A program made the position numbers and the translations under genes. The notes beneath the pieces are model-generated. The model searched no databases. It was not told where the DNA came from and saw nothing but the letters and a program-made list of their open reading frames with translations. Positions 1-64,000 of a stretch of DNA of 64,000 nucleotides are shown here, in pieces. The stretch spans positions 101,874 through 165,873 of the forward strand of contig CAYXUU010000003.1 in assembly GCA_964468645.1 (NCBI GenBank), written 5' to 3'. Source of the stretch: an uncultured Bacteroidales bacterium (GTDB lineage: Bacteria > Bacteroidota > Bacteroidia > Bacteroidales > JAIOZK01). How positions within the stretch are numbered: position 1 is the stretch's first letter; every line of letters begins with the position of its first letter.

Positions 1-155
1 AAGACCAATAATTCAAATCAAAATTCCAAACGCTTGCTATCAGCCGGTTTTGGTTATTGGTTTTTTGGAATTGTTATTTATTTGTTATTTGGAATTTGTT
101 ATTTGAGATTTAACAACTGCATTATCACTGCACAATATTACACTGTGTCACTCGC

Positions 156-1079
156 ATGAATATTTCAATCCAAACACATAATATCAACTTGTCCTATAAG
201 GATACTGTTGCCCTGAAAGATATAAATCTGGAGGTAGGCAAAGGTGAATTGTTTGGATTAATAGGATCGGATGGTGCGGGCAAAACATCATTGTTCAGGA
301 TTATTGCTACGTTGTTAATTCCTGATTCAGGGCATGCAAGTGTTGAAGGATTCGATATCGTTTCGGAGTATAAAAAGATAAGAAGGATTGTGGGCTATAT
401 GCCTGGCAGGTTTTCATTATACCAGGATTTATCTGTTATTGAGAACCTGAATTTTTATGCAAGTATTTTCAATACCACCCTGGAGAAAAACTATTATCTC
501 ATTAGGGATATTTATCAACAGATCGAACCTTTTAAAAAACGTCTTGCCGGAAGGTTGTCGGGTGGGATGAAACAAAAGCTGGCCCTGTGTTGTGCCCTGA
601 TTCATAGCCCGGATGTTCTTTTACTGGATGAACCAACAACAGGTGTTGATGCCGTTTCAAGAAAAGAATTCTGGGAGATGCTTAAAAAGCTTCAGGAAAA
701 CGGCATCACCATCATTGTTTCAACACCCTATATGGATGAGGCCGGTTTGTGCGACAGGGTTGCCCTGATCCAGAAAGGGGAAATAATGAGGGTTGACAAA
801 CCTGCATCCATTGTTGCGGCCTACCCCTACCCGATTTTCGCTGTAAAAACTGATAATATGTTTAAGGTCGTTGATGATCTCAGATCATATACTGATGCAA
901 TAGCAGCATACCGCTTTGGGGATAGTATTCATCTTAGCCTTAAACAGGATGCCCCTCAAATGAAAAATGTTTCTGGGTTTCTGAACAACAAAGGATACAA
1001 AGAGGTTGAAATAGAAGCCATAAAACCTGAAATTGAAGATTGTTTTATGTTGTTAATGGAGGAGAATACAAAGGAATGA
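156..1079 (+). CDS. ABC transporter ATP-binding protein
   Basis: 307-aa ORF with Walker A GSDGAGKTS, ABC signature LSGGMKQKL and Walker B LLLDEPT. Its stop overlaps the next start (ATGA at 1076-1079). Confidence 0.9.
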   Translation: MNISIQTHNINLSYKDTVALKDINLEVGKGELFGLIGSDGAGKTSLFRIIATLLIPDSGHASVEGFDIVSEYKKIRRIVGYMPGRFSLYQDLSVIENLNFYASIFNTTLEKNYYLIRDIYQQIEPFKKRLAGRLSGGMKQKLALCCALIHSPDVLLLDEPTTGVDAVSRKEFWEMLKKLQENGITIIVSTPYMDEAGLCDRVALIQKGEIMRVDKPASIVAAYPYPIFAVKTDNMFKVVDDLRSYTDAIAAYRFGDSIHLSLKQDAPQMKNVSGFLNNKGYKEVEIEAIKPEIEDCFMLLMEENTKE

Positions 1080-1804
1080 ATAACAGGCATATCATCGAAG
1101 TCAGTAACCTGGTAAAAAAGTTCGGAAGTTTTGTAGCCAACGATCGTCTGTCTTTTTATGTAAACAAAGGTGAAATATTTGGTTTCCTTGGCGCCAATGG
1201 CGCAGGCAAAACCACTGCAATCAAGATCCTGTGTGGGTTGTCTTCCCCAACATCCGGAAAGGTAATCGTTGCAGGTTATGATGTTAATAAACAGCCCGAT
1301 AAAATCAAGGAAAATATTGGTTATATGAGTCAGAAGTTTTCACTCTATGAAGACCTTACAGTAAAGGAAAACTTCAGGTTTTACGGTGGGATTTATGGTT
1401 TATCGGGAACAACTATAAAATCACAAACCGATTATTTCCTGACCAAACTAGACCTGCAGCATGTTGGTAACACGGTGTTGAGTTCAATACCACTGGGCTG
1501 GAAGCAAAAGCTTGCATTCTCCGTAGCCATAATGCATAATCCGGAGATTGTATTTCTAGATGAGCCCACCGGTGGTGTTGATCCTATAACCAGGCGTCAG
1601 TTCTGGGATATGATCTATGAAACAGCAGCCGATGGGATAACCATTTTTGTTACAACACATTATATGGATGAGGCAGAATATTGCAACAGGGTGTCAATTA
1701 TGGTTGATGGTAGAATAGAAGCACTGGATACTCCACAGGCACTAAAAAAACAATTTGATGCAGATTCGATGAATGATGTATTTCTCAAACTAGCCAGAGG
1801 TTAA
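1076..1804 (+). CDS. ABC transporter ATP-binding protein (second ATPase of the same exporter)
   Basis: The ORF track starts at TTG 1040 inside the upstream gene. The first ATG at 1076 (MNNRHIIEV) overlaps the upstream stop. Walker A GANGAGKTT, Walker B VFLDEPTGGVD. Confidence 0.9.
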   Translation: MNNRHIIEVSNLVKKFGSFVANDRLSFYVNKGEIFGFLGANGAGKTTAIKILCGLSSPTSGKVIVAGYDVNKQPDKIKENIGYMSQKFSLYEDLTVKENFRFYGGIYGLSGTTIKSQTDYFLTKLDLQHVGNTVLSSIPLGWKQKLAFSVAIMHNPEIVFLDEPTGGVDPITRRQFWDMIYETAADGITIFVTTHYMDEAEYCNRVSIMVDGRIEALDTPQALKKQFDADSMNDVFLKLARG

Positions 1805-1805
1805 A

Positions 1806-2912
1806 ATGAAAAGGTATTGGTCATTTGTTAAAAAAGAGTTTTATCACATTTTCAGAGATACACGTACCCTGCTGATTCTATTCGTACTCCCAGTAATATT
1901 AATCCTGTTGTTCGGATATGTGGTAACCAATGATATTAAGGATGCTAAGATCGCCATCTATGATCCGTCAAAGGATCAGGTAACCGAAGAAATCACCAGG
2001 AAACTGCTATCATCAGGCTATTTTATGCTTGCTGAGAATCTTGAACATGCCACTGATATAGAATCAGTCTTTAAAAAAGGAATCTCCAAGGAAGTGATCA
2101 TCTTTGAAAGTGATTTTGAGGCAAAACTTTTTAGTGAGGGGGTTGCTTCAATACAACTTATTGCCGATGCTTCGGATGCAAATACTGCAAACCTGATCAT
2201 CAATTATACCAGTTCAATTATTGCAGATTATGTCATGCAGCTTAACTCATCACAAAAGATCCCATTAAGGATTCAACCTGAGATCAGAATGATCTATAAT
2301 GAAGAAATGAGGGGGGCTTATATGTTCGTGCCGGGAACAATGGCTCTAATTCTAATGCTCGTATCTGCCCTGATGACATCCATCTCCATTGCACGTGAAA
2401 AAGAACTGGGTACCATGGAAGTATTACTGGTATCCCCCCTGAAACCTATTCAGATCATCCTGGGAAAAGTCACCCCATATGTGCTTCTCTCACTGGTAAA
2501 TGCAATCTCAATAATCGTTATGGGTTATTTTGTATTTCAGGTACCCATACAGGGAAGCCTGTTTCTGTTGATAGGGGAATGTATGCTCTTCATCCTGTTG
2601 GCATTATCATTGGGTTTATTTATTTCAACAGTTAGCAAAACACAGCAAATTGCAATGTTCTTGTCAATATTTGCACTGATGCTTCCAACCATACTTCTAT
2701 CGGGTTTTATATTCCCTATTGAGAATATGCCGGAAATACTGCAATACCTGAGTAATATCGTTCCTCCCCGCTGGTTTATCATCATCGTCAAGAATATCAT
2801 GCTCAAAGGTACAGGGATATTGTTTGTATGGAAAGAAACACTGATACTGCTGGTTATGGTTATGTTTTTCATTGGATTGAGTATCATCAAATTTAAAGTG
2901 AGGCTTGCATAG
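1806..2912 (+). CDS. ABC-2 type transporter permease
   Basis: 368-aa ORF starting 2 nt after the ATPase stop. It has an N-terminal TM helix, a large extracytoplasmic loop and a C-terminal cluster of TM helices, as is typical of YbhS/YbhR-like ABC-2 permeases. Confidence 0.85.
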   Translation: MKRYWSFVKKEFYHIFRDTRTLLILFVLPVILILLFGYVVTNDIKDAKIAIYDPSKDQVTEEITRKLLSSGYFMLAENLEHATDIESVFKKGISKEVIIFESDFEAKLFSEGVASIQLIADASDANTANLIINYTSSIIADYVMQLNSSQKIPLRIQPEIRMIYNEEMRGAYMFVPGTMALILMLVSALMTSISIAREKELGTMEVLLVSPLKPIQIILGKVTPYVLLSLVNAISIIVMGYFVFQVPIQGSLFLLIGECMLFILLALSLGLFISTVSKTQQIAMFLSIFALMLPTILLSGFIFPIENMPEILQYLSNIVPPRWFIIIVKNIMLKGTGILFVWKETLILLVMVMFFIGLSIIKFKVRLA

Positions 2913-2915
2913 GAT

Positions 2916-4034
2916 ATGAGGAAGATACTTTTCATACTTCAAAAAGAGTTCACCCAGATATTCAGGAACAGGACCATGTTGCCTATTATCTTCATTGTAC
3001 CAATTGTACAGCTGCTGGTACTGGTTTATGCAGCCAACCTCGACATGAAAAGCATTGAGATGTATGTTGTTGATCAGGATCTTTCACCGGTATCACGCGC
3101 CCTGATCAATAAATTTGAAGGTTCACCATTTTTTAATATTGTAAACACATCTTTTTCACTGGAGGATGCGGAAAACAAAATAAAAGAGAACAAGGCAGAT
3201 ATTATCCTGAACATACACTCAGGATTTGAAGAACAACTTTACAGGGACAATCTCTCTGAACTACAAATACTGATCAATGCTATTAATATCACATCGGCAG
3301 GCCTTACCAGCGCCTATGCCATGAATGTTCTGCAAAGTTTCAATTCAAATCTTATAGCTGATAATATCAATTTTATTCAGATGACCCCAACAAAGAATAT
3401 CGATATCACCTATTCTTTCTGGTATAATCCGGAGATGAATTACAAGATCTATATGTTGCCCGGAATACTGGTCATCCTGGTAACCATTATCGGTATGTTC
3501 CTTACAGCACTTAACCTTGTCAGGGAAAAGGAAATGGGTACCATTGAGCAAATCAATGTTACACCCATCAGGAAATACCAGTTCATTGCAGGTAAATTGA
3601 TACCTTTCTGGATCATCGCGCTTTTTGAACTTGCTTTTGGCCTAACGGTCGGCAAGCTATTTTTTGACATACCCCTTGAAGGCAACCTTTTATTATTATT
3701 CGGTTTTGCTTCGGTTTATCTTCTTGTTGGACTTGGTATCGGACTATTTATATCAACTGTTTCAAACACACAGCAACAGGTAATGTTTATTACTTTTTTC
3801 ATATTCCTCACTTTTGTGATGATGAGTGGAATATTTACCCCTGCTGAAAGCATGCCATACTGGGCGCAAAAAATAAACTTAATAAATCCGCTGGCTTATT
3901 TCATGAAGGTGATAAGAATGATCCTTTTAAAGGGGAGTGGATTTTCTGATATCCAAAGGGACTTTTATTCTCTTTCTGCATATGCGGTTATTGCCCTGAG
4001 CCTGGCTATATGGCGGTATAGGAAGGTGGCATAA
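2916..4034 (+). CDS. ABC-2 type transporter permease (paralog of previous)
   Basis: 372-aa ORF with the same topology as 1806..2912 and shared motifs (REKE(L/M)GT(M/I)E, ST(V)S(K/N)TQQ). Confidence 0.85.
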   Translation: MRKILFILQKEFTQIFRNRTMLPIIFIVPIVQLLVLVYAANLDMKSIEMYVVDQDLSPVSRALINKFEGSPFFNIVNTSFSLEDAENKIKENKADIILNIHSGFEEQLYRDNLSELQILINAINITSAGLTSAYAMNVLQSFNSNLIADNINFIQMTPTKNIDITYSFWYNPEMNYKIYMLPGILVILVTIIGMFLTALNLVREKEMGTIEQINVTPIRKYQFIAGKLIPFWIIALFELAFGLTVGKLFFDIPLEGNLLLLFGFASVYLLVGLGIGLFISTVSNTQQQVMFITFFIFLTFVMMSGIFTPAESMPYWAQKINLINPLAYFMKVIRMILLKGSGFSDIQRDFYSLSAYAVIALSLAIWRYRKVA

Positions 4035-4220
4035 ATTATACCCCATTATTCCCCGCAAGGGTTTTCGAATTGCATGTATCCTTTCGTATATCGTGAACCC
4101 AGAAATCATTCCTGATCTCCCAAAAGGGTTACCAAAGTCAAAGCAAGCTATTCCTCTCACAAATGTTTAAATATTAAAATAACTTTTGAAAATTAGAAAT
4201 ATAATATTACATGTTCACTT

Positions 4221-4381
4221 AGGCATTATTACGAAATAAGTTGGACAAAGCAGGCGAAGTTATTTTGTGCGATAACAAGGCAAAAAACGCAGGCATAGCA
4301 GTTGTTATGGCGAGGCTTTTTAACGCAGTTAGCGCGCAAAAGAACAAGCCTGAATGGGTAAGTTATTTCGTAACAATGCCT
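4221..4381. repeat. 161-bp imperfect inverted repeat (rod-like hairpin); candidate structured RNA or MITE
   Basis: The arm AGGCATTATTACGAAATAAGTT (4221-4242) pairs with AAGTTATTTCGTAACAATGCCT (4360-4381) at 20/22 positions. Inner pairings are CAGGC/GCCTG and TTTTGTGCG/CGCGCAAAA. It lies between convergent genes. Confidence 0.6.
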
Positions 4382-4486
4382 TAACTAACAATTTATTTAT
4401 AGGCTTTCTAAAGTATAATCATTCTTCCAATAAACTCATGATATGACGAAAACTTATTAATGTTAGCGAGTGAGGTGCGCAGGTCA

Positions 4487-4621
4487 GAACAAACGACGGG
4501 CCGGCGAGGGCGGGGGCTGTGAAGGAAGACCAATAGCGCTTCCTTGACCTTGGCGATGGAACCAGGTTGTTTAAAATGAAAAAAGTATTCACAGACCCGC
4601 GGGCTTAAGCATCGTTTGTTC
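4487..4621. ncRNA. GC-rich structured element, candidate small RNA of unknown class
   Basis: A 10-bp closing helix GAACAAACGA (4487-4496) / TCGTTTGTTC (4612-4621) encloses GCGGG..CTGTG / CACAG..CCCGC and two local hairpins (AAGGAAG/CTTCCTT and ACCTTGG/CCAGGT). The region is locally much more GC-rich than its surroundings and is followed by a T-rich tract. Confidence 0.3.
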
Positions 4622-4691
4622 TTGATTTTTTGTTTCTTTTTTATCAAGAATAAAGATAGATGCATAGTAAATATACTTCTGAAAAATGTGA

Positions 4692-6311
4692 TTACAAACC
4701 CAATATCATTGAACAAACACCGCCGGGAATTTCAAGTTCATATTCTACATAATTGGTGGAATCGGCATTAAAATAATGCTCATACCAATGACCATCGAAA
4801 TACATGCCCATCACATAGCTGGCTCCCTGTTGAATTCCGCAGACTTCAGCAAAACCGTTATGAAGTTCAAACCTTTTGTAGCACCAATCATCTGTATTTC
4901 TTACCCAGATGTTACCTGATGGATGAATGATATAGGTGGTGTCTAAACCACAATATCCCTTAATTTCAATGCTTGTATTATCATATTGATCGGGGAAGGT
5001 ACGATAGAATTGCACCTCATGGATATCGTTAACACAAAGATCAGGATAATCATAATACTCATTATTGGTGGTAATATCGTTACAGGGTGTCCTGTATTTC
5101 ACATAAACGGGTATATCTCCCGGTACATCAAAAAAACGCACAGGCTCGTTTGAATAGCTTAATAAAATCGGCCTTGCAATCAATGCATTGTTAAATGTAT
5201 TCCTTACTTCAGCTATCCAGTTCTGGCTAATACAGTTCCATTCAATCATCGGAACAAAGTTAATCTGTAAACCCGATTCACAGGTTTCGGGCCACCACCA
5301 GTTCCAGCTTATATAAGATGTATGCCAGATTTCTGCGTTAACCTCATTATTATTTAACACCATACTATTTGTATCATAACTCCATGTGGTGGTTTCATTA
5401 TTGAACCTCCAGATGGGGATAGTATCGCCTGCAGCCACTCCAGCTTTACTAAACGGATTATATGTTTCCCCGGGGACATCTAAAGTAACCTGTATAGGCA
5501 GTTCAAGAACCGAATCTGCCATATTTATACTATTATCCCATATCCTGAGTCTTATAAATCCTGCCGGGAAACAATAAGCTTTCTTGATATAACCATTCCC
5601 TGTTTCTGTCTTCCCATACAACCCTCCGGGAAAATTGAGTATAGAAGCATCTTCAAGATTAGAAAAATGAATAAGTTCAACATGTAAGCCCCCTCTCAAT
5701 GGGTTACCGTTTTTACCCATTAAAACTGTTCCCTTATTGATTTTCACAATAGCTTTGTTATCCGGCAGTGAAATTTCAAAATCTTCTTCAACAATACCCT
5801 GATTATCGGTGCTGCCACTGTTATCGGTAATTCTTGAAATACCGTCAGGAAGATTCACTATATCGGCCATTTCTATATTAAAAACCCTGTTGCCTGTACC
5901 TGTAAACTCTACAGGAATATTTACAGGCATATAACCTGAAGTAAAAGCAGTGAGCGTGAATTTAATCGGATCGGATGCCGATGGGGTATAAACAGGGTTT
6001 AGGGCAAGGTCCATTAATCCACTATTAGTTCCATAGCCAATCCCTGGATTATGTTGAATCCCTGATACATCCATAACAACATCTGTATATTCACCACTAA
6101 TCCTGATTTCAACTCTTTGATCACCCGATAATCCTATCAGTTCACCAGTGGTAGCATCAACAAACCGAAAACTCAAAACCGTTTCAATAAGATCATAATT
6201 GATAACACGGTTTTCTGTTGCTCCGGGATTATCGACTTTTTTACAGCACCAGAAAATAACAATAATCATTATGAGGCTATAAACAAATATGTTCCTTCTG
6301 GACATCACCAT
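4692..6311 (-). CDS. hypothetical secreted protein or lipoprotein
   Basis: 539-aa ORF with an N-terminal hydrophobic signal ending in WCCKKVD. I recognised no catalytic motif. Confidence 0.7.
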   Translation of the reverse strand: MVMSRRNIFVYSLIMIIVIFWCCKKVDNPGATENRVINYDLIETVLSFRFVDATTGELIGLSGDQRVEIRISGEYTDVVMDVSGIQHNPGIGYGTNSGLMDLALNPVYTPSASDPIKFTLTAFTSGYMPVNIPVEFTGTGNRVFNIEMADIVNLPDGISRITDNSGSTDNQGIVEEDFEISLPDNKAIVKINKGTVLMGKNGNPLRGGLHVELIHFSNLEDASILNFPGGLYGKTETGNGYIKKAYCFPAGFIRLRIWDNSINMADSVLELPIQVTLDVPGETYNPFSKAGVAAGDTIPIWRFNNETTTWSYDTNSMVLNNNEVNAEIWHTSYISWNWWWPETCESGLQINFVPMIEWNCISQNWIAEVRNTFNNALIARPILLSYSNEPVRFFDVPGDIPVYVKYRTPCNDITTNNEYYDYPDLCVNDIHEVQFYRTFPDQYDNTSIEIKGYCGLDTTYIIHPSGNIWVRNTDDWCYKRFELHNGFAEVCGIQQGASYVMGMYFDGHWYEHYFNADSTNYVEYELEIPGGVCSMILGL

Positions 6312-6614
6312 AGATATGAAAGTTTATACAATCGAATGTTTACACAAATTTATAAATTAAATACCAGTTAATATCATACAAAAAGATCAGCAAGTAAATT
6401 TTCTTTTAACAAAGAAATTCAAGTTCCTAAACGAAAGAACAATATCAAACATGTTTCTGAAAAACAGGCTAATAGAGATTGGTATAAAAGTTGATTAATC
6501 GGTTCTGAAAATAATATTGAAACAAAAACAGCTGATCAACTGTTAAATATTGTGTTGATTTTTATTATTGGGAGTTATTTTATTTTATATTTTAGTTGAT
6601 CAACTCATAGTTTT

Positions 6615-8075
6615 ATGAATACTATGAAACATATTTTTTTGCTCTTCTGTTTTGTTTTTTTGATGTTGCTTACTTCATGTCTGGAGAACGAACAGAAAAT
6701 AAATAATATCCTGATCCGTGAAGCACCTGCGTTAACAATTTCACATCTTAACCGGATTGAAGAACGTGGTAAATTGATCGCTGCAACGGATTATAATTCT
6801 ATCAGTTATTTCGTTTACAGAGGGGAACCGATGGGATATCAGTATGAGATGCTAAAACTATTTGCAGGTTATTTGGGTGTCAAACTGGAGATCGTGGTAG
6901 AGAATGATCTTGAAAAGTGCTTTGATCTTTTAAACCATGATCAGATTGACCTTATTGCCATGAGTCTTACAGTGACAAAAGACAGGAGCAGGAAGATAGC
7001 TTTTTCAGATCCATATACCCAGACACGACAGGTCCTTGTTCAGAGAAAACCAGAAAACTGGAGAAAGATGAAAACTTATGATGATGTTGAGGCAGCCATG
7101 ATTAGAAACCATCTTGAACTGGCCGGTAAAACCATCGTCATACAAAAGAATTCTTCGTTCAAACAACGCCTGCATAATCTATCCGATGAAATTGGCGACA
7201 CCATTTATATTGTTGAAGATCCTGACCGTGAAGTTGAGGAGTTGATTCAGGCTGTTTCATCCGGGGAAATTGACCTTACAATTGCGGATGAACATTACGC
7301 CCTTGTAAACGAAAAATACTATTCAAACATCGATGTAAACACCCCGGTAAGTTTCACGCAAAATGTGGCATGGGCTATTAAACCTGGCAATGATTCATTG
7401 CGTATTTCCGTAAACGATTGGCTATCCGGACATAAGAACACCTTTTTGTCAAGGGTTCTTTACAATAAATACTTTAAAAATCCACGTTCTGTAAATATTG
7501 CTCAAAGTGAATTTCATTCAATTACCGGTGGAAAGATTTCAAAATATGATGATATTATCAAACGGGTAAGTGAAAAATATAATATCGACTGGAGGCTTCT
7601 TGCCTCGTTGATTTACCAGGAATCGGGATTTAAGCCTGATGCCCGCTCGTGGGTAGGGGCCTTTGGATTGATGCAGCTGATGCCAAGTACGGCAAGTATT
7701 TATGGAATCGACAGTACCTCTTCGCTGGAGGAGCAGATCACTGCCGGGGTTAAATACCTGAACTGGATTGATCAGCACCTGCCTGAAGATATTGATGAAG
7801 AGGAAAGGATAAAGTTCATCCTCGCTTCATATAACGCCGGAATTGCCCATGTATTTGATGCAAGAAGGCTGGCTGAAAAAAATGAAAAAGATCCCAATCT
7901 GTGGACCGATCATGTTGACTTTTTCTTGCTTAATAAATCAAAACCGAAATATTATCGTGATTCAGTGGTAAAGTATGGTTATTGCCGTGGTGAAGAACCA
8001 TTTAATTTTGTCAATGAGATCCTGGAACGGTTTGAGCATTATAAGAATGTGCTTGCTGATAGGGTAGTTCAGTAG
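6615..8075 (+). CDS. mltF: membrane-bound lytic murein transglycosylase F-like protein (solute-binding family 3 domain + SLT domain)
   Basis: 486-aa ORF with a signal peptide and an N-terminal periplasmic-binding-like domain. The C-terminal SLT motif is IYQESGFKPDARSWVGAFGLMQLMPSTA, followed by AYNAG. Confidence 0.85.
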   Translation: MNTMKHIFLLFCFVFLMLLTSCLENEQKINNILIREAPALTISHLNRIEERGKLIAATDYNSISYFVYRGEPMGYQYEMLKLFAGYLGVKLEIVVENDLEKCFDLLNHDQIDLIAMSLTVTKDRSRKIAFSDPYTQTRQVLVQRKPENWRKMKTYDDVEAAMIRNHLELAGKTIVIQKNSSFKQRLHNLSDEIGDTIYIVEDPDREVEELIQAVSSGEIDLTIADEHYALVNEKYYSNIDVNTPVSFTQNVAWAIKPGNDSLRISVNDWLSGHKNTFLSRVLYNKYFKNPRSVNIAQSEFHSITGGKISKYDDIIKRVSEKYNIDWRLLASLIYQESGFKPDARSWVGAFGLMQLMPSTASIYGIDSTSSLEEQITAGVKYLNWIDQHLPEDIDEEERIKFILASYNAGIAHVFDARRLAEKNEKDPNLWTDHVDFFLLNKSKPKYYRDSVVKYGYCRGEEPFNFVNEILERFEHYKNVLADRVVQ

Positions 8076-8331
8076 TAATTGCTGATTAACTGGAAATTAT
8101 CCAGAATACCAGGTACTCCATAACAGCCATTTCTCAATAATCTTCTTGCTTATTCAAAATTTCTGACTACCAATAGACGCTATTTATGTAATAAATAGTA
8201 ACTATTCTGAAGTAATGTTTATTCATTGTACAATTTCTTATACATATTTCTTCATATTCAAAATATTTTACTAATTTCACGTGTATATCACCATAACGTT
8301 ATATTGATATTATTATCAGATATATAAAACC

Positions 8332-11300
8332 ATGGGAATAGAAACTAAAGGATTATTTGTATTGTTAAGACTTACTACAAGTATCATAATCTTAACACTC
8401 TTTTGCCTTAAATTGTATTGCCAGCAAAGTTTTCAGAACACCAGGATATTAGATCCATCCAATCCTGAATATGTTCCAGGAGAAGTGCTTATTAAATTCA
8501 CTGATAATGTTACTGTTAAGGTTAAGTATGAGGCCAATGATCAAATAAAAGTTTCTACTGGGGTTAAAAGTATAGATGAATTCATTCAGGCTAGAAATGT
8601 AATAAATATAAAAAAGGTTTTCAGAGAGACAAAGGAATCTTATCAGCGAAAAGCCGGCAGCTCTCAACGAATAATAATTGATTATAAAGGTAAGCGTTAT
8701 GAAGCACCCAAACTTTATAACATTTATAAAATCAAAATTGGTGATGGCCAGGATGTTAAAGAGATTTCAGGTTTATTATCACAATATCCGGAAATAGAAT
8801 ATGCTGAACCCAATTACCTGGTATATACATCAGATGTTCTGAGAAAAAGCATAGTGCCAAATCTTCTGCCTTATTTAACACGCATACATAATTCGGGAAA
8901 CCGATCTCACAGGGATACTTATCCAAATGATCCCATTTATATGAATGGCAGTCAGGGATACCTTGATGCCATTAATGCCCCTGCTGCCTGGGACACTCTT
9001 ACAGGAGACACGAACCAGGTCATTGGTATTATTGACACCGGCCTGGATTGGGATCATCCGGATCTCGACAATAACATATGGTATAATTATAATGAAATCC
9101 CTGAAAATGGAATTGATGATGATGGCAATGGTTATATAGACGATATCAGGGGATGGGATTTTATTAATCATGATAATGATCCAGATGATGATAATTCTCA
9201 TGGGACACATGTGGCCGGTATAGCGGGTGCAGAGGGTAATAATGAGATTGGAATTACGGGGGTCCTCTGGGATGTTAAGCTTTTGCCGGTAAAGATTCTG
9301 CAAAGTTCCGGAGGTGGCACCTCTGCTGATCTTGCTGTCGGAATTATGTATGCTTCCAATAATGGTGCAACAGTAATTAATATGAGCCTGGGATCTTATG
9401 CTGAATCCCATACCGTTAAATCTGCCCTCGAGAATGCTTATGCAGGTTCAGGCTCAGGTGATGGATCCATACTTGTTGCCGCCGCAGGAAACGACAACTG
9501 GTGTATTTGCAGTGATTGTGGCCTTTGTTTCAGCATGTACCCTGCATGTTATTCTTTTGTAATTGGCGTTATGTCTGCAGATGGGGGATTTTCGAATTTC
9601 GATCCGTCCGGACCTGTTTCATTTACACATGCAGAAGAATATAACTATGAGATCTCAGCCCCGGGATTAAATATTATCAGCACCCTACCTTTTGGATCAT
9701 ATGGCTATTATACAGGAACCTCCATGGCTACACCCATGGTCTCAGCTGCAGTAGCCATAATGAGATCCTATAACCCCCAACAATCAATCGAAAGCATATT
9801 TGCAAAATTAATCCAGGGCTCCAGTAACAATATGCTTGACGTTTATAATAGTCTTGATCCGGTATTAAATCCTTCTTTAATTTTCATTAACTGGACATTT
9901 GCCGATACCATGCCCGATTGCAACAATGATGGTACCATTGATGCAGGTGAAACAATCACTATTTCATTAACAGCGAAAAACTCCGGCGGTTGGGCCGACA
10001 GTGTCAATGCCAGGATTGCCCTTGATCATGCTGCAGATTCAGCATACATAAGAATGGTTGACAGCACATCTTATCTGGGGGATATCTCCTCCTATGCAAC
10101 TGCCACATCAATTGATCCAATAATGGTATATATTGATTCATTAACGCCGCATTCCAGTAAATTACCTTTTAGATTTACAGTTTCTGCTAATAATAGCACT
10201 TCACTCAATGTACATGATTCAATGAATATTCAGAATGGCCAGGAGCTTTCCGGCATTTTGGATTCTACATTCACTTTAACTCCTGATAAATTGTGGTTGG
10301 TCAATCAAAGTTTTAGGATTGAGTCAAATGGGGTATTAATCATTTTACCCGGAACACACCTATTGATAGAGTCTTACTTTGGTATTATCTGCAATGGAAC
10401 TATAACAGGATTTGGCACCATTGATAGTATGATATATATTTACGGGCCGTATGGCATTCGGATAAATAATAATTACTGTTCAGATTTCACTTACACCAGA
10501 TTTGATCATTCAGGCATTGCACATGGGTGTGCAAATTTTCAAAACTGTGTATTCGAAGGATGTATCCCTTTTGGAACAATAAATCTTGAAAATTGTTTGA
10601 TCAAAAACACTGATAATATTAACCGGATTGGGTGGAACGGAACAGTTAAGAAATCAAATTTCATAAATTGCACCGGATCAATCAGTCGTAATGATCAGGC
10701 CTCCCTGAATCATGCTTATAATAACTTTTCGCAAATCACTAATAACGGAGCCTACATGGGTAGCAATAATTTCATAGGGCCAAATAATTTCATTACAAGT
10801 CATGATCAGGATATATGTGCTGCCGCCCGGGGCATTGGCACAATTCAATTACCACCATTATACTGGGGCACTACAGACTCAGTATTAATCGCAGAAAGGA
10901 TTGTTGATTTCTGGGATGATCCTTTATTATACTTCGTGGAATATCAACCTATATTAACCCAGCCTACTGATTCAGCACATGGTATAGTCTGGAAAGTGGA
11001 AATCAATGATATTGATCCTCAGGATGAGTATCTTGATCCATTGGGCAGTGAACAAGTAAAGTTTACAGTTTATTTCAACCGTCCGATGGATACCAGCTAT
11101 ACGCCATTATTAACCTTCAGTGCATGGAAGCCATATACGCATCATACTGTCAATGATTCTGCCAGTTGGAGTGGCGATTCTTTATCCTGGACAGCTTATC
11201 ATACAATCACTCAGGAAACTGGTGATGGTATCAATGTAATTAAAGTGTCAGGTGCCAGAGATGATGAAGGTTGGCTAATTCCACCCGAATATAACGGAAG

Positions 11301-12507
11301 GTTTAAATTCATTATACAGGCAGCTTCCTCTTCAGCAATAAGCTTTACTGCAATCGCGGGTCTTGACAAGGTCATGCTGGAATGGCCAAATGCTACAACA
11401 CCCGATATCATGGGATATAATATGTATCGTTATTATATGTTAAATGATACACTAACGTCCGATACGACCAGAATTAATTCTAACCTTATCATTGACTCAT
11501 GTTACACAGATGAGTCAGTTAATTCCGGTACAACTTACTATTATCTATATGCTATTGTTGGAACAGATTTAATAGAGAGCGACTATTCCAAAATAGTATC
11601 TGCCACACCCTTTGCTACGGTTAATGGTGATGCCAATGGTGATTTGTCTGTTAATGTTTTGGATATAACCACCCTGGTTTCATATCTGTTAAATCAAAAT
11701 CCTGATCCTTTTGTGGAATATGCTGCTGATGTAAATGACGACCAGGAGATCAATATTCTGGATATCATAGGAATGGTTCAATTGATAAATGAGAATAAAT
11801 CAACAGTTGGTGTATCTCTGCCAAACATAAATAATGTATTGGCTTATTATAAAATTGAAGATAATATGCTGATTTTGGAGAGTGACGGGAATATTGCCGG
11901 TTTACAGTTTGAGCTGGCAATTAGCAGTTCACAAATGGTAGAAGGCAACCTCCAACAGTTAAAAATCTTTAGCCTCCGGAACGGTTTCGAGTTTGCATAC
12001 GCCCCCACAGGAGATAAAATCACAGGGATCCTTTACAGCATGACTCAACAGCACATCCGCGAAGGGAGAATAGATCTGTTCAGGTTTGAAGGTCTTGATA
12101 TTACAAACATTGAAGTTATCAGTATATTCGGAGGAAACTTAAATGGGTATAAGGTGCCTGTTTATAAAATTGATGAGGTTGAAGCTTCCTCAGCAACTGA
12201 TGGTTTTAATCTAAAAGTCCAGCCCAACCCGGTAAGAGAGTTGGCCGTTATCAGTTGGCATCTTGCAATAGATGCAAAGGTAATTATCTCTATCTATGAT
12301 TTAAAGGGGAGAAAAATTGAAAACATCATAAACAAAAACCAATCATCCGGAAGTTATCAAATAAGCTGGGGACCAAATCAAAACCCAGAACACAAAACAC
12401 GAAACTCAGAAATAACGTCCGGCATCTATATCTGCCACCTCGAAGCCATGCCAATGGATGGAAGCAATGCAATATCAAAAGATATTAAAATTGTAATCAC
12501 AAATTGA
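8332..12507 (+). CDS. S8 family subtilisin-like peptidase with dockerin segment and T9SS C-terminal domain (paralog 1)
   Basis: 1391-aa ORF with a signal peptide and a propeptide-like N-terminus (AEPNYLVY). Triad motifs are IIDTGLDWDHPDL, HGTHVAGIAG and GTSMATPMVS, with a Ca-loop insert NGIDDDGNGYIDDIRGWDF. It also has an FN3-like module, a dockerin (GDANGDLSVNVLD...ADVNDDQEINILD) and a Por-type CTD (LKVQPNPVRE...IYICHLEA...KIVITN). Confidence 0.9.
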   Translation: MGIETKGLFVLLRLTTSIIILTLFCLKLYCQQSFQNTRILDPSNPEYVPGEVLIKFTDNVTVKVKYEANDQIKVSTGVKSIDEFIQARNVINIKKVFRETKESYQRKAGSSQRIIIDYKGKRYEAPKLYNIYKIKIGDGQDVKEISGLLSQYPEIEYAEPNYLVYTSDVLRKSIVPNLLPYLTRIHNSGNRSHRDTYPNDPIYMNGSQGYLDAINAPAAWDTLTGDTNQVIGIIDTGLDWDHPDLDNNIWYNYNEIPENGIDDDGNGYIDDIRGWDFINHDNDPDDDNSHGTHVAGIAGAEGNNEIGITGVLWDVKLLPVKILQSSGGGTSADLAVGIMYASNNGATVINMSLGSYAESHTVKSALENAYAGSGSGDGSILVAAAGNDNWCICSDCGLCFSMYPACYSFVIGVMSADGGFSNFDPSGPVSFTHAEEYNYEISAPGLNIISTLPFGSYGYYTGTSMATPMVSAAVAIMRSYNPQQSIESIFAKLIQGSSNNMLDVYNSLDPVLNPSLIFINWTFADTMPDCNNDGTIDAGETITISLTAKNSGGWADSVNARIALDHAADSAYIRMVDSTSYLGDISSYATATSIDPIMVYIDSLTPHSSKLPFRFTVSANNSTSLNVHDSMNIQNGQELSGILDSTFTLTPDKLWLVNQSFRIESNGVLIILPGTHLLIESYFGIICNGTITGFGTIDSMIYIYGPYGIRINNNYCSDFTYTRFDHSGIAHGCANFQNCVFEGCIPFGTINLENCLIKNTDNINRIGWNGTVKKSNFINCTGSISRNDQASLNHAYNNFSQITNNGAYMGSNNFIGPNNFITSHDQDICAAARGIGTIQLPPLYWGTTDSVLIAERIVDFWDDPLLYFVEYQPILTQPTDSAHGIVWKVEINDIDPQDEYLDPLGSEQVKFTVYFNRPMDTSYTPLLTFSAWKPYTHHTVNDSASWSGDSLSWTAYHTITQETGDGINVIKVSGARDDEGWLIPPEYNGRFKFIIQAASSSAISFTAIAGLDKVMLEWPNATTPDIMGYNMYRYYMLNDTLTSDTTRINSNLIIDSCYTDESVNSGTTYYYLYAIVGTDLIESDYSKIVSATPFATVNGDANGDLSVNVLDITTLVSYLLNQNPDPFVEYAADVNDDQEINILDIIGMVQLINENKSTVGVSLPNINNVLAYYKIEDNMLILESDGNIAGLQFELAISSSQMVEGNLQQLKIFSLRNGFEFAYAPTGDKITGILYSMTQQHIREGRIDLFRFEGLDITNIEVISIFGGNLNGYKVPVYKIDEVEASSATDGFNLKVQPNPVRELAVISWHLAIDAKVIISIYDLKGRKIENIINKNQSSGSYQISWGPNQNPEHKTRNSEITSGIYICHLEAMPMDGSNAISKDIKIVITN
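11620..11787 (+). other. dockerin-like duplicated Ca-binding segment in protease 1
   Basis: VNGDANGDLSVNVLDITTLVSYLLNQNPDPFVEYAADVNDDQEINILDIIGMVQLI contains two 12-residue loops with D1-N3-D5-D12 spacing, each followed by a helix. Confidence 0.8.
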
Positions 12508-12533
12508 TTTGCCGGTTATGATACAATAACATA

Positions 12534-15500
12534 ATGAAACCATATAATATCATAATACTCATTATAGGAATTCTGTTTTTAAAATCAGTAGAATTATTGG
12601 GTCAATATGGCTTCATGGACCCCCTTGCTATAGATCCTTTCCATCCTGAATATGTAAATGGTGAAGTACTGGTTAAATTTAAAGATAAAATACAGGTTGA
12701 GATTGACAACAAGGATTTGGTAAGGGTAAGCACCGGTATTAAAAGTATAGATGCCTTCTTAACCAAAAATAAGGTCTGTGATATCAGGAAAGTATTCCCC
12801 AATACAAGCCACTCTCAACAAGAAACTCTTTACATGAATGACTTCACAGGTATGCGGTACAAAGTGCCTAAACTCCATAACATTTATAAACTGATTTTTG
12901 AGGAAACGAAGGATGCTAAACAAATGGCGGAATGGCTTTCGCAAGAGCCTGCAGTAGACTATGCAGAACCCAATTATTACATCCACTCAACAATTACAAT
13001 ACCTAATGATGCTTTGTATCAAAGTGGTGAGCAATGGTACCTGGATGAAATACAGGCCCCATATGCATGGGATTCGGTTAGTGGCGACACATCTCAAATT
13101 ATAGGAATTATAGATACCGGTATCGATTGGGACCACCCTGACCTGGATGGCAATATCTGGAACAATTGTGATGAAATTCCAGGTAACGGAATTGATGATG
13201 ACGGTAACGGATTTATCGATGACATCAGGGGATGGGATTTCTTTAACAATGATAATAATCCTGATGATGATAACGGACATGGAACCCATGTTGCCGGAAT
13301 TTCAGGTGCTGAAACAAATAACTACATTGGAATTGCCGGAGTATGCTGGAATTGCCGGTTGATGCCTTTAAAAGTACTTTCCGGAACAGGACAGGGGAAT
13401 ATGGCTGATCTTGCTCTTGCAATTAATTATGCATCCAGCAATGGGGTTACAGTTATCAATATGAGCCTTGGGGCTTACGCGGAATCTTTAACGGTTAAAG
13501 CTGCACTTGAAAATGCATATAATAACTGTATTCTTGTTGCTGCTGCCGGAAATGATCATTATAAGATAGATACAATAACTCCTCCCCAAAACACCTATGC
13601 ACCACATTTCCCATCCTGTTATTCTTTTGTGATCGGTGTTGAAGCATCAACCTCTGCAGGTCAGCTTGCAGGTTTTTCAAATTTTGATCCATCCGGCTTT
13701 GTCTATTCAAAAAATCCATTGGGATATAATTATGAAATCCGGGCTCCCGGAGTAAATATTTTCAGTACATTCCCAGATGGTGGTTATTTTTCACTGACAG
13801 GTACATCCATGGCATCACCAGTTGTAGCGGGTGCCGTTGCATTGCTGAAATCGTTTATCCCGGATATCAGTAATGAAGATGTTTTTGCACGAATAGTTCA
13901 GTTTTCCCAGAATAGTATTTTAAATCTTCCAAATCTGTTAAATTCCACACTTGGTAATGACCTGGTTTACACTGATTACATGCTGGTGGATACTACAGCA
14001 GGGGCTGATAATGACGGCTATCCCGATGCCGGAGAAACTGTGGATATATGGTTTACAATCAAAAATGCCGGAGGTTATGCCGATAGTGTTTGGACCACTA
14101 TCAGCCTGAATTATACAGGGGACACGTCACTGGTGGCAATAACTGATAGTCTTAGTTACATAGGCAATCTCGATAGTGCCTCCTATAACAATAACATTCC
14201 GGCCTATACCACCATGACCGGAGAGGAGGATCCATTCCGGATTACCCTGAAACCTGGAATTTTACATGGTAAAATAATCATTTTTAATTATCAGCTAGGA
14301 TCCAAGAACGGTTTAACCAAGAGTGGTAATTTTTCAATAACCATTCAGAGCGGGAAAGAACTCAGTGGCCTTCTCGATACCACTTATACCATCACACCTG
14401 ATAAGTTATGGGTTATCAATAAAAGTTTCAGGATTGCCCCATCCGGTGTGCTTAATATTTTACCCGGCACACACCTGAAAATTGAAAAACCATTATATAA
14501 TAATGGAATTATTTATGGTTATGGAAATAAAGACAGCATGATAACCATTGAAGGGCCCCAAGCAATAACGGAGCAAGGACATGCATATTTTTCTTACACT
14601 GTTTTTACAGGGATGACCAACCCGATCAGATATCAAAACCTGACACTCCAGAAATGTTCCTTTCGTAATATCAATACCAATGCTTTATTACATTGTGAAT
14701 TAGATCTGACAGATTGTTATTTTGCCCCTGATGTTGCAGATGCTGTTTCGTGGGGAGGGGGAACAGCCAGGCGTTGCATCCTCGATAATTGTGGAGGAGG
14801 ATTTAATAGTGGAAATTATCAGCTTTATTACAATAACTTTTCAGGTGATCTGCATGTTTCCAAATGTAATCTGACAGGCAATAATTTTGCCGCCGGCAAA
14901 ACGAATGTAGTCTACACAACGCAAACGGCTGAATATGATTACGTTTTAAATCAATATTGGGGCACCACCGATTCAGCCACAATTGATGGAATGATATGGG
15001 ATTTCTGGGACAACCCTACCCTTGCACAGGTGATCTTTCAACCTATGTTATCCAGGCCATCTGATTCTGCACATGGGTTTCTGTGGAAAGTATTAGTCAA
15101 TGGTAAAAATCCACAGGTAGAATATCTTGACCCTGTTGGTGTTGAAAGGGTGAAATTCGAAGCAGTTTTCAGTAAACCGGTAGATACAACTTTTACACCC
15201 CTACTTTCATTTGGTGTCATAGCTCCTTATACGCAACATATCGTAGCTGAAGATTCATATTGGAGCACTGATTCATCCATATGGACAGCGTTTTACGATA
15301 TTGATCTTGAAACAGGAGACGGCATCAATTCCATCAGAATTTCGGGCGCAATAGACACTGCCGGACTTCCGGTTCCAACCGAGAATAATGAAAGGTTTCA
15401 ATTTATTATTCAGGCAGCCTCATCAACTGCCACACAGTTCCTCGCAATACCAGGTATCGGTAAAGTTTACCTTGAATGGCCTTATGAGCAAACTGATGAT

Positions 15501-16544
15501 TTTCTTGGATTTAACATGTACAGGTTTGCAATGCTAAACGATTCAGTTAGTACCGATACTTCCAGGATCAACAATGAGTTGATCTCCGATTCAACCTTTG
15601 TTGATTATGATGTCGTACCTGACTCAACCTATTATTATTGCTATAAAATTATGGGTACCGATTTGCAGGAAACCGGCTTCTCGGAGATAATTTCAGTTAC
15701 ACCTCTTTCAACTGCCAATGGAGATGCAAATGGAGATCAACAGGTAAATGTTCTCGATATTACATCCATTATTTCATATATACTGGAACAAGAACCAGTA
15801 CCTTTTGTTTTTGAAGCAGCAGATATGAATTATGATGGATCTATCAACATTCTGGATGTTGTGAACCTGGTTAACCTGATTCAAAACCTGGATTATGGTT
15901 ATCCTGAAAAACATGCCCCCGCTTATGTTGACTTTTCCGGTAATGAACTCTTGCTTTTTACTAACACAGAGCTCTCGGCCGTTCAATTCAGGCTTACAGG
16001 TTCTGGGCTTGACGAAGCAAAACTTTCAGGACAAATTCCTGGGTTTGAGTTTTCCTATCATGCAACAGATGATAATATTGTGGGTTTATTGTATAGTTTC
16101 AATAACAATATCATTCATGATGATACTGTTGGTCTCTTTTACATTGAATCAGGGGAAGGCTCCATCGAACACATACAAATATTGGGCTCTGACCCATATG
16201 GTAATCCAGTATATTTTAAGAAATACACTTCAAAATATTTGGCCTTGCATGATGAACTGGGTTACAAATTCTATCCTAACCCAATTTCTTCATCTTCAAC
16301 TTTAAGTATTAAAATTCCTGAATCCTTAATTCTGTGTGTTACATTATATGATATGAAAGGTCAAAAGATTTTTGAAAAAAATGATTGGATATCCAATCCT
16401 GCAACTTATGAATACCAGGTTCAAAATATTACCGAAAATGGCAGGAGACTTTTACCCGGGCTGTACTATTTGGAATTAAAAGGGATACCTCATAATAAAG
16501 ACAGAAAAATATTGAGGTCTGTATGTAACGTTATCGTGTTATAA
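12534..16544 (+). CDS. S8 family subtilisin-like peptidase with dockerin segment and T9SS C-terminal domain (paralog 2)
   Basis: 1336-aa ORF starting 26 bp after paralog 1. Triad motifs are IIDTGIDWDHPDL, HGTHVAGISG and GTSMASPVVAG. The dockerin is GDANGDQQVNVLD...ADMNYDGSINILD, and the CTD ends LYYLELKG...VCNVIVL. Confidence 0.9.
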   Translation: MKPYNIIILIIGILFLKSVELLGQYGFMDPLAIDPFHPEYVNGEVLVKFKDKIQVEIDNKDLVRVSTGIKSIDAFLTKNKVCDIRKVFPNTSHSQQETLYMNDFTGMRYKVPKLHNIYKLIFEETKDAKQMAEWLSQEPAVDYAEPNYYIHSTITIPNDALYQSGEQWYLDEIQAPYAWDSVSGDTSQIIGIIDTGIDWDHPDLDGNIWNNCDEIPGNGIDDDGNGFIDDIRGWDFFNNDNNPDDDNGHGTHVAGISGAETNNYIGIAGVCWNCRLMPLKVLSGTGQGNMADLALAINYASSNGVTVINMSLGAYAESLTVKAALENAYNNCILVAAAGNDHYKIDTITPPQNTYAPHFPSCYSFVIGVEASTSAGQLAGFSNFDPSGFVYSKNPLGYNYEIRAPGVNIFSTFPDGGYFSLTGTSMASPVVAGAVALLKSFIPDISNEDVFARIVQFSQNSILNLPNLLNSTLGNDLVYTDYMLVDTTAGADNDGYPDAGETVDIWFTIKNAGGYADSVWTTISLNYTGDTSLVAITDSLSYIGNLDSASYNNNIPAYTTMTGEEDPFRITLKPGILHGKIIIFNYQLGSKNGLTKSGNFSITIQSGKELSGLLDTTYTITPDKLWVINKSFRIAPSGVLNILPGTHLKIEKPLYNNGIIYGYGNKDSMITIEGPQAITEQGHAYFSYTVFTGMTNPIRYQNLTLQKCSFRNINTNALLHCELDLTDCYFAPDVADAVSWGGGTARRCILDNCGGGFNSGNYQLYYNNFSGDLHVSKCNLTGNNFAAGKTNVVYTTQTAEYDYVLNQYWGTTDSATIDGMIWDFWDNPTLAQVIFQPMLSRPSDSAHGFLWKVLVNGKNPQVEYLDPVGVERVKFEAVFSKPVDTTFTPLLSFGVIAPYTQHIVAEDSYWSTDSSIWTAFYDIDLETGDGINSIRISGAIDTAGLPVPTENNERFQFIIQAASSTATQFLAIPGIGKVYLEWPYEQTDDFLGFNMYRFAMLNDSVSTDTSRINNELISDSTFVDYDVVPDSTYYYCYKIMGTDLQETGFSEIISVTPLSTANGDANGDQQVNVLDITSIISYILEQEPVPFVFEAADMNYDGSINILDVVNLVNLIQNLDYGYPEKHAPAYVDFSGNELLLFTNTELSAVQFRLTGSGLDEAKLSGQIPGFEFSYHATDDNIVGLLYSFNNNIIHDDTVGLFYIESGEGSIEHIQILGSDPYGNPVYFKKYTSKYLALHDELGYKFYPNPISSSSTLSIKIPESLILCVTLYDMKGQKIFEKNDWISNPATYEYQVQNITENGRRLLPGLYYLELKGIPHNKDRKILRSVCNVIVL
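15714..15881 (+). other. dockerin-like segment in protease 2
   Basis: ANGDANGDQQVNVLDITSIISYILEQEPVPFVFEAADMNYDGSINILDVVNLVNLI. Confidence 0.8.
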
Positions 16545-16553
16545 ATCAAATTT

Positions 16554-19500
16554 ATGAAAAGATTATTAATACTTGTTCTGGTTTTTTATTCTTTTTGTGT
16601 TCACCCGCAAAACCAGCAGGTATATGAACTTTCATCTTCAAACGATATGGATCCTGAAAATCCTGGGTTTATCCAGGATGAAGTGATTATTAAGTTTAAA
16701 GATCATGTCATACCGGAAATCGATATCAATGACGGATCGGTGCATACCAGCATACGTTCCCTTGATGATTTATTTATTCAATATCGCATCACAAAAGCAG
16801 AAAAGGTGTTCCCTGCCATGTCTGGAAAGAATAAGACATTTTATATAAAGATACAGGGTGAAACCACGAAGCTTGATCCATTATATAATATATATAAATT
16901 CAAGTTTGATAAATCTTCAAATGTGGAATATCTGGCAGTTGTTTTAGGTAAAGATCCAAATATTGATTATGCCGAACCCAATTACATCGTTTATTCTATT
17001 GAAACTTATCCCAACGACCCTATTTATATTACGGGTGCCCAATGGCATATTGATTCTATTAATGCTCCAAAAGCATACGACCTGACCACCTCAGATACAA
17101 ACCAGATCATTGCAATACTTGATACGGGAATAGATTGGGATCACCCGGATCTCACCGGTAATATCTGGTATAATTATTCAGAAATACCAGGTAATGGAAT
17201 TGATGATGATCTCAACGGATATATAGATGATATTCGTGGATGGGATTTTGTTAATCTTGATAATAATCCGGATGATGATAATAGTCATGGCACTCATGTT
17301 GCAGGCATCGCAGCTGCTGTCACCAATAATTCACTTGGTGTGGCAGGAATTGCCTGGAACGCCAGGTTAATGCCAGTTAAAATGCTACAAAGCACCGGCC
17401 AGGGTAATTCAGCAGATTTTGCCTCAGCTATTTTCTATGCCTATCAAAATGGCGCAACTGTAATCAATATGAGTGTCGGAAGTTATGGTGAATCCCTGAC
17501 TGTAAAAAATGCACTGGAATATGCTTACAGCACATCGATGCTGGTGGCCGCAGCAGGGAATAATTTTTACAACCTGGATCTTGCCCCGATGTATCCGGCC
17601 TGTTATTCTTTTGTTATTGGCGTTGAAGCAACCGATTATTACGGAGATCTGGCATTATTTTCAAATTTCGATATTGATGGCCCATATGCCAGTATTCATA
17701 GTGATTTGCTGAATTACGAAATCAGGGCTCCGGGGTATGGCATTTATAGCACATTCCCCAACGGTAATTATCATGCGTTAAGTGGTACCTCAATGTCAAC
17801 TCCAATTATATCCGGTGCGATCGCCCTGATGAAAAGCTACTACAGTGTCATCTCTCATGAACAAATCTTTGTACGCTTGATACAGGGAACAGATAATAGC
17901 CTGCTTGATATTTATAACTCATTGGTGTTAAGCCCGGCACCGGAACTAACCTGCTTGAAAACTTCAATCATTGATACCCTTTCCGGTTGTGACAATGATG
18001 GAATAGCTGATGCCGGAGAAACCATCCTGCTTAATTTCGACATTAAAAATTATGGAGGGTATGCCGATTCCGTATGGGCCAGGCTCAGATTTGGTCAATA
18101 CGAAGATACCACCGTTGCTACGATCATTGACAGCTTATCAAATGTTGGTGATATATCAGCTTATGCTTCACTGGGTAATGAACAGGATCCCTTCAGTATT
18201 AAAATCAAAAAGGGGATTGCACATAACAGGGATATAGTATTTGAGTATATAATTTCAGCTTCCAACACTGATACAATTACTCAACCAATTATTATCAATG
18301 TTCAAAACGCGAAAGAATTGCTTGGTGTGATGGATTCGACCATGTATCTGACACCAGATAAACTCTGGCTTGTTAATGGTAGCTTTCGCGTAGGATCAAA
18401 CGGACATCTGATCATGCTGCCTGGAACAAATATCATTTTAAATGCACCTGTAGTTAATTGGGGTCATGTGCAGGGACATGGTACACCTGACAGCATGATC
18501 AATGTATACGGCCCGTCGGTATTTGATATAGGATATTATGATTTATCTTATGTTCACAGTTATCCTGGTAGCACCAAACCTGAGGCTATCACTTATGAAC
18601 AAACATCCAGCTTTGCAATTCAGAAAGCACAATGCTATGTGAGCAATTGTATTTTTGATGGTGCAGTAAATTTTTATCTGCATAACGCATATTGCCAGGA
18701 CTGTATTTTCAAGAACTGTGGACTGAACAACTGGAGTACCGATACCATAACCCGGTGTAATTTTTATAATATCGGCTATGGCCTGCGATTGTTTTCAGGT
18801 TCAGAATATGTTTCATATTGCACATTTTCAAATATCCATAACAACAATATTATTTATGGTGGCAACAAGTTTTATAAAAACAATTTTATAACAAACCTGA
18901 GCACAACCAGCTATTACGGATACAATGGAGGCACCTATTACCAGATACCTCCTCAATACTGGGGAACTTCTGACACATCCATCATTGATCAAATGATCAT
19001 AGATTTTTATGACAATTTTCCCAATTATGCAATTGTGTTGTACCAGCCAATTTTAACAACACCATCAGATTCCGCCCATGGGTTCGCCTGGAAAATACAT
19101 ATCAACGACCTGAACCCACAGAATAACAACCTAGATCCACTCGGTGTGGAAACAGCCAAGTTCGATGTATTTTTTAACCGACCGATGGATACCTTAACAG
19201 ACCCCCAATTGAGTTTTGGAGTAAGATCCCCTTATAACCAGCACATTGTTAGCAGAAATTCCTCATGGAGCATAGATTCGATGATATGGACAGCCTATTA
19301 CGACATCAACCTGGAAACCGGTGATGGATTGAATTATTTGCGTGTTCAGGATGCTGTAGACGATGAGGGCCTTGAAATTCCAGTTGAGGACAATAAGCGG
19401 TTCTTCTTTACAATACAGGCAGCCGGAGCACAGAGTATAAGCTTTACCGCCAGTGCAGGTATTGGCCGGTCAGAATTAAACTGGGAAAAGGCAAACACAA

Positions 19501-20633
19501 GTGATGTGATTGGTTATAATATGTACAGGTTTACTAACATTACTGATACAACTTACGGTGATACCAATCTGATCAATAATAAATTAATTACTGATACAAG
19601 CTATATAGATTATGATGTGCTTCCGGATACCACCTATCATTACCTGTATAAGATAGTTGGAACAGATTTAGCTGAAAGTGATTTCTCAAAAAAGGTAAGT
19701 TGTAAACCAATGCCAGCATCTGATGGTGATGCCAATGGCGACGGGGAGATCAATGTTCTGGATATAACAACCACAGTAGCTTATATGTTGCATCAAAATC
19801 CATGGCCTTTCTTATTTTCTGCAGCTGATGTTAATCATGATCATGAGATCAATGTTCTGGATATCATAGGACTGGTGCAACTGATCAGTGTGAATAAGAC
19901 AGTTCCGTTAACAGCCCTGGTAGATGTGAGTGATGTGCCAGCTTATTATGAAATCACAAAGGGAAAGTTGGTCTTACAAAGTGATGGGAATGTGGCAGGA
20001 TTACAGTTTATTATTGAAGACAAAAGACAAAAGGATAAAGATCGTAGTTTTGCAACCAACCTGCAAGCTGTAACCTGCCACCTGCAACAGCTAAAGATCT
20101 TCAGCCTCCAGAAAGGTTTTGAATTCACCTATGCTCCGGTCGGAGACAGGATCATCGGTATTCTTTACAGCCTCAACGACAAAGTTTTACCTCAAGGAGA
20201 TATCCCTCTATTCCGCATGGAAGGTTCTGATAAAAGCCAACTCGAAATATCAGACATTTTCGGTGGGGATCTTAATGGGAATTATGTGCCCATTTTACGA
20301 AAAGGACAACAGATCAGCCAGGATATTTTGGCGGATTATGATCTGCGGGTGCAACCCAATCCATTCAGGGAGGCCGCAGAGATCAGTTGGCAACTGGCCC
20401 AGAAAGCAGAGGTCAATATTTCGATATATAGTTTGCAAGGAGAAAAGATATCGGATGTGTTTCGGGGCATACAGGAGCCAGGCAGTTATTGTATGAATTG
20501 GGGAATATCGAATCATGAATATCCAATATCCAACACCCAATTACAGCCTGGGGTATACATATGCTATATGGTGGTAAAGCCAGCAGCAGGAAGGGAGATA
20601 ACAAAAGATGTGAAAATGGTGATAATGAGATAA
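16554..20633 (+). CDS. S8 family subtilisin-like peptidase with dockerin segment and T9SS C-terminal domain (paralog 3)
   Basis: 1359-aa ORF starting 9 bp after paralog 2. Triad motifs are ILDTGIDWDHPDL, HGTHVAGIAA and GTSMSTPIISG. The dockerin is GDANGDGEINVLD...ADVNHDHEINVLD, and the CTD ends VYICYMV...VKMVIMR. Confidence 0.9.
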   Translation: MKRLLILVLVFYSFCVHPQNQQVYELSSSNDMDPENPGFIQDEVIIKFKDHVIPEIDINDGSVHTSIRSLDDLFIQYRITKAEKVFPAMSGKNKTFYIKIQGETTKLDPLYNIYKFKFDKSSNVEYLAVVLGKDPNIDYAEPNYIVYSIETYPNDPIYITGAQWHIDSINAPKAYDLTTSDTNQIIAILDTGIDWDHPDLTGNIWYNYSEIPGNGIDDDLNGYIDDIRGWDFVNLDNNPDDDNSHGTHVAGIAAAVTNNSLGVAGIAWNARLMPVKMLQSTGQGNSADFASAIFYAYQNGATVINMSVGSYGESLTVKNALEYAYSTSMLVAAAGNNFYNLDLAPMYPACYSFVIGVEATDYYGDLALFSNFDIDGPYASIHSDLLNYEIRAPGYGIYSTFPNGNYHALSGTSMSTPIISGAIALMKSYYSVISHEQIFVRLIQGTDNSLLDIYNSLVLSPAPELTCLKTSIIDTLSGCDNDGIADAGETILLNFDIKNYGGYADSVWARLRFGQYEDTTVATIIDSLSNVGDISAYASLGNEQDPFSIKIKKGIAHNRDIVFEYIISASNTDTITQPIIINVQNAKELLGVMDSTMYLTPDKLWLVNGSFRVGSNGHLIMLPGTNIILNAPVVNWGHVQGHGTPDSMINVYGPSVFDIGYYDLSYVHSYPGSTKPEAITYEQTSSFAIQKAQCYVSNCIFDGAVNFYLHNAYCQDCIFKNCGLNNWSTDTITRCNFYNIGYGLRLFSGSEYVSYCTFSNIHNNNIIYGGNKFYKNNFITNLSTTSYYGYNGGTYYQIPPQYWGTSDTSIIDQMIIDFYDNFPNYAIVLYQPILTTPSDSAHGFAWKIHINDLNPQNNNLDPLGVETAKFDVFFNRPMDTLTDPQLSFGVRSPYNQHIVSRNSSWSIDSMIWTAYYDINLETGDGLNYLRVQDAVDDEGLEIPVEDNKRFFFTIQAAGAQSISFTASAGIGRSELNWEKANTSDVIGYNMYRFTNITDTTYGDTNLINNKLITDTSYIDYDVLPDTTYHYLYKIVGTDLAESDFSKKVSCKPMPASDGDANGDGEINVLDITTTVAYMLHQNPWPFLFSAADVNHDHEINVLDIIGLVQLISVNKTVPLTALVDVSDVPAYYEITKGKLVLQSDGNVAGLQFIIEDKRQKDKDRSFATNLQAVTCHLQQLKIFSLQKGFEFTYAPVGDRIIGILYSLNDKVLPQGDIPLFRMEGSDKSQLEISDIFGGDLNGNYVPILRKGQQISQDILADYDLRVQPNPFREAAEISWQLAQKAEVNISIYSLQGEKISDVFRGIQEPGSYCMNWGISNHEYPISNTQLQPGVYICYMVVKPAAGREITKDVKMVIMR
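19719..19886 (+). other. dockerin-like segment in protease 3
   Basis: SDGDANGDGEINVLDITTTVAYMLHQNPWPFLFSAADVNHDHEINVLDIIGLVQLI. Confidence 0.8.
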
Positions 20634-20723
20634 CCTGAATGTCGTCAGGCAGATTTGAAAATCTGAAAATGTGTCAATTTGAAAATGAAGAAATTCAGTG
20701 TAAAATAAATTCATGAAATAATT

Positions 20724-23700
20724 ATGAAACTCTTAATTCGTGAATTCGTGGCTATTTTAATCTTAGCAGGAGGTTGTCTGCATGCCCAGAACAACTTCCA
20801 CAACATCCACATCCTTGATCCATACAATCCGGAGTATGTTCCGGGTGAGTTGCTCATTAAGTTTAAGGATGATGTTGTAGTAATACCTCATGTAGAAAAA
20901 AAAGGTGATAAAACGCGTATCACCACAGGCATAAAAAGCATTGATGAATTCATCCTGGATAGAAATGCTCTTGATATTGAAAAAGTATTCGGGGCAACAA
21001 GGGCTTCCCAACGAGAAACCAGATACATTACTGATTTTAAAGGCAACCGTATTCAGGTTCCTAAGCTTTATAATATCTATAAAATTAGGTTTGATGATAA
21101 ACAGGATGCGATTGATCTCGCCGCTTTATTATCCCAGGATCCCAGTGTTGAATATGCAGAACCCAATTACCTGGTATATAACATGGAGGTTATTGAGGGA
21201 ACCACAATTGTCGATTTAGAGAATTCCAGTTACAACTATCCTAATCAGCCTATTCCCGATTCCAAACCGCGAAGTACAAACACCATCCCCAACGACCCGC
21301 TTTACGCACAACAATGGTATCTTCCGGCTATTGATGCACCGGCTGCCTGGGACAGTACCACCGGTGATACCAGCCAGGTAATTGCCATTATCGATACTGG
21401 TGTTGACTGGAACCATCCTGACCTGGATGATAACATCTGGACAAATTGGGACGAAATCCCGGATAATGGAATAGATGACGACGGTAATGGTTACATAGAC
21501 GATATCAGGGGCTGGGATTATGTCAATGATGACAACGATCCGAGAGATGACAATTCCCACGGTACCCATGTGGCAGGTATTACAGCTGCCGAAGGCAACA
21601 ATGGCATTGGCATATGTGGTATGGCATGGAATGCCCGGATCATGCCAGTAAAGATGTTGCAGAGCTCAGGTTCTGGAAATTCATCTGATCTGGCCAGTGC
21701 TATTGAATATGCATCTGATAATGGAGCAGCAGTAATTAATATGAGTCTTGGTTCCTATGGAGAATCCATGACAGTAAAATCGGCATTGGAAAACGCTTAT
21801 TCAGCATCATTCCTTGTTGCTGCTGCAGGTAATGATGGATATAAGATTGATCCACCTTTTCCACCTTATCCAATCTATGCTCCAATGTTTCCGGCATGTT
21901 ATTCATTTGTTCTTGGAGTTGAAGCGACAAATTCTGGTGGTTCACGAGCAGGTTTTTCAAACATGGACCCTTCGGGAGCAATATTATTTAATAATCTGTG
22001 GAGTTATAATTATGAAATAAAAGCACCAGGTGTTGGAATAATAAGTTGTAAACCTAGTGGGAATTACTGGCAAAAGAGTGGGACATCAATGGCTTCACCA
22101 ATTGCGGCAGCCACAGTTGCCCTAATGAAAGTATATGATCCTTCACAATCACATGAAGATATATTTTCTAAAATTATACAAAGTACCAATTCTGGTACTA
22201 TCAATATTTATAACTGTATTACTGCAACCCTGGTACCCGAAATATATTATATTGATAATAAGCTTGTAGACACATTGCCTGGTTGTGATGGTGATGGGAA
22301 AGCTGATGCCGGAGAAACCATTGAACTTTATTATACAGTTAAAAATGCCGGTGGAAGCGCAGATAGTGTTTGGTCATTGATACGGTTAGGTCAGTTTGAA
22401 GATACTGCAATCGTATCGGTATCAGATAGTCTGAGCTTTATTGGCAGCCTTTCAACCTTTGCAACGATGCAGGGAACTAATGATCCATTCAGAATTAATA
22501 TAGGAAGCAATACAACAAATAACCGGAGCATTCGATTTGCCTACTTAATTTACAACAGAAGTACATTAATGGACAGTGGTGAATTTACAATACTATGCCA
22601 GAAAGGAAGAGAGTTCAGTGGATATTCACCTGGAACAACAGTTTTAAAACCGGATGAATTGAACCTGATAACAAACAACACAGTTTTTGATACAATAATT
22701 ATTAATCCCGGGACTACAGTTGCACTGTCACCTGGTAAATCAATTTTTATTAATAGTAAAATCACTGCCACCGGGAAACCTGATTCTTTGATATTGTTTA
22801 CTGTGAATGGAACAGGTTACTGGGGAGAAATAAAGAGAGTAGGTGGAGATCATATCACCATGAAATATTGCAGGATAGAATATGGAGGCAGTGGAACAGG
22901 AAATACCCTCAACGGTGCTGACACAATTGAGAATTGTATGTTTTCAAATAATTATACGGTATTAACTTATCAGGATTGTTATTTCATCAGAAATGTAATT
23001 CACCAGAATTGCGAGCCCGGAAACTATCAATTTTTATTATTCGGTAATCAGGGTATTACAAAATATAATATTGTTACAAATAACATTACTAAAAATAATA
23101 CATACATCCTGGGTTCATTGTCACCACAAAACGGTTATCACAATTTAGCTAAATATAATGTTGTATTTGATAATGAACAAATTAAAAATGGATTAAGTTA
23201 TTATTATGATTTTGGTATAGCTAATGATAACTCTTGGGGCGTATTTAATTTAGAACCCAATTTTTTTGGTTCAAATGATAGTGCTTATATTGAAAATCAT
23301 GTTCTTGATTTTTTTGAAGGATCGAATCACCCAATTATAATGGGTTATACAAATCATCTTTCATCCCCACCAACACAATGCCATGGTGTGGTCTGGGATG
23401 TTAAGATAAATAACAAATCGATCAATAAATTTGACAATCCTTATAACGCAACAACAGGATTGGGTGTTATTGGAGCAGAGAATATTAAGTTCGATGTTTT
23501 GTTTAACCAAATCATGGATACCGCCTACCATCCTTTTTTATCATTTGGTGTACGAGAACCCTATACCCAAAATGTTGTAATTGATAGTTCTTTATGGAGT
23601 TCAGATTCATTAACCTGGTCTGCATATTTTAACGTAGGGCTTGAAACGGGTGATGGAATTCAAAGAGTAAGGATTTCTAACGCCCGGGATATTGAGTATT

Positions 23701-24956
23701 TTGAAATTCCAATAGAAGATTCAAGGTTTGAATTTGTTATTCAGGCTGCCGGCGCTCAATCCATCAATTTTATAGCCACACCCGGCATAGGCAAAGTAGA
23801 ACTGGAATGGCCCCCGGCCAATACCCCGGATGTGCTGGGATATAATCTCTACAAATTTTATAATCTAACTGACAGCACGTATAGCGATACCAGCATGATT
23901 AATTCAGAACTCATTCTGGATACCCTTTACACCGATTTCTATGTCATCCCGGATACGACTTACCATTATTTATATACCATCATAGGTACAGACATGGCCG
24001 AGAGTGATTACTCCAAAAGAGTGATTGCCACCCCCTTCGATGCCGCCAACGGCGATGCCAACGGAGACCTCTCCGTCAATGTCCTCGATATCACTACCAT
24101 CGTTTCCTATATGCTCAATCAAAATCCAACACCTTTTCTCTTCGACGCAGCAGATGTAAATTCTGATGGCGAAATCAATGTCCTGGACATCATCGGGCTG
24201 TTTGATATTATCAGTGGTAAAAAAACAGCTCCCTTATCAACATTTGTTGATGTGAGTGATGTGCCAGCTTATTATGAAATCACAGAGGGAAAGTTGGTCT
24301 TACAAAGTGATGGGAATGTGGCAGGATTACAGTTTATTATTGAAGACAAAAGACAAAAGGATAAAGATCGTAGTTTTGCAACCAACCTGCAAGCTGTAAC
24401 CTGCCACCTGCAACAGCTAAAGATCTTCAGCCTCCAGAATGGCTTCGAATTCGCATATGCCCCTGTCGGAGATGAAATCATCGGAATCCTATACAGCCTG
24501 ACACAAAATGAAATACCAAAAGGTGATATTGAATTATTACGCTTCGAAGGACTGGATGTTAACGACATTGAAATCATCAACATCTTTGGTGGCGACGCGA
24601 ACGGGGATTATGTTCCAATTTATAAACTTGGTGAAGATGCTGGCATGAATGTACCCGATGGATTTGACTTGAAAATCCAACCCAACCCGGTAAAAGAGTT
24701 GGCAGTTGTTAGTTGGCAATTGGCAAAGGATGCCAGAGTTAACATCTCAATTTATGACATTAAAGGGCGAAAAATAACAACCCTTATGAACAATACACAA
24801 ACTGCCGGAATTTACCAAATTAACTGGCTAACCGGAAACCCGCAACCCGCAACCTGCAACCTGGAACCTGGAATCTATATCTGCCACCTGGAAGCCATAC
24901 CCATTGATGGCAGTAATAATGTGAAAATGAACGTTAAAGTCATCATCATGAAATAA
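20724..24956 (+). CDS. S8 family subtilisin-like peptidase with dockerin segment and T9SS C-terminal domain (paralog 4)
   Basis: 1410-aa ORF. Triad motifs are IIDTGVDWNHPDL, HGTHVAGITA and GTSMASPIAAA. Its central beta-helix-like region has diverged from paralogs 1-3. The dockerin is GDANGDLSVNVLD...ADVNSDGEINVLD, and the CTD ends IYICHLEA...VKVIIMK. Confidence 0.9.
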   Translation: MKLLIREFVAILILAGGCLHAQNNFHNIHILDPYNPEYVPGELLIKFKDDVVVIPHVEKKGDKTRITTGIKSIDEFILDRNALDIEKVFGATRASQRETRYITDFKGNRIQVPKLYNIYKIRFDDKQDAIDLAALLSQDPSVEYAEPNYLVYNMEVIEGTTIVDLENSSYNYPNQPIPDSKPRSTNTIPNDPLYAQQWYLPAIDAPAAWDSTTGDTSQVIAIIDTGVDWNHPDLDDNIWTNWDEIPDNGIDDDGNGYIDDIRGWDYVNDDNDPRDDNSHGTHVAGITAAEGNNGIGICGMAWNARIMPVKMLQSSGSGNSSDLASAIEYASDNGAAVINMSLGSYGESMTVKSALENAYSASFLVAAAGNDGYKIDPPFPPYPIYAPMFPACYSFVLGVEATNSGGSRAGFSNMDPSGAILFNNLWSYNYEIKAPGVGIISCKPSGNYWQKSGTSMASPIAAATVALMKVYDPSQSHEDIFSKIIQSTNSGTINIYNCITATLVPEIYYIDNKLVDTLPGCDGDGKADAGETIELYYTVKNAGGSADSVWSLIRLGQFEDTAIVSVSDSLSFIGSLSTFATMQGTNDPFRINIGSNTTNNRSIRFAYLIYNRSTLMDSGEFTILCQKGREFSGYSPGTTVLKPDELNLITNNTVFDTIIINPGTTVALSPGKSIFINSKITATGKPDSLILFTVNGTGYWGEIKRVGGDHITMKYCRIEYGGSGTGNTLNGADTIENCMFSNNYTVLTYQDCYFIRNVIHQNCEPGNYQFLLFGNQGITKYNIVTNNITKNNTYILGSLSPQNGYHNLAKYNVVFDNEQIKNGLSYYYDFGIANDNSWGVFNLEPNFFGSNDSAYIENHVLDFFEGSNHPIIMGYTNHLSSPPTQCHGVVWDVKINNKSINKFDNPYNATTGLGVIGAENIKFDVLFNQIMDTAYHPFLSFGVREPYTQNVVIDSSLWSSDSLTWSAYFNVGLETGDGIQRVRISNARDIEYFEIPIEDSRFEFVIQAAGAQSINFIATPGIGKVELEWPPANTPDVLGYNLYKFYNLTDSTYSDTSMINSELILDTLYTDFYVIPDTTYHYLYTIIGTDMAESDYSKRVIATPFDAANGDANGDLSVNVLDITTIVSYMLNQNPTPFLFDAADVNSDGEINVLDIIGLFDIISGKKTAPLSTFVDVSDVPAYYEITEGKLVLQSDGNVAGLQFIIEDKRQKDKDRSFATNLQAVTCHLQQLKIFSLQNGFEFAYAPVGDEIIGILYSLTQNEIPKGDIELLRFEGLDVNDIEIINIFGGDANGDYVPIYKLGEDAGMNVPDGFDLKIQPNPVKELAVVSWQLAKDARVNISIYDIKGRKITTLMNNTQTAGIYQINWLTGNPQPATCNLEPGIYICHLEAIPIDGSNNVKMNVKVIIMK
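24045..24212 (+). other. dockerin-like segment in protease 4
   Basis: ANGDANGDLSVNVLDITTIVSYMLNQNPTPFLFDAADVNSDGEINVLDIIGLFDII. Confidence 0.8.
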
Positions 24957-25037
24957 ACATAATTACCTGTTTGTATAATACGTGGCAATTTAGAAACCAC
25001 AAAGATCGCAGAGAAATATAGAAGAACACTAGAACTA

Positions 25038-25856
25038 ATGAAACAACTAAACAATTCAACAATTCAACAATTTAAAAAGCAGCTTTTATTACTAGCATTG
25101 TTAATTGTACTAACCATCAACATGGCAATCAGCCAGAACAATATCCTCAAAGTCATCGGCGGGGAAACCTATACCAATGATTCCGTTGAGATCAGCATCG
25201 ATATCGATAACGACAACAGCTTCATCTCTTTTCAATGTGATATTCTATTACCTACAACCATGCAATACATTGAAGGCTCGGCTATGCTTACAGAACGGTC
25301 ACAGGATCATGTACTGAACACTTCCGTACTCCAGAATAACCGGCTAAGATTATTTTCATATTCACTTAATAACAAAAAATTCCTCAGCAATAGTGGCACA
25401 GTTGCCACACTTAAAATCAATAGTGGTGATCTGGAGGGAATATATGAACTCATTGTGGAAAACGCAATTATTGGTGATAGTGCTTCCAATAATATCATCA
25501 CCGACTCAGTAAATGGGACCGTGAATGTTTCACCAGCCGGAATTTTTGAAAGGAAGATTCATCATGACCTTGGATTTTTAATATCCCCAAATCCTTATCA
25601 TCAATCTTTCAACCTGCATGTAGAACTAAAGGAATATGCTGAACTAACAATAAAACTCATCTCTGTAGATGGAAAAGGTATTATTTTAAATAAACATCTT
25701 GGGTGTTATACAAGCGGTGAGCATATGATCAACAGTGAAAGATTTCTTGAACCAGGTACAGAATATTCGCAAACGATGTTGATACGGCTTTGCGCTAAAA
25801 CAAATAACAACAGAATCTTAACGGGTATAAAGAAAGTAATTAAAACAAACTATTAA
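25038..25856 (+). CDS. cohesin-like module protein with T9SS-type C-terminal domain (small scaffold or anchor)
   Basis: 272-aa ORF with an N-terminal hydrophobic signal, one ~130-aa cohesin-like module and a C-terminal FLISPNPYHQSFNLHVEL... Por-like tail. Confidence 0.65.
   Translation: MKQLNNSTIQQFKKQLLLLALLIVLTINMAISQNNILKVIGGETYTNDSVEISIDIDNDNSFISFQCDILLPTTMQYIEGSAMLTERSQDHVLNTSVLQNNRLRLFSYSLNNKKFLSNSGTVATLKINSGDLEGIYELIVENAIIGDSASNNIITDSVNGTVNVSPAGIFERKIHHDLGFLISPNPYHQSFNLHVELKEYAELTIKLISVDGKGIILNKHLGCYTSGEHMINSERFLEPGTEYSQTMLIRLCAKTNNNRILTGIKKVIKTNY
25140..25529 (+). other. cohesin-like module (1 of 4)
   Basis: The pattern NILKVIGGETYTNDSVEISIDIDNDNSFISFQCDILLP...RLRLFSYS...GTVATLKI...IIGDSASNNIITDSVNGTVNV is shared with the three modules of the next ORF. 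Confidence 0.55.
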
Positions 25857-25869
25857 ACCTGAAGAAACC

Positions 25870-28311
25870 ATGAAAATATCCGGACGATTATCTACACTGA
25901 TTTTTATTCCCATGTTCTTTTTCTTTGGGTTATCACAAGCAGATAATGTGATGAAAATAAAATCCGCTCATACCAATTCCAATCAAATTGTAGAGGTGGA
26001 GATTACCATTGAAAACGACAGTTCATTTGTGGCCTTCCAGGTGGATATTCCGATGCATGATGAATTTGCATTCCTTCAGGATTCTATTTTTCTAAATCCG
26101 ACACGAAGTAATGCAAACCATATTCTTTCAGATACCATACTACCCGGTGATACCCTTCGTATCCTGGGTTATTCAACCAACAACACAACATTTACCGGTG
26201 ATACTGGGGTAATTGTTTCTTTTAAATTACAGGCAGGCAGTGATCCGGGGGATTATTTGTTTCAACTTATCGATCCCATCATTGGCAGTGTAAGTTCGAA
26301 CAATGTATTAACCAGTTCTGTAAATGGCACTATAACCATTAAAGCACCCGATATCTTTTTCAATATGTCACAGATCGATTTTGGGGAAACACCATTAACT
26401 GACAGTACCGACAGGAGTGTGACATTTTATAACCAGGGCAACCTGCCGTTGGATATTTCTTCAGTTACTTTTGGAAATCCTTATTTTTCACTAACCAGTG
26501 CCACAAACTTTATAGTGGATGCCGGGAGTAACATAAGCAAAACAATACGATTTCAATCGGTTTTAAAAGGGGATTATGAAATTGATATGATCGTCAGTTC
26601 CAACGATCCTGATGAAGGTACCTCAACAGTGAAGATGATTGCCAATGCCTTTGCAGTAAATGAGATTCATACCGGAAATATGTTTGCTTATTCTGGTGAT
26701 ACCGCCAGATTAACTTTTACACTAAATAACATGGAGCCATTCAATGGTTTTCAATTCGACCTCAACATGCCTGCTCCACTCAGATTTATGCAGGATTCAA
26801 TACGGTTATCTACACGCAAAACCGACCATATTGTTTCAGCGAATGTACTTTCAAATAATAAACTCAGGGTAGTGGCTTACTCAGCAACAAACCAATTTTT
26901 CACGGGTTGTAATGGAGCAGTGGTTTCTTTAGATTTCTATGTGGAAGGCATTGGAGGATATTATTCATTGAACCTGAACAATGTGCTAATAGGGGATTCA
27001 AACGGTATGAATTCTTTATCTGAATATTATAACGGGCAATTGCAAATCGCAGCAGCAGATATATCTTGCAATTCTTCACTGGCTTTTGGTGATGTTTCTA
27101 TATTAGGCACAGATACGAAAACACTCACCATTGATAATACAGGTAACGACACCTTGGAAATCACAGGGCTAAATTTTACAAATACTTCGTATAACCATTA
27201 TGAAACCTTGCCAATATCTATCAATCCAGGGTTTAGCGAACAGATCAGTATAACCTTCATGAAGGTCACCGAAGGTAACGCCAATGGAACCTTAAAAATC
27301 TACAGTAATGATCCTGATGAAAGTCCAAAATCAGTTGATCTCACAGCTTTTGCATTTGTTCCCAATTATTTATCGGTAAAAGATACTTCTTTTATCGTTG
27401 GAGATACGATCTATGTTGATATCCTTGTGGAGAACGTAGAAAACTTTGTCGGGTTTCAGGTTGAACTTCAGACACCTTTAATAATGCAATGTGTGCTTGA
27501 CTCCGTTGGACTTACTAACCGTCAAACAGATCATATAATACAGGCCTCTTTTGTTGATACTGCCACCAATAAGATCAGAATTTTTGCCTACTCGCTTTCA
27601 CAAAGTAACTTTACAGGATATGAGGGGTCCATTGCCAGGATACCATTTGTTTTGGATTCTTTGGTTGCAGGCATTTACAATATTGATATTACAGATGCTA
27701 TTCTGGGGGACAACCAGTCGGAAGATATTCTTTATTCATTTTCTGATGGACAGGCAACAGGTGTTGATGGCGTTCCGGGTTATACTACAGTACGGAACAT
27801 AATCATTAATGCCGGAGATACAGTTTGTTATAATGCGACAAATACAATTACTATTGCAGGCGATGGAACAACTGTAGTGGTCCAATCCGGTGGTTCAGCC
27901 ACTTTTATATCCGGGTATAAAATATTATTCAAACCCGGTTTTAATGCCCGCCCAGGATGTTATACAAGTGCCTACATCACTTCGGGTGATTTTTATTGTA
28001 ATGAACTAAACAGAACGGTTGTCAATCCTGATAATGATGAGATTTTCCCAATTCAGGAAATTGCAGATGAAGATCCAGGGATAAGGATCTATCCCAATCC
28101 GTGTAGAGGAGATTTCATCATTGATTTCATGAATAAAGAGTTAACCGGGGAAATTAATTTACTGAATATTCATGGAAGAAGATTATTTCAATGCTCGTTC
28201 TTAAAGCACAATAAAGTTATTGCGGATATCAGTCACCTTCCTGACGGTCTTTATCTGGTACTTCTGAAAACATCAGAGGCTTATTATTCTAAGAAGGTTA
28301 TTAAGAACTGA
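25870..28311 (+). CDS. multi-cohesin scaffold-like protein (3 cohesin-like modules, 2 Ig-like choice-of-anchor-D/ASH-type domains, T9SS C-terminal domain)
   Basis: 813-aa ORF starting 13 bp after the previous gene, with a signal peptide. Three ~130-aa modules alternate with two ~100-aa domains (FGETPLTDSTDRSVTFYNQGNLPLDI...SSNDPDEG and FGDVSILGTDTKTLTIDNTGNDTLEI...YSNDPDES). The Por-type CTD is IRIYPNPCRGDF...GLYLVLLKT. Confidence 0.7.
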   Translation: MKISGRLSTLIFIPMFFFFGLSQADNVMKIKSAHTNSNQIVEVEITIENDSSFVAFQVDIPMHDEFAFLQDSIFLNPTRSNANHILSDTILPGDTLRILGYSTNNTTFTGDTGVIVSFKLQAGSDPGDYLFQLIDPIIGSVSSNNVLTSSVNGTITIKAPDIFFNMSQIDFGETPLTDSTDRSVTFYNQGNLPLDISSVTFGNPYFSLTSATNFIVDAGSNISKTIRFQSVLKGDYEIDMIVSSNDPDEGTSTVKMIANAFAVNEIHTGNMFAYSGDTARLTFTLNNMEPFNGFQFDLNMPAPLRFMQDSIRLSTRKTDHIVSANVLSNNKLRVVAYSATNQFFTGCNGAVVSLDFYVEGIGGYYSLNLNNVLIGDSNGMNSLSEYYNGQLQIAAADISCNSSLAFGDVSILGTDTKTLTIDNTGNDTLEITGLNFTNTSYNHYETLPISINPGFSEQISITFMKVTEGNANGTLKIYSNDPDESPKSVDLTAFAFVPNYLSVKDTSFIVGDTIYVDILVENVENFVGFQVELQTPLIMQCVLDSVGLTNRQTDHIIQASFVDTATNKIRIFAYSLSQSNFTGYEGSIARIPFVLDSLVAGIYNIDITDAILGDNQSEDILYSFSDGQATGVDGVPGYTTVRNIIINAGDTVCYNATNTITIAGDGTTVVVQSGGSATFISGYKILFKPGFNARPGCYTSAYITSGDFYCNELNRTVVNPDNDEIFPIQEIADEDPGIRIYPNPCRGDFIIDFMNKELTGEINLLNIHGRRLFQCSFLKHNKVIADISHLPDGLYLVLLKTSEAYYSKKVIKN
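25942..26340 (+). other. cohesin-like module (2 of 4)
   Basis: IVEVEITIENDSSFVAFQVDIPM...LRILGYS...FTGDTGVIVSFKLQ...IIGSVSSNNVLTSSVNGTITI. Confidence 0.55.
26656..27048 (+). other. cohesin-like module (3 of 4)
   Basis: ARLTFTLNNMEPFNGFQFDLNMP...LRVVAYS...FTGCNGAVVSLDFYV...LIGDSNGMNSLSEYYNGQLQI. Confidence 0.55.
27361..27756 (+). other. cohesin-like module (4 of 4)
   Basis: IYVDILVENVENFVGFQVELQTP...IRIFAYS...FTGYEGSIARIPFVL...ILGDNQSEDILYSFSDGQA. Confidence 0.55.
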
Positions 28312-28314
28312 TGG

Positions 28315-28839
28315 TCATACCCCAAACTCCTTCTTAACCTGCTCCGTCCATTTTTCAACCCGCTCATCAGTGAGTTCGTCCTGGTGATCTTCATCAAGTG
28401 CCAATCCAACAAATTGACCGTCAACTACTGATCGGGATTCTTTAAATAGGTATCCATCTGTAGGCCAGCTGCCAATTATAACTGCACCTCTCTTTTCAAG
28501 CTCTTTCTTAAACCATATCATATTGTCGACAAAATTCAAAGGCCATAATATCTGGTTGCCAAGGCCAAACAGGGCTATCTTTTTATTCTTCAAGTTAACC
28601 GTATCAAGTTTCTTGAAAAGATCATTCCATTTATTGCTTGCCTCAATATCTTCCCAGGTCTCTGAACCAACTGTTGATCCACCAATGATCAGACTATCAT
28701 AGGTATCAAGGTCCTTTGCTTCAATATCTTCGGCATTATAAATATCAATTGTTACTTTATCGAACTGCTTATAAATCTTTTGTGCAACATATTCAACATT
28801 GCCGCCGGTTGGCCAATAAATCAATCCTGTCTTTTTCAT
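28315..28839 (-). CDS. fldA: long-chain flavodoxin
   Basis: 174-aa ORF. The N-terminal MKKTGLIYWPTGGNVE phosphate-binding-loop region, its size and its overall pattern fit FldA-type flavodoxins. Confidence 0.8.
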   Translation of the reverse strand: MKKTGLIYWPTGGNVEYVAQKIYKQFDKVTIDIYNAEDIEAKDLDTYDSLIIGGSTVGSETWEDIEASNKWNDLFKKLDTVNLKNKKIALFGLGNQILWPLNFVDNMIWFKKELEKRGAVIIGSWPTDGYLFKESRSVVDGQFVGLALDEDHQDELTDERVEKWTEQVKKEFGV

Positions 28840-28909
28840 CTTTCACTATTTTTAAATATCATTATTTGTTTTTTTATCTTATTACCCTGATGGCTTCTGA
28901 GTATGATTA

Positions 28910-29194
28910 TTATTGAATGTCAACACTTTTTCTTTTATAAAGTATAATCCCAACCCTTTCAATATGTTCCTGCAAGGCTTCTTCATTAATCCTATCAAAT
29001 ATTATAATATCAAATTTATAGGGTAGTGATAATTTGCTAATTTCATTTCTTGCTGAAAGGATATCTTCCAGTTCATTCATTTCAACCTGTGAAACATACT
29101 TTGCAAATTGTTGAAATGCTTTGTTGAAATTAACAAACCTCTGCTGCCATCTTATATCCTTACTTTCTTCACTCATAGATAACTTTCTTTGCAA
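28910..29194 (-). pseudogene. chimeric remnant: HI0074-type HEPN N-terminus fused to a nucleotidyltransferase (MNT) C-terminus
   Basis: 94-aa ORF. Residues ~12-45 (DIRWQQRFVNFNKAFQQF) match the HI0074-family N-terminus, and residues ~55-90 (LPYKFDIIIFDRINEEALQEHIERVGIILYKR) match the C-terminal end of minimal nucleotidyltransferases. Neither domain is complete. Confidence 0.45.
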
Positions 29195-29425
29195 CCCATT
29201 ACAAAAATATACTAATTAATTTAAATTCAAATGATGGCCTTAGATTATAATCATCCCGACTGCACAAGCATTATCATTTCATCAAACCGGATTTTGGGAA
29301 TAACAAATTGGATAAGCCCCTCAAATGAACTACCCTGCGGCAGGGCCGAGGGGGTATCAAGCAGGAATTGTTTTAACAGCCCAAGGGGGCGGGGAATTAA
29401 ATCCTCGTCTTGCCTATATGCGAAA

Positions 29426-30172
29426 TTAAAAAACAACACCAAGTCTCAGGGTGATCATTTGCAGGTTAACATAATATCGGTTAAAGTTGATGTAATCTGT
29501 TTTTACCTGCTGATATTTAAATCCTGCTTTTACAAAGATATTTGTTTTAGAATTGCTTCGTATCAATATTCCGGCTGCCGGTTCAAAGAGATATCCTCCC
29601 CAATCGGCTCCATCGGTGTTTTTTATCCATCCAAAGGAATAGCCAATATTGGCACCAATCAAGGGTATAATTTTTGATTTCCCGAGATATGCCCTGATAT
29701 CTGCAAAGAAGGGCATCATGCTTCCATCGCCGTAAAGCTCAAATCCAATTCCCAGCCCGCATGAAAGCCAGGAACTGACCATGAATGAATTTACTATAGT
29801 AATGCCGCCATAGATTGAGCTGTTAGTAACAATCATATCATGGGTTTTCTTATCTCCCAATCCCAGGTAAATACCAGGCTCTATGCTTGTCCAGAATTTC
29901 GAGAAGATGGTATCGGACAAGGTTTCCGGTAAGGCAGTTGCAGTTTTAATTCTCTTTACACTTTTGATATCAGAATTATAGATCTTAATGATGCGCTTAT
30001 CCAGGATCCTTACTTCATAATATTTTCCAGCAGACTTTTTTAAAATTTCCCCGGTAATGCTCTGGCCATTTTTCAAGATAAAAACATACTGAGTCTTATC
30101 CTGTCCGTATGCATTAATCACTGCAACCAACAACATACTCACAACAAGAAGCTTTCTAATGTTTTTCAGCAT
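29426..30172 (-). CDS. outer-membrane beta-barrel-like protein
   Basis: 248-aa ORF with a signal peptide (VAVINAYGQ), alternating hydrophobic beta-strand pattern, many G/Y residues and a C-terminal LRLGVVF. Confidence 0.6.
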   Translation of the reverse strand: MLKNIRKLLVVSMLLVAVINAYGQDKTQYVFILKNGQSITGEILKKSAGKYYEVRILDKRIIKIYNSDIKSVKRIKTATALPETLSDTIFSKFWTSIEPGIYLGLGDKKTHDMIVTNSSIYGGITIVNSFMVSSWLSCGLGIGFELYGDGSMMPFFADIRAYLGKSKIIPLIGANIGYSFGWIKNTDGADWGGYLFEPAAGILIRSNSKTNIFVKAGFKYQQVKTDYINFNRYYVNLQMITLRLGVVF

Positions 30173-30175
30173 ATT

Positions 30176-31186
30176 CTATTCCATATCATTTAAGAAACAA
30201 CGACAGGTATCTTTAATTGTTTCATCAATATTCCGGAACTCAAATCCCAGGGCCTTTATAATTTTACCATTGGAGTAATAATACTTATCAACTGCAGTCC
30301 GGGCTGTTTCCTTGGTGATAAAAGGTGGCGTTCCAGAAACAAAACTTCTCATCTTATCTATCCTCCAGGCCAATTCCGACATGAATTTAGTCGCTTTGAA
30401 TTTCGGCTTTTTCACTTCCAGTGCATCTGCAATTTTAAAGGTCAGATCCTGATAGGTAAGACTTTCAGCACTCAGTATAAAACGTTCGTTTAGGATATCG
30501 CTTTCCATTAATTCTATCATTGCCTTCGAAACATCCCTGACATCCACAAAACCATTCACCCCCATGGTATAAACTTTTAATCCTTTCCAAACAGTTTTAA
30601 TGAACCTGGAGCTTCCATCATCCCAGTCCCCCGGACCAATAACTACACTTGGGCTGACGATCACAGAGTTGAGGCCTTCTTCCACACCACGCCATACTTC
30701 ACGTTCGGCGCCATATTTACTGATGGCATAATGGGAATTTCGTTTAGATGTTTTCCAGTGGGTTTCTTCATCGATATATTCTTCCGGCGCTGTTCTGCCA
30801 AGGGCGGCAATGGAACTGACATGACAAAACTTTTTAATCTTTTTATCAAGGGCAATGTTTATCAGGTTGGCTGTGCCTTCTATATTGACTTTATAGACCT
30901 GTTCCTTGTCGCCCGGATCAAAGGATACAAAACCTCCACAATGGTAAACATAATCTATTCCATCAATGGCATCCTCCAATGAAAAGATATCCAGCAGATC
31001 ACCATCACACCATTCCACCCTGTTCAGCAAATGTTCCGGGTGATCAGAATAATAGGAGAATGTTTTCAGTGTTTTACCTGTATCGGCAGTTTTCCTCTTC
31101 AGTACACGTACTGTGTTTCCTTTAATCAACAGATCAAATAACAAATGTGATCCTATTAACCCGGTACCTCCTGTAAGCAATATCAT
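30176..31186 (-). CDS. NAD-dependent epimerase/dehydratase family protein
   Basis: The Rossmann motif MILLTGGTGLIGSHL lies at the internal Met, and a YxxxK-like YAISKYGAE is present. The 24-codon N-terminal extension in the ORF track runs into an intergenic inverted repeat, so the start was moved to 31186. Confidence 0.85.
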   Translation of the reverse strand: MILLTGGTGLIGSHLLFDLLIKGNTVRVLKRKTADTGKTLKTFSYYSDHPEHLLNRVEWCDGDLLDIFSLEDAIDGIDYVYHCGGFVSFDPGDKEQVYKVNIEGTANLINIALDKKIKKFCHVSSIAALGRTAPEEYIDEETHWKTSKRNSHYAISKYGAEREVWRGVEEGLNSVIVSPSVVIGPGDWDDGSSRFIKTVWKGLKVYTMGVNGFVDVRDVSKAMIELMESDILNERFILSAESLTYQDLTFKIADALEVKKPKFKATKFMSELAWRIDKMRSFVSGTPPFITKETARTAVDKYYYSNGKIIKALGFEFRNIDETIKDTCRCFLNDME

Positions 31187-31254
31187 AAATGCAAAGCTAT
31201 GAAATATAAATCCAAACCCGACAATATTAACCGCTTCAATGTTTTTAACCAAAA

Positions 31255-31382
31255 GCACGCAGAGAAACTCACAGGGATTGTTATAACTGCATTTTAAAAT
31301 CCCAATGAAATAAGCATTTTACCAGAGATAGTCTCGAATAGCAGCTTTCTTAATTTATACATTTTCGCGTTTCTCTGCGTGC
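31255..31382. repeat. 128-bp element bounded by a perfect 14-bp inverted repeat (CGCAGAGAAA word family)
   Basis: GCACGCAGAGAAAC (31255-31268) pairs with GTTTCTCTGCGTGC (31369-31382). The right end TTTCTCTGCGTGCTTTGCGGT recurs at 35417-35438 and, inverted, at 24995-25017. Confidence 0.7.
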
Positions 31383-31399
31383 TTTGCGGTTAAGTAAGC

Positions 31400-31407
31400 T
31401 ATCTTTG
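31400..31407 (+). promoter_or_regulatory. Bacteroidota -7 promoter box TAnnTTTG upstream of tyrS
   Basis: TATCTTTG followed by CAA, 16 nt upstream of the ATG at 31423. Confidence 0.5.
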
Positions 31408-31422
31408 CAAAAATTTTAAATT

Positions 31423-32694
31423 ATGACATTTATTGAGGAACTGAAATGGAGGGGCATGATCCACGATATCATGCCGGGAACCGAAAAACAGCTTTATAAA
31501 GAAATGACTGCCGGTTATATTGGTTTCGATCCAACTTCCGATTCCCTTCATATTGGTAATCTGGCCACCTTGATGTTGCTTGTCCATTTTCAGCGCGCAG
31601 GCCATAAGCCTGTTATCCTGGTTGGCGGCGCAACCGGCCGTGTGGGTGATCCTTCGGGTAAAGCACAGGAAAGACAGTTGATGGAAGTTGAAACTATCAA
31701 TAAAAACCTGGAAGGGCAGAAGAAACAATTGATGAATTTCATTGACTTTGATTGTGGGGACAATTCGGCAATTGTTGTTAATAATTATGATTGGTTTAAA
31801 GATTATCATTTTCTTGATTTTATCCGTGATATCGGAAAACATATTACCATTAGTTATATGATGGCCAAGGATTCCGTACAAACACGCCTTGAAACAGGGC
31901 TTTCATTTACCGAATTTACCTACCAGCTTGTACAGGGTTATGACTTTTTATTCCTTTACGAGAATCATAACTGTAAACTACAGATGGGTGGTTCCGACCA
32001 GTGGGGAAATATTACCACAGGAACAGAACTGATCAGAAGAAAAGCAGGTGGCGAAGCCTATGCGCTTACAACTCCACTTGTTACCAAATCGGATGGCGGG
32101 AAATTCGGCAAAACCGAAGAAGGCAATGTATGGCTCGATCCCGAAAAAACATCACCCTATAAGTTTTACCAGTTCTGGATGAACACTTCAGATGAGGATT
32201 CAGAAAAATATATCAGGATTTTTACACTTTACAATCGTGATGAAATTGATGAATTTATCAGAAACCACAGGGAAGCCCCTCATTTAAGGGTATTGCAAAA
32301 GGCAATTGCAAAAGATATAACCATCAGGGTTCATTCCGAAGAGGAGTATAATCTTGCCGTAGAAGCATCACAAATATTATTCGGTAAAGGGACAACAGAA
32401 ACCCTTCATAAACTGGATGAGAAAACCTTATTGTCGATATTTGAGGGTGTTCCGCGATTTAATGTAAACCGTAAGGAATTACCTGAAGTTGGCATTCTGG
32501 ATTTCCTTGCAGAAAAAACCCAGATTTTTGCCAGCAAGGGTGAAGCAAGAAGAATGTTAAAGGATAATGGCGTTTCCATCAACAAATCAAAAATCAACGA
32601 TACATACCAGGTATCCGAATCCGACCTCCTGAATGACAAGTATATCCTTGTACAAAAAGGGAAGAAGAATTATTTCCTTGTTAAGGTAATATAG
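31423..32694 (+). CDS. tyrS: tyrosine--tRNA ligase
   Basis: 423-aa ORF with the class I HIGH motif (SLHIGNL), KMSKS-type GKFGKT, and a C-terminal S4-like domain. Confidence 0.95.
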
Positions 32695-32899
32695 AACGCA
32701 GATTATCATGATCATCATGATTTGATTTGATGATTATTCGCTTTTTTCTTTTAAGTCCTTTTAAACGCTATTGTCCATCTACAGGGACGTGTTTCCTCCC
32801 GGTTCCAAAATAAAGGATTAGGTAGTTAATAATAGCATTAGTCAGAATATTTCTACATAACACAACAATAGCGAGGGAATCGGTCCCTTCTGATTGATT

Positions 32900-32933
32900 G
32901 GAACACTGACGACGCGAATCTGCGAACGCGGAT
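32900..32933. repeat. solo arm of the ACGCGGAT-word repeat family
   Basis: GGAACACTGACGACGCGAATCTGCGAACGCGGAT. A short related arm, TAGAACGCAGAT, overlaps the tyrS stop at 32692-32703. Confidence 0.55.
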
Positions 32934-33117
32934 TTCTTTGGCATTAATAAGGTCATGACATATGATGTTATCAATTGGTAGTACCAATTGCTTCACTAAT
33001 ACATTATTTTTTTATTAAACATACTCATCGAAAGTAGTGGTTAACATAGCCTTGAGGTGCTACAAACTACCAACCACCAACTACCAACATATTTCATCTG
33101 CGTTCAATGAACTTTCG

Positions 33118-33125
33118 TATTTTTG
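33118..33125 (+). promoter_or_regulatory. Bacteroidota -7 promoter box TAnnTTTG upstream of mnmA
   Basis: TATTTTTG followed by CAA, 7 nt upstream of the ATG at 33132. Confidence 0.45.
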
Positions 33126-33131
33126 CAATCC

Positions 33132-34208
33132 ATGAATATTGCAGCACTGGTTTCCGGTGGAGTTGATAGCTCCGCAACGATACCCCTTCTTAAAGAGCAG
33201 GGCTATGAGCCGGTTATTGTCTATATTAAAATTGCCATGGAAGAGATTCCCGGATTTTTAGATTGCCCCTCCGAGGAAGATATCGAAATTACCTCCTCCA
33301 TCGCAATGAAATATGGCCTTAAGTTTGAGATTGTTGACCTGCACAAAGAATACTGGGACAGGGTGATCGATTATACTTTAACCACAATACAGAAAGGCCT
33401 TACCCCCAATCCTGATGTTATGTGTAACCGCCTTATCAAGTTTGGCAGTTTTGAAGATAAATTCGGTAAGGATTTTGACAAAATATCGACAGGCCATTAT
33501 GCCAATGTAATTGAACGTAATGGTAAGTATTATCTTGCAACAGCAAAAGACAAAATCAAAGACCAGACCTATTTTCTCGGCCGTATCACCTATGAACAAC
33601 TTTCCAGGGTAATGTTCCCGATTGCCGGTCTTGAAAAAAAGAAAGTCAGGGAATTGGCAGCTAAACTCAAGCTACCTTCAGCCAGAAGACCAGATAGTCA
33701 AGGAATCTGTTTTCTGGGTAAAATCAATTATAACGACTTCATCAGGAAATATGTTGGTGAAAAAGAAGGTGATATCATAGAACTGGAAACAGGTAAAAAC
33801 CTCGGACGTCATAATGGTTACTGGTTTCATACCATAGGGCAACGTAAAGGACTTGGATTATCACAGGGTCCTTGGTTTGTGGTTAAAAAAGATACAGATA
33901 ACAATATCATTTTTGTATCGCACGGGTATGACCCTGTCTCGCAATATGATAGCAAGGTTCATTTAAAGGATTTTTTATTTATTAATAATAAAGCAGACCG
34001 GGATTACACCAGTCCACAGCCTGTAAAGTTTAAGATCAGGCATACAACTGAATTTACTTCTGGAACTCTTGTATTTCAGGATAATAAATATCGTATTGAC
34101 TCGGATATTTCAATTTCCGGGATTGCCCCCGGGCAGTTTGCAGTGGTTTATGATACCGAAGAAAATATTTGTCTGGGAAGTGGTGTAATCTGTCAGGAGG
34201 ACGATTAA
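33132..34208 (+). CDS. mnmA: tRNA 2-thiouridine(34) synthase
   Basis: PP-loop ALVSGGVDSS with conserved Cys residues (MCN, GICF). The start was set to the first ATG; the ORF track used TTG at 33123. Confidence 0.95.
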   Translation: MNIAALVSGGVDSSATIPLLKEQGYEPVIVYIKIAMEEIPGFLDCPSEEDIEITSSIAMKYGLKFEIVDLHKEYWDRVIDYTLTTIQKGLTPNPDVMCNRLIKFGSFEDKFGKDFDKISTGHYANVIERNGKYYLATAKDKIKDQTYFLGRITYEQLSRVMFPIAGLEKKKVRELAAKLKLPSARRPDSQGICFLGKINYNDFIRKYVGEKEGDIIELETGKNLGRHNGYWFHTIGQRKGLGLSQGPWFVVKKDTDNNIIFVSHGYDPVSQYDSKVHLKDFLFINNKADRDYTSPQPVKFKIRHTTEFTSGTLVFQDNKYRIDSDISISGIAPGQFAVVYDTEENICLGSGVICQEDD

Positions 34209-34210
34209 TT

Positions 34211-35350
34211 ATGGAAAACTTCACATTTTATAATCCCACAAAACTACATTTTGGAAGAAATGTTGTTGGTGATCTCGGGAAGGAAATAACGACATTTGGT
34301 AAAAATATACTCCTGCTATATGGGGGTGGTTCAGTAAAGAAGAACGGCTCTTATGATGATGTCATGAACCAGATCAAGTCGGTTAATGCCAGGGCATTTG
34401 AGTATAAAGGGATCAAGTCAAATCCCATTCACACCGATATTGACAATGCTGCCGAACTTGGCAGGATGAATAATGTCGACCTGATTATGGCAGTGGGGGG
34501 TGGAAGCGTTATTGATTCTGCCAAAGCCATAGCGGTTACAATACCGGTGAACCATTCCTGCTGGGATTTCTACGAAGGTAAAAAGACCCCTGAAAAAGCG
34601 GTGCCCCTTATTGATATTTTAACCCTTGCAGCGACAGGTACGGAAACCAATATGTTTTCTGTGATCCAGAACGATGACAAAAAGTTTAAGACTGCCATAG
34701 CTACACCCCTAATATATCCCAAACACGCCTATCTTGATCCACAATACACTGTCAGTGTTCCGGCCAACTATACTGCTTATGGTATCGTTGACCTTATTGC
34801 ACATTGCCTTGAACTCTATTTTGGGAAAGGGGATTCTACCCTATCAGATAAATTCATTTTTTCTATCATCCGGGAAGCAATGGAATTCGGACCCGCATTG
34901 ATGAATGATCTTTCGGATTATGACCTTCGGGCTAAAATTCTTCTTGCATCAACGATGGCATTGAATGGGATTACTTTCATTGGCAAAGAAAGCGGTGACT
35001 GGGGAGTCCATAGTATTGGCCATAATCTTTCAGTTATGTATGATATAGCACATGGTGCATCTTTATCTATTGTATATCCGGCCTGGTTGAAATTCCATGA
35101 AGTAAGGCTGAAAGACAGAATAGAAAACCTCGGCAGGAATCTTTTTCAGGTGAATTCAGCACATGCAACCATCGACAAACTCGAATCATTCTTCACAGAA
35201 CTAACAAGTCCGGTCAGGTTATCTGAATATGGAACAGCACCTGTAAACAGAGATGAAGTCATCGATTTACTGATCACAAATAAAGCGGCTGGTAATTACT
35301 ACAGTTTCAATAATGAGGACTATCAACAACTGGTTGACTTATTTTTCTAA
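34211..35350 (+). CDS. iron-containing alcohol dehydrogenase (butanol dehydrogenase / YqhD-like)
   Basis: MENFTFYNPTKLHFG N-terminus, GGGSVIDSAKAIA motif, and metal-binding His residues (HCLE, HSIGH, HG). The start was moved to ATG 34211, just after the mnmA stop. Confidence 0.9.
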   Translation: MENFTFYNPTKLHFGRNVVGDLGKEITTFGKNILLLYGGGSVKKNGSYDDVMNQIKSVNARAFEYKGIKSNPIHTDIDNAAELGRMNNVDLIMAVGGGSVIDSAKAIAVTIPVNHSCWDFYEGKKTPEKAVPLIDILTLAATGTETNMFSVIQNDDKKFKTAIATPLIYPKHAYLDPQYTVSVPANYTAYGIVDLIAHCLELYFGKGDSTLSDKFIFSIIREAMEFGPALMNDLSDYDLRAKILLASTMALNGITFIGKESGDWGVHSIGHNLSVMYDIAHGASLSIVYPAWLKFHEVRLKDRIENLGRNLFQVNSAHATIDKLESFFTELTSPVRLSEYGTAPVNRDEVIDLLITNKAAGNYYSFNNEDYQQLVDLFF

Positions 35351-35387
35351 TATTTTACAATAAATAACATGTTGATATTTCAATAGA

Positions 35388-35660
35388 AACCGCAGAGGAC
35401 GCGGAGATCCGCTAAGATTTCTCTGCGTTCTTTGCGGTAAAAATTTTCTTTCAGGAAGAATTATTCGTCTTTAATTCGTGCATTCGTGGCAGAAATTAGC
35501 CATAAATGCACGAATAACATTATATGATAGAATTTCTGTCAAAAATTATAAACCACAGATTTTATTATTATCTGTGCTATCTGTGGCTAAATATTTTTTC
35601 AGGTAGTTTCTTTTTGGCAGTTTTCATCCCTCGGCTCAGTTCGATGTCCTTTTAACTGCC
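35388..35660. repeat. cluster of four different hairpin-forming inverted repeats between convergent genes
   Basis: The four repeats are a CGCAGAG-word IR (35388-35438), ATTCGTGCATT/AATGCACGAAT (35474-35484 / 35505-35515), CCACAGAT/ATCTGTGG (35553-35560 / 35579-35586) and TGGCAGTT/AACTGCCA (35615-35622 / 35654-35661). Confidence 0.65.
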
Positions 35661-35683
35661 AACTGAAGACTGTGAGCTAAAGA

Positions 35684-37882
35684 CTATTCTTCTTCCTTCT
35701 GAGCTTCTTCATGAGTCTTCAACAATTTATCCTGAATATCGGAAGGTACCGGTGCATATTCAGCATATTTCATTGAATAGGTTGCACGGCCACTTGTTAG
35801 TGAACTCAATGCTGTTGAATAACGGTTTAACTCTGCAAGTGGCACCCTTGCTTTAATCTGTCCACCTTCCATACCCATAATAATGGCACGGCGTCCCTGC
35901 AGGTCGGTCATTACGCCACCCATTTTATCTTCAGGAACAATGACTTCAACATCATATATTGGTTCAAGGATTTTTGGGCCAGCCTCTTTAAAAGCCATAC
36001 TGAAAGCAGTTTTACCAGCCAGTTTAAATGAGATTTCATTGGAGTCAACGGAGTGCATTTTGCCATCATAAACACAAACCCTGATATCCCTTGCATAGGA
36101 TCCTGTAAGAGGGCCATCTTCCATTCTTTCCATTAAACCCTTGAGTATCGCTGGCAGGAACCGTGTGTCGATAGCACCTCCAACGATACAGTTGTAGAAT
36201 ATAAGCTTACCGCCCCATTCCAATTCAATCTCATCTTTACCCCTTACATTTACAGTAATCTCTGAATCACCTTTTTGTATTGACAATGGTGTAACGCTGG
36301 ATCTGCGCTGAGTTTGTTTTACATTAAATTTTTTAGGTTCAGGCATATCTTCTGCGTAGGGCTCAATAACAATATGTACCTCTCCAAACTGCCCTGCACC
36401 CCCCGATTGTTTCTTATGCTGATATGTTGCCTGTGATACACGTGTTATTGTTTCACGGTATGGAATTCTCGGGGTCAGATACTCAACATTTATCTTTTCA
36501 ATATTCTCAAGATGCCACTTAACAATATTCAGATGTAATTCACCCTGGCCCTGCATAATAAGCTGTCGTAATTCTTTTGAATATCCTGCGATAACCGTCG
36601 GATCCACTTTATGCAATTCATTCAGGGCGATACCGAGTTTTTCATCATCTGTCGAATTGATGGCTTTAACAGCAACCCTGAACTTGGGATCAGGAAAAAC
36701 AATAGGTTCAACGAGTGCCCCTGAACTTCCCTGTGCGCTCAAGGTATCATTGGTCAATGTGTTTTTAAGCTTTATTAATGCTCCTATATCACCGGCTTCG
36801 ATTTTATCAACCTTTTCCCTGTTTTTCCCGGCAAAAATAAAAAGCTGCGTGATTCTTTCTTTGGTACTGTTCCTTGGATTCACCAGGTCAACACCTTCTT
36901 TAATCCCGCCATTGTATAACTTAAAGAAGGAAACTTCGCCAAGATGTGATTCGATGACTGTTTTGAAAATGAAAGCCGTTACAGGTTCTGATGATGAACA
37001 TTTAAGTTCTTTGCCGTCAGTAGTTTTTCTTTGTTCAATTTCATTCGGTGCGGGAGCATTGTTGCTAATAAATTCAAGTAACCTGCCAACACCCATATTC
37101 TGTTTGGCATTAACACAAAGAACAGGAAATACCCCTCTGTTTTTCAAACCAAGACGGAGACCCTGTTGAATTTCTTCCTCTGATAACGTGCCGTTCTCAA
37201 AATATTTCTCCATTAATGGTTCATCGTTAGCAGCAATATCTTCTATCAGTGCACCCTGCATTTCTTCCGCCTTGTCCTTTTCGCTGTCAGGTATATCAAC
37301 AATTTCAGGTTTTCCACCACCTTCTGGAAATTTATACATTTTCATTTTCAGGAGGTCGATAACAGAATCAAATCCCAGTCCAACATTTACAGGATACTGT
37401 ATTATGGTAACCCCTCCACCGAAATGGCTTTTAAGTTGTTCTATGGTTTCATCAAAATTTGAGTTTTCATGCTCCAGGTGGTTAATAGCAAAAATAACGG
37501 GCTTGTTGTTTTTATCAGATTCCCTCCAGGTAACCTCTGTTCCAACTTCAACACCATTCTGTGCAGCCACAAGCATAACAGCCGTATCAGCTACGTTTAT
37601 TGATGATACCACTTCACCAATAAAATCATCGAAACCGGGTGCATCTATAATATTAATTTTCTTGCCATCAAATTCAGAATACATAACGGTTGATGAAACA
37701 GAATTCTGCCGCTCAAGCTCTATCTGTCTGTAATCGGAAACAGTACTTTTATCATCAACGCTACCTCTTCTGTTGATCACACCACCTTCGAACAACATGT
37801 CTTCAGCCAGTGTGGTTTTACCTGTTTTTGCACCACCTATCAGAACAATGTTTCTGATATCACTTGTTTGATATACCTTCAT
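35684..37882 (-). CDS. elongation factor G family paralog (EF-G2-like, degenerate GTPase motifs)
   Basis: 732-aa ORF with an intact P-loop (GGAKTGKTT). G3 reads DAPGFDDF instead of DTPGHVDF, and G4 reads NHLE instead of NKMD. Domains II-V are recognisable (HKKQSGGAGQFG, LSSLTSGRATYSM), with a ~40-aa insertion in domain IV. Confidence 0.9.
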   Translation of the reverse strand: MKVYQTSDIRNIVLIGGAKTGKTTLAEDMLFEGGVINRRGSVDDKSTVSDYRQIELERQNSVSSTVMYSEFDGKKINIIDAPGFDDFIGEVVSSINVADTAVMLVAAQNGVEVGTEVTWRESDKNNKPVIFAINHLEHENSNFDETIEQLKSHFGGGVTIIQYPVNVGLGFDSVIDLLKMKMYKFPEGGGKPEIVDIPDSEKDKAEEMQGALIEDIAANDEPLMEKYFENGTLSEEEIQQGLRLGLKNRGVFPVLCVNAKQNMGVGRLLEFISNNAPAPNEIEQRKTTDGKELKCSSSEPVTAFIFKTVIESHLGEVSFFKLYNGGIKEGVDLVNPRNSTKERITQLFIFAGKNREKVDKIEAGDIGALIKLKNTLTNDTLSAQGSSGALVEPIVFPDPKFRVAVKAINSTDDEKLGIALNELHKVDPTVIAGYSKELRQLIMQGQGELHLNIVKWHLENIEKINVEYLTPRIPYRETITRVSQATYQHKKQSGGAGQFGEVHIVIEPYAEDMPEPKKFNVKQTQRRSSVTPLSIQKGDSEITVNVRGKDEIELEWGGKLIFYNCIVGGAIDTRFLPAILKGLMERMEDGPLTGSYARDIRVCVYDGKMHSVDSNEISFKLAGKTAFSMAFKEAGPKILEPIYDVEVIVPEDKMGGVMTDLQGRRAIIMGMEGGQIKARVPLAELNRYSTALSSLTSGRATYSMKYAEYAPVPSDIQDKLLKTHEEAQKEEE

Positions 37883-37930
37883 TTTCTATATTTCTTTAAA
37901 TTAATTAACAAATTTCCTGAAAAATGGCTG

Positions 37931-37938
37931 CAAAGGTA
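37931..37938 (-). promoter_or_regulatory. candidate -7 box TACCTTTG upstream of the EF-G paralog
   Basis: The reverse complement of CAAAGGTA reads TACCTTTG, 49-56 nt upstream of the start at 37882. Confidence 0.35.
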
Positions 37939-38043
37939 TGAATTTCTGAATACTAAATTTAAAAAGTTATTTAATAAATCGAATTCTATTGTAATTTCTA
38001 ATCGTAAGCATGGATAATTAACTTTAGATGCATTATTTCTTTT

Positions 38044-38051
38044 TAAATTTG
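38044..38051 (+). promoter_or_regulatory. candidate -7 box TAAATTTG upstream of the hydrolase gene
   Basis: It matches TAnnTTTG, 18 nt upstream of the ATG at 38069. Confidence 0.4.
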
Positions 38052-38068
38052 ATTGTTTCTTTAACAGC

Positions 38069-38860
38069 ATGAAATCAGTAAGAATACACGGAAAATCACC
38101 CTTTAATGTTGCTGTAATCCATGGCGGACCAGGAGCTGCCGGGGATTTATACCCATTGGCAAAAGGCATGTCTGGCTTTGCCGGGATTGTTGAGCCTTTA
38201 CAAACCAAACAATCTATCGGTGAAATTGTTAAAGAACTGCATCAGCAGATCCATGAATTTGCTGATCTTCCCCTAACTTTTATCGGCCATTCCTGGGGAG
38301 CATGGCTGTCAGTTATATACACAGCAAAATTCAAAAAAGATGTAGCCAGGTTAATTCTTGTAAGTTCAGGTTCATGGCTTGAGCGTTATGCTGACGGACT
38401 GATGGGAATCAGGGCTCAAAGGCTCTCCATTGAACAACGTAAAAGGCTTAACCGCCTGATGAATGAGTTGCACAGGACCAGAGATAAAAAACCTCAGAAT
38501 GAAATTTTTAAAGCTATCGGTAACCTTTTTTCACAAATTGATTCCTATGCATTGCTACCTATTGAAAATCCGGAAGTCAAACCTGATTATAAGTCATATT
38601 ATAAGGTCTGGAATGAAGCCATCGAATTCCGGAGAAATGGTGATCTTCTCAGGCAAGCTGAGTTCATAGACTGCCCGGTTACTGTTATTCATGGGGATTA
38701 TGATCCGCATTCTGTTGAGGGAGTGGTTGAGCCTCTTCAACAAATACATCATGGCCTTAAGGTTTTTGTTTTGAAGAATTGTGGGCATTCTCCATGGAAG
38801 GAAAAGTATGCCAGGGATGAATTTTATAGAATACTGAAGAAGGAATTAGAACGCGGATGA
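38069..38860 (+). CDS. alpha/beta hydrolase
   Basis: 263-aa ORF with nucleophile elbow GHSWGAW, HGGPG oxyanion region and C-terminal GHSPW. The last four codons and the stop lie inside a repeat element. Confidence 0.8.
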   Translation: MKSVRIHGKSPFNVAVIHGGPGAAGDLYPLAKGMSGFAGIVEPLQTKQSIGEIVKELHQQIHEFADLPLTFIGHSWGAWLSVIYTAKFKKDVARLILVSSGSWLERYADGLMGIRAQRLSIEQRKRLNRLMNELHRTRDKKPQNEIFKAIGNLFSQIDSYALLPIENPEVKPDYKSYYKVWNEAIEFRRNGDLLRQAEFIDCPVTVIHGDYDPHSVEGVVEPLQQIHHGLKVFVLKNCGHSPWKEKYARDEFYRILKKELERG

Positions 38861-38975
38861 CACGGATCTTCGAACGCAGATATCCACTGATAATCATATT
38901 GTCCACGAATTTCACCAATGACCACGAATAATTCGTGGTAATCCGTGTTGCTTGCATCAGTGTCATCCGCGTTCC
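38849..38975. repeat. ACGCGGAT-word inverted-repeat element (copy 1, 127 bp)
   Basis: Left arm GAACGCGGATGACACGGATCTTCGAACGCAGAT, right arm ATCCGTGTTGCTTGCATCAGTGTCATCCGCGTTCC, and a central palindrome ACCACGAATAATTCGTGGT. Confidence 0.8.
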
Positions 38976-39021
38976 TACTAACATTTAATGAAGTAACTTC
39001 GCAAGCAACAAAACATCATAC

Positions 39022-40285
39022 ATGAAAAGCAGAATCCTCACTTTCATTGCCCTGATAGCAGCAATCCTTTCTTCATGTAACAAAGAGGAGGATGACGTAT
39101 CAGATATCATAGCACTTCAATATGACATATCATTCATTGATAGTGTTTTTTATAGAACGATCATAGTGATCACCCTATTGATAAAAGCGGGTTGTTCTGA
39201 AATAACGCAACACGGACATTGCTGGAGTATAAGTCCAGGACCAACAATAGGTAATTGTAAAACCAGTCTTGGTAAATTGGTAAATCCTGTCAGTTTTTCA
39301 AGTGAACTTACCGGATTAACCGAAAACACAAGCTATTACATAAGGGCCTATTTTACGATTAACAATGAAACACTATATGCTGAAGAAGTAAGCGCTACAA
39401 CGTTGAAAACCGGTGTTCCACGGGTAAACACATCAGATATTTCCAACATAAGATACAATACAGTTACAACGGGGATCCCACACTGACAAACAATGAAGGA
39501 TTTTCAGAAAACGGGCAGGGTATGGGAAAATTTCCATAACTGCTTACAGAGCTGACAGAAAACACAAACTACTTTGTTAGTGCTTATGCTACCAATATAA
39601 AAGGTACGGCCTATGGAAATCCAGTTTTATTCAAAACACTGGATGATCCCTGCGATGGTGATACAATGCAGTTCTATGAGGGCGAAACATATAAAATCGT
39701 CCATGTTGGCACACAATGTTGGATGGCAGAAAATCTGAATGTTGGTCAACGAATTGATGGCGATTGCGAAATGGAAGATAACGCTGTGACCGAGAAATAC
39801 TGTTATAATGATGATGAGAACAATTGCGAGGAATACGGAGGGTTATATTCATGGGACGAATTAATGCAATATACCAGCCTGGAAAATGCTCAGGGAATAT
39901 GCCCTGAGGGTTGGCATATTCCTGATGATGAGGTATGGAAAATCCTGGAAGGCAGGTTGACAGTCAATACGGAGTGGGAAGCAGCGAGTGGGATAAAGTT
40001 GGGCCCAAGGGTTCAGATGCCGGTGATAACATAAAATCGGTATCTGGCTGGAGTTCAGGCGGAGCCGGATATGACATGTATGACTTTACTGCTCTTCCGG
40101 CAGGTTACCGGGGTTCAAATGGTTCTTTCAATGATATAGGTGATTACACCTGCTTCTGGTCTTCGACTGAATATAATTCAGACAATGCTTGGAGGCGCTA
40201 CCTTTTCTATCTCTACAGTGTGGTTTTCCGAAACGAAGTCAATAAAGAATCAGGAAGGTCAGTACGTTGCCTGAAAGACAATTGA
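39022..40285 (+). pseudogene. FISUMP-domain lipoprotein pseudogene (decayed paralog of 51049..52680)
   Basis: It is split into at least 3 ORFs. The N-terminus (lipobox SSC, HGHCWS, LTGLTENTSYYIRAYF) is collinear with 51049..52680 until a stop at 39484-39486. The middle repeats are deleted internally, there is an in-frame TAA near 39535, and a 1-nt frameshift near 39950 lies inside the FISUMP domain (GTQCWMAENL...SVRCLKDN). Confidence 0.8.
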
Positions 40286-40555
40286 CAATCCTGATATTTT
40301 GCATATCCGGTTTCTTTGAGGATCAATATTCAAAAAATGGACTTATAAACTTAAATGCTATCCTATTTTAAGTGATAACAGGATTACCTATTTTAAACCC
40401 AGATTATTGACCGAGGATGAAATGGTGACCCTGTATATGATCTTAGTCAATCAATGTGAAACAAATATCGAAGAACTGGTAAAGATTGCAAAGGATGAGT
40501 TTGGGTATTATTTTGAGATGGAAAATTAATTCGATAAATTTCCATATAGAATATT

Positions 40556-40670
40556 GAACGCGGATGACGCAGATCTTCGAACGCGGATGACTCAGGTCTT
40601 CGAACGCGGATAATTTCGAATAGACAATAATATTAATCCGCGTTGCCTGCATCCGCGTCATCCGCGTTCC
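40556..40670. repeat. ACGCGGAT-word inverted-repeat element (copy 2, 115 bp)
   Basis: Left arm GAACGCGGATGACGCAGATCTTCGAACGCGGATGACTCAGGTCTTCGAACGCGGAT, right arm ATCCGCGTTGCCTGCATCCGCGTCATCCGCGTTCC. Confidence 0.8.
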
Positions 40671-40685
40671 AATCTTCATATCGTA

Positions 40686-40723
40686 CTGATTCATAAATCC
40701 GCACATATAAAACTTGATTTCCG
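40686..40723 (+). promoter_or_regulatory. conserved 38-bp upstream block, cassette A copy
   Basis: CTGATTCATAAATCCGCACATATAAAACTTGATTTCCG matches 53084-53121 at 36/38 positions. It lies 82 bp upstream of the first gene of the cassette. Confidence 0.45.
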
Positions 40724-40804
40724 ACTTTTTTCGGTCATACATTTACTTCAAATTTTGATACGATCAAACAAACATACTTCGAATCAAACCTAAAAACAGT
40801 CATC

Positions 40805-41431
40805 ATGAATAATGAAAAACAACAGGGCGAAACATTTGCCAGGGGAAAGGAAATGGGGCAAAAAGCTTATGCAGAAGCCAAAGAATCAACTACCCATGCC
40901 ATCAGGGCATTAAAGACACTGGTCAGCGATCCGATTGGTGGTCAGAAAACCGCTTTGGACAATCTGGGCAGCGCAAATGCATTACGGGCCGGAATAGTAT
41001 TGATTATCATCTTTGCTATATCATGTTATCTGTTTGGAACAAGCTTTATAATAAGAGGTAACGCTGGCGTTTATTTTAAACTTGTATTATTTAGCGTGAT
41101 ACCATCTGCATGTATATTTTGCTGGTATTACCTTATCAATATTATTTTCGGTAAAGAGAAAAAGTGTATACCAACACACATATTCACAACAGGAATAACG
41201 GTTATACCGCTGGCCATATTTTTCTATTGTCTGACAATATTTGGGGCAGATGCTATAGAATTGCTAATTGCCATCGCCACTTTCTGCATCTGTACAATGA
41301 TATTATTAATCAATAGTTCCCTACAGGATATTTATAAGCAAACGACCCGGGGTTCAGTGTTGTTAACCCCCGCGATTGTGTTTTTAACGTACTTCTTGTC
41401 GAAGACTTTCCTGGGTTTACTTATCGGATAA
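40805..41431 (+). CDS. multi-pass membrane protein, unknown function
   Basis: 208-aa ORF with a ~55-aa soluble N-terminus followed by about five hydrophobic helices. Confidence 0.7.
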   Translation: MNNEKQQGETFARGKEMGQKAYAEAKESTTHAIRALKTLVSDPIGGQKTALDNLGSANALRAGIVLIIIFAISCYLFGTSFIIRGNAGVYFKLVLFSVIPSACIFCWYYLINIIFGKEKKCIPTHIFTTGITVIPLAIFFYCLTIFGADAIELLIAIATFCICTMILLINSSLQDIYKQTTRGSVLLTPAIVFLTYFLSKTFLGLLIG

Positions 41432-41474
41432 TCAATTTTATTTAATCATATATTAACCATTAAAATCAAACACC

Positions 41475-42116
41475 ATGAAAAGAACAATCAATTTTTTAAG
41501 TTTAATGCTCAGTGGCCTTATGGTCATTTATTTTTTATCAGGTTGTGGTGGCGGCGGTTCTGCCAGTACCAATATCTCATTGGGTAAGTTGCCGGGTATT
41601 GCAAAAAAATACAGCGACAAAATTGACAAAAAGAAAAAAGATCTTGATGAATGTACCGATATGGAAAAAGCCTTCAAGCTGGATAAGGAGATCAAATCGT
41701 TGAAAAAAGAATCTGATGAAGCAATATCAGAATATCTTTTGAATAATCCGATTGGAGATATTCCATTTGAACAAAAAGCCGAATATCCGTTTACCATAGA
41801 AAGAGTTTTTGTTAACACCGAATATGAAAGCTCCAGTCATTATTTACAATTAAAAGTGAAGATCAAGGTAAATGAAGACATTTTGAACAAATATGGAGGA
41901 TTTGAAAAAACCATATTTGCCTATGCAAATCCAGTTGACAGCGAAGGCACGTCCCTGTCAAAGAAATCCGATGTTTTTAGTTCTGGTTTCGGAAGCCAGG
42001 AATTCAAAAAAGATATGGATTTTGAATTAATGGGCGGCATCCAGCATTTGCAAAACCTTGAAAACTTCGACAAACTGATCTTTGTTTCCCGTGAAGAGTA
42101 TGACAATCCCCAATAA
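41475..42116 (+). CDS. lipoprotein, unknown family (paralog of 53191..53829)
   Basis: 213-aa ORF with lipobox LSGC. It shares GKLPG, EC(T/A)DMEKAFKLD, (I/V)PFEQKA(E/D)Y and a C-terminal EEYDNPQ with the cassette B paralog. Confidence 0.75.
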   Translation: MKRTINFLSLMLSGLMVIYFLSGCGGGGSASTNISLGKLPGIAKKYSDKIDKKKKDLDECTDMEKAFKLDKEIKSLKKESDEAISEYLLNNPIGDIPFEQKAEYPFTIERVFVNTEYESSSHYLQLKVKIKVNEDILNKYGGFEKTIFAYANPVDSEGTSLSKKSDVFSSGFGSQEFKKDMDFELMGGIQHLQNLENFDKLIFVSREEYDNPQ

Positions 42117-42283
42117 CATCATACTCATGGCGATGCCGTAGAAATTAAAACTTATAAGGGTAAGCCTTCAAACAACAAAAAGACACCTGAATGCATTGAG
42201 GTAACATCAGAAATTTCTTCAATACCAGGTAAATATTGTATTTTTAGTTTGAATTATTTTATAATTTTATAAAAAATAGAGTT

Positions 42284-42697
42284 ATGAAAGAAAAAAATAC
42301 CATTTTTAGTTTTGTAATTGCAGGCTTATTCTTATTTACAATTTCCTGTGATGGACCATCACCATCGTCATCAATTACACCTGCTGAAGTCAATCAGGAA
42401 ATCTTAGAAGAGACTGATAAAGGAAACTTCGATGTTGTTATGGATCTCTTTTCAACCGGAGGTAAAGGATTTACAAATGAAGAGAAAGAACAATTAATTG
42501 AGGTTTTGCAACTCGCACAGGAGGAAGTGCAGAAAAAAGGAGGTTATAAATCATTTGAAATTCTTGAAGAGGGGATTAGCCCATCAGGTGATGAAGCAAC
42601 AGTGAAACTGAAAGTAATTCATGGAAATGGTAAGGAAGAGTTCACAACAAATAAATTTGTCCTTGAAGATGGCCGGTGGAAACTAAAAATGAAATAG
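42284..42697 (+). CDS. small lipoprotein, DUF4878/NTF2-like (tentative)
   Basis: 137-aa ORF with lipobox TISC. The C-terminal GDEATVKLKV...FVLEDGRWKLKM pattern is typical of that fold family. Confidence 0.6.
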   Translation: MKEKNTIFSFVIAGLFLFTISCDGPSPSSSITPAEVNQEILEETDKGNFDVVMDLFSTGGKGFTNEEKEQLIEVLQLAQEEVQKKGGYKSFEILEEGISPSGDEATVKLKVIHGNGKEEFTTNKFVLEDGRWKLKMK

Positions 42698-42727
42698 GCT
42701 GAAAGAATTACATAAATCCCTGAAACC

Positions 42728-43783
42728 ATGAAAATAACAATTACAGCATTCTTTATTGCATTTCTCTTTCTTTCAATAAACAATCTATCAAACGCCCAGA
42801 TAGAAGAGGATTATCATACGGCAGTAATAAGTGTCAGCATACCGGTTATTGTAGACCATTATGAAGTCAGCACGCGAAATGGTGAGATCATCAGTGATAA
42901 ACACATTCCCGATCAACAGGGTGGAATCCGTTTGGCGTACAGGGCAAATGATTTGAAGGCTAATGGCAATTATTTTTCAGGAATATATCTGATGTTTTAC
43001 GGGACCCGGCATCAAATAGAAACCTATTATGGCAAAATATCAGATGATAAACAGACCATGGAATTTATTGAATTGACGAAAGATGACATTGTTTATTCAT
43101 CGGCTGACAGGGATAATGCGTATCTGCAGTCAAAAGTAACAGCTTCGGCAAGATTTGAAAACCTCCCGGTGCTTTACGGACATTATAAATACAAATATGA
43201 TGTAAGTAAAATTACATCTGTCGGGTACCAGTTTATTAATGAAAGAAGGTATATGAGCGGTGGCCAGTTTAAACGGGACAGCATGATCAGTATAAACCAG
43301 GAAAAAATAAACCAGCATTCACAGCTTGCCGATATCCAATTTCAAAAAGGGCAGGCAGATGCTTCAAAACAGAATCCCATCAACATCGTAGTAGGTGCAC
43401 ATAAGTCATGTACTGAAACCGGTAAAAAACTTGAAGCCTCTATCATCAACTATCTGACAAAATTCAAGGCACCACTTTATGCGGATATGTATAAAGGGAT
43501 CATGAACAGCGAAATAACTGACAATGCCGGGATTACTGAATCCGAGCTGGTCAACCCTGAAACAGGTAAAGTTGCTGATATTAATAAGGATAATCCTGTC
43601 ATAGAGATCATCGTTGATGAAACACATGTTGGGGAAGATAAGAACCTTCCACTGGAGCTTCATTCATTGAAAGTATTGATAAAGTATAATAATGATCAGA
43701 TAGAAATAAATCCTGATGATATTAGCAATTTGGATGATATGCCGCACCAGGTACTGGTTAATCTCATTGAAATTATGAACTAA
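42728..43783 (+). CDS. secreted protein, unknown family (paralog of next gene)
   Basis: 351-aa ORF with a signal peptide ending NAQ. It shares (V/I)(S/N)V(S/K)IP(V/I)IVD and YYGKIS(D/S)DKQ(T/K)(M/I)EFIELT(K/S)DDI with 43838..44809. Confidence 0.7.
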   Translation: MKITITAFFIAFLFLSINNLSNAQIEEDYHTAVISVSIPVIVDHYEVSTRNGEIISDKHIPDQQGGIRLAYRANDLKANGNYFSGIYLMFYGTRHQIETYYGKISDDKQTMEFIELTKDDIVYSSADRDNAYLQSKVTASARFENLPVLYGHYKYKYDVSKITSVGYQFINERRYMSGGQFKRDSMISINQEKINQHSQLADIQFQKGQADASKQNPINIVVGAHKSCTETGKKLEASIINYLTKFKAPLYADMYKGIMNSEITDNAGITESELVNPETGKVADINKDNPVIEIIVDETHVGEDKNLPLELHSLKVLIKYNNDQIEINPDDISNLDDMPHQVLVNLIEIMN

Positions 43784-43837
43784 CATTACATCATTCATAT
43801 TCAGATTAACACACTATACAAAACACAATCTACAGCA

Positions 43838-44809
43838 ATGAGAATACAGACCATGCCTGTCTTAGTTATTATCTTTCATTTGTCGGCCAGTTTCATGTCC
43901 TCTGCACAAATCGATGCGGATCATCATTGTGCTACCATTAATGTGAAAATACCCATTATTGTGGACCAGAAAGAAGAACGTGAGCGCAGTGGAACAACTC
44001 ATAATCTGACACATACGCCGGAGAAGCAAATAGATGCATGTTATCAGTACAGGAGCCATGATCTGGAATTTGTTGATGGTTTTTTTTCAGGAGGATATAG
44101 AAAAATTGGCAGTCAGCATACCTATGTTCAAACCTATTACGGTAAAATATCATCGGACAAGCAAAAAATTGAATTTATTGAATTAACCAGTGATGATATT
44201 TATTACACAGGACCTTATATTATGTCTGTAACCAATACCTCCACCAAAATTGTAAATCTCCCTTTGAATTCTGATCTGAATTTATTTGAATTTAAAAATG
44301 GTATTAGTAAAATCAGTTATGTTGAGCACAGGAAGTATCATGAAAAAAGACTTGCATCGACGGTAGATAAAATCATAAAAGAATTCTTTGTTGAAATTAA
44401 CATGCATAAACTGACAAGTTTTCCCCTGGTGGCTCAGATACAGTTTTGTAAAGGAGAGGCTAAAAAGCCCGAGAGAGGCCCTTTACTTATTTCCATAGGC
44501 GCAAATGAACCCTTTTCGAAAAATGAAGGAAACCTTATTTCATCATTTGTTAGTGAGTTTAACAAATTCAAAAACTCTATGTATTCAAAAGCCAGTAATA
44601 GTGCCTCAGCTGACTATTCTATTTCTATTGAGGAGTATCCTATTGCTCCGAACCTTAACCAGCCCAGCGAAAAATCCTCTATAAAAGCATATATTAAACA
44701 TAAAGGCAAAACAACCGTGATCGACTGGCAGGATTTCAAACTACCTGTTAATTTCTCACACCAGGTATTCATTAAACTTATTGAGGTAATAAACAAATCA
44801 GTACAATGA
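43838..44809 (+). CDS. secreted protein, unknown family (paralog of previous gene)
   Basis: 323-aa ORF with a signal peptide ending SAQ. Its stop overlaps the next start (ATGA). Confidence 0.7.
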   Translation: MRIQTMPVLVIIFHLSASFMSSAQIDADHHCATINVKIPIIVDQKEERERSGTTHNLTHTPEKQIDACYQYRSHDLEFVDGFFSGGYRKIGSQHTYVQTYYGKISSDKQKIEFIELTSDDIYYTGPYIMSVTNTSTKIVNLPLNSDLNLFEFKNGISKISYVEHRKYHEKRLASTVDKIIKEFFVEINMHKLTSFPLVAQIQFCKGEAKKPERGPLLISIGANEPFSKNEGNLISSFVSEFNKFKNSMYSKASNSASADYSISIEEYPIAPNLNQPSEKSSIKAYIKHKGKTTVIDWQDFKLPVNFSHQVFIKLIEVINKSVQ

Positions 44810-47800
44810 AATCTATCATTACCGGCCTAATCCTTCTTGTAATTAGTTCATTACTTATAAAGGAAAGCCTTGCCCAGTATCCCGATATGATTGTTATCCA
44901 AAATGTACCAGAAGAGATTGCCTGGGAAATCGTTTACCAGGGTTTTAATGAACAAAATATCAGGTTAAACAACTATAACCGGCAAACCGGGATCGCCCTT
45001 TCTAATTTCTTTACCTATACCAGTATGCTGATCGATAACAGGGCGAAGTACCAGGTAAAGTATATAAATGGCAATATTGAGATCAGCCTGGTCAACAGGC
45101 AATATATGTCGACAGAAGGATGGGCCGATAATTTGTTCCCTTTATCAAAAAAATCAAAAAAGAAATTTCTGGTGCCGCTGGAAAATATAATCATGAAGTT
45201 ATTGGAGGATAATCCAGTTACTAATGTTGAAGAACAGTTACCGGATCAATCTCCAATGAACTGGCAGGATCAGGAACAAGCTGAGAATCAGAATATGTCA
45301 GGGAATGAAGAATCAATTGGCTTTCATCCTATTGCTATCATTTCCTGTTATCCTGTTTCAGGTAGTACATCCATTGATTTCGAATTATCAGGAAAAAACA
45401 GTTTTGATTATGTAACTTTAATCCAGGATCTTAAATTCCGCTGGGACCTGGATAATGATGGCAACTGGGATGATGTATGGAGTGCCAACACTGATATTAA
45501 ACACCGCTTCTCTTCCAACGGCATACATACAGTTAGAATGGAAGTGATGGATACTGATGAAAACATACATGAAACAACACATCAGATACTGGTAGAAGAT
45601 TTCACCCCCTGTCCTGATCTTCCTACAGTCACTTACCTTGAACAAACATACAATACGGTTTTAATAGGAGATCAATGCTGGATGAGGGAGAACCTGAATG
45701 CCGGTGATATGATTTTCCAGATGATGGATATGAAAAACAATGGCAAACTGGAGAAGTATTGTTATGACAACTATCCTGAATTTTGTAAAAAGTATGGTGG
45801 TTTATACCAATGGGGTGAGCTCATGGAGTATAAACCGGGTGACAGTACCGGAATATGCCCGGAAGGGTGGCATATTCCTTCGGTTGATGAATTTGACACA
45901 TTGTTCAGTTTCCTGGGTGGAATAAACATTGCAGGGGAAAGAATGAAAGAAAAAGGATCACTCTTTTGGCCAGCCCCCGAGACAATTATTACCAATCATA
46001 GCGGATACGCTGCCTTACCCGGTGGCAAGTTAAACAGTGATTACAGGTTTTACGGCCTTGGAACCAGAGCATACCTGGCTACTACAAAAGCTATTTTATC
46101 AGAAGATGGATACATACACAGCGTCATTAATCCAAATGATGGCCAATGGAATGACACAAAAATAAAGCAGGATACCTCGTTTAATATGTTTTTATTCAAG
46201 GATAGCATGGCGGTTGAATATGAAAAAATGCCAGTTTCGGAGGGAGTTTCGGTTCGATGTATTAAGAATGGAGAAAATATACCCGAAAAACCGGTTGCGA
46301 AGTTTCATTATTACCATCCGGTTCCGTATCCTGATCACATGAGGAAACCGTATAATATATACAGACTTAACCCTTTCCCGAGCTACGACATGCAGGATCC
46401 GGATTCCGAACTTAAAGCAAAATGGACAATATGGTATTGGAATAGGGAGCGGAGTTTGCTATTCTCTGAAGAGTTCAATCCTTTGAAAATAAAAGAAGAA
46501 ACATTGGAACAAGATCACACTTATCTTGTCAGGTTAATTATCAAAGATACTGATGGGAATACAGATACAACTTTCAATTTTCTTGAGGTTGAAAAAAACA
46601 CACCTCCTCATGCAATACTTACCACCCCTTTTAGGGGTTGTGTTGATTCAACCCAATGGTTGCCATTTAAAGCCATATGGAGTTGGGACAGGGAATATCA
46701 TTTTGAGCACCTTACCTATAGCTGGAATTATGATTTTATTGATGGTGAAGTGGGAAATACTTCTGATAATCAGTCTGATCATATTATCTGCTATGGTAAA
46801 GAAGTAGATTCAGATCACAATTATTATTATCAACCAGGCTCCATCAGGCATCACGGCCAGTATTGCTTATCACCAGATAATCCCGATCAGGATTTCAAAT
46901 ATGACGTTCGTTATTTCCTTGAAAAACATTCCCCGACTTACCTGCGCAAACACCAGATCATGTATCTTGATCCATTTGTTTTCGGGGATGGGAGAGGTAT
47001 AGAATACATTCCTGAGGACACGCTGGTAGTTGACAGGTCAGGCATCACCATAGAAAGGGATCTTGTACGGCAACCATATATGTGGTCAACCAGGCACAGA
47101 TACTTTGAATCTGGTAACTACAGAGTAAGGCTTATCGTAACTGACCCGGAAGGTTTATCAGATACGGCCTATGCCGAAGTTTGTATAGACTCTGAGCAAG
47201 AAGGACAGAAGGACAATGCACCGAATCCGTATTTTGAGGTGTATCCGGGATCGGGAACACTGTGCGACACGTTTACTTTTGATGCATCATGCAGTTACGA
47301 TACGGAGGATCCGTTGGAACGCCTGGAGTTCTGCTGGTTTTTAGACTGGAGCAGACATAAAAAATACCCTCACAAAGATTGGAGTAAAGATAATATGATT
47401 GTTAAATATCAATACGGTAATTTTAACCCCCTGGAAGGCACCGGTTCATATAGCATCAGGCTGGGGGTCAGGGATACCAAAGGGAAAACTAAATATTACA
47501 CAAGAGAATTTCTTGAGGTGGAATATGAAGAATGTAACAGCCCACCGGTGGCTGCATTTACCATTAATCCATCAATAGCAACACCCAACAAAGCTGTCAT
47601 TTTGAATGCCTCTGAGAGTTATGACAATGAGGATGACATTAGTTTACTTCATTTTCGATGGGACTTCTACGGTGATGGCAAATATGATACAGAATGGAGC
47701 AATTTACAACAAACGCAACACGCCTATAAGCACACCGGTAAATATGGTGTGAAACTGCAGGTAAAAGATTCAAAGGGTGACACTTCACATGTTATACATG

Positions 47801-48699
47801 TAGTTGAAATCACAGAAAATGTCAAGGTAATAGGAGATACTCCTTTACCAACCAACTGCCCCAAAAAAGAATATGAACTCTATTTCCCATTTGATGAAGA
47901 TAAGGTACTTGACTCACTTGACACTTATGCGGCTTTGGGGTATAAACTAATCGCGGGCAGTATAGCATTATGCATTTTTGAGAAAGAGACAAACGGTGAT
48001 AAGATCTATCCTTTGAAAGTACTTGAGAAGTCGTCGATAGACAAATTTAATGAGCTGGCAAAAGAGAAATGGATCGTTGTGAGTGAACTATTATATACAT
48101 TTTTAATACAGGATATTGATGCTCCACTTTATGAATATACTTACAGCGATGATCTTTCCTATTATGATTTAAGACAATGTGAAAATTTCCTTCCCGGAGG
48201 TGATAATATTAGCGTCTTTAATGAATATGGATCCAGGGGCTGGGAGATAATTGGCATTCCGGGAAAAGCATTATTCAGAAAGAACAAGGATGAAAATATT
48301 ACTTATCAGTATAAGAGTTTCAATATAAATGTTAAAGATTTTACGGAACTGGAACAACTGGGGAAGGAGGGGTGGCAATATGGTGCAATGTTGCATGTCT
48401 CAAATTGTCTTGATGAGCAAATGCCCATCATCCTGAAAAGGCGAACAGACATGGGTGATGTATTCTATTATGACTTTGCCACAGTTGACAAGCCTTCTGA
48501 TATACCATCATTTGTAGCAGTAATGGGAAATCCTGAGAAAGAAAAACAGATGATCGAAGCTTTTAATCCCTTGTACTGGCAATTGAATAAACATGGCCAG
48601 GGGGGCTGGACACTGGCAATGTTTACAAATGCCCATGAAGAATATTTTGGAAAGGATAAAGTGATTATAGTTTTCCAAACACCAGTGTGTAACAGATAG
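44806..48699 (+). CDS. large secreted multidomain protein with PKD-like domains, an internal FISUMP domain and four C-terminal small repeats
   Basis: 1297-aa ORF with a signal peptide. The FISUMP motifs are LIGDQCWMRENL, YCYDN, YGGLYQW, CPEGWHIPS, GYAALPGG and VSVRCIKNG (about nt 45625-46272). It has several PKD-like modules (FRWDLDNDGNWD, FRWDFYGDGKYD) and a C-terminal GW-containing repeat x4. Confidence 0.8.
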   Translation: MKSIITGLILLVISSLLIKESLAQYPDMIVIQNVPEEIAWEIVYQGFNEQNIRLNNYNRQTGIALSNFFTYTSMLIDNRAKYQVKYINGNIEISLVNRQYMSTEGWADNLFPLSKKSKKKFLVPLENIIMKLLEDNPVTNVEEQLPDQSPMNWQDQEQAENQNMSGNEESIGFHPIAIISCYPVSGSTSIDFELSGKNSFDYVTLIQDLKFRWDLDNDGNWDDVWSANTDIKHRFSSNGIHTVRMEVMDTDENIHETTHQILVEDFTPCPDLPTVTYLEQTYNTVLIGDQCWMRENLNAGDMIFQMMDMKNNGKLEKYCYDNYPEFCKKYGGLYQWGELMEYKPGDSTGICPEGWHIPSVDEFDTLFSFLGGINIAGERMKEKGSLFWPAPETIITNHSGYAALPGGKLNSDYRFYGLGTRAYLATTKAILSEDGYIHSVINPNDGQWNDTKIKQDTSFNMFLFKDSMAVEYEKMPVSEGVSVRCIKNGENIPEKPVAKFHYYHPVPYPDHMRKPYNIYRLNPFPSYDMQDPDSELKAKWTIWYWNRERSLLFSEEFNPLKIKEETLEQDHTYLVRLIIKDTDGNTDTTFNFLEVEKNTPPHAILTTPFRGCVDSTQWLPFKAIWSWDREYHFEHLTYSWNYDFIDGEVGNTSDNQSDHIICYGKEVDSDHNYYYQPGSIRHHGQYCLSPDNPDQDFKYDVRYFLEKHSPTYLRKHQIMYLDPFVFGDGRGIEYIPEDTLVVDRSGITIERDLVRQPYMWSTRHRYFESGNYRVRLIVTDPEGLSDTAYAEVCIDSEQEGQKDNAPNPYFEVYPGSGTLCDTFTFDASCSYDTEDPLERLEFCWFLDWSRHKKYPHKDWSKDNMIVKYQYGNFNPLEGTGSYSIRLGVRDTKGKTKYYTREFLEVEYEECNSPPVAAFTINPSIATPNKAVILNASESYDNEDDISLLHFRWDFYGDGKYDTEWSNLQQTQHAYKHTGKYGVKLQVKDSKGDTSHVIHVVEITENVKVIGDTPLPTNCPKKEYELYFPFDEDKVLDSLDTYAALGYKLIAGSIALCIFEKETNGDKIYPLKVLEKSSIDKFNELAKEKWIVVSELLYTFLIQDIDAPLYEYTYSDDLSYYDLRQCENFLPGGDNISVFNEYGSRGWEIIGIPGKALFRKNKDENITYQYKSFNINVKDFTELEQLGKEGWQYGAMLHVSNCLDEQMPIILKRRTDMGDVFYYDFATVDKPSDIPSFVAVMGNPEKEKQMIEAFNPLYWQLNKHGQGGWTLAMFTNAHEEYFGKDKVIIVFQTPVCNR

Positions 48700-48754
48700 G
48701 ATAAATTTATAATGATTTTGATCCAAATTAATTTGCCATGAGACTTCTTTTACC

Positions 48755-49030
48755 TTGTTCATTTCTATTACTGATAATGTCAATTTAGAATTGATCCAGT
48801 ATCCTGGCATCAATGAAAAAAAGTTGCTTATTAATGCTCCCCCTTATTCTACCTGCCTAATCCAACTCCTTAATATTAACGCAAGCCCTATTGAAACTTT
48901 ATTTAATGATATTCTGGTGAATAAAAAGACAGGCATAATTTTCGATAGCCAGAAATTAAACAAAAGTGTATATTTGCTTAAAGCTTTGATTAACCGGAAA
49001 GTTTTCAGTAAAAAAATTGTTGTCCCCTGA
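48755..49030 (+). pseudogene. 3-prime remnant of a C10 peptidase gene (T9SS C-terminal domain only)
   Basis: LIQYPGINEKKLLINAPPYSTCLIQLLNINASPIE...VYLLKALINRKVFSKKIVV aligns with the C-terminus of 60376..61413 (LIQYPGICGCKILVNAPENSNCTIQLLDINGRYLE...VYLLHVLIGSQNYFRKLIV). No catalytic domain lies upstream. Confidence 0.7.
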
Positions 49031-49055
49031 AATCCTTCTCAATGATGAATATTAA

Positions 49056-50822
49056 ATGATGTTAAATACCCGGGTCAGATTCTATATCTTTTTCTACTTG
49101 TTATTCCCGCTTATCCTATTCCCTCAGCAACACATATTTGGCCAGGAACATTTTAATTATACAGCATTTCTTGAATCCATCAGGGATGTCCCGCAAGATT
49201 CCCTGGGTTATTATCTATACAATACCAGTATCAGGTTTGCCGCGGCAGATTCTCTGAATGCTGCCAGTGAACTTCTGAAACACTGTAAAGAGATCGCCGA
49301 AAATCAACATGATAATCTTCTTCTAACAAGATGTATTCTTCAAATCGGTGAAGTATCCAACAACCTTCTTGAATATAACAACTCCTTTGAGGCTTATACA
49401 CAGGCACTGGAATCATCTGTCAGGTTGAAAGATACCGGTTTGATGATAGATGCTATGAATGGTATCGAAAGATACTATTATCAACTGGAAATGATTGACT
49501 CCGCCATTGTGATGTGTTTACGCGAACTTGAGCTTAATAAGATCCGTAAGGATTATACTAAGCTAGCCGATAACTATAGAGCCCTTTACTCCTACCAGCG
49601 ATATACCACGGGGCCAATATTGCTGGAGGGATTCGTTCTTGACGGTTTGATAGATTCTTCATTGAGTGCTGCCCGAAAGTCCAAAGATCCTGAGGTATAC
49701 TGCCATGCCCTGACTAATTTTGGTTTAACAATATTTAACAAGGATAAAGAGCTTGCCTATCAATATATGCATATGGCCATTGACTCGGCAAGAAAACTAC
49801 CCTCACCCTCCCGGGCCCTGGTGTATGCACTTACCAAGGCAAGTATTATATATTTGCAAGATAATAAAATGGACGATGTAAGATCTTTATTAACCGAAGC
49901 CCTGCCCCTGGCCAAAGAAACAGCGTATTATAATCAATTAACGCATATTTATTCTCTTTCAGGTGCTTTGTATCTTTCTGATGATTCGGTTAACAAAGCT
50001 ATCGAATTTTATAACAAAGCAATTGTTCTTGCCGAAAAATACCGGTGCAGATACTATCTTCCAGGAATTTATTATGCACTGTTCAACATTTATCAGACCA
50101 TAGAAGATGTTGACAGTATTTATAAGTTTCAGCGCAAATACATGGAAATATTCAGAAAAAAGCATGACCATGATATGAATCTCCAAATCGCCCGGCTTTC
50201 TGCAAAATACCAGATAGAGCAAAAAACCGAGGCCATCGATAACCTGACCATCATCAATAATCAACGGAAAGTCATAATCAGAAATCAACGCAGATTTATC
50301 ATTGTACTGGTTGTCGCCATTCTTATTACAGCTTTTCTTTTCACATTGCTTTATTATCAATTCAGAAAGGTAAAACGTGCCCACAATAAATTATCCCTTA
50401 ATGCACTTGAAATAAACAGGAAAAACAGGGAAATCATTGAATTAAAAGAGAAAAGAAATCAACAACTGCAAGTTGTTCATGGTGAATTAAAAACCAAACT
50501 GGAGGAATTATTTGAAAAGAAAGAAGTCTACCAGAGAAAAGACCTCACCCTGGCAAAAACCGCAACGATGTTAAAAACCAATACTTCCTATATCTCTGCA
50601 TTGATTAACCAGGATTACCAGTGCAAATTTAACCAGTTCGTCAATAAATACAGAATTCAAAAGGCCTGTGAATTGCTTAGTGACAGAGATATGGATAAAT
50701 ATTCAATTGAGGGTATTGCAGATTTATCAGGTTTTAAGTCCAAATCAGTTTTTAACCAGGCGTTTAAGGAAGCTACAGGTGTCAACCCATCCACTTTCCG
50801 TAAAGCTACTGGCCAACATTAA
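49056..50822 (+). CDS. transmembrane TPR-repeat sensor / AraC-type HTH transcriptional regulator
   Basis: 588-aa ORF with an N-terminal signal or TM segment and a ~380-aa TPR-like helical region. It then has one TM helix (FIIVLVVAILITAFLFTLLYY), a coiled coil and a C-terminal AraC HTH (YISALINQDY...FNQFVNKYRIQKACELL...IADLSGFKSKSVFNQAFKEATGVNPSTFRK). Confidence 0.8.
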   Translation: MMLNTRVRFYIFFYLLFPLILFPQQHIFGQEHFNYTAFLESIRDVPQDSLGYYLYNTSIRFAAADSLNAASELLKHCKEIAENQHDNLLLTRCILQIGEVSNNLLEYNNSFEAYTQALESSVRLKDTGLMIDAMNGIERYYYQLEMIDSAIVMCLRELELNKIRKDYTKLADNYRALYSYQRYTTGPILLEGFVLDGLIDSSLSAARKSKDPEVYCHALTNFGLTIFNKDKELAYQYMHMAIDSARKLPSPSRALVYALTKASIIYLQDNKMDDVRSLLTEALPLAKETAYYNQLTHIYSLSGALYLSDDSVNKAIEFYNKAIVLAEKYRCRYYLPGIYYALFNIYQTIEDVDSIYKFQRKYMEIFRKKHDHDMNLQIARLSAKYQIEQKTEAIDNLTIINNQRKVIIRNQRRFIIVLVVAILITAFLFTLLYYQFRKVKRAHNKLSLNALEINRKNREIIELKEKRNQQLQVVHGELKTKLEELFEKKEVYQRKDLTLAKTATMLKTNTSYISALINQDYQCKFNQFVNKYRIQKACELLSDRDMDKYSIEGIADLSGFKSKSVFNQAFKEATGVNPSTFRKATGQH

Positions 50823-50827
50823 TAATA

Positions 50828-50860
50828 GAACGCGGATGAAGCGGATTTCCGATCGCAAAT
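50828..50860. repeat. solo left arm of the ACGCGGAT-word element
   Basis: GAACGCGGATGAAGCGGATTTCCGATCGCAAAT lies 5 nt after the regulator stop. No matching right arm follows. Confidence 0.6.
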
Positions 50861-50896
50861 AACCTCGAATAAAAAACAATACTAATACAATTTACA

Positions 50897-51028
50897 ATGA
50901 TCCAGCATATCCGGTTTATATTAATAGCAACAATGATCGTTTTTGCTGTAAAAACCACTAATGCACAAATCGTTTCATATACCGACGGCAGGGCATGGAA
51001 CATATATGCAAAAAAAAAGTTAACTTAG
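50897..51028 (+). pseudogene. 5-prime gene remnant resembling the N-terminus of the 1700-aa protein
   Basis: This 43-codon ORF, MIQHIRFILIATMIVFAVKTTNAQIVSYTDGRAWNIYAKKKLT, resembles MKKQIHVCLSLSVFVIYTAFTSHAQITSYPEGGRWDSNTTW at 54984. It ends just after an A9 run (51010-51018). Confidence 0.4.
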
Positions 51029-51048
51029 TGAAGTAATAATATGAGTTC

Positions 51049-52680
51049 ATGATCAAAAGATTTCTGATCTTTTTAATCCTGGTTGCAATTGTCATAGCCT
51101 GTAACAAAGACGATGATAATGTTCCTGATATAGGGGAAATACAATTTAATGCTACTATAATTGATAGTATTTCGTATAAAACGATTATTGTTACTACCTC
51201 TTTGATCAAATCAGGAGGTGTTGAAATATTACAACACGGACATTGCTGGAGTACTAGCCTGGGACCAACCATTAATGATCAGAAAACAAGTCTTGGCAAA
51301 TTGTCTTCACTTGTGAATTTTTCGAGCAAACTCACAGGTCTGACCGAAAATACAACATACTACATCAGGGCATATTTCAGTACAAATAATGAAACATTAT
51401 ATGCCGAAGAAGTCAGTGCCACAACACTAAAAACGGGTATCCCCAGGGTAACTACTTCGGATATTTCTAACCTCAGCTACAATGCTGTTACTACGGGCGG
51501 AATTGTTGTTAGCGATAGCGGCCTAACAATAACATCACGGGGGGTCTGCTGGAATACTTCAGGCAATCCAACTCTTGATAATTATGATGGTATTACCAGC
51601 GATAGTTCCGGTACCGGCTCATTTGTCAGTCAAATAACAGGATTGGTTGAATCAACTACATATTATTTCAGAGCATATGCCAGCAATGATAAAGGGACCG
51701 GATATGGTGAAGTAGTAAACTGTATAACACCAGTATTGGAACTGCCACAGCTTATTACCATGGAACCCAATTATATTTCATATACGGAAGCCCGGTGCGG
51801 AGGGAAAGTGGTTTCAAACGGTAACGCAGAAATAGCTGCCCGTGGCGTGTGCTGGGATACAACAGGCAATCCCACACTTGAGAATAATATAGGGATGGCT
51901 ATGATCGGACACGGTTCTGGAGAGTTCTCAAAACTCATTACCGGGCTAACAGAAAATACAACATATTATGTTAGTGCTTTTGCAACCAATATTAAAGGTA
52001 CATCCTATGGCGAAGCGGTTTCGTTTAACACCCTCAACGACCCCTGTGATGGAGACACATCATTTAACCATATGGGTCAGGAATATAAAATAGTAATAGT
52101 CGGTACCCAATGCTGGATGGCAGAAAACATAAATGCCGGCCAGCGGATAGAAGGATATCTGGCTATGGAAGATAACGGTGTAGTGGAAAAGTATTGCTAT
52201 AATGACGATGAAGATTATTGCAATTTGTACGGAGGCCTTTATCAGTGGAATGAAATGATGCAGTATGAGAATGATGAGATGGCACAGGGCATTTGCCCTG
52301 ATGGCTGGCATATCCCCACAGATGATGAATGGAAAGTGCTGGAAGGAAATGCTGACTGCTGTTATGGTGTTGGAAATGAAGAATGGAACAAAGTAGGTGC
52401 ACGTGGTGTTGATGCAGGACATCATCTCAAATCAATCAGTGGCTGGAACTCGAACGGAAACGGATCTGACCTGCTTGGTTTTAATGCACTGCCGGCCGGC
52501 TACAGGGACGGAAATGGTTCTTTTAAAGATGCCGGCGATTACACATGTTTCCTCACCTCTACCGAATACGATGATGATAACACCTGGAGACGCTTTATTT
52601 ATTATCCCTATACTGTTGTCTTCAGAAACGAAATCGGTAAATACTCCGGCAGATCTGTCCGGTGCCTGAAAAATTATTAA
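51049..52680 (+). CDS. FISUMP-domain lipoprotein with four Ig/FN3-like repeats
   Basis: 543-aa ORF with lipobox VIAC. It has four repeats of the (H/R)G(H/V)CW(S/N/D)T...GL(T/V)E(N/S)TTYY(I/F/V)(R/S)A(Y/F) type. The C-terminal FISUMP domain reads GTQCWMAENI, YCYNDDEDYC, YGGLYQW, CPDGWHIPT, GFNALPAGYR, SVRCLKNY. Confidence 0.85.
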   Translation: MIKRFLIFLILVAIVIACNKDDDNVPDIGEIQFNATIIDSISYKTIIVTTSLIKSGGVEILQHGHCWSTSLGPTINDQKTSLGKLSSLVNFSSKLTGLTENTTYYIRAYFSTNNETLYAEEVSATTLKTGIPRVTTSDISNLSYNAVTTGGIVVSDSGLTITSRGVCWNTSGNPTLDNYDGITSDSSGTGSFVSQITGLVESTTYYFRAYASNDKGTGYGEVVNCITPVLELPQLITMEPNYISYTEARCGGKVVSNGNAEIAARGVCWDTTGNPTLENNIGMAMIGHGSGEFSKLITGLTENTTYYVSAFATNIKGTSYGEAVSFNTLNDPCDGDTSFNHMGQEYKIVIVGTQCWMAENINAGQRIEGYLAMEDNGVVEKYCYNDDEDYCNLYGGLYQWNEMMQYENDEMAQGICPDGWHIPTDDEWKVLEGNADCCYGVGNEEWNKVGARGVDAGHHLKSISGWNSNGNGSDLLGFNALPAGYRDGNGSFKDAGDYTCFLTSTEYDDDNTWRRFIYYPYTVVFRNEIGKYSGRSVRCLKNY

Positions 52681-52707
52681 ACCCATGGATATAATCCTGA
52701 ATAATTT

Positions 52708-52923
52708 CTAACCTGCATTATTCACATGTTTTTGTAAGGCACTTAAATCAGTGAGTCTATGATTTTGTAATTAAAATCATTTAGCCGAACTGATCCTGAG
52801 CGATAGTCGAAGGATCTCATGGGTTCTATTCCCCGTCTCGCAAAAGGCGAGAGCGACTCAACATAAAGTTCCTTATGGATATCCCGTTGCTCTGCGGCGG
52901 GGTAGTTCATTAATGCAGGTTAG
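52708..52923. mobile_element. MITE-like 216-bp element with perfect 13-bp terminal inverted repeats
   Basis: CTAACCTGCATTA (52708-52720) pairs with TAATGCAGGTTAG (52911-52923). The interior contains the hairpin GATCCTGAGCGATAGTCGAAGGATC and a GGTAGTTCATT motif that also occurs, inverted, at 29323-29357. It has no coding capacity. Confidence 0.5.
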
Positions 52924-53083
52924 CCCCGACTTAGAAAAGCTTATGATTTGAAAACGAAATGCATCAAATTATTAGCTTTTCTTTGTCGTCAGAATAATTC
53001 ACACCACCTTGCTTTTTGTTTGTGAATTATTCGGGCTAAATACTTACCAATTGAATATCGTTATATGATATTGTTGATTCGTC

Positions 53084-53121
53084 CTGATTCATAAATCCGT
53101 ATATATAAAACTTGATTTCCG
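53084..53121 (+). promoter_or_regulatory. conserved 38-bp upstream block, cassette B copy
   Basis: CTGATTCATAAATCCGTATATATAAAACTTGATTTCCG lies 70 bp upstream of the ATG at 53191. Confidence 0.45.
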
Positions 53122-53190
53122 CTATTTCCAATCATATATTTATCACGAATTGACAGATGTTGGTAAAAAAAACCCTAAAAATCAAACATC

Positions 53191-53829
53191 ATGAAAAAAA
53201 CAATCAACCTTTTATGTTTACTTCCGGGGAGTTTAATATTTATCATTTTTATATCAGGTTGCAGTAGCAATGGCTCAGGCAGTACCAATGAAGTTCTCGG
53301 AAAATTGCCAGGTTTGGCAGAAAATTACAAGAAGGAAGTCGCTAACCTTGAACTGAAACTTGCAGAATGTGCCGACATGGAAAAAGCTTTTAAACTGGAT
53401 GCGGAAAAAGAAAATCTCAAGGACAAAGCAAACCAGGCTATTGATGAATACCTTACTGAAAATCCGATCATGGATGTACCATTTGAACAAAAAGCAGATT
53501 ACCTGTTTACTTTCAAAAGGGTATGGGTAGAAAGCTCGGGTTACAGCAGGATCAATTTTAATGCACTGGTTAATATTAATGAAGACATATTGAACAATTT
53601 TGGAAACCCTCCGGGATTTGCACGCAACTTCTTCGCCTATTTCATTGCGATAGATAAAGAAGGAAATCCACTTACCCCTAAGGCAGGTGTGATGATGAAC
53701 CTTGGTAAAAGCCCGTTCAAGGCCGGAATGGAAACAGAAGTCTATGGTTCCCTGGATGGGCCGGCCGACCTGCAAAATTTTCACCAACTTGTTTTTATCA
53801 ATAAAGAGGAATATGACAATCCGCAATAA
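53191..53829 (+). CDS. lipoprotein, unknown family (paralog of 41475..42116)
   Basis: 212-aa ORF with lipobox ISGC and the same conserved blocks and EEYDNPQ C-terminus as the cassette A paralog. Confidence 0.75.
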   Translation: MKKTINLLCLLPGSLIFIIFISGCSSNGSGSTNEVLGKLPGLAENYKKEVANLELKLAECADMEKAFKLDAEKENLKDKANQAIDEYLTENPIMDVPFEQKADYLFTFKRVWVESSGYSRINFNALVNINEDILNNFGNPPGFARNFFAYFIAIDKEGNPLTPKAGVMMNLGKSPFKAGMETEVYGSLDGPADLQNFHQLVFINKEEYDNPQ

Positions 53830-53873
53830 TCATGAGGAATTTCATCATTAAAATCTTTTAAAATATTAATAAC

Positions 53874-54968
53874 ATGGAAAATAAAGAAACAATAAAATCG
53901 GTAACTTTTATTATCGCAGGGGCTTTGCTCCAGATATTCAATGGCGTTGGTGGCGGCTGGGCCGCGCCTGTTGTGTCAATCTTCGGGCTTATCCTGTTTT
54001 TCATCGGATTAAAAAAACTGAAAGATGGATTGGATCCTGCAGGTCAACGTGCCGTAAGTATGCTGATCATCGCTGCGATTGTCGGTTTCGTTGGACTGAT
54101 CATCGACCTTATTCCCCTTGTTGGCTGGCTGGCCATTATCATATTAATGTTGGCTTTCATTATTGAACTGGTTGGTTTTCTCAGGCTGAAAGCATCGGAA
54201 ACAATCGGGGATAAAGGCAAAAGCGGAGCTGGATTACTTGTCATCTCCATGGTACTTGTGGTCATCGCTGCTTTATTCTGGTTTATCCCTGTCGTTGGTG
54301 GTATTATTTCATCCATATTATCCCTTGCTGCACTTTTTCTGGTATTCTATGGATGGCAGCGGATTCAATCGGGGATTATTGGTGATAAAGTACCTGTAAT
54401 AACTTCCATTACGCTAATACTCACAGGTACCTTGCTTTTGCTCTGTAATACTGCAACCAGTGGTTGGGCGCCGGCTATCGCCGCTATCTTTGGATTATAC
54501 CTGGTTTTTAAAGGTTACAAACAATTACATGACCATGTGGATGCTATCGGGCAGAGTGCCGTTAAGCTGCTGGTAATCTCCATCATCATAGGGATAGCAG
54601 CCTCGGCCATGGACTTTGTTGCCTCATTAATCAGTATCGGATCGGGTGATGTTACCGGTTTGATAACATCGGATCCGGGTGTGTTCGATTATATTATCAG
54701 TATAGCCTTTGTTACGGTTTTCGTGGTGCAGTTTATTGGCTTTCTGAAACTGAAAGGGTCAACTTCGATTGGAGAGGCGGGAAAAACAGGTGTTGTCTTT
54801 TTGCTGGTTTCCATGATCGTTGCAGTTGTTGCAAGCATCATTGAAATGGTTCCCTTTAGCGGTGTCATCACACCCGTTTTTGCCATTATCGGCCTGATCC
54901 TGATCTTCTTTGGATGGCTTAAAGTGCAGGATGGGCTTATTAAAGAAAGTTCGGCATCTGATAAATAA
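53874..54968 (+). CDS. polytopic membrane protein with internal duplication
   Basis: 364-aa ORF whose two ~170-aa halves share G(G)WA(A)P..(S/A)IFGL.L.F.G.K.L.D..D..GQ.AV.(M/L)L(I/V)I and F(L/I)(R/K)LK(A/G)S.(T/S)IG(D/E).GK(S/T)G. Confidence 0.75.
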   Translation: MENKETIKSVTFIIAGALLQIFNGVGGGWAAPVVSIFGLILFFIGLKKLKDGLDPAGQRAVSMLIIAAIVGFVGLIIDLIPLVGWLAIIILMLAFIIELVGFLRLKASETIGDKGKSGAGLLVISMVLVVIAALFWFIPVVGGIISSILSLAALFLVFYGWQRIQSGIIGDKVPVITSITLILTGTLLLLCNTATSGWAPAIAAIFGLYLVFKGYKQLHDHVDAIGQSAVKLLVISIIIGIAASAMDFVASLISIGSGDVTGLITSDPGVFDYIISIAFVTVFVVQFIGFLKLKGSTSIGEAGKTGVVFLLVSMIVAVVASIIEMVPFSGVITPVFAIIGLILIFFGWLKVQDGLIKESSASDK

Positions 54969-54983
54969 AAAGGTAAACAACTT

Positions 54984-57900
54984 ATGAAAAAACAAATTCA
55001 TGTCTGTTTAAGTTTATCTGTATTTGTAATTTACACTGCTTTCACATCCCATGCACAGATAACTTCCTATCCTGAAGGCGGAAGATGGGATAGCAACACC
55101 ACCTGGATCGGAGGCATTGTCCCTGGTGCTTCAGACAATGTTGTGATCGATGGCAATGTTACACTCTGGAATAATGAAGAGTGCCTTGATATCACCATTA
55201 ATTCCGGTGATACACTGGATAATTACGGTTCAGGTGATGCATTCTGGATTCATGGTAATATAGTTAACAACGGGGCTATTTTGTATGGCCAGAGTTTATA
55301 TTCAAAAGGGGATATCACCAATAATGGGGTCTGGGATGTTTATTTTACCAAGCTTGACGGCGACGGGCCCCAAGAAATATCCCTGCAGTCAGGTAAGGTT
55401 TTCGAAAGCTGGTTCATTAACTATAATAATACAGATACTATAATTGCCATGAGCGACCTGCATTTTAATGGTTATTTTGATGTTCATAACCATGTGCTGG
55501 TTCTTAATAACTATGACATTGAGTTTTCCGGATCGGATGCATGGTTTGGCTACGGGACAGTTCTTTCACCTGGTCAGATATTGGGAACAGTTAGTTTTTA
55601 CTTATCTACAACATTTGAAGGGAACCTTACCGTTACGGATACCATGCAAGGAAGGTATGGCAGTAATAACACTGTTGTCGTTAATGGAAGCCTTATCAAC
55701 AATGGTGTGATCCGGGACTATGGTAAATTATATGTCCGTGTTACCGGTGATATCACCAATAACGGGATATGGAATAATTACCAGACCACATTTGATGGTA
55801 CAGGGCCCCAACAGATTACCCTGCAGGCAGGTAAACAATTTGAAAGTGATTTTTATAACTCAAACAATGACGATACGGTAACAGCCAGTTCTAACCTTCA
55901 TTTTACCGGATTTTTCGATCTTGTGAATAACACTTTTGATCTGAATGGTTATAACATCCGGTTTACAGGATCAGATACTTATTTTGGCAAAGGTACGATT
56001 ATTTCTCCCGGGGAATTCCTTGGCACTGTGAATATAAACCTTGAAACACATATCGAAGGCAACCTGGTTGTGACCGATACCATGCAAAACAGGAATTACA
56101 GCGCATCTCACAGATTATATGTGAATGGTAATCTTACCAATAACGGAGTCATTCAGGAAAATCCGACAGGTTCTTTATTTGTGTACATTACAGGAGATCT
56201 TGACAATCATGGGTCTTGGGACATTCAACGGACTGAAATGAACGGAACCAACCCGCAAATAATCTCCCAGGATGCAGGGAAATCATTTGACGGATTTTTT
56301 AAATTGGACAACGGTACAGATACGGTTAAAGCTACGAGTGATCTGTGTTTTTCAGAAGAATTAAGATTGAATTCTGTCCTGAATATGAATCATTATAATA
56401 TAACATTTTCCGGTACGGATTGTGTATTTAGTGGTGGTAATGCATTGCTTAATCCGAATGAAATTCATGGTGCATTTAATATTTATGGGACTACCTATAT
56501 TGTGGGTAACCCTGTAGTTATGGATACTTTGCGTAATGATAACTGGCCTGCATATTTGTATATAGATGGTGATATAACAAACAATGGCATTATTCAAAAT
56601 GGTGACTCTTACAATTTGATCCTCTATATTGAAGGGGATGTCACTAATAACGGGAAATGGGAAAACTACCAGACATACCTGGATGGCACCGGGCCGCAAA
56701 ATATCAGCCTGCAGGCAGGAAAATCCTTCGATTCATATTTTCATATCCAGAATACAACCGATACGGTCAAAGCCCTCACCAACCTGGTTTTTACCGATAT
56801 CTTTAACCTTAACAATAACATCCTGAACCTAAACCATCACAATATCAGATTTACAGACCCCGATACCTGGTTAGGCCGGGGAACGGTCATATCTCCGGAT
56901 GAGTTCCAGGGAACGGTGAATTTATCCGGTGGTGACTTCTATATTATAGGAAACTTAACGATTACAGATACATTGCAAAAATCTTCCGCTATTGCCTCGG
57001 ATGCCGACGTTCATCTGAGCGGAAGTTTGGTAAACAATGGTATTATCCGGGACGGCACAACATACGATGTAATCCTTTATATAGAAGGAGATATGGCCAA
57101 CAACGGAAGCTGGAATAATGAATTAACCTGGTTTAATGGAGCAGAAGACCAGCATATTGCGCTTACCAGCGGGAAGCTAAATACGGGGGAAGTAAGGTTT
57201 GAGGCCAACAATGGCAGCTCACCCTATCAATGGTATTACAACAGTGCAATACTCGATTCCCCTTATTTTTCAGGAGAGAATTCCGATGAACTGAGCTGGG
57301 AAGGGCCCCTTACAGACAACTGGTATGGAACCTATTATTGTCAGACCACCGCCAGGGATTCCAGGAACATCATGGTCAGTGGCGGTGCGTTTTCCTTTTA
57401 TTTCAATGGCACGGATGCCTACGTGGATTGTGGCCATGATGCCAGTTTGTATTTAACGACAAACATATCGCTTGAAGCATGGATCAATCCGACCGGCTGG
57501 GGTGAAGTTGCAGATATAGGATATGGCAGGATCCTTGACAAACAGCGGTTTAAGCTTTTTCTGAATGATGATGCGGGAACATACAACAGCCAGAGCCTGG
57601 TGATTAGCATCCATAGCGGGGGAAGTTCGTATCAATTGAATACTCCTGCAAGTTCAATCAGTCTGGATTACTGGCAACATGTTGCCGCTACTTACAACGG
57701 CAGTGGTGATGTTAAGGTGTATATCAATGGAATTGAACAGGTGCTGACAGGCACCCCGCCTCCGGGTAACATCGATGATCACAGTCTGAATGACCTGTTG
57801 ATCGGTGAAAACGCCTCCCAGACGAGGGCTTTTGATGGGGATATTGATGAAGTACGTTACTGGAGCATTGTGCTTGACAGCACATCGATCAGGGAAAATA

Positions 57901-60086
57901 TGTACAGGGAACTATCGGGAAGTGACAGTGGGCTGGTCAGTTACTGGAAATTCAATGAAGATACAGGCAACATCGCCTACGACTTTGTTGGAAACAACGA
58001 TGGTACACTTTACAATATTTCCGGTGATGACAGAATCATATCTACAACCCCTGTTCCTTATTATACCGTTGGTAACGGTAACTGGGAGGGCGACAGTGTC
58101 TGGGCCACAGGCCAGAATGCACCTGAACATGCATGGACCCGTGTTAACATCAGCGATTCGGTTGAAATCAATTCAAACTTTGAATTAATTGAATTAACAT
58201 TGGATCAACTTTCCCGTTTAGTAATTAATTCAGGATACCAGTTAACCGTAACCGGTGGCGGAAACGGAAATGGAAACGATACAACAAATCCCAACAATCC
58301 TCCCAATCCACCGGGTTCTCCTGTCCCGGCTGATCATGCAACAAAACAGTCAACACAGCTTGGACTGAAATGGTCATGCTCCGACCCCGATGGGGATCCC
58401 CTTACTTATGATGTATATCTGGATACGGGCAATCCTCCAACCAGTCTGGTTTCCGATGACCAGGCCGATACATCCTATGCAGCCTCATTGGCAAATGGCA
58501 CAACATATTACTGGAAGATTGTGGCATTTGATGACCAGGATAGCAGCACCGCAGGGCCTGTCTGGGATTTCACAACCAACCAGTTGCCGGATGCACCAAA
58601 CTCACCGGTACCGGGAGATGGTGAAACAGGGCAATCTGCTTCACTAAGCTTACAATGGGCCTGTTCCGATCCTGAGGGTGATAATCTAACATACGATGTA
58701 TATCTTGACACCAATGACCCCCCGGTATCTCTTGTATCCAATAACCAGGCAGACACCTTTTATATCGCATCCTTATCAAACGGCACAACTTATTACTGGA
58801 AGATTATTGCATTTGACACCCATGGAGACAGCACAGTTGGGCCGGGATGGGATTTTGAAACCAACCTGGCGCCTGCTGCTCCAAATTCACCGGTGCCGGG
58901 AGATGATGCAACCGGGCAATCCACTTCGTTGATTTTACAATGGGCATGCTCCGATCCTGAGGGGGATCCATTAACCTATGATGTTTACCTTGACAACAGC
59001 AATCCTCCCACGACCCTGGTTGCTGATGACCAGGCCGACACATCTTATGCCGCATCCTGTTCATCCGGTTTAACATACTACTGGAAAGTTGTAGCCTCTG
59101 ATGACCAGGGTAACAGTACGCCTGGTCCTGTATGGGATTTTACAACCAATGATGTACCAGATGCCCCGAACACACCTGATCCTGCCAATGGAGCTACAGG
59201 CCAGTCAATATCAACAACTTTACACTGGGCCTGTTCCGATCCGGATGGAGATGCCCTGACCTATACGGTTTATTTCGGAATGAGCAGTCCTCCGCCACTG
59301 GTTGCATCGGGTGTATCCGATACATTGTATGATCCGGGGACACTGGAATATGATACCACCTGTTACTGGAGAATTGTAGCCATTGATATCCACAGCGACA
59401 GTACAACAGGTCCTATATGGTCGTTTGAAACTGCAGAGGATACTTCCATTTCATGCCCAGACAGTATCTGGCATCAAACGCAATATTACGAACTGGTATT
59501 GATAGGCAACCAGTGCTGGTTCGCTGAAAACGTAAGCTACGGGAAACTGATCAACCAGAATACCGATCAAACTGATAATGGTAAAGTAGAAATGTACTGC
59601 TATAGCAATGATACAGCTTACTGTCTGATCTATGGCGGATTGTACAGGTGGGGTGAAATGATGCAGTATTCAACCGACACAACCTCCAATGGGATTTGCC
59701 CATCAGGATGGCATATTCCAACAGATTATGAATGGAAGATCCTGGAAGGAACGGTTGACAGTCTGTATGATACAGGAGCTGATTCGATTTGGAACGCAAC
59801 TGGCTGGAGAGGATATAATGTTGGTTACAACCTGAAATCACAGAGTGGCTGGAAGGATAATGGCAATGGCTCAGATGCTTTTGGATTTACCGCACTGCCG
59901 GGCGGTTATCAATCTGGTTGCTGTTTTTTCTATCTTACAGCGGTAGGTCATTTCTGGTCATCAACCGAATATGATATTGATGCAGCCTGGTTCCGGAAGT
60001 TTAATCATGGCATAATGAATGACTTCCGCAATCCGAATCCAAAGGGTAAGGGTTATTCAGTTCGATGCATCAAGGATCAGGAGTAG
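54984..60086 (+). CDS. giant secreted protein: ~148-aa repeats x4.5, LamG-like domain, FN3-like repeats x4, C-terminal FISUMP domain
   Basis: 1700-aa ORF with a signal peptide (TSHAQ). The repeat unit is ITNNG(I/V)W..Y.T.(L/F)DG(T/D)GPQ.I(S/T)LQ(A/S)GK.FES. The LamG motif is FDGDIDEVRYWS. Four ~95-aa repeats read W(S/A)CSDP(D/E)GD.LTYDVYLD...TYYWK(I/V)(I/V)A.D. The FISUMP motifs are GNQCWFAENV, YCYSND, YGGLYRW, CPSGWHIPT, GFTALPGGY and SVRCIKDQ. Confidence 0.85.
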   Translation: MKKQIHVCLSLSVFVIYTAFTSHAQITSYPEGGRWDSNTTWIGGIVPGASDNVVIDGNVTLWNNEECLDITINSGDTLDNYGSGDAFWIHGNIVNNGAILYGQSLYSKGDITNNGVWDVYFTKLDGDGPQEISLQSGKVFESWFINYNNTDTIIAMSDLHFNGYFDVHNHVLVLNNYDIEFSGSDAWFGYGTVLSPGQILGTVSFYLSTTFEGNLTVTDTMQGRYGSNNTVVVNGSLINNGVIRDYGKLYVRVTGDITNNGIWNNYQTTFDGTGPQQITLQAGKQFESDFYNSNNDDTVTASSNLHFTGFFDLVNNTFDLNGYNIRFTGSDTYFGKGTIISPGEFLGTVNINLETHIEGNLVVTDTMQNRNYSASHRLYVNGNLTNNGVIQENPTGSLFVYITGDLDNHGSWDIQRTEMNGTNPQIISQDAGKSFDGFFKLDNGTDTVKATSDLCFSEELRLNSVLNMNHYNITFSGTDCVFSGGNALLNPNEIHGAFNIYGTTYIVGNPVVMDTLRNDNWPAYLYIDGDITNNGIIQNGDSYNLILYIEGDVTNNGKWENYQTYLDGTGPQNISLQAGKSFDSYFHIQNTTDTVKALTNLVFTDIFNLNNNILNLNHHNIRFTDPDTWLGRGTVISPDEFQGTVNLSGGDFYIIGNLTITDTLQKSSAIASDADVHLSGSLVNNGIIRDGTTYDVILYIEGDMANNGSWNNELTWFNGAEDQHIALTSGKLNTGEVRFEANNGSSPYQWYYNSAILDSPYFSGENSDELSWEGPLTDNWYGTYYCQTTARDSRNIMVSGGAFSFYFNGTDAYVDCGHDASLYLTTNISLEAWINPTGWGEVADIGYGRILDKQRFKLFLNDDAGTYNSQSLVISIHSGGSSYQLNTPASSISLDYWQHVAATYNGSGDVKVYINGIEQVLTGTPPPGNIDDHSLNDLLIGENASQTRAFDGDIDEVRYWSIVLDSTSIRENMYRELSGSDSGLVSYWKFNEDTGNIAYDFVGNNDGTLYNISGDDRIISTTPVPYYTVGNGNWEGDSVWATGQNAPEHAWTRVNISDSVEINSNFELIELTLDQLSRLVINSGYQLTVTGGGNGNGNDTTNPNNPPNPPGSPVPADHATKQSTQLGLKWSCSDPDGDPLTYDVYLDTGNPPTSLVSDDQADTSYAASLANGTTYYWKIVAFDDQDSSTAGPVWDFTTNQLPDAPNSPVPGDGETGQSASLSLQWACSDPEGDNLTYDVYLDTNDPPVSLVSNNQADTFYIASLSNGTTYYWKIIAFDTHGDSTVGPGWDFETNLAPAAPNSPVPGDDATGQSTSLILQWACSDPEGDPLTYDVYLDNSNPPTTLVADDQADTSYAASCSSGLTYYWKVVASDDQGNSTPGPVWDFTTNDVPDAPNTPDPANGATGQSISTTLHWACSDPDGDALTYTVYFGMSSPPPLVASGVSDTLYDPGTLEYDTTCYWRIVAIDIHSDSTTGPIWSFETAEDTSISCPDSIWHQTQYYELVLIGNQCWFAENVSYGKLINQNTDQTDNGKVEMYCYSNDTAYCLIYGGLYRWGEMMQYSTDTTSNGICPSGWHIPTDYEWKILEGTVDSLYDTGADSIWNATGWRGYNVGYNLKSQSGWKDNGNGSDAFGFTALPGGYQSGCCFFYLTAVGHFWSSTEYDIDAAWFRKFNHGIMNDFRNPNPKGKGYSVRCIKDQE

Positions 60087-60115
60087 GCAAAACTGCGACG
60101 TTGTATTAAAAAATT

Positions 60116-60312
60116 GGAACGCAGATAACACGGATCTCCGCACGCGGATTGTCGCGGATGGTGATTAAAAATCATGTAATGTTGAGCAAAGCCGAAGCAT
60201 CTTCATATTAACCATCAATCCAATCTGAAATTAGCATTCGTTATCCGATATTCGATATTTAAAATAAATTCGTGGAAATCCGCGTTGCTTGCATCCGCGT
60301 TATCCGTGTTCC
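60116..60312. repeat. ACGCGGAT-word inverted-repeat element (copy 4, 197 bp, degenerate)
   Basis: Left arm GGAACGCAGATAACACGGATCTCCGCACGCGGATTGTCGCGGAT, right arm ATCCGCGTTGCTTGCATCCGCGTTATCCGTGTTCC. Confidence 0.75.
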
Positions 60313-60375
60313 ATAAAACCAGGTCCTCATTCATTGTAACCATATTTTTACTATATTAGCACAAATCCTATTTTG

Positions 60376-61413
60376 ATGAGATCAATCGTATTTTTTATAT
60401 GTTCTCTATATAGTCTCCTCTCATTCAGCCAGGTAGATCCCCTTATCAACAACGACTGGCAGAACTATCAATGGCCCTACAATGCTTACTTCCCCCTTAA
60501 TGAGCATGGAATCAACGGCCATGTCGGCAATGCTTGTGGCCCAACTGCCATGGCCCGGGTTATTCAGTATCACCAATTTCCGTTAAACGGAACAGGCACC
60601 ATCGATTATGTTGATGACAGCAGCATACGCTGGATGTGCACCTTCGACACTCTGAACCTGATTTATGAAGACATGCCCTATGAGCTCGGCGAAGATGATC
60701 CCCAGGCAGTCTATCATGAAACTGCAAAACTGATGTTTGGATGTGGAGTGCTTGGTACTAAGTTCAGGGTCGGTAATTTTGAAGGAATTTACAGAATGAA
60801 AAATGCCCTGGTAGATCATATGCATTATGACACCACTGCCCGTATCATCAATCGCTGGGAAAACACAAGGGAAGAATGGATCGATTTTTTCAAAACCGAG
60901 CTGGATAACGGAAGGCCTGTTATCATAGCAGGCCGCTCCCCCAACAGCCCGCCACCCTGGGAGCCCGGTGGCTGGGATGGACACTATTTTGTTTGTGATG
61001 GCTATAATGCTAAAGGTGAATTCTATATGAATTATTCCAGTTCAGGTATAATGGGATATTTTGATATTGATTACATGCACTACTACCAGTCGTACCACAG
61101 GGCATTGATTGGCCTGAAGCCAGCCAAACTTGGAATTGATGATCTTTCAGATAGTGACAATTTTGTTGTAAAGCTGATCCAATATCCTGGTATATGTGGA
61201 TGTAAGATACTGGTTAATGCACCTGAAAATTCAAACTGTACTATACAGCTCCTTGACATCAATGGAAGATACCTGGAAAACTTGTTAAGCAGCAAACTTC
61301 AACCAGGACGTAATGAAATACCTGTTGCCAATAAGTCACTAAGTAAAGGCGTTTATTTGCTTCATGTTTTGATCGGTTCACAAAACTATTTCAGAAAACT
61401 CATTGTTTCGTAA
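60376..61413 (+). CDS. C10 family (streptopain-like) cysteine peptidase with T9SS C-terminal domain
   Basis: It has a signal peptide. W.NYQWPYNAYFP and GNACGPTAMARVIQYHQFP provide the catalytic Cys context, and GHYFVCDGYNAKGEFYMNY the catalytic His context. The C-terminal Por-type tail is LIQYPG...VYLLHVLIG...KLIVS. The start was set to ATG 60376; the ORF track used TTG at 60373. Confidence 0.8.
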   Translation: MRSIVFFICSLYSLLSFSQVDPLINNDWQNYQWPYNAYFPLNEHGINGHVGNACGPTAMARVIQYHQFPLNGTGTIDYVDDSSIRWMCTFDTLNLIYEDMPYELGEDDPQAVYHETAKLMFGCGVLGTKFRVGNFEGIYRMKNALVDHMHYDTTARIINRWENTREEWIDFFKTELDNGRPVIIAGRSPNSPPPWEPGGWDGHYFVCDGYNAKGEFYMNYSSSGIMGYFDIDYMHYYQSYHRALIGLKPAKLGIDDLSDSDNFVVKLIQYPGICGCKILVNAPENSNCTIQLLDINGRYLENLLSSKLQPGRNEIPVANKSLSKGVYLLHVLIGSQNYFRKLIVS

Positions 61414-61437
61414 AATGCCTTTTCAGGAGATTGTTCC

Positions 61438-62730
61438 ATGGAAATACAAAGCAGGATAAGAATTTTTATTTCACTTTGTTTGTTTGTAGTTATTTCATTG
61501 TTCCCTAACCGGGATACTTACTGCCAGGAATAGTTTAATTACAATGAGTTTCTTGAATCTATCATTGAAATACCCAACGATTCCCTGGGATCTTTCCTTT
61601 ATCATACAAGTATGAGGATGGCATCATCCGATTCCCTGAATGCCCCAGGTGAGCTGCTGAAACATTGCAGACAGATTGTTGAGGAACTGCGGGATAGTTT
61701 ATTGCTTGCGAAATGCCTTATTTTAACCGGTGAAGTATCAAATGATCTCTTTGAATATCGCAATTCTTTTGAAGCTTATACTCAGGTCCTCAATACATCC
61801 CTGGCTTTAAAAGATACCACCCTCTTGCTTGATGCCCTCGATGGGTTGATTGATTCATCATTAAGTGCAGCCAAAAAATCGGAATACCCGGAAGTATACT
61901 GCCATGCCCTTACTAACTTCGCAATAACCTTGTTTGGAAAGGATAAGGAGCGTGCATTCCAATATATCAGAATAGCAATAGAATCAGCACGGAAACTGAC
62001 ATCCCCATCCAGGGCGCTGGTTTACGCACTCACAAAAGGAAGCATCATTTATATACAGGATGATAGAGGGGATTCTGCAATATTGAATTTATACAAGACC
62101 ACTGATGAGGTTGACAGTATATACAAGTATCAACAGAAATATATGGGGATTTTCAGATAAAAGCATGACAGGGATATGAACCTTCAAATTGCCCGTCTTT
62201 CTGCTTAATACCAGATAGAACAAAAAACAGAGGCCATCGATAACCTGACCATCATCAATAATCAACGGAAAGTCATAATCAGAAATCAACGCAGATTTAT
62301 CATTGTACTGGTTGTCGCCATTCTTATTACAGCTTTTCTTTTCACATTGCTTTATTATCAATTCAGAAAGGTAAAACGTGCCCACAATAAATTATCCCTT
62401 AATGCACTTGAAATAAACAGGGAAATCAATGAATTAAAAAAGAAAAGAAATCAACAACTGCAAGTTGTTCATGATGAATTAAAAAACAATACTTCCTATA
62501 TCTCTGCATTGATTAACCAGGATTACCAGTGCAAATTTAACCAGTTCGTCAATAAATACAGAATTCAAAAAGCATGTGAATTGTTAAGCAGCTGGGAGAT
62601 GGATAAGTACTCCATTGAAGGTATTGCAGAGCTTTCAGATTTTAAATCCAAGTCGGTATTCAACCAGACGTTTAAAGAGGCTACGGGAGTTAATCCATCC
62701 ACCTTCCGGAAAGCCACTGTTACTCAATAA
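61438..62730 (+). pseudogene. decayed paralog of the TPR-TM-AraC regulator 49056..50822
   Basis: It is collinear with the intact copy but carries nonsense codons at 61531 (CAG GAA TAG versus CAG GAA CAT), at 62158 and near 62206. It also has two large deletions in the TPR region and one that removes the first part of the HTH. Confidence 0.85.
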
Positions 62731-62735
62731 TATTA

Positions 62736-62890
62736 GAACGCGGATGACGCGGATCAATAAAATTTCCCTGATGACCGGGATTTCATTAATACGCTATCAT
62801 TTAGATGCATCATGTTGTTTTACAAACAAAACAATCGATGAATAACATCTATTTTTATCCGCGCTCGAAGATCCGCGTCATCCGCGTTCC
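62736..62890. repeat. ACGCGGAT-word inverted-repeat element (copy 5, 155 bp)
   Basis: Left arm GAACGCGGATGACGCGGATC, right arm ATCCGCGCTCGAAGATCCGCGTCATCCGCGTTCC. The outer 20 bp are perfectly complementary. Confidence 0.8.
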
Positions 62891-62901
62891 AATTTAAAAT
62901 G

Positions 62902-63297
62902 CTAATATTTAAAGTGTTTCTTCCGATTGTTCTCGAATACCTTTCTCTTGAACTCAGGTTTCTTTCCAAAATTCAGCAACAAACCAACTTCAATATTTGT
63001 TGCCTTTAAATAATTTACAAGTTGCCATTCATGTGCAATACCCAGGAATTCTGTCGCTTTCAATTCCAGGATAACACAATCATTTATAATCAGATCAGCA
63101 TAATATTCCCCTACAATATCACCCATATAAAATACATTGATCTTTTTGTTAGAGAAAACATTTAGTCCAATAAACTGAAGTTCTTTATGCATCGAATTAT
63201 GATATACCTTTTCAAGAAAACCATAACCCAATTCATTGTAAACTTTATAGAAACAAGATATTATTTCTTCTGTTAAATGATAATGTTTTAGCTTCAT
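62902..63297 (-). CDS. GxxExxY family protein
   Basis: 131-aa ORF whose GYGFLEKVYHNSMHKEL contains the G-x-x-E-x-x-Y signature. Its size and the C-terminal LLLNFGKKPEFKRKV fit the family. Confidence 0.85.
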   Translation of the reverse strand: MKLKHYHLTEEIISCFYKVYNELGYGFLEKVYHNSMHKELQFIGLNVFSNKKINVFYMGDIVGEYYADLIINDCVILELKATEFLGIAHEWQLVNYLKATNIEVGLLLNFGKKPEFKRKVFENNRKKHFKY

Positions 63298-63349
63298 ACC
63301 ATTAATACTTTTTAATATGAATTTGTTCCCCTATTTTTGAAATATATTT

Positions 63350-63438
63350 GAACACGGATGACACTGATCTACGAGCGCGGATTATTACGGATTAATTAAA
63401 AAAATCCGCGATGCTTGCATCCGCGTCATCCGCGTTCC
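63350..63438. repeat. ACGCGGAT-word inverted-repeat element (copy 6, 89 bp)
   Basis: Left arm GAACACGGATGACACTGATCTACGAGCGCGGAT, right arm ATCCGCGATGCTTGCATCCGCGTCATCCGCGTTCC. Confidence 0.8.
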
Positions 63439-63454
63439 TTAAAAAATGTTAACT

Positions 63455-64000
63455 ATGGAAACCTATCGATGTGAATGGGCCGGCAACGATCCCCTCTACA
63501 ATGAATACCATGACAAGGAATGGGGAGTACCGGTATATGATGATGAAAAATTATTTGAATTCCTTATCCTTGAAACCTTCCAGGCAGGATTAAGCTGGAT
63601 AACCATCTTAAGGAAACGGGAAAACTTCAGGAAAGCATTTGATAATTTCGACTACCGGAAAATCGCAAAATACGATCAGCAAAAGATAGATGAACTATTG
63701 CAAGATGCTGGCATCATCCGAAACAAGCTGAAGATCAATGCCACCATTTCCAATGCCATCGCTTTCATGAAAGTACAGGAAGAGTTCGGCAACTTCAGCA
63801 AATACATCTGGGATTTTGTTAATGGCAAACCAATTCAAAACAAGTTTGAAAAAATGCATGATATTCCTGCAAAAACGGAACTATCAGATACCATAAGCAA
63901 AGACCTGAAAAAACGAGGGTTCAAATTTGTCGGCTCTACCGTTGTTTATGCTCATATGCAGGCAACAGGAATGGTAAATGATCATGTGGTGGGATGTTTT
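63455..64000 (+). CDS. tag: DNA-3-methyladenine glycosylase I (3-prime partial, runs off the window)
   Basis: An open frame runs from ATG 63455 to the window end (182 codons). It starts METYRCEWAGNDPLYNEYHDKEWGVP and contains FEFLILETFQAGLSW and GMVNDH. It is absent from the ORF track because no stop lies in the window. Confidence 0.9.
   Translation, partial: METYRCEWAGNDPLYNEYHDKEWGVPVYDDEKLFEFLILETFQAGLSWITILRKRENFRKAFDNFDYRKIAKYDQQKIDELLQDAGIIRNKLKINATISNAIAFMKVQEEFGNFSKYIWDFVNGKPIQNKFEKMHDIPAKTELSDTISKDLKKRGFKFVGSTVVYAHMQATGMVNDHVVGCF

Follow-up and report, generated by a model that had tools for sequence, protein, structure and literature searches.

A candidate cohesin-dockerin protease operon with T9SS tails in an uncultured Bacteroidales bacterium

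In the clostridial cellulosome (C. thermocellum CipA and its type I dockerin enzymes), a non-catalytic protein with repeated cohesins is combined with enzymes that bear duplicated Ca-binding dockerin segments, and both kinds of component have their likeness in the locus described here. The amylosome of Ruminococcus bromii is a cohesin-dockerin assembly for a non-cellulosic polymer, and in the non-cellulolytic Archaeoglobus fulgidus a cohesin and a dockerin occur in one polypeptide. The gingipains of P. gingivalis are T9SS-exported CTD proteases that form multi-protein complexes on the cell surface and on vesicles. S8 peptidases are a known minor dockerin cargo in cellulosomes (PMC12484212), and the Limousia mucinolysome, which has been modelled with AlphaFold3, is a cohesin-dockerin assembly on a non-cellulosic polymer that includes peptidases (PMC12997984). 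The closest system was proposed in silico by Williams et al. 2021 (PMC8542988) for Ca. Stygibacter (Cloacimonadota), a complex of dockerin-bearing S8/S53 and C25 peptidases with a cohesin scaffoldin that ends in a T9SS-type CTD. A search of the literature on dockerins and cohesins, T9SS, proteases and FCB taxa found no description of the present operon, and this Cloacimonadota complex was the sole related find. The first-pass annotation of this DNA knew of no characterised system of this architecture; that statement stands for experimentally characterised systems, although Ca. Stygibacter provides an in silico precedent.

The window analysed here is a 64-kb stretch of DNA from an uncultured Bacteroidales bacterium, a placement that EF-G similarity bears out. 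Between positions 8332 and 28311 it contains six ORFs, all on the + strand, that encode four S8 proteases, then a single-cohesin protein and then a three-cohesin protein. Successive ORFs are separated by gaps of 26, 9, 90, 81 and 13 nt; the span, common direction and short gaps (9-90 nt) originally given for the six ORFs were reproduced exactly. No terminator-like sites were found in the intergenic gaps of the locus, which was counted in favour of an operon. A sigma-70 promoter scan returned 92 sites against 82 ± 8 expected and is uninformative, as Bacteroidota promoters fall outside its model. The six genes are one operon. Screening with Pfam and NCBIfam detected no CBM or GH domains in any of the six ORFs, and the locus is therefore not a cellulosome, though it may work like one.

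The operon differs from the clostridial cellulosome in its Gram-negative host of the FCB group and in its cargo, which consists solely of proteases without CBM or glycoside hydrolase. Each component is predicted to use a T9SS CTD, whereas the cellulosome uses Sec with SLH or sortase anchoring; in the operon the dockerin lies inside the protein, with a cohesin-like domain after it, and the cohesins are spaced by Ig domains. The mucinolysome and the amylosome belong to Gram-positive bacteria without T9SS and consist mainly of CAZymes. Gingipain complexes form via cleaved adhesin (HA) domains and A-LPS anchoring rather than cohesin-dockerin pairs, although a gingipain-family C25 peptidase with the dockerin, cohesin-like domain and CTD of the present proteases (the Doc-Coh-like-CTD cassette) was found in one related locus (L172). 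The A. fulgidus protein is archaeal, without protease cargo or a scaffoldin operon. The Ca. Stygibacter complex and the present one, both proposed in silico, share dockerin-bearing peptidases and a T9SS-type CTD on the cohesin scaffoldin, and the three-cohesin family of this operon is also found in Cloacimonadota. The Ca. Stygibacter scaffoldin, however, has 3755 aa with CBM2/CBM3 and its cargo is a mixture of GH and peptidase; PMC8542988 describes neither a conserved protease-scaffoldin operon, nor the Doc-Coh-like-CTD cassette, nor a Coh-Ig-Coh-Ig-Coh layout.

All four proteases begin with a Sec signal peptide and an N-propeptide, after which come a thermitase-like S8 domain, a stalk of ~600 aa, a dockerin, a cohesin-like domain and a predicted T9SS CTD, in that order. 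Protease 1 (ORF1, 1391 aa, 8332..12507, +) comprises the signal peptide, N-propeptide, S8 domain (9010-9816) and ~600-aa stalk, followed by the dockerin (11614-11805), the cohesin-like domain (11836-12198) and the T9SS CTD (12211-12504). The corresponding S8 domain, dockerin, cohesin-like domain and CTD lie at 13095-13907, 15708-15899, 15915-16247 and 16263-16541 in protease 2 (ORF2, 1336 aa, 12534..16544, +), at 17100-17867, 19713-19904, 19935-20327 and 20343-20630 in protease 3 (ORF3, 1359 aa, 16554..20633, +), and at 21372-22187, 24039-24230, 24261-24653 and 24669-24953 in protease 4 (ORF4, 1410 aa, 20724..24956, +). All four match Peptidase_S8 (PF00082) with 175-179 bits over a cut-off of 21.8 (E-values 3.9e-52, 1.7e-52, 5.5e-52 and 2.9e-51 for proteases 1 to 4), and a regex search found the Asp/His/Ser triad in subtilase order in each (D-T-G, H-G-T-H and G-T-S-M motifs), in agreement with the complete triad first reported for the four large ORFs. 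The best PDB relatives of the S8 domains are deseasin MCP-01, AK.1 protease and thermitase, deseasin MCP-01 (3vv3, E 4e-43) being the nearest solved structure to protease 4. The stalk is a beta-sandwich region with Ig-like and FN3-like parts and a weak beta-helix signal (weak Beta_helix match in 5/69 orthologues); no PDB relatives were found for it.

A dockerin had been proposed for each protease from its paired Ca-binding loops, and Pfam Dockerin_1 (PF00404) is matched above the cut-off of 22.9 bits by all four (29.9, 41.7, 30.3 and 36.5 bits for proteases 1 to 4) and is present in 77/77 orthologous protease tails. The first loop begins 272-300 aa before the C-terminus. By regex, the eight 12-residue loops, two per dockerin, carry D1, N/D3, D5, N9 and D12, and the earlier observation of (V/I)L at positions 10-11 was confirmed in 8/8; each loop is probably followed by a short helix. 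The dockerins are ~61% identical to one another. Across 46 loci the mean distance was 0.44 for the dockerin and 0.43 for the catalytic domain, with 0.54-0.74 for the other non-catalytic parts, so that by this measure dockerin and S8 domain are equally conserved. Elsewhere, proteases of the C25 and C10 families and giant adhesin-like proteins carry the same dockerin type, which is also common on many further ORFs of related genomes.

The single-cohesin protein (ORF5, 272 aa, 25038..25856, +) consists of a signal peptide, a cohesin module (25137-25541) and a diverged CTD (~25575-25853). The scaffoldin-like protein (ORF6, 813 aa, 25870..28311, +) contains Coh1 (25942-26352), Ig1 (26353-26649), Coh2 (26659-27063), Ig2 (27064-27357) and Coh3 (27361-27774), followed by a small beta domain (27784-27978), a disordered linker and the CTD (28084-28308). 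The layout first read from the letters, with one module copy in ORF5, three in ORF6 and Ig-like separators in the larger protein, agrees with Pfam and NCBIfam, which assign the separators to HYDIN/ASH/choice-of-anchor-D Ig domains. The four modules, of ~135 aa, share 28-34% identity. Their earlier description as cohesin-like was borne out by a profile of 141 orthologous modules, for which 17/17 PDB matches were cohesins and which aligned over its full length to a clostridial cohesin (C. acetobutylicum 6kgc, E 1.5e-4). Chain 2xdh, named just 'COHESIN', is among these matches and presumably derives from the A. fulgidus cohesin and dockerin protein. Pfam Cohesin (PF00963) was matched by 60 of the 141 modules (best E 6e-11), and no other family recurred.

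In the window itself the Pfam signal is low: ORF5 scored 16.9 bits as a whole protein and 19.5 bits as the module alone, both under the cut-off of 24.1, and no match was obtained for any of the three ORF6 modules. Homologues in relatives scored 112.8 (P0008), 76.9 (P0006) and 56.8 bits (P0020), about one third of the 202 homologues of ORF6 are annotated with PF00963, and the A4 cohesin HMM matched ORF5 with 149 bits. Queried with the four-module alignment, an exhaustive profile search returned 4346 matches and a word-indexed search 1. An AF2 model of ORF6 (120-sequence MSA, pLDDT 90.4) has three beta-sandwich modules of about nine strands. In Foldseek, axonemal Hydin-like and other multi-Ig chains rank first for the whole 813-aa model, and the cohesin dyad 3l8q (E 2e-10, TMt 0.31-0.33) is the one family-specific match. 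The ~135-aa modules of ORF5 and ORF6 are, as judged by family-level homology, cohesins, and the three positions in the scaffoldin represent classes that separated long ago. Across all cohesin classes 14 columns are conserved at 90% or more, some of them polar residues in predicted strands 3, 5 and 6; the canonical cohesin face for dockerin binding is formed by strands 8-3-6-5. With these columns and the ~61% identity of the dockerins, a single shared cohesin-dockerin specificity is plausible.

Each protease carries a further, divergent cohesin-like domain between the dockerin and the T9SS tail. In hhalign this domain aligned with each cohesin class at 93-97% probability (E 3e-10 to 3.5e-7), against 0.6-2.4% for the controls Ig1, Ig2 and CTD; a second comparison with the cohesin modules gave a probability of 94.3 (E 1e-7), and the protease 2 tail gave 95.6 (E 1.1e-8). 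The domain had no Pfam match in orthologous tails and was not detected in the proteases by an HMM of the four window modules, whereas profile-profile comparison detects it. Locally built HMMs matched the post-dockerin domain and CTD of protease 1 (105.9 and 78.6 bits) and of protease 3. Residues D35, H58 and R71, near-invariant in the canonical modules, are not kept in the hhalign alignments. The linker from the dockerin is short, and the cassette has a constant length, ~200-220 aa beyond the dockerin, in 77 orthologues; besides the C25 peptidase of locus L172, its non-S8 cargo includes a BACON/Ig protein and a Flg_new_2 protein. With one such domain in each of the four proteases, the window holds 4 dockerins and 8 cohesin-type domains, and the numerical match of four dockerins to four cohesin modules in the first-pass annotation, which missed the divergent domains, does not hold.

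By inspection, all six N-termini have the basic n-region and hydrophobic h-region of a Sec signal peptide. The claim that all six proteins end in T9SS tails was upheld by direct profile matches for two of them: ORF6 (Por_Secre_tail, PF18962, 40.7 bits against 27; TIGR04183, 39.2 against 23) and ORF2 (TIGR04183, 24.3 against 23). ORF1, ORF3 and ORF4 remained below the Por_Secre_tail cut-off (18, 20.7 and 25.1 bits), and the ORF5 C-terminus alone matched neither PF18962 nor TIGR04183. Support for these tails comes from orthologues, with Por_Secre_tail in 70/77 protease tails and 10/18 ORF5 orthologues, and a protease-CTD HMM matches the ORF5 C-terminus (iE 1.5e-5). No T9SS machinery genes were seen within the 64-kb window.

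The first-pass annotation had also proposed a synteny check in relatives, and the protease-scaffoldin core was found to recur across several FCB-group phyla. An ORF with S8 and dockerin lies directly upstream of a three-cohesin ORF, on the same strand, in 56 of the 57 loci with enough upstream DNA to be informative, drawn from Bacteroidales, Ignavibacteria, Calditrichota, Cloacimonadota, Kryptoniota and Flavobacteriaceae; the same pairing is present on independent metagenome contigs. In Lutibacter and Polaribacter (Flavobacteriaceae) the upstream partner is a giant non-protease NHL/FG-GAP/cadherin protein that retains the dockerin. Two loci (L014 and L028) carry a natural fusion of a canonical cohesin onto the protease, and some scaffoldin homologues are adaptor-like, with a terminal dockerin. 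Relatives usually have 1 protease per 3 or 3+1 cohesins; with a single protease copy being commonest, the 4:4 count is incidental, and its reading as a stoichiometry was rejected, also because the proteases carry cohesin-like domains of their own. A mirror-tree analysis with partial correlation on dockerin distances gave 0.47-0.56 for the cohesins and 0.46-0.51 for the Ig spacers; as the cohesins did no better than the spacers, the test is uninformative. The conserved gene adjacency is strong support for a joint function of dockerin proteases and cohesin proteins.

We consider it probable, at roughly 0.65, that the six genes encode a protease counterpart of the cellulosome, a T9SS-exported proteolytic complex held together by cohesin-dockerin contacts; the genomic linkage strongly favours such a Ca-dependent complex. 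We infer its binding, Ca dependence, stoichiometry, anchoring and substrate as follows. All six proteins would pass the inner membrane through Sec, and T9SS would then carry them over the outer membrane via the CTD of each. The CTD would be cleaved off, with the scaffoldins at least remaining attached to the surface. Ca-loaded dockerins would bind the scaffoldin cohesins, so that ORF6 could hold as many as three proteases and ORF5 a single one, and the paralogous subtilases would thereby be concentrated on the cell surface or on vesicles, where extracellular protein would be digested as nutrition. The cohesin-like domain of the proteases may be an X-module-like buttress of the neighbouring dockerin, or may accept the dockerin of a second protease and so extend the assembly. 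Were all components anchored at the C-terminus, a membrane-proximal dockerin could hardly reach the outer cohesins, and the model therefore needs released proteases or a flexible geometry. We more tentatively suggest, at well under even odds, that the Doc-Coh-like-CTD cassette is a portable, self-associating tether of T9SS cargo, allowing scaffoldin capture and head-to-tail chaining into 'proteolysomes' on cells or vesicles. Such a tether would be an alternative or complement to A-LPS anchoring across several FCB-group phyla; it may have been attached repeatedly to S8, C25 and C10 proteases and giant adhesins, with the scaffoldin positions as anciently specialised docking sites.

The post-dockerin domain could instead occupy the adjacent dockerin in cis, forming an intramolecular clasp, while the scaffoldin cohesins bind dockerins encoded elsewhere, or nothing. 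The constant cassette length, the short linker, the occurrence of the cassette on non-S8 cargo and the frequency of the same dockerin type on other ORFs of related genomes are in keeping with a clasp, but it leaves unexplained why a three-cohesin gene lies nearly always just downstream of the dockerin gene whatever its cargo, and the cohesin-like domain lacks several near-invariant polar residues; we regard this reading as unlikely. Less room still is given to the view that there is no cohesin-dockerin pairing at all, that the dockerin is a Ca-binding stabiliser and the sandwiches are spacers or substrate- or glycan-binding adhesin modules, the genes being co-regulated since a scaffoldin-like adhesin brings cells to proteinaceous particles. 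This view would fit the window modules that score under the Pfam cut-off, the mirror-tree result without specific signal, and the non-cellulosomal cohesins and dockerins that are reportedly widespread, with few said to have been shown to bind. It is at odds with a dockerin as conserved as the active-site domain and kept in partner genes whose catalytic cargo has been replaced, with polar columns conserved in all cohesin classes, and with the adaptor-like scaffoldin homologues.

It is very improbable that the cohesin proteins are dedicated subtilase regulators (inhibitor, chaperone or maturation platform) rather than display scaffolds. The tight gene pairing, with mostly one protease per scaffoldin, and the presence of protease inhibitors such as serpins and Dpi in cellulosomes (PMC12484212) would suit a regulator, but no inhibitor-like domain was detected, three position-specific repeated cohesins with Ig spacers and a CTD form a scaffold-type architecture, and the usual chaperone and inhibitor of an S8 protease is already supplied by the N-propeptide.

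Cohesin-dockerin assembly has been studied almost wholly in Gram-positive degraders of plant fibre. If the proposed complex is true, a dedicated protease-scaffoldin operon in T9SS bacteria would extend the principle to Gram-negative extracellular proteolysis and offer a function for hundreds of proteins labelled merely 'choice-of-anchor D domain-containing protein'. It also raises a concrete question on the fate of T9SS cargo once the CTD is removed, and protein engineers would gain a new and compact set of cohesin-dockerin pairs. Cultured strains carry versions of the system and make it directly testable, Draconibacterium sp. IB214405 with S8 and Prevotella sp. tf2-5 with C10; among complete MAGs, OY762227.1 and OY787449.1 have the operon. 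Carrier bacteria are common in sediments, digesters, the rumen and marine particles, and the operon would help to account for the attack on particulate protein by abundant uncultured Bacteroidales, Ignavibacteria and their relatives.

Six ORFs occupy the forward strand at 8332-12507, 12534-16544, 16554-20633 and 20724-24956 (ORF1 to ORF4, proteases of 1391, 1336, 1359 and 1410 aa), 25038-25856 (ORF5, a single-cohesin protein) and 25870-28311 (ORF6, a scaffoldin-like protein with three cohesins). An ORF check verified the coordinates, common strand and short spacing reported in the first-pass annotation, successive ORFs being separated by 26, 9, 90, 81 and 13 nt. No terminator-like hairpin was found in these gaps, and the six ORFs are therefore likely to form a single operon. 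No other dockerin, cohesin or S8 protease of the operon's type was found elsewhere in the 64-kb window. Window GC is ~39%. No species representative exceeds 78% identity to the EF-G-like gene, whose best matches are all uncultured Bacteroidales.

ORF1 to ORF4 each have a hydrophobic N-terminal signal, matches to Peptidase_S8_N/fervidolysin-type propeptides, a Pfam Peptidase_S8 match at E ~1e-52 and the D/H/S motifs, in agreement with their initial assignment as S8 subtilases with complete triads. The closest solved structures are deseasin MCP-01, AK.1 protease and thermitase. Each protease also contains two 12-residue loops with D1, N/D3, D5, N9 and D12, positions 10-11 being (V/I)L. The proposed dockerins were upheld by Pfam, with Dockerin_1 scores of 29.9-41.7 bits in all four proteases (gathering score 22.9).

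A module of ~135 aa is present once in ORF5 and three times in ORF6, where the copies are separated by two HYDIN/ASH/choice-of-anchor-D Ig domains; pairwise identity is 28-34%. Taken singly, the window modules fall under the Pfam Cohesin cut-off (16.9-19.5 bits, with no match for the ORF6 copies). Searched against 1.84 billion representatives, a profile built from these four modules matched 4346 proteins at E<1e-3, most with the ORF6-like three-module layout and some with up to 14 modules. Relatives score 57-113 bits against Pfam Cohesin and carry a C-terminal Por_Secre_tail. PF00963 was matched at E<0.01 by 60 of the 141 modules collected from the window and 70-odd genomes, and no other family was recurrent. 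When the 141-module profile was compared with the PDB, all 17 sequences matched were cohesins, including one from C. acetobutylicum that aligned end to end; a smaller profile agreed. An AlphaFold2 model of ORF6 (120 homologues, mean pLDDT 90.4) contains three roughly nine-stranded sandwiches at residues 25-161, 264-397 and 498-634, the remainder being two Ig domains, a small beta domain, a disordered linker and the T9SS C-terminal sorting domain (CTD). Long multi-Ig chains dominated the Foldseek list obtained with the whole model as query, in which the sole family-specific match was the type II cohesin dyad 3l8q (E 2e-10). From profiles and model together, the ORF5 and ORF6 modules were accepted as divergent cohesins, as first proposed, at the level of the family.

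Profile-profile comparison identified a further cohesin-like domain of ~120 aa between the dockerin and the CTD of each protease. In hhalign, 77 orthologous tails matched the cohesin modules with probabilities of 94-96% (E 1e-7 to 1e-8), and the post-dockerin domain matched each cohesin class separately at 93-96.7%, against 0.6-2.4% for control comparisons with the two Ig domains and CTD of ORF6. The protease C-terminus, by these alignments, is therefore a cassette of dockerin, cohesin-like domain and CTD, and the stretch C-terminal to the dockerin is a constant ~200-220 aa in nearly all orthologues. The window total consequently comes to four dockerins and eight cohesin-type domains, not the four cohesin modules counted initially, the other four being those of the proteases. 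The hhalign alignments show that the cassette domain retains core motifs (the Q of 'FQ', and 'YS') and lacks the polar residues D35, H58 and R71, which are nearly invariant in canonical modules; its surface probably differs from theirs. Between proteases 3 and 4, the cohesin-like domains (19935-20327 and 24261-24653) are 76% identical and have a common insertion of ~30 aa (…IIEDKRQKDKDRSFATNLQAVTCH…), the remaining non-catalytic domains of this pair being 41-70% identical, which suggests recent duplication or gene conversion.

A T9SS tail had been assigned to all six proteins. By Pfam and NCBIfam profiles the CTD is unambiguous in ORF6 and marginal in the proteases, ORF2 exceeding the TIGR04183 cut-off and ORF1, ORF3 and ORF4 falling under that of Pfam; ORF5 alone gave no T9SS-tail profile match. 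Por_Secre_tail matched 70/77 orthologous protease tails and 10/18 ORF5 orthologues, which supports the predicted tails on the proteases and ORF5. Another T9SS protease in the window, a 346-aa Peptidase_C10 (streptopain family) at 60373-61413 (+), carries a Por_Secre_tail CTD and lacks a dockerin. A Fib_succ_major domain, at the end or elsewhere, is present in three large proteins with PKD, Laminin_G_3 and FN3 domains, encoded at 44806-48699, 51049-52680 and 54984-60086 (+), with an AraC/TPR regulator among them (49056-50822). Between 56 and 60 kb, GC increases to 0.43-0.47. ORFs of 248-539 aa at 4692-6311 (-), 29426-30172 (-), 42728-44809 (+) and 53874-54968 (+) gave no Pfam match at the thresholds applied.

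Searches returned 202 ORF6 homologues at E<1e-10, mostly named 'choice-of-anchor D domain-containing protein', with PF00963 on record for about a third. Scanning one genome per species located 77 loci, in Bacteroidales, Prolixibacteraceae/Draconibacterium, Lentimicrobiaceae, Paludibacter, Chitinophagaceae and Flavobacteriaceae, and also in Ignavibacteria, Calditrichota, Cloacimonadota, Kryptoniota and Neomarinimicrobiota. Synteny was scored with HMMs built from the window at the 57 loci with enough upstream DNA. At 56 of these, an S8-dockerin ORF of ~1330-1450 aa lies directly 5' of the three-cohesin ORF on the same strand, and the same pairing occurs on independent metagenome contigs. An ORF5-like gene was present at 17/56 loci, and protease copies, which are lower bounds given the 10-kb flank, numbered one at 43 loci, two at nine and three at four. 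In the closest relative, the Bacteroidales MAG L001, ORF5-like and ORF6-like genes come after a run of three or more proteases. The conserved core is one protease and one three-cohesin protein, of which the window is an expanded version, so the match of four dockerins to four cohesins originally remarked on is incidental. On one Bacteroidales contig (CAISJJ010000350.1; L003 and L004), two three-cohesin genes occur together with four or more S8-dockerin genes; window-like expansions thus arise independently. Short contigs with the operon in MAGs labelled Thioalkalivibrio, Thermoplasmatota, 'archaeon', Archaeoglobus and Mollicutes (L010, L015, L037, L074, L173) more likely reflect binning contamination than true hosts. 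For the three scaffoldin positions, the nearest neighbour in another genome was at the same position in 69/69, 68/70 and 66/68 cases; by sequence the positions are separate ancient classes, and 14 columns are ≥90% conserved across all cohesin classes. Over 46 loci, mean distance was 0.44 for the dockerin and 0.43 for the catalytic domain, compared with 0.54-0.74 for cohesins, Ig spacers, stalk and CTD; the dockerin is under strong purifying selection.

The partner of the three-cohesin gene varies. In Lutibacter agarilyticus DSM 29150 (L076, 3-9983) and Polaribacter sp. HL-MS24 (L077, 917-9631), both Flavobacteriaceae, the 5' gene encodes an NHL/FG-GAP/cadherin protein of 2900-3300 aa in which Dockerin_1 is kept and the S8 protease is absent. 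In two 1404-aa proteases (L014, 6491-10702; L028, 35-4246), the post-dockerin position is taken by a canonical cohesin module (117 and 114 bits) that is most similar to the ORF5 class; neither locus has a separate small cohesin ORF, and these are apparently fusions of a protease with an ORF5-type gene. Some three-cohesin homologues (P0036, P0038, P0067, P0117, P0133 and L239, 10001-12466) end in a dockerin-like segment in place of the CTD, which makes them adaptor-like; in L239, an S8 protease with dockerin and CTD is encoded directly upstream. In a dockerin-motif scan, many further ORFs proved to bear this dockerin type, among them a Peptidase_C25 (gingipain family) with the full cassette in a Bacteroidales MAG from buffalo abomasum (L172, 4290-7112). 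Another instance is the cultured Prevotella sp. tf2-5 (L181, 3566-13092), in which two Peptidase_C10 proteins have Inhibitor_I69 and a C-terminal dockerin, one also with BspA-type LRRs, and a 230-aa cohesin ORF lies between them.

The best reading of these domain identities, the operon layout, a pairing kept irrespective of cargo, the fusions and the selection on the dockerin is a T9SS-exported protease complex assembled by cohesin-dockerin contacts. By analogy with cellulosomes and with type A CTD cargo, the dockerin would dock in a Ca-dependent manner onto the scaffoldin cohesins at their 8-3-6-5 face, the CTD would be removed, at least the scaffoldins would be retained at the cell surface, and the complex would serve extracellular protein digestion. 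This reading poses a geometric problem, as every component has a predicted CTD and the dockerin adjoins it; proteases may be released and then recaptured, or assembly may be lateral.

The cohesin-like domain of the cassette may act as a buttress, as a cis clasp or as a chain extender. As a clasp it would bind the dockerin of its own polypeptide, and a rival view holds that dockerins and cohesins do not bind each other at all; as complete explanations, both are made less likely by the adjacency of protease and scaffoldin genes. Alternatively, the cohesin proteins might regulate the proteases. An assembled protease complex, the preferred reading, would be cellulosome-like in its working and is not a cellulosome: it lacks CBMs and glycoside hydrolases, and differs in its T9SS export and internal dockerin. 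The nearest precedent is an in-silico inference for Ca. Stygibacter (Cloacimonadota), comprising dockerin-bearing GH18, GH57, S8/S53 and C25 enzymes and a cohesin scaffoldin with a CTD (PMC8542988). Substrate-specialised cohesin-dockerin complexes are known in Firmicutes, for example the mucinolysome (PMC12997984). The literature searched contained no description of the conserved S8-scaffoldin operon, the Coh-Ig-Coh-Ig-Coh family or the dockerin, cohesin-like, CTD cassette. The protease-scaffoldin system is real and widespread, and its current annotation is uninformative.

Follow-up and report, generated by a model that had tools for sequence, protein, structure and literature searches.

Do two neighboring cassettes of FISUMP-protein genes, each of which has lost different members, still work as one unit under a shared regulator? 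The question is raised by an uncultured marine Bacteroidales, in which two collinear cassettes of ~12 kb each lie on the + strand at 38.8–63.4 kb of the window, the whole 64-kb stretch of DNA (64,000 nucleotides) that was analyzed. They lie in an interval of 24.6 kb that is bounded by an alpha/beta-hydrolase gene and by tag (3-methyladenine glycosylase I), which begins at 63443, after the element E6; within each cassette the genes share one orientation, with intergenic gaps of −4 to 286 nt (Table 1). The best explanation of the whole, and in our judgment a reasonably probable one, is that these are two tandem, anciently diverged copies of one neighborhood, both box-driven and under the surviving regulator A11.

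Table 1. Features of the two cassettes and their borders (window positions).
Feature	Position	Strand	Description
E1	38844–38978		REP-like palindrome of xxGCGGAT words, left border, 3′ of alpha/beta-hydrolase gene; RNA fold −48.5 kcal/mol, z −4.9
FISUMP lipoprotein pseudogene	39022–40285	+	Lacks one Ig-like repeat; carries two frameshifts and a single in-frame stop
E2	40550–40676		REP-like palindrome; RNA fold z −6.0
Promoter box A	40682–40749	+	Palindrome CTGATTCATAAATCCG (40686–40701), ACAT, −33 TTG (40714–40716), −7 TACATTTA (40738–40745); 39.3 bits
A4	40805–41431	+	208 aa, ~5 TM segments
A5	41475–42116	+	213-aa lipoprotein, family type i
A6	42284–42697	+	137-aa lipoprotein, SnoaL_3/DUF4878-like (NTF2-like); homologues in L136, L152
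A7, A8	42728–44809	+	Secreted paralogues (351 and 323 aa), 31% mutual identity
A9	44806–48699	+	1297 aa; A9N module at the N-terminus, followed by FISUMP and PKD domains
C10 peptidase remnant	48761–49030	+	T9SS CTD alone, 42% to B5 residues 258–345
A11	49056–50822	+	Intact regulator of 588 aa: hydrophobic segment at the N-terminus, TPR region, TM near 406–436, AraC-type HTH_18
E3	50818–50886		Half REP-like element (single arm) at A/B junction
43-codon ORF	50897–51028	+	Signal-peptide-like start; possible 5′ remnant of B4-like gene (weak)
B1	51049–52680	+	Intact 543-aa FISUMP lipoprotein: three Ig-like repeats and FISUMP domain
MITE-like element	52708–52923		216 bp; perfect 13-nt terminal inverted repeats CTAACCTGCATTA / TAATGCAGGTTAG
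Promoter box B	53079–53142	+	Palindrome 53084–53099, −33 TTG (53112–53114), −7 TATATTTA (53135–53142); 32.5 bits
B2	53191–53829	+	212-aa lipoprotein, family type ii
B3	53874–54968	+	364 aa, at least 7 TM segments
B4	54984–60086	+	1700 aa; LamG, fn3/Ig repeats, C-terminal FISUMP domain; 3 × 285-nt tandem repeat at 58369–59238
E4	60110–60315		REP-like palindrome separating B4 from C10 gene
B5	60373–61413	+	Intact 346-aa C10 cysteine peptidase with T9SS type-A CTD; Cys55 and His204 motifs present
Regulator pseudogene	61438–62727	+	Single frame, 3 in-frame stops, ~6 in-frame deletions
E5	62729–62894		REP-like palindrome
PD-(D/E)XK_3 gene	62902–63297	−	131 aa, GxxExxY-type, between E5 and E6
E6	63343–63441		REP-like palindrome, right border

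A comparison of A with B by blastn gave collinear matches at offsets of 11.7–12.4 kb: 39136–40276 with 51160–52671 (68–73%), 40681–40745 with 53079–53142 (the promoter box, 86% over 65 nt), 41455–41794 with 53171–53510 (68%), 49141–49866 with 61523–62065 (70–72%), and 50071–50846 with 62072–62754 (the 3′ half of A11 and the regulator pseudogene, 85–89%). The cassettes are thus paralogous and, in agreement with the ORF list, the two parallel + strand FISUMP cassettes of an earlier sequence-only reading were borne out. The profiles predicted by that reading all matched: Fib_succ_major in the fragments at 39666–40285, A9, B1 and B4, Peptidase_C10 (with Por_Secre_tail) in B5, HTH_18 in A11 (with TPR) and in the fragment at 62347–62730, and LamG (with fn3) in B4; PKD was matched in A9. 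The giants A9 and B4 have the FISUMP domain alone in common, and no T9SS CTD was recognized in either. For the supposed 5′ remnant at the start of cassette B, the ORF is present and its likeness to the B4 N-terminus is weak (8/26 identities). Among the repeat elements, E3 formed no stable hairpin in RNA folding; at the MITE-like element, assembly depth is raised and contigs are short. The PD-(D/E)XK_3 gene, on the minus strand, belongs to neither cassette.

What had been described as a conserved 38-bp block is better read as a promoter box. It consists of a TGATTYATAAATCA palindrome plus ACAT (~30 bp, centered near −55) adjoining a −33 TTG, followed by a −7 element TAnnTTTG, and is by these motifs a Bacteroidota-type promoter. 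Boxes A and B differ at only three positions in a ~45-nt core, against 68–73% identity of the flanking coding DNA; no other non-coding stretch is so well conserved from one cassette to the other. Besides the two matches in the window, it was found in 29 loci of other metagenomes/MAGs (some of them near-duplicates), once per locus, on the + strand and at 22–43 bits, and was missing from the control loci (1.17 Mb), where the best score was 9 bits. In all 29 loci but L148 it lies 5′ of a lipoprotein-led operon; in L148 it precedes a C10 giant, with the lipoprotein next. AraC-family domains usually bind asymmetric sites, and the palindrome may therefore belong to another, dimeric factor.

Among ~38 related loci, the gene neighborhood itself recurs. 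The core comprises the box, the ~210-aa lipoprotein, a ~275-aa module, an A7-like protein, the TPR-TM-AraC regulator, and either C10 or different secreted proteins, of which many bear a T9SS CTD; the variable secreted proteins are mostly T9SS-CTD proteins. The A9N-like ~275-aa gene stands alone directly 3′ of the lipoprotein in 10 other loci, and A7-like, C10 and A6-like genes occur in 7, 6 and 2 loci, respectively. Regulator orthologues (52–59% identical) adjoin the lipoprotein operon in L014, L138/L149, L141, L146 and L147; in L010, L151, L159 and L161, its neighbor is a more distant TPR-AraC gene. In some loci the regulator is absent from the available sequence, mostly through contig ends. 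The sequence-only reading had made its proposal depend on synteny in other genomes, and since such synteny recurs, the proposal stands on that point. Of the core that it proposed, the lipoprotein, the C10 peptidase and the regulator recur; the membrane proteins A4 and B3, though both multi-TM, have no detectable similarity to each other and no homologues in the ~38 loci, and FISUMP giants occur in only two of these. The neighborhood is a conserved, unnamed Bacteroidales operon family.

Against this background, the losses in A and B are complementary and real: A lacks an intact FISUMP lipoprotein and C10 peptidase, and B lacks an intact regulator, confirming the reciprocal decay reported earlier. 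In the FISUMP lipoprotein of cassette A, ~122 aa are deleted, the reading frame shifts at two places (near 39470 and near 39950), and a TAA stands in frame near 39536; of its C10 peptidase, the last 88 aa (CTD) are the sole surviving part. That these pseudogenes are sequencing or assembly artefacts is hardly credible: the source is a metagenome assembly of ~5–10x word depth, but Logan contigs from four runs of two studies (X1, X3, X5, X6) repeat every lesion with 0 differences, and large deletions with multiple stops are unlike single homopolymer errors. The claim of one intact copy each holds within the 64-kb window, the scope of our counts, and is limited to it, because additional regulators, C10 peptidases or FISUMP lipoproteins may be encoded elsewhere in the genome. 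Neutral decay without functional coupling, with the B operon constitutive, silent or otherwise controlled, we regard as unlikely. Only three genes are involved, so that a complementary pattern easily arises by chance, and the 5′ remnant, MITE-like element and REP-like elements are further debris; yet the operon genes 3′ of both boxes, including the 1297- and 1700-aa ORFs, are all intact, the conservation of the box exceeds that of all other non-coding DNA between the cassettes, and A11 is placed relative to the next box as are the regulators in L141, L146 and L147.

The origin of the two copies is less simple than the ancestral segmental duplication first proposed: the paralogy holds, and a simple recent duplication does not. 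A5 and B2 are 47% identical, and the copies of other organisms come closer to each of them (up to 65% for A5, 57% for B2); they were sisters in 0/200 bootstraps, and each groups with copies of other organisms with which it shares subtype-specific indels. The two thus represent separate old subtypes, which makes the duplication either ancient or mosaic. The identity of the regulator 3′ halves, 85–95% at the DNA level for 62072–62754 against A11, points to recent gene conversion. An alternative that we hold possible, if doubtful, is that distinct cassette subtypes were juxtaposed, or one interior replaced, by recombination or horizontal transfer anchored in box and regulator or in REP-like elements, the ends being homogenized later by gene conversion. 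Beyond the lipoprotein tree, this would account for synteny of A like that of L136/L141 (A9N, A7, A6, C10) and of B like that of L009/L012/L014 (LamG giant, C10, regulator), for the richer GC of B4 DNA (0.43–0.47 against ~0.38) and for the REP-like elements at every border. However, the same FISUMP lipoprotein gene (59–66% aa), not found 5′ of the operon in the ~38 loci of other genomes, opens both cassettes, unit lengths are nearly equal, and the regulator copies and the CTD copies are mutual closest relatives; these counter-points fit an old local duplication equally well. Very improbable, in our view, is that the broken copies serve as silent donors for conversion into expressed paralogues, yielding surface-protein variation. 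A clear conversion-like tract, 85–95% within otherwise ~70% identity, speaks for it, but the tract lies in the regulator, outside surface-exposed domains, the FISUMP pseudogene and B1 are evenly 68–73% identical, and four metagenome runs contained no variant junctions or mosaics.

Returning to two old tandem copies under A11, a single shared regulator is plausible since both box-driven operons are intact and both boxes conserved, and as the copies have lost different genes, the one survivor probably runs both. Box B lies 2.3 kb beyond the 3′ end of A11, and the order C10-regulator-box-lipoprotein occurs in other genomes too, suggesting that A11 most likely controls both operons. In such a scheme, its TPR domain, predicted to be periplasmic, would sense an envelope or periplasmic ligand, with the co-inherited lipoprotein as possible partner or co-sensor; one TM helix would link this FimS-like sensor to the cytoplasmic AraC domain as DNA-binding output, and the regulator would bind the box and activate the operon. 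Residing in operon A, its gene would give positive feedback. The lipoprotein family has no Pfam family; A5 is predicted to fold (pLDDT 87) as a helical hairpin with an Ig-like beta-sandwich, for which nothing informative matched in the PDB, so that its role is a guess. The variable load would be adhesin-like giants (FISUMP, LamG, PKD, fn3), the A7-like protein, the NTF2-like lipoprotein and the C10 cysteine peptidase, presumably exported by the T9SS. In this genome, copy A would contribute the regulator and copy B the flanking FISUMP lipoprotein and C10 peptidase.

Several known systems resemble parts of this arrangement. Residues 202–445 of A11 weakly match the FimS model of Porphyromonas gingivalis (36 bits, against a family cut-off of 600), and both proteins have a TM1, periplasmic TPR array and TM2 sensor; the periplasmic TPR domain of FimS presumably binds a polypeptide (PMC11053733). 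The two-component system FimS/FimR controls genes for cell-surface structures of a Bacteroidota organism, as A11 would; unlike FimS, A11 has no histidine-kinase domain, its AraC-type HTH being fused directly to give a one-component regulator. In ToxR/ToxS, TcpP/TcpH and CadC, one-component regulators of the membrane that work with a periplasmic partner, one membrane-spanning protein carries both the sensor in the periplasm and the DNA-binding domain in the cytoplasm. A11 may follow the same principle, with the small lipoprotein as candidate co-encoded envelope partner, but the winged-helix OmpR-like domain of ToxR-type proteins is N-terminal, whereas A11 has its AraC domain at the C-terminus and a TPR sensor. 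The complementary losses recall the duplication-degeneration-complementation reportedly described by Force et al. in 1999 after gene duplication, in that units lose different parts and both copies are needed for the full gene set. Here, the scheme is extended from the regulatory modules of a single gene to a whole operon with its regulator, and to duplicates that are old and mosaic; that complementation preserves them is a candidate reading.

The FISUMP domain, earlier called of unknown function, is not wholly so: the DGR literature counts Fib_succ_major among target-protein domains, the variable regions typically lying in ligand-binding C-type-lectin folds (PMC5758913, PMC4159848, PMC11661182). 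The domain family is common to both, but no DGR is evident at these cassettes, with no reverse transcriptase among the scanned ORFs and no pair of template and variable repeats, the FISUMP segments being only 66–78% identical. The C10 loci of Bacteroides, bfp/bfi of B. fragilis and btp of B. thetaiotaomicron (SpeB-like), likewise comprise multiple paralogous C10 copies, which are readily gained and lost and are co-transcribed with genes for small envelope proteins (PMC2873492, PMC3462683). Their partners are staphostatin-like inhibitors, whereas those found here are helical-hairpin/Ig-like and NTF2-like lipoproteins. The present locus further differs in the T9SS CTD on its peptidase and in having a TPR-AraC regulator and a promoter box of its own.

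The two cassettes, A (~39.0-50.8 kb) and B (~50.9-62.7 kb), consist of closely packed genes that are all on the + strand, and are flanked by an alpha/beta-hydrolase gene and by tag (see the table below). A sensitive blastn comparison of A with B yielded collinear matches, offset by 11.7-12.4 kb, confirming the two parallel cassettes described from the sequence alone, and the domain assignments made in that sequence-only reading were borne out by Pfam and NCBIfam profiles. NCBIfam gave no names for A4, A5, A6, A7, A8, or B3. At the protein level, the lipoproteins A5 and B2 are 46.5% identical, the giant proteins A9 and B4 have the FISUMP domain as their sole common part, and the 91-aa ORF of cassette A matches only the T9SS C-terminal sorting domain (CTD) of the C10 peptidase B5 (42%). 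The same comparison detected no similarity between the membrane proteins A4 and B3, and no counterparts of A6, A7, or A8 in cassette B. The organism is an uncultured marine Bacteroidales, and the runs in which its sequence is present come from marine or seawater metagenomes. A protein with an EF-G domain set, encoded to the left of the cassettes, reaches no more than 78% identity with its best match among GTDB species representatives, and a GTDB scan with this EF-G-like protein turned up no close species representative.

Features of the window and matches between the two cassettes
Feature	Place	Position	Strand	Description
Subtilase array		8332-24956		Four tandem paralogous giants (1391, 1336, 1359, 1410 aa), each with S8 subtilase and dockerin-like domain
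HYDIN/ASH protein	Just 3' of subtilase array	25870-28311		813 aa; HYDIN/ASH Ig-like domains, T9SS CTD
EF-G-like protein		35684-37882	-	732 aa; EF-G domain set
Alpha/beta-hydrolase gene	Left neighbor	38069-38860		
REP-like copies		38844-38978, 40550-40676, 50818-50886, 60110-60315, 62729-62894, 63343-63441		
FISUMP lipoprotein gene	A	39022-40285	+	Broken
Box-profile match	A	40682-40729	+	
A4	A			208 aa; ~5 TM segments
A5	A			Lipoprotein, 213 aa
A6	A			137 aa; SnoaL_3/DUF4878-like, NTF2-like
A7	A	42728-43783		31% identical to A8
A8	A			31% identical to A7
A9	A			1297 aa; FISUMP and PKD domains
91-codon ORF	A	48755-49030		
A11	A			588 aa; TPR, TM helix, HTH_18
43-codon ORF	B	50897-51028		Signal-peptide-like start
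B1	B			FISUMP lipoprotein, intact, 543 aa
MITE-like element	Between B1 and promoter box B	52708-52923		216 bp; perfect 13-nt terminal inverted repeats
Box-profile match	B	53079-53127	+	
B2	B			Lipoprotein, 212 aa
B3	B			364 aa; at least 7 TM segments
B4	B	54984-60086		1700 aa; LamG, fn3, FISUMP domains
B5	B			346 aa; Peptidase_C10 and Por_Secre_tail
Regulator gene	B			Two fragments
PD-(D/E)XK_3 gene	Between two REP-like palindromes	62902-63297	-	131 aa; GxxExxY-type
tag	Right neighbor	from 63443		3-methyladenine glycosylase I
FISUMP lipoprotein match	A vs B	39136-40276 vs 51160-52671		68-73% identity
Non-coding block match	A vs B	40681-40745 vs 53079-53142		86% identity
Lipoprotein match	A vs B	41455-41794 vs 53171-53510		68% identity
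Regulator 5' part match	A vs B	49141-49866 vs 61523-62065		70-72% identity
Regulator 3' part match	A vs B	50071-50846 vs 62072-62754		85-89% identity

The proposal that the cassettes decay in a complementary way proved correct, as the lesions were confirmed by alignment and in independent contigs. The FISUMP lipoprotein pseudogene of A follows B1 in one frame along residues 1-150 and in a second frame from ~39470, skipping B1 residues ~151-272, which form one of three Ig-like repeats; a TAA is present near 39536 and a further frame change near 39950. The regulator pseudogene of B stays in a single frame with three in-frame stops and approximately six in-frame deletions, located within the TPR region and ahead of the HTH, and the catalytic part of the C10 peptidase of A is wholly gone. 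In Logan contigs from four runs, which belong to two studies, the lesion sites showed zero differences, and errors of assembly are therefore excluded for practical purposes; the pseudogenes are genuine, and sequencing or assembly error, named at the outset as what could overturn them, does not account for the lesions. The sole ambiguity in these contigs concerns the near-identical 3' tracts of the regulator genes, whose copies were collapsed by the assemblers at doubled depth. The notion that metagenome runs X7-X11 contain a diverged relative was rejected, as the organism in these low-share runs is the same one, present at low coverage. A 5' remnant at the start of cassette B corresponds to a 43-codon ORF, and its likeness to the B4 N-terminus is weak (8/26 identities); the ORF may plausibly derive from a B4-like gene. 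The complementary decay provides a tidy natural case of two operon copies growing mutually dependent, an evolutionarily ordinary outcome.

How the two cassettes arose is probably less simple than the segmental duplication originally envisaged. Their collinearity stands, and the nearest relative of the regulator pseudogene, and likewise of the CTD remnant, is the partner in the same genome. The lipoproteins A5 and B2, however, are never sisters (0/200 bootstraps), which argues against a simple duplication: they represent two subtypes set apart by shared indels, each nearer to copies in other organisms than to the other. The A subtype is accompanied by genes for A7, A6, C10 peptidases, and A9N, the N-terminal module of A9 (as in the related loci L136, L141, and L143), and the B subtype by LamG/esterase/C10 giants and the regulator (as in L009, L012, and L014). 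A FISUMP lipoprotein gene opens both cassettes and is unlinked to the operon elsewhere. Over their first ~125 residues the two regulators are ~60% identical as read from the alignment, similar to the 54-59% identity between A11 and its orthologues, and from approximately residue 340 through the TM helix they are nearly identical (85-95% at the DNA level). This conversion-like tract comprises the regulator 3' part, with ~70% identity further 5'. In the simplest reading, the tandem arrangement goes back to an old duplication or to two old subtypes that came to lie side by side, and gene conversion later acted on the 3' half of the regulator gene. A recombination event that replaced the interior of one cassette would fit the data as well.

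The items recorded earlier as a ACGCGGAT repeat and as a repeat element turned out to be copies of one REP-like palindromic element of ~100-200 nt, made of xxGCGGAT words. These copies fold into long hairpins (z -3 to -6), and all 12 matches to a 19-mer of the element in the window lie within 38849-63437, at gene or cassette borders; it may be speculated that they helped local rearrangements. No Rfam family was matched in searches of the complete window and of the region with the repeats, the REP-like element included, and a literature search found its sequence in no paper. This non-coding 19-mer, GAACGCGGATGACGCGGAT, recurs without change across many phyla, in at least 120 loci from genomes of species representatives; Bacteroidota, Chloroflexota, Planctomycetota, Acidobacteriota, Ignavibacteriota, and Calditrichota, as well as Methanoperedens, are among the matches listed. 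It often forms +/- pairs that are spaced 69-200 nt and share the same architecture of words. The PD-(D/E)XK_3 gene, which sits exactly between two of the palindromes, was rejected as a driver of the elements, since such a gene is present in only 3 of the 120 external loci listed. In all three it lies 0-24 nt from the motif, and the genes adjoining the motif in the loci listed are otherwise diverse. The MITE-like element of cassette B is real and distinct from the REP-like repeat, and its raised assembly depth suggests that it is multi-copy in the genome.

The 38-bp block noticed earlier is indeed conserved in both cassettes, and we identify it as a promoter box. Blocks A and B have a common core of ~45 nt with three mismatches, in which the palindrome CTGATTCATAAATCCG is followed by ACAT, a -33 TTG, and a TAnnTTT[A/G] -7 element 20-21 nt from the TTG, a layout that we take to agree with the primary-sigma promoter consensus of Bacteroidota. 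The center of the palindrome lies ~55 nt 5' of the inferred transcription start, a position common among activators. Wherever a related locus has sufficient upstream sequence, the block is present 5' of the homologous lipoprotein gene, with the consensus tGT.c.GATTtATAAATCag.ACAT..Aa.A.TTGa. A profile built on 21 copies found exactly one + strand match per locus in 29 loci (near-duplicates among them), scoring 22-43 bits, and two matches in the window; control loci (1.17 Mb, including 80 Bacteroidales loci) scored at most 9 bits. A scan for terminators and sigma-70 promoters, the coverage of which does not extend to Bacteroidota promoters, performed no better than shuffles.

A5 and B2 belong to a small lipoprotein family for which neither Pfam nor NCBIfam has a model. 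A word-indexed search found 35 proteins, six GTDB species representatives carry the family, one metagenome scan contained 26 loci, and an exhaustive profile search of 1.84 billion representatives gave 306 clusters at 50% identity (E <= 1e-3). The predicted fold is a helical hairpin with an Ig-like sandwich (pLDDT 87), for which no PDB match was found at E <= 0.001; the weak matches are generic Ig-like sandwiches (ApaG, NPC2, IrmA).

Recurrent synteny in other genomes was looked for in ~38 related loci, using the window proteins as phmmer queries, and was found. The box and genes for the lipoprotein (always first or early), A9N-like and A7-like proteins, C10 peptidases, and the regulator recur, and the flanking genes vary (RuvA/SprA, rplM/rpsI, CN_hydrolase, M48 peptidase); the same families are thus linked in unrelated contexts, and the differing flanks argue that the neighborhood is kept together for its own sake. 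In 10 loci a ~275-aa A9N homologue is encoded directly 3' of the lipoprotein, and A7-like genes occur in 7, C10 peptidases in 6 (as 346-aa enzymes or as domains within 1200-1700-aa proteins), and A6-like genes in 2. Regulators 52-59% identical to A11 are encoded in L014, L138/L149, L141, L146, and L147, and more remote TPR-AraC genes in L010, L151, L159, and L161, either at the operon end or immediately 5' of the box. The order C10-regulator-box-lipoprotein in L146 and L147 is that found across the A/B junction of the window. The variable proteins mostly carry a T9SS CTD, with PKD, CarboxypepD_reg, beta-helix, LamG, esterase, or C10 domains. Of the core first proposed, the lipoprotein, C10 peptidase, and regulator hold, and the other members do not: none of the ~38 loci encodes a homologue of A4 or B3, and FISUMP proteins occur in 2.

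Class membership of the secreted proteins was assessed with profile cut-offs. FISUMP (PF09603, cut-off 33.9 bits) was recognized in the A fragments (77.6 and 42.8 bits), A9 (84.1), B1 (118.3), and B4 (106.4), and TIGR02145 scored 109.6 and 138.2 (cut-off 41.65). B5 is a SpeB-like C10 peptidase (102.8 bits, cut-off 26) with the motifs NAC55GPTAMA and GH204YFVCDGY, which, compared with SpeB by eye, presumably supply the Cys/His catalytic dyad. Its T9SS type-A CTD is marginal in Pfam (28.0 bits against 27) and scores 27.6 against 23 with TIGR04183; A9 and B4 have no Por_Secre_tail or TIGR04183 match. Pfam detected no inhibitor family in A5, A6, or B2; the reference case here was Bacteroides bfp/bfi, with a lipocalin-like gene for a staphostatin-like inhibitor adjacent to the C10 protease. 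The A9 N-terminal module gave nothing in a word-indexed homologue search and, against PDB sequences, only a marginal PKD-like match to ColH. The A7 model (pLDDT 53, only 4 sequences) predicts, at low confidence, approximately ten long antiparallel strands in residues 29-207, with weak, non-significant structural matches to the outer-membrane beta-barrels Ail, OmpA, OmpX, and Pla, a likeness that may serve as a lead only. The DNA encoding B4 has a GC content of 0.43-0.47 against ~0.38 around it and includes a 285-nt unit repeated three times in tandem (58369-59238), and the N-terminal part of the protein has a recurring GDITNNG-like motif.

Fib_succ_major is listed in the literature among the domains of DGR target proteins, whose variable regions typically lie within ligand-binding C-type-lectin folds (PMC5758913, PMC4159848, PMC11661182). 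A DGR, defined here by a reverse transcriptase and a template repeat almost identical to the variable repeat of the target, was ruled out: the Pfam-scanned ORFs (all but some small ones) include no reverse transcriptase, and identity between the FISUMP repeats is just 66-78%. A polysaccharide utilization locus was likewise ruled out, as no cassette protein has a SusC/SusD-type match. Secreted proteins abound in the window as a whole, and several of them carry T9SS sorting domains; its subtilase giants, two of the four with a weak, sub-threshold T9SS C-terminal domain match, form a further locally amplified secreted-protease array.

The regulator A11 has a hydrophobic segment at its N-terminus, a TPR region of ~370 residues, and a single clear TM helix (near 406-436); after a coiled stretch comes the AraC HTH, which places the protein in the AraC/XylS family (HTH_18, 55.8 bits; pseudogene fragment 50.8; cut-off 33.6). 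Its sensor part weakly matches the model of P. gingivalis FimS (36 bits, model positions 150-387 of 618); with a cut-off of 600 bits and the kinase domain absent, A11 is not a FimS-type histidine kinase. We found no account of a TPR-TM-AraC regulator of this kind in the literature, and no RNA sequencing run containing the cassette region. A11 would be a one-component transmembrane activator that acts by binding the box, and the lipoprotein would be a candidate periplasmic partner for its TPR domain. Since both operons and both boxes are intact and one intact regulator is left, A11 probably serves both operons; in cassette A its gene lies inside the operon that it would control, which would create positive feedback. 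The secreted load resembles adhesins and degradative enzymes.

The box-lipoprotein-regulator module appears to be undescribed in the literature searched. It is a variation on a known pattern, the operon of secreted proteins with a linked regulator, and its function is one that we infer. We propose tentatively, and consider it rather doubtful, that the TPR-TM-AraC protein works together with the ~210-aa lipoprotein as a new envelope signaling pair, that this pair activates, via the TGATTYATAAATCA box, interchangeable operons of marine and sediment Bacteroidales whose secreted or surface products in many cases have a T9SS CTD, and that here one regulator took over two operons after decay of its paralogue. 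If true, this would add a hitherto unnamed regulon module of uncultured Bacteroidales, combining a specific promoter box, a lipoprotein family absent from Pfam, and a dedicated regulator with TPR sensor and AraC output, in a field where the control of T9SS-secreted proteins is poorly understood beyond a few model species. The box would then offer an easy sequence-based way to pick out co-regulated secreted proteins in metagenomic data. In FimS, eight periplasmic TPR motifs are flanked by two TM helices, and the ligand is possibly a polypeptide (PMC11053733); the module would be an additional system for the study of such TPR sensors. In its logic, the proposed pair of lipoprotein and TPR-TM-AraC regulator would be similar to ToxR/ToxS.
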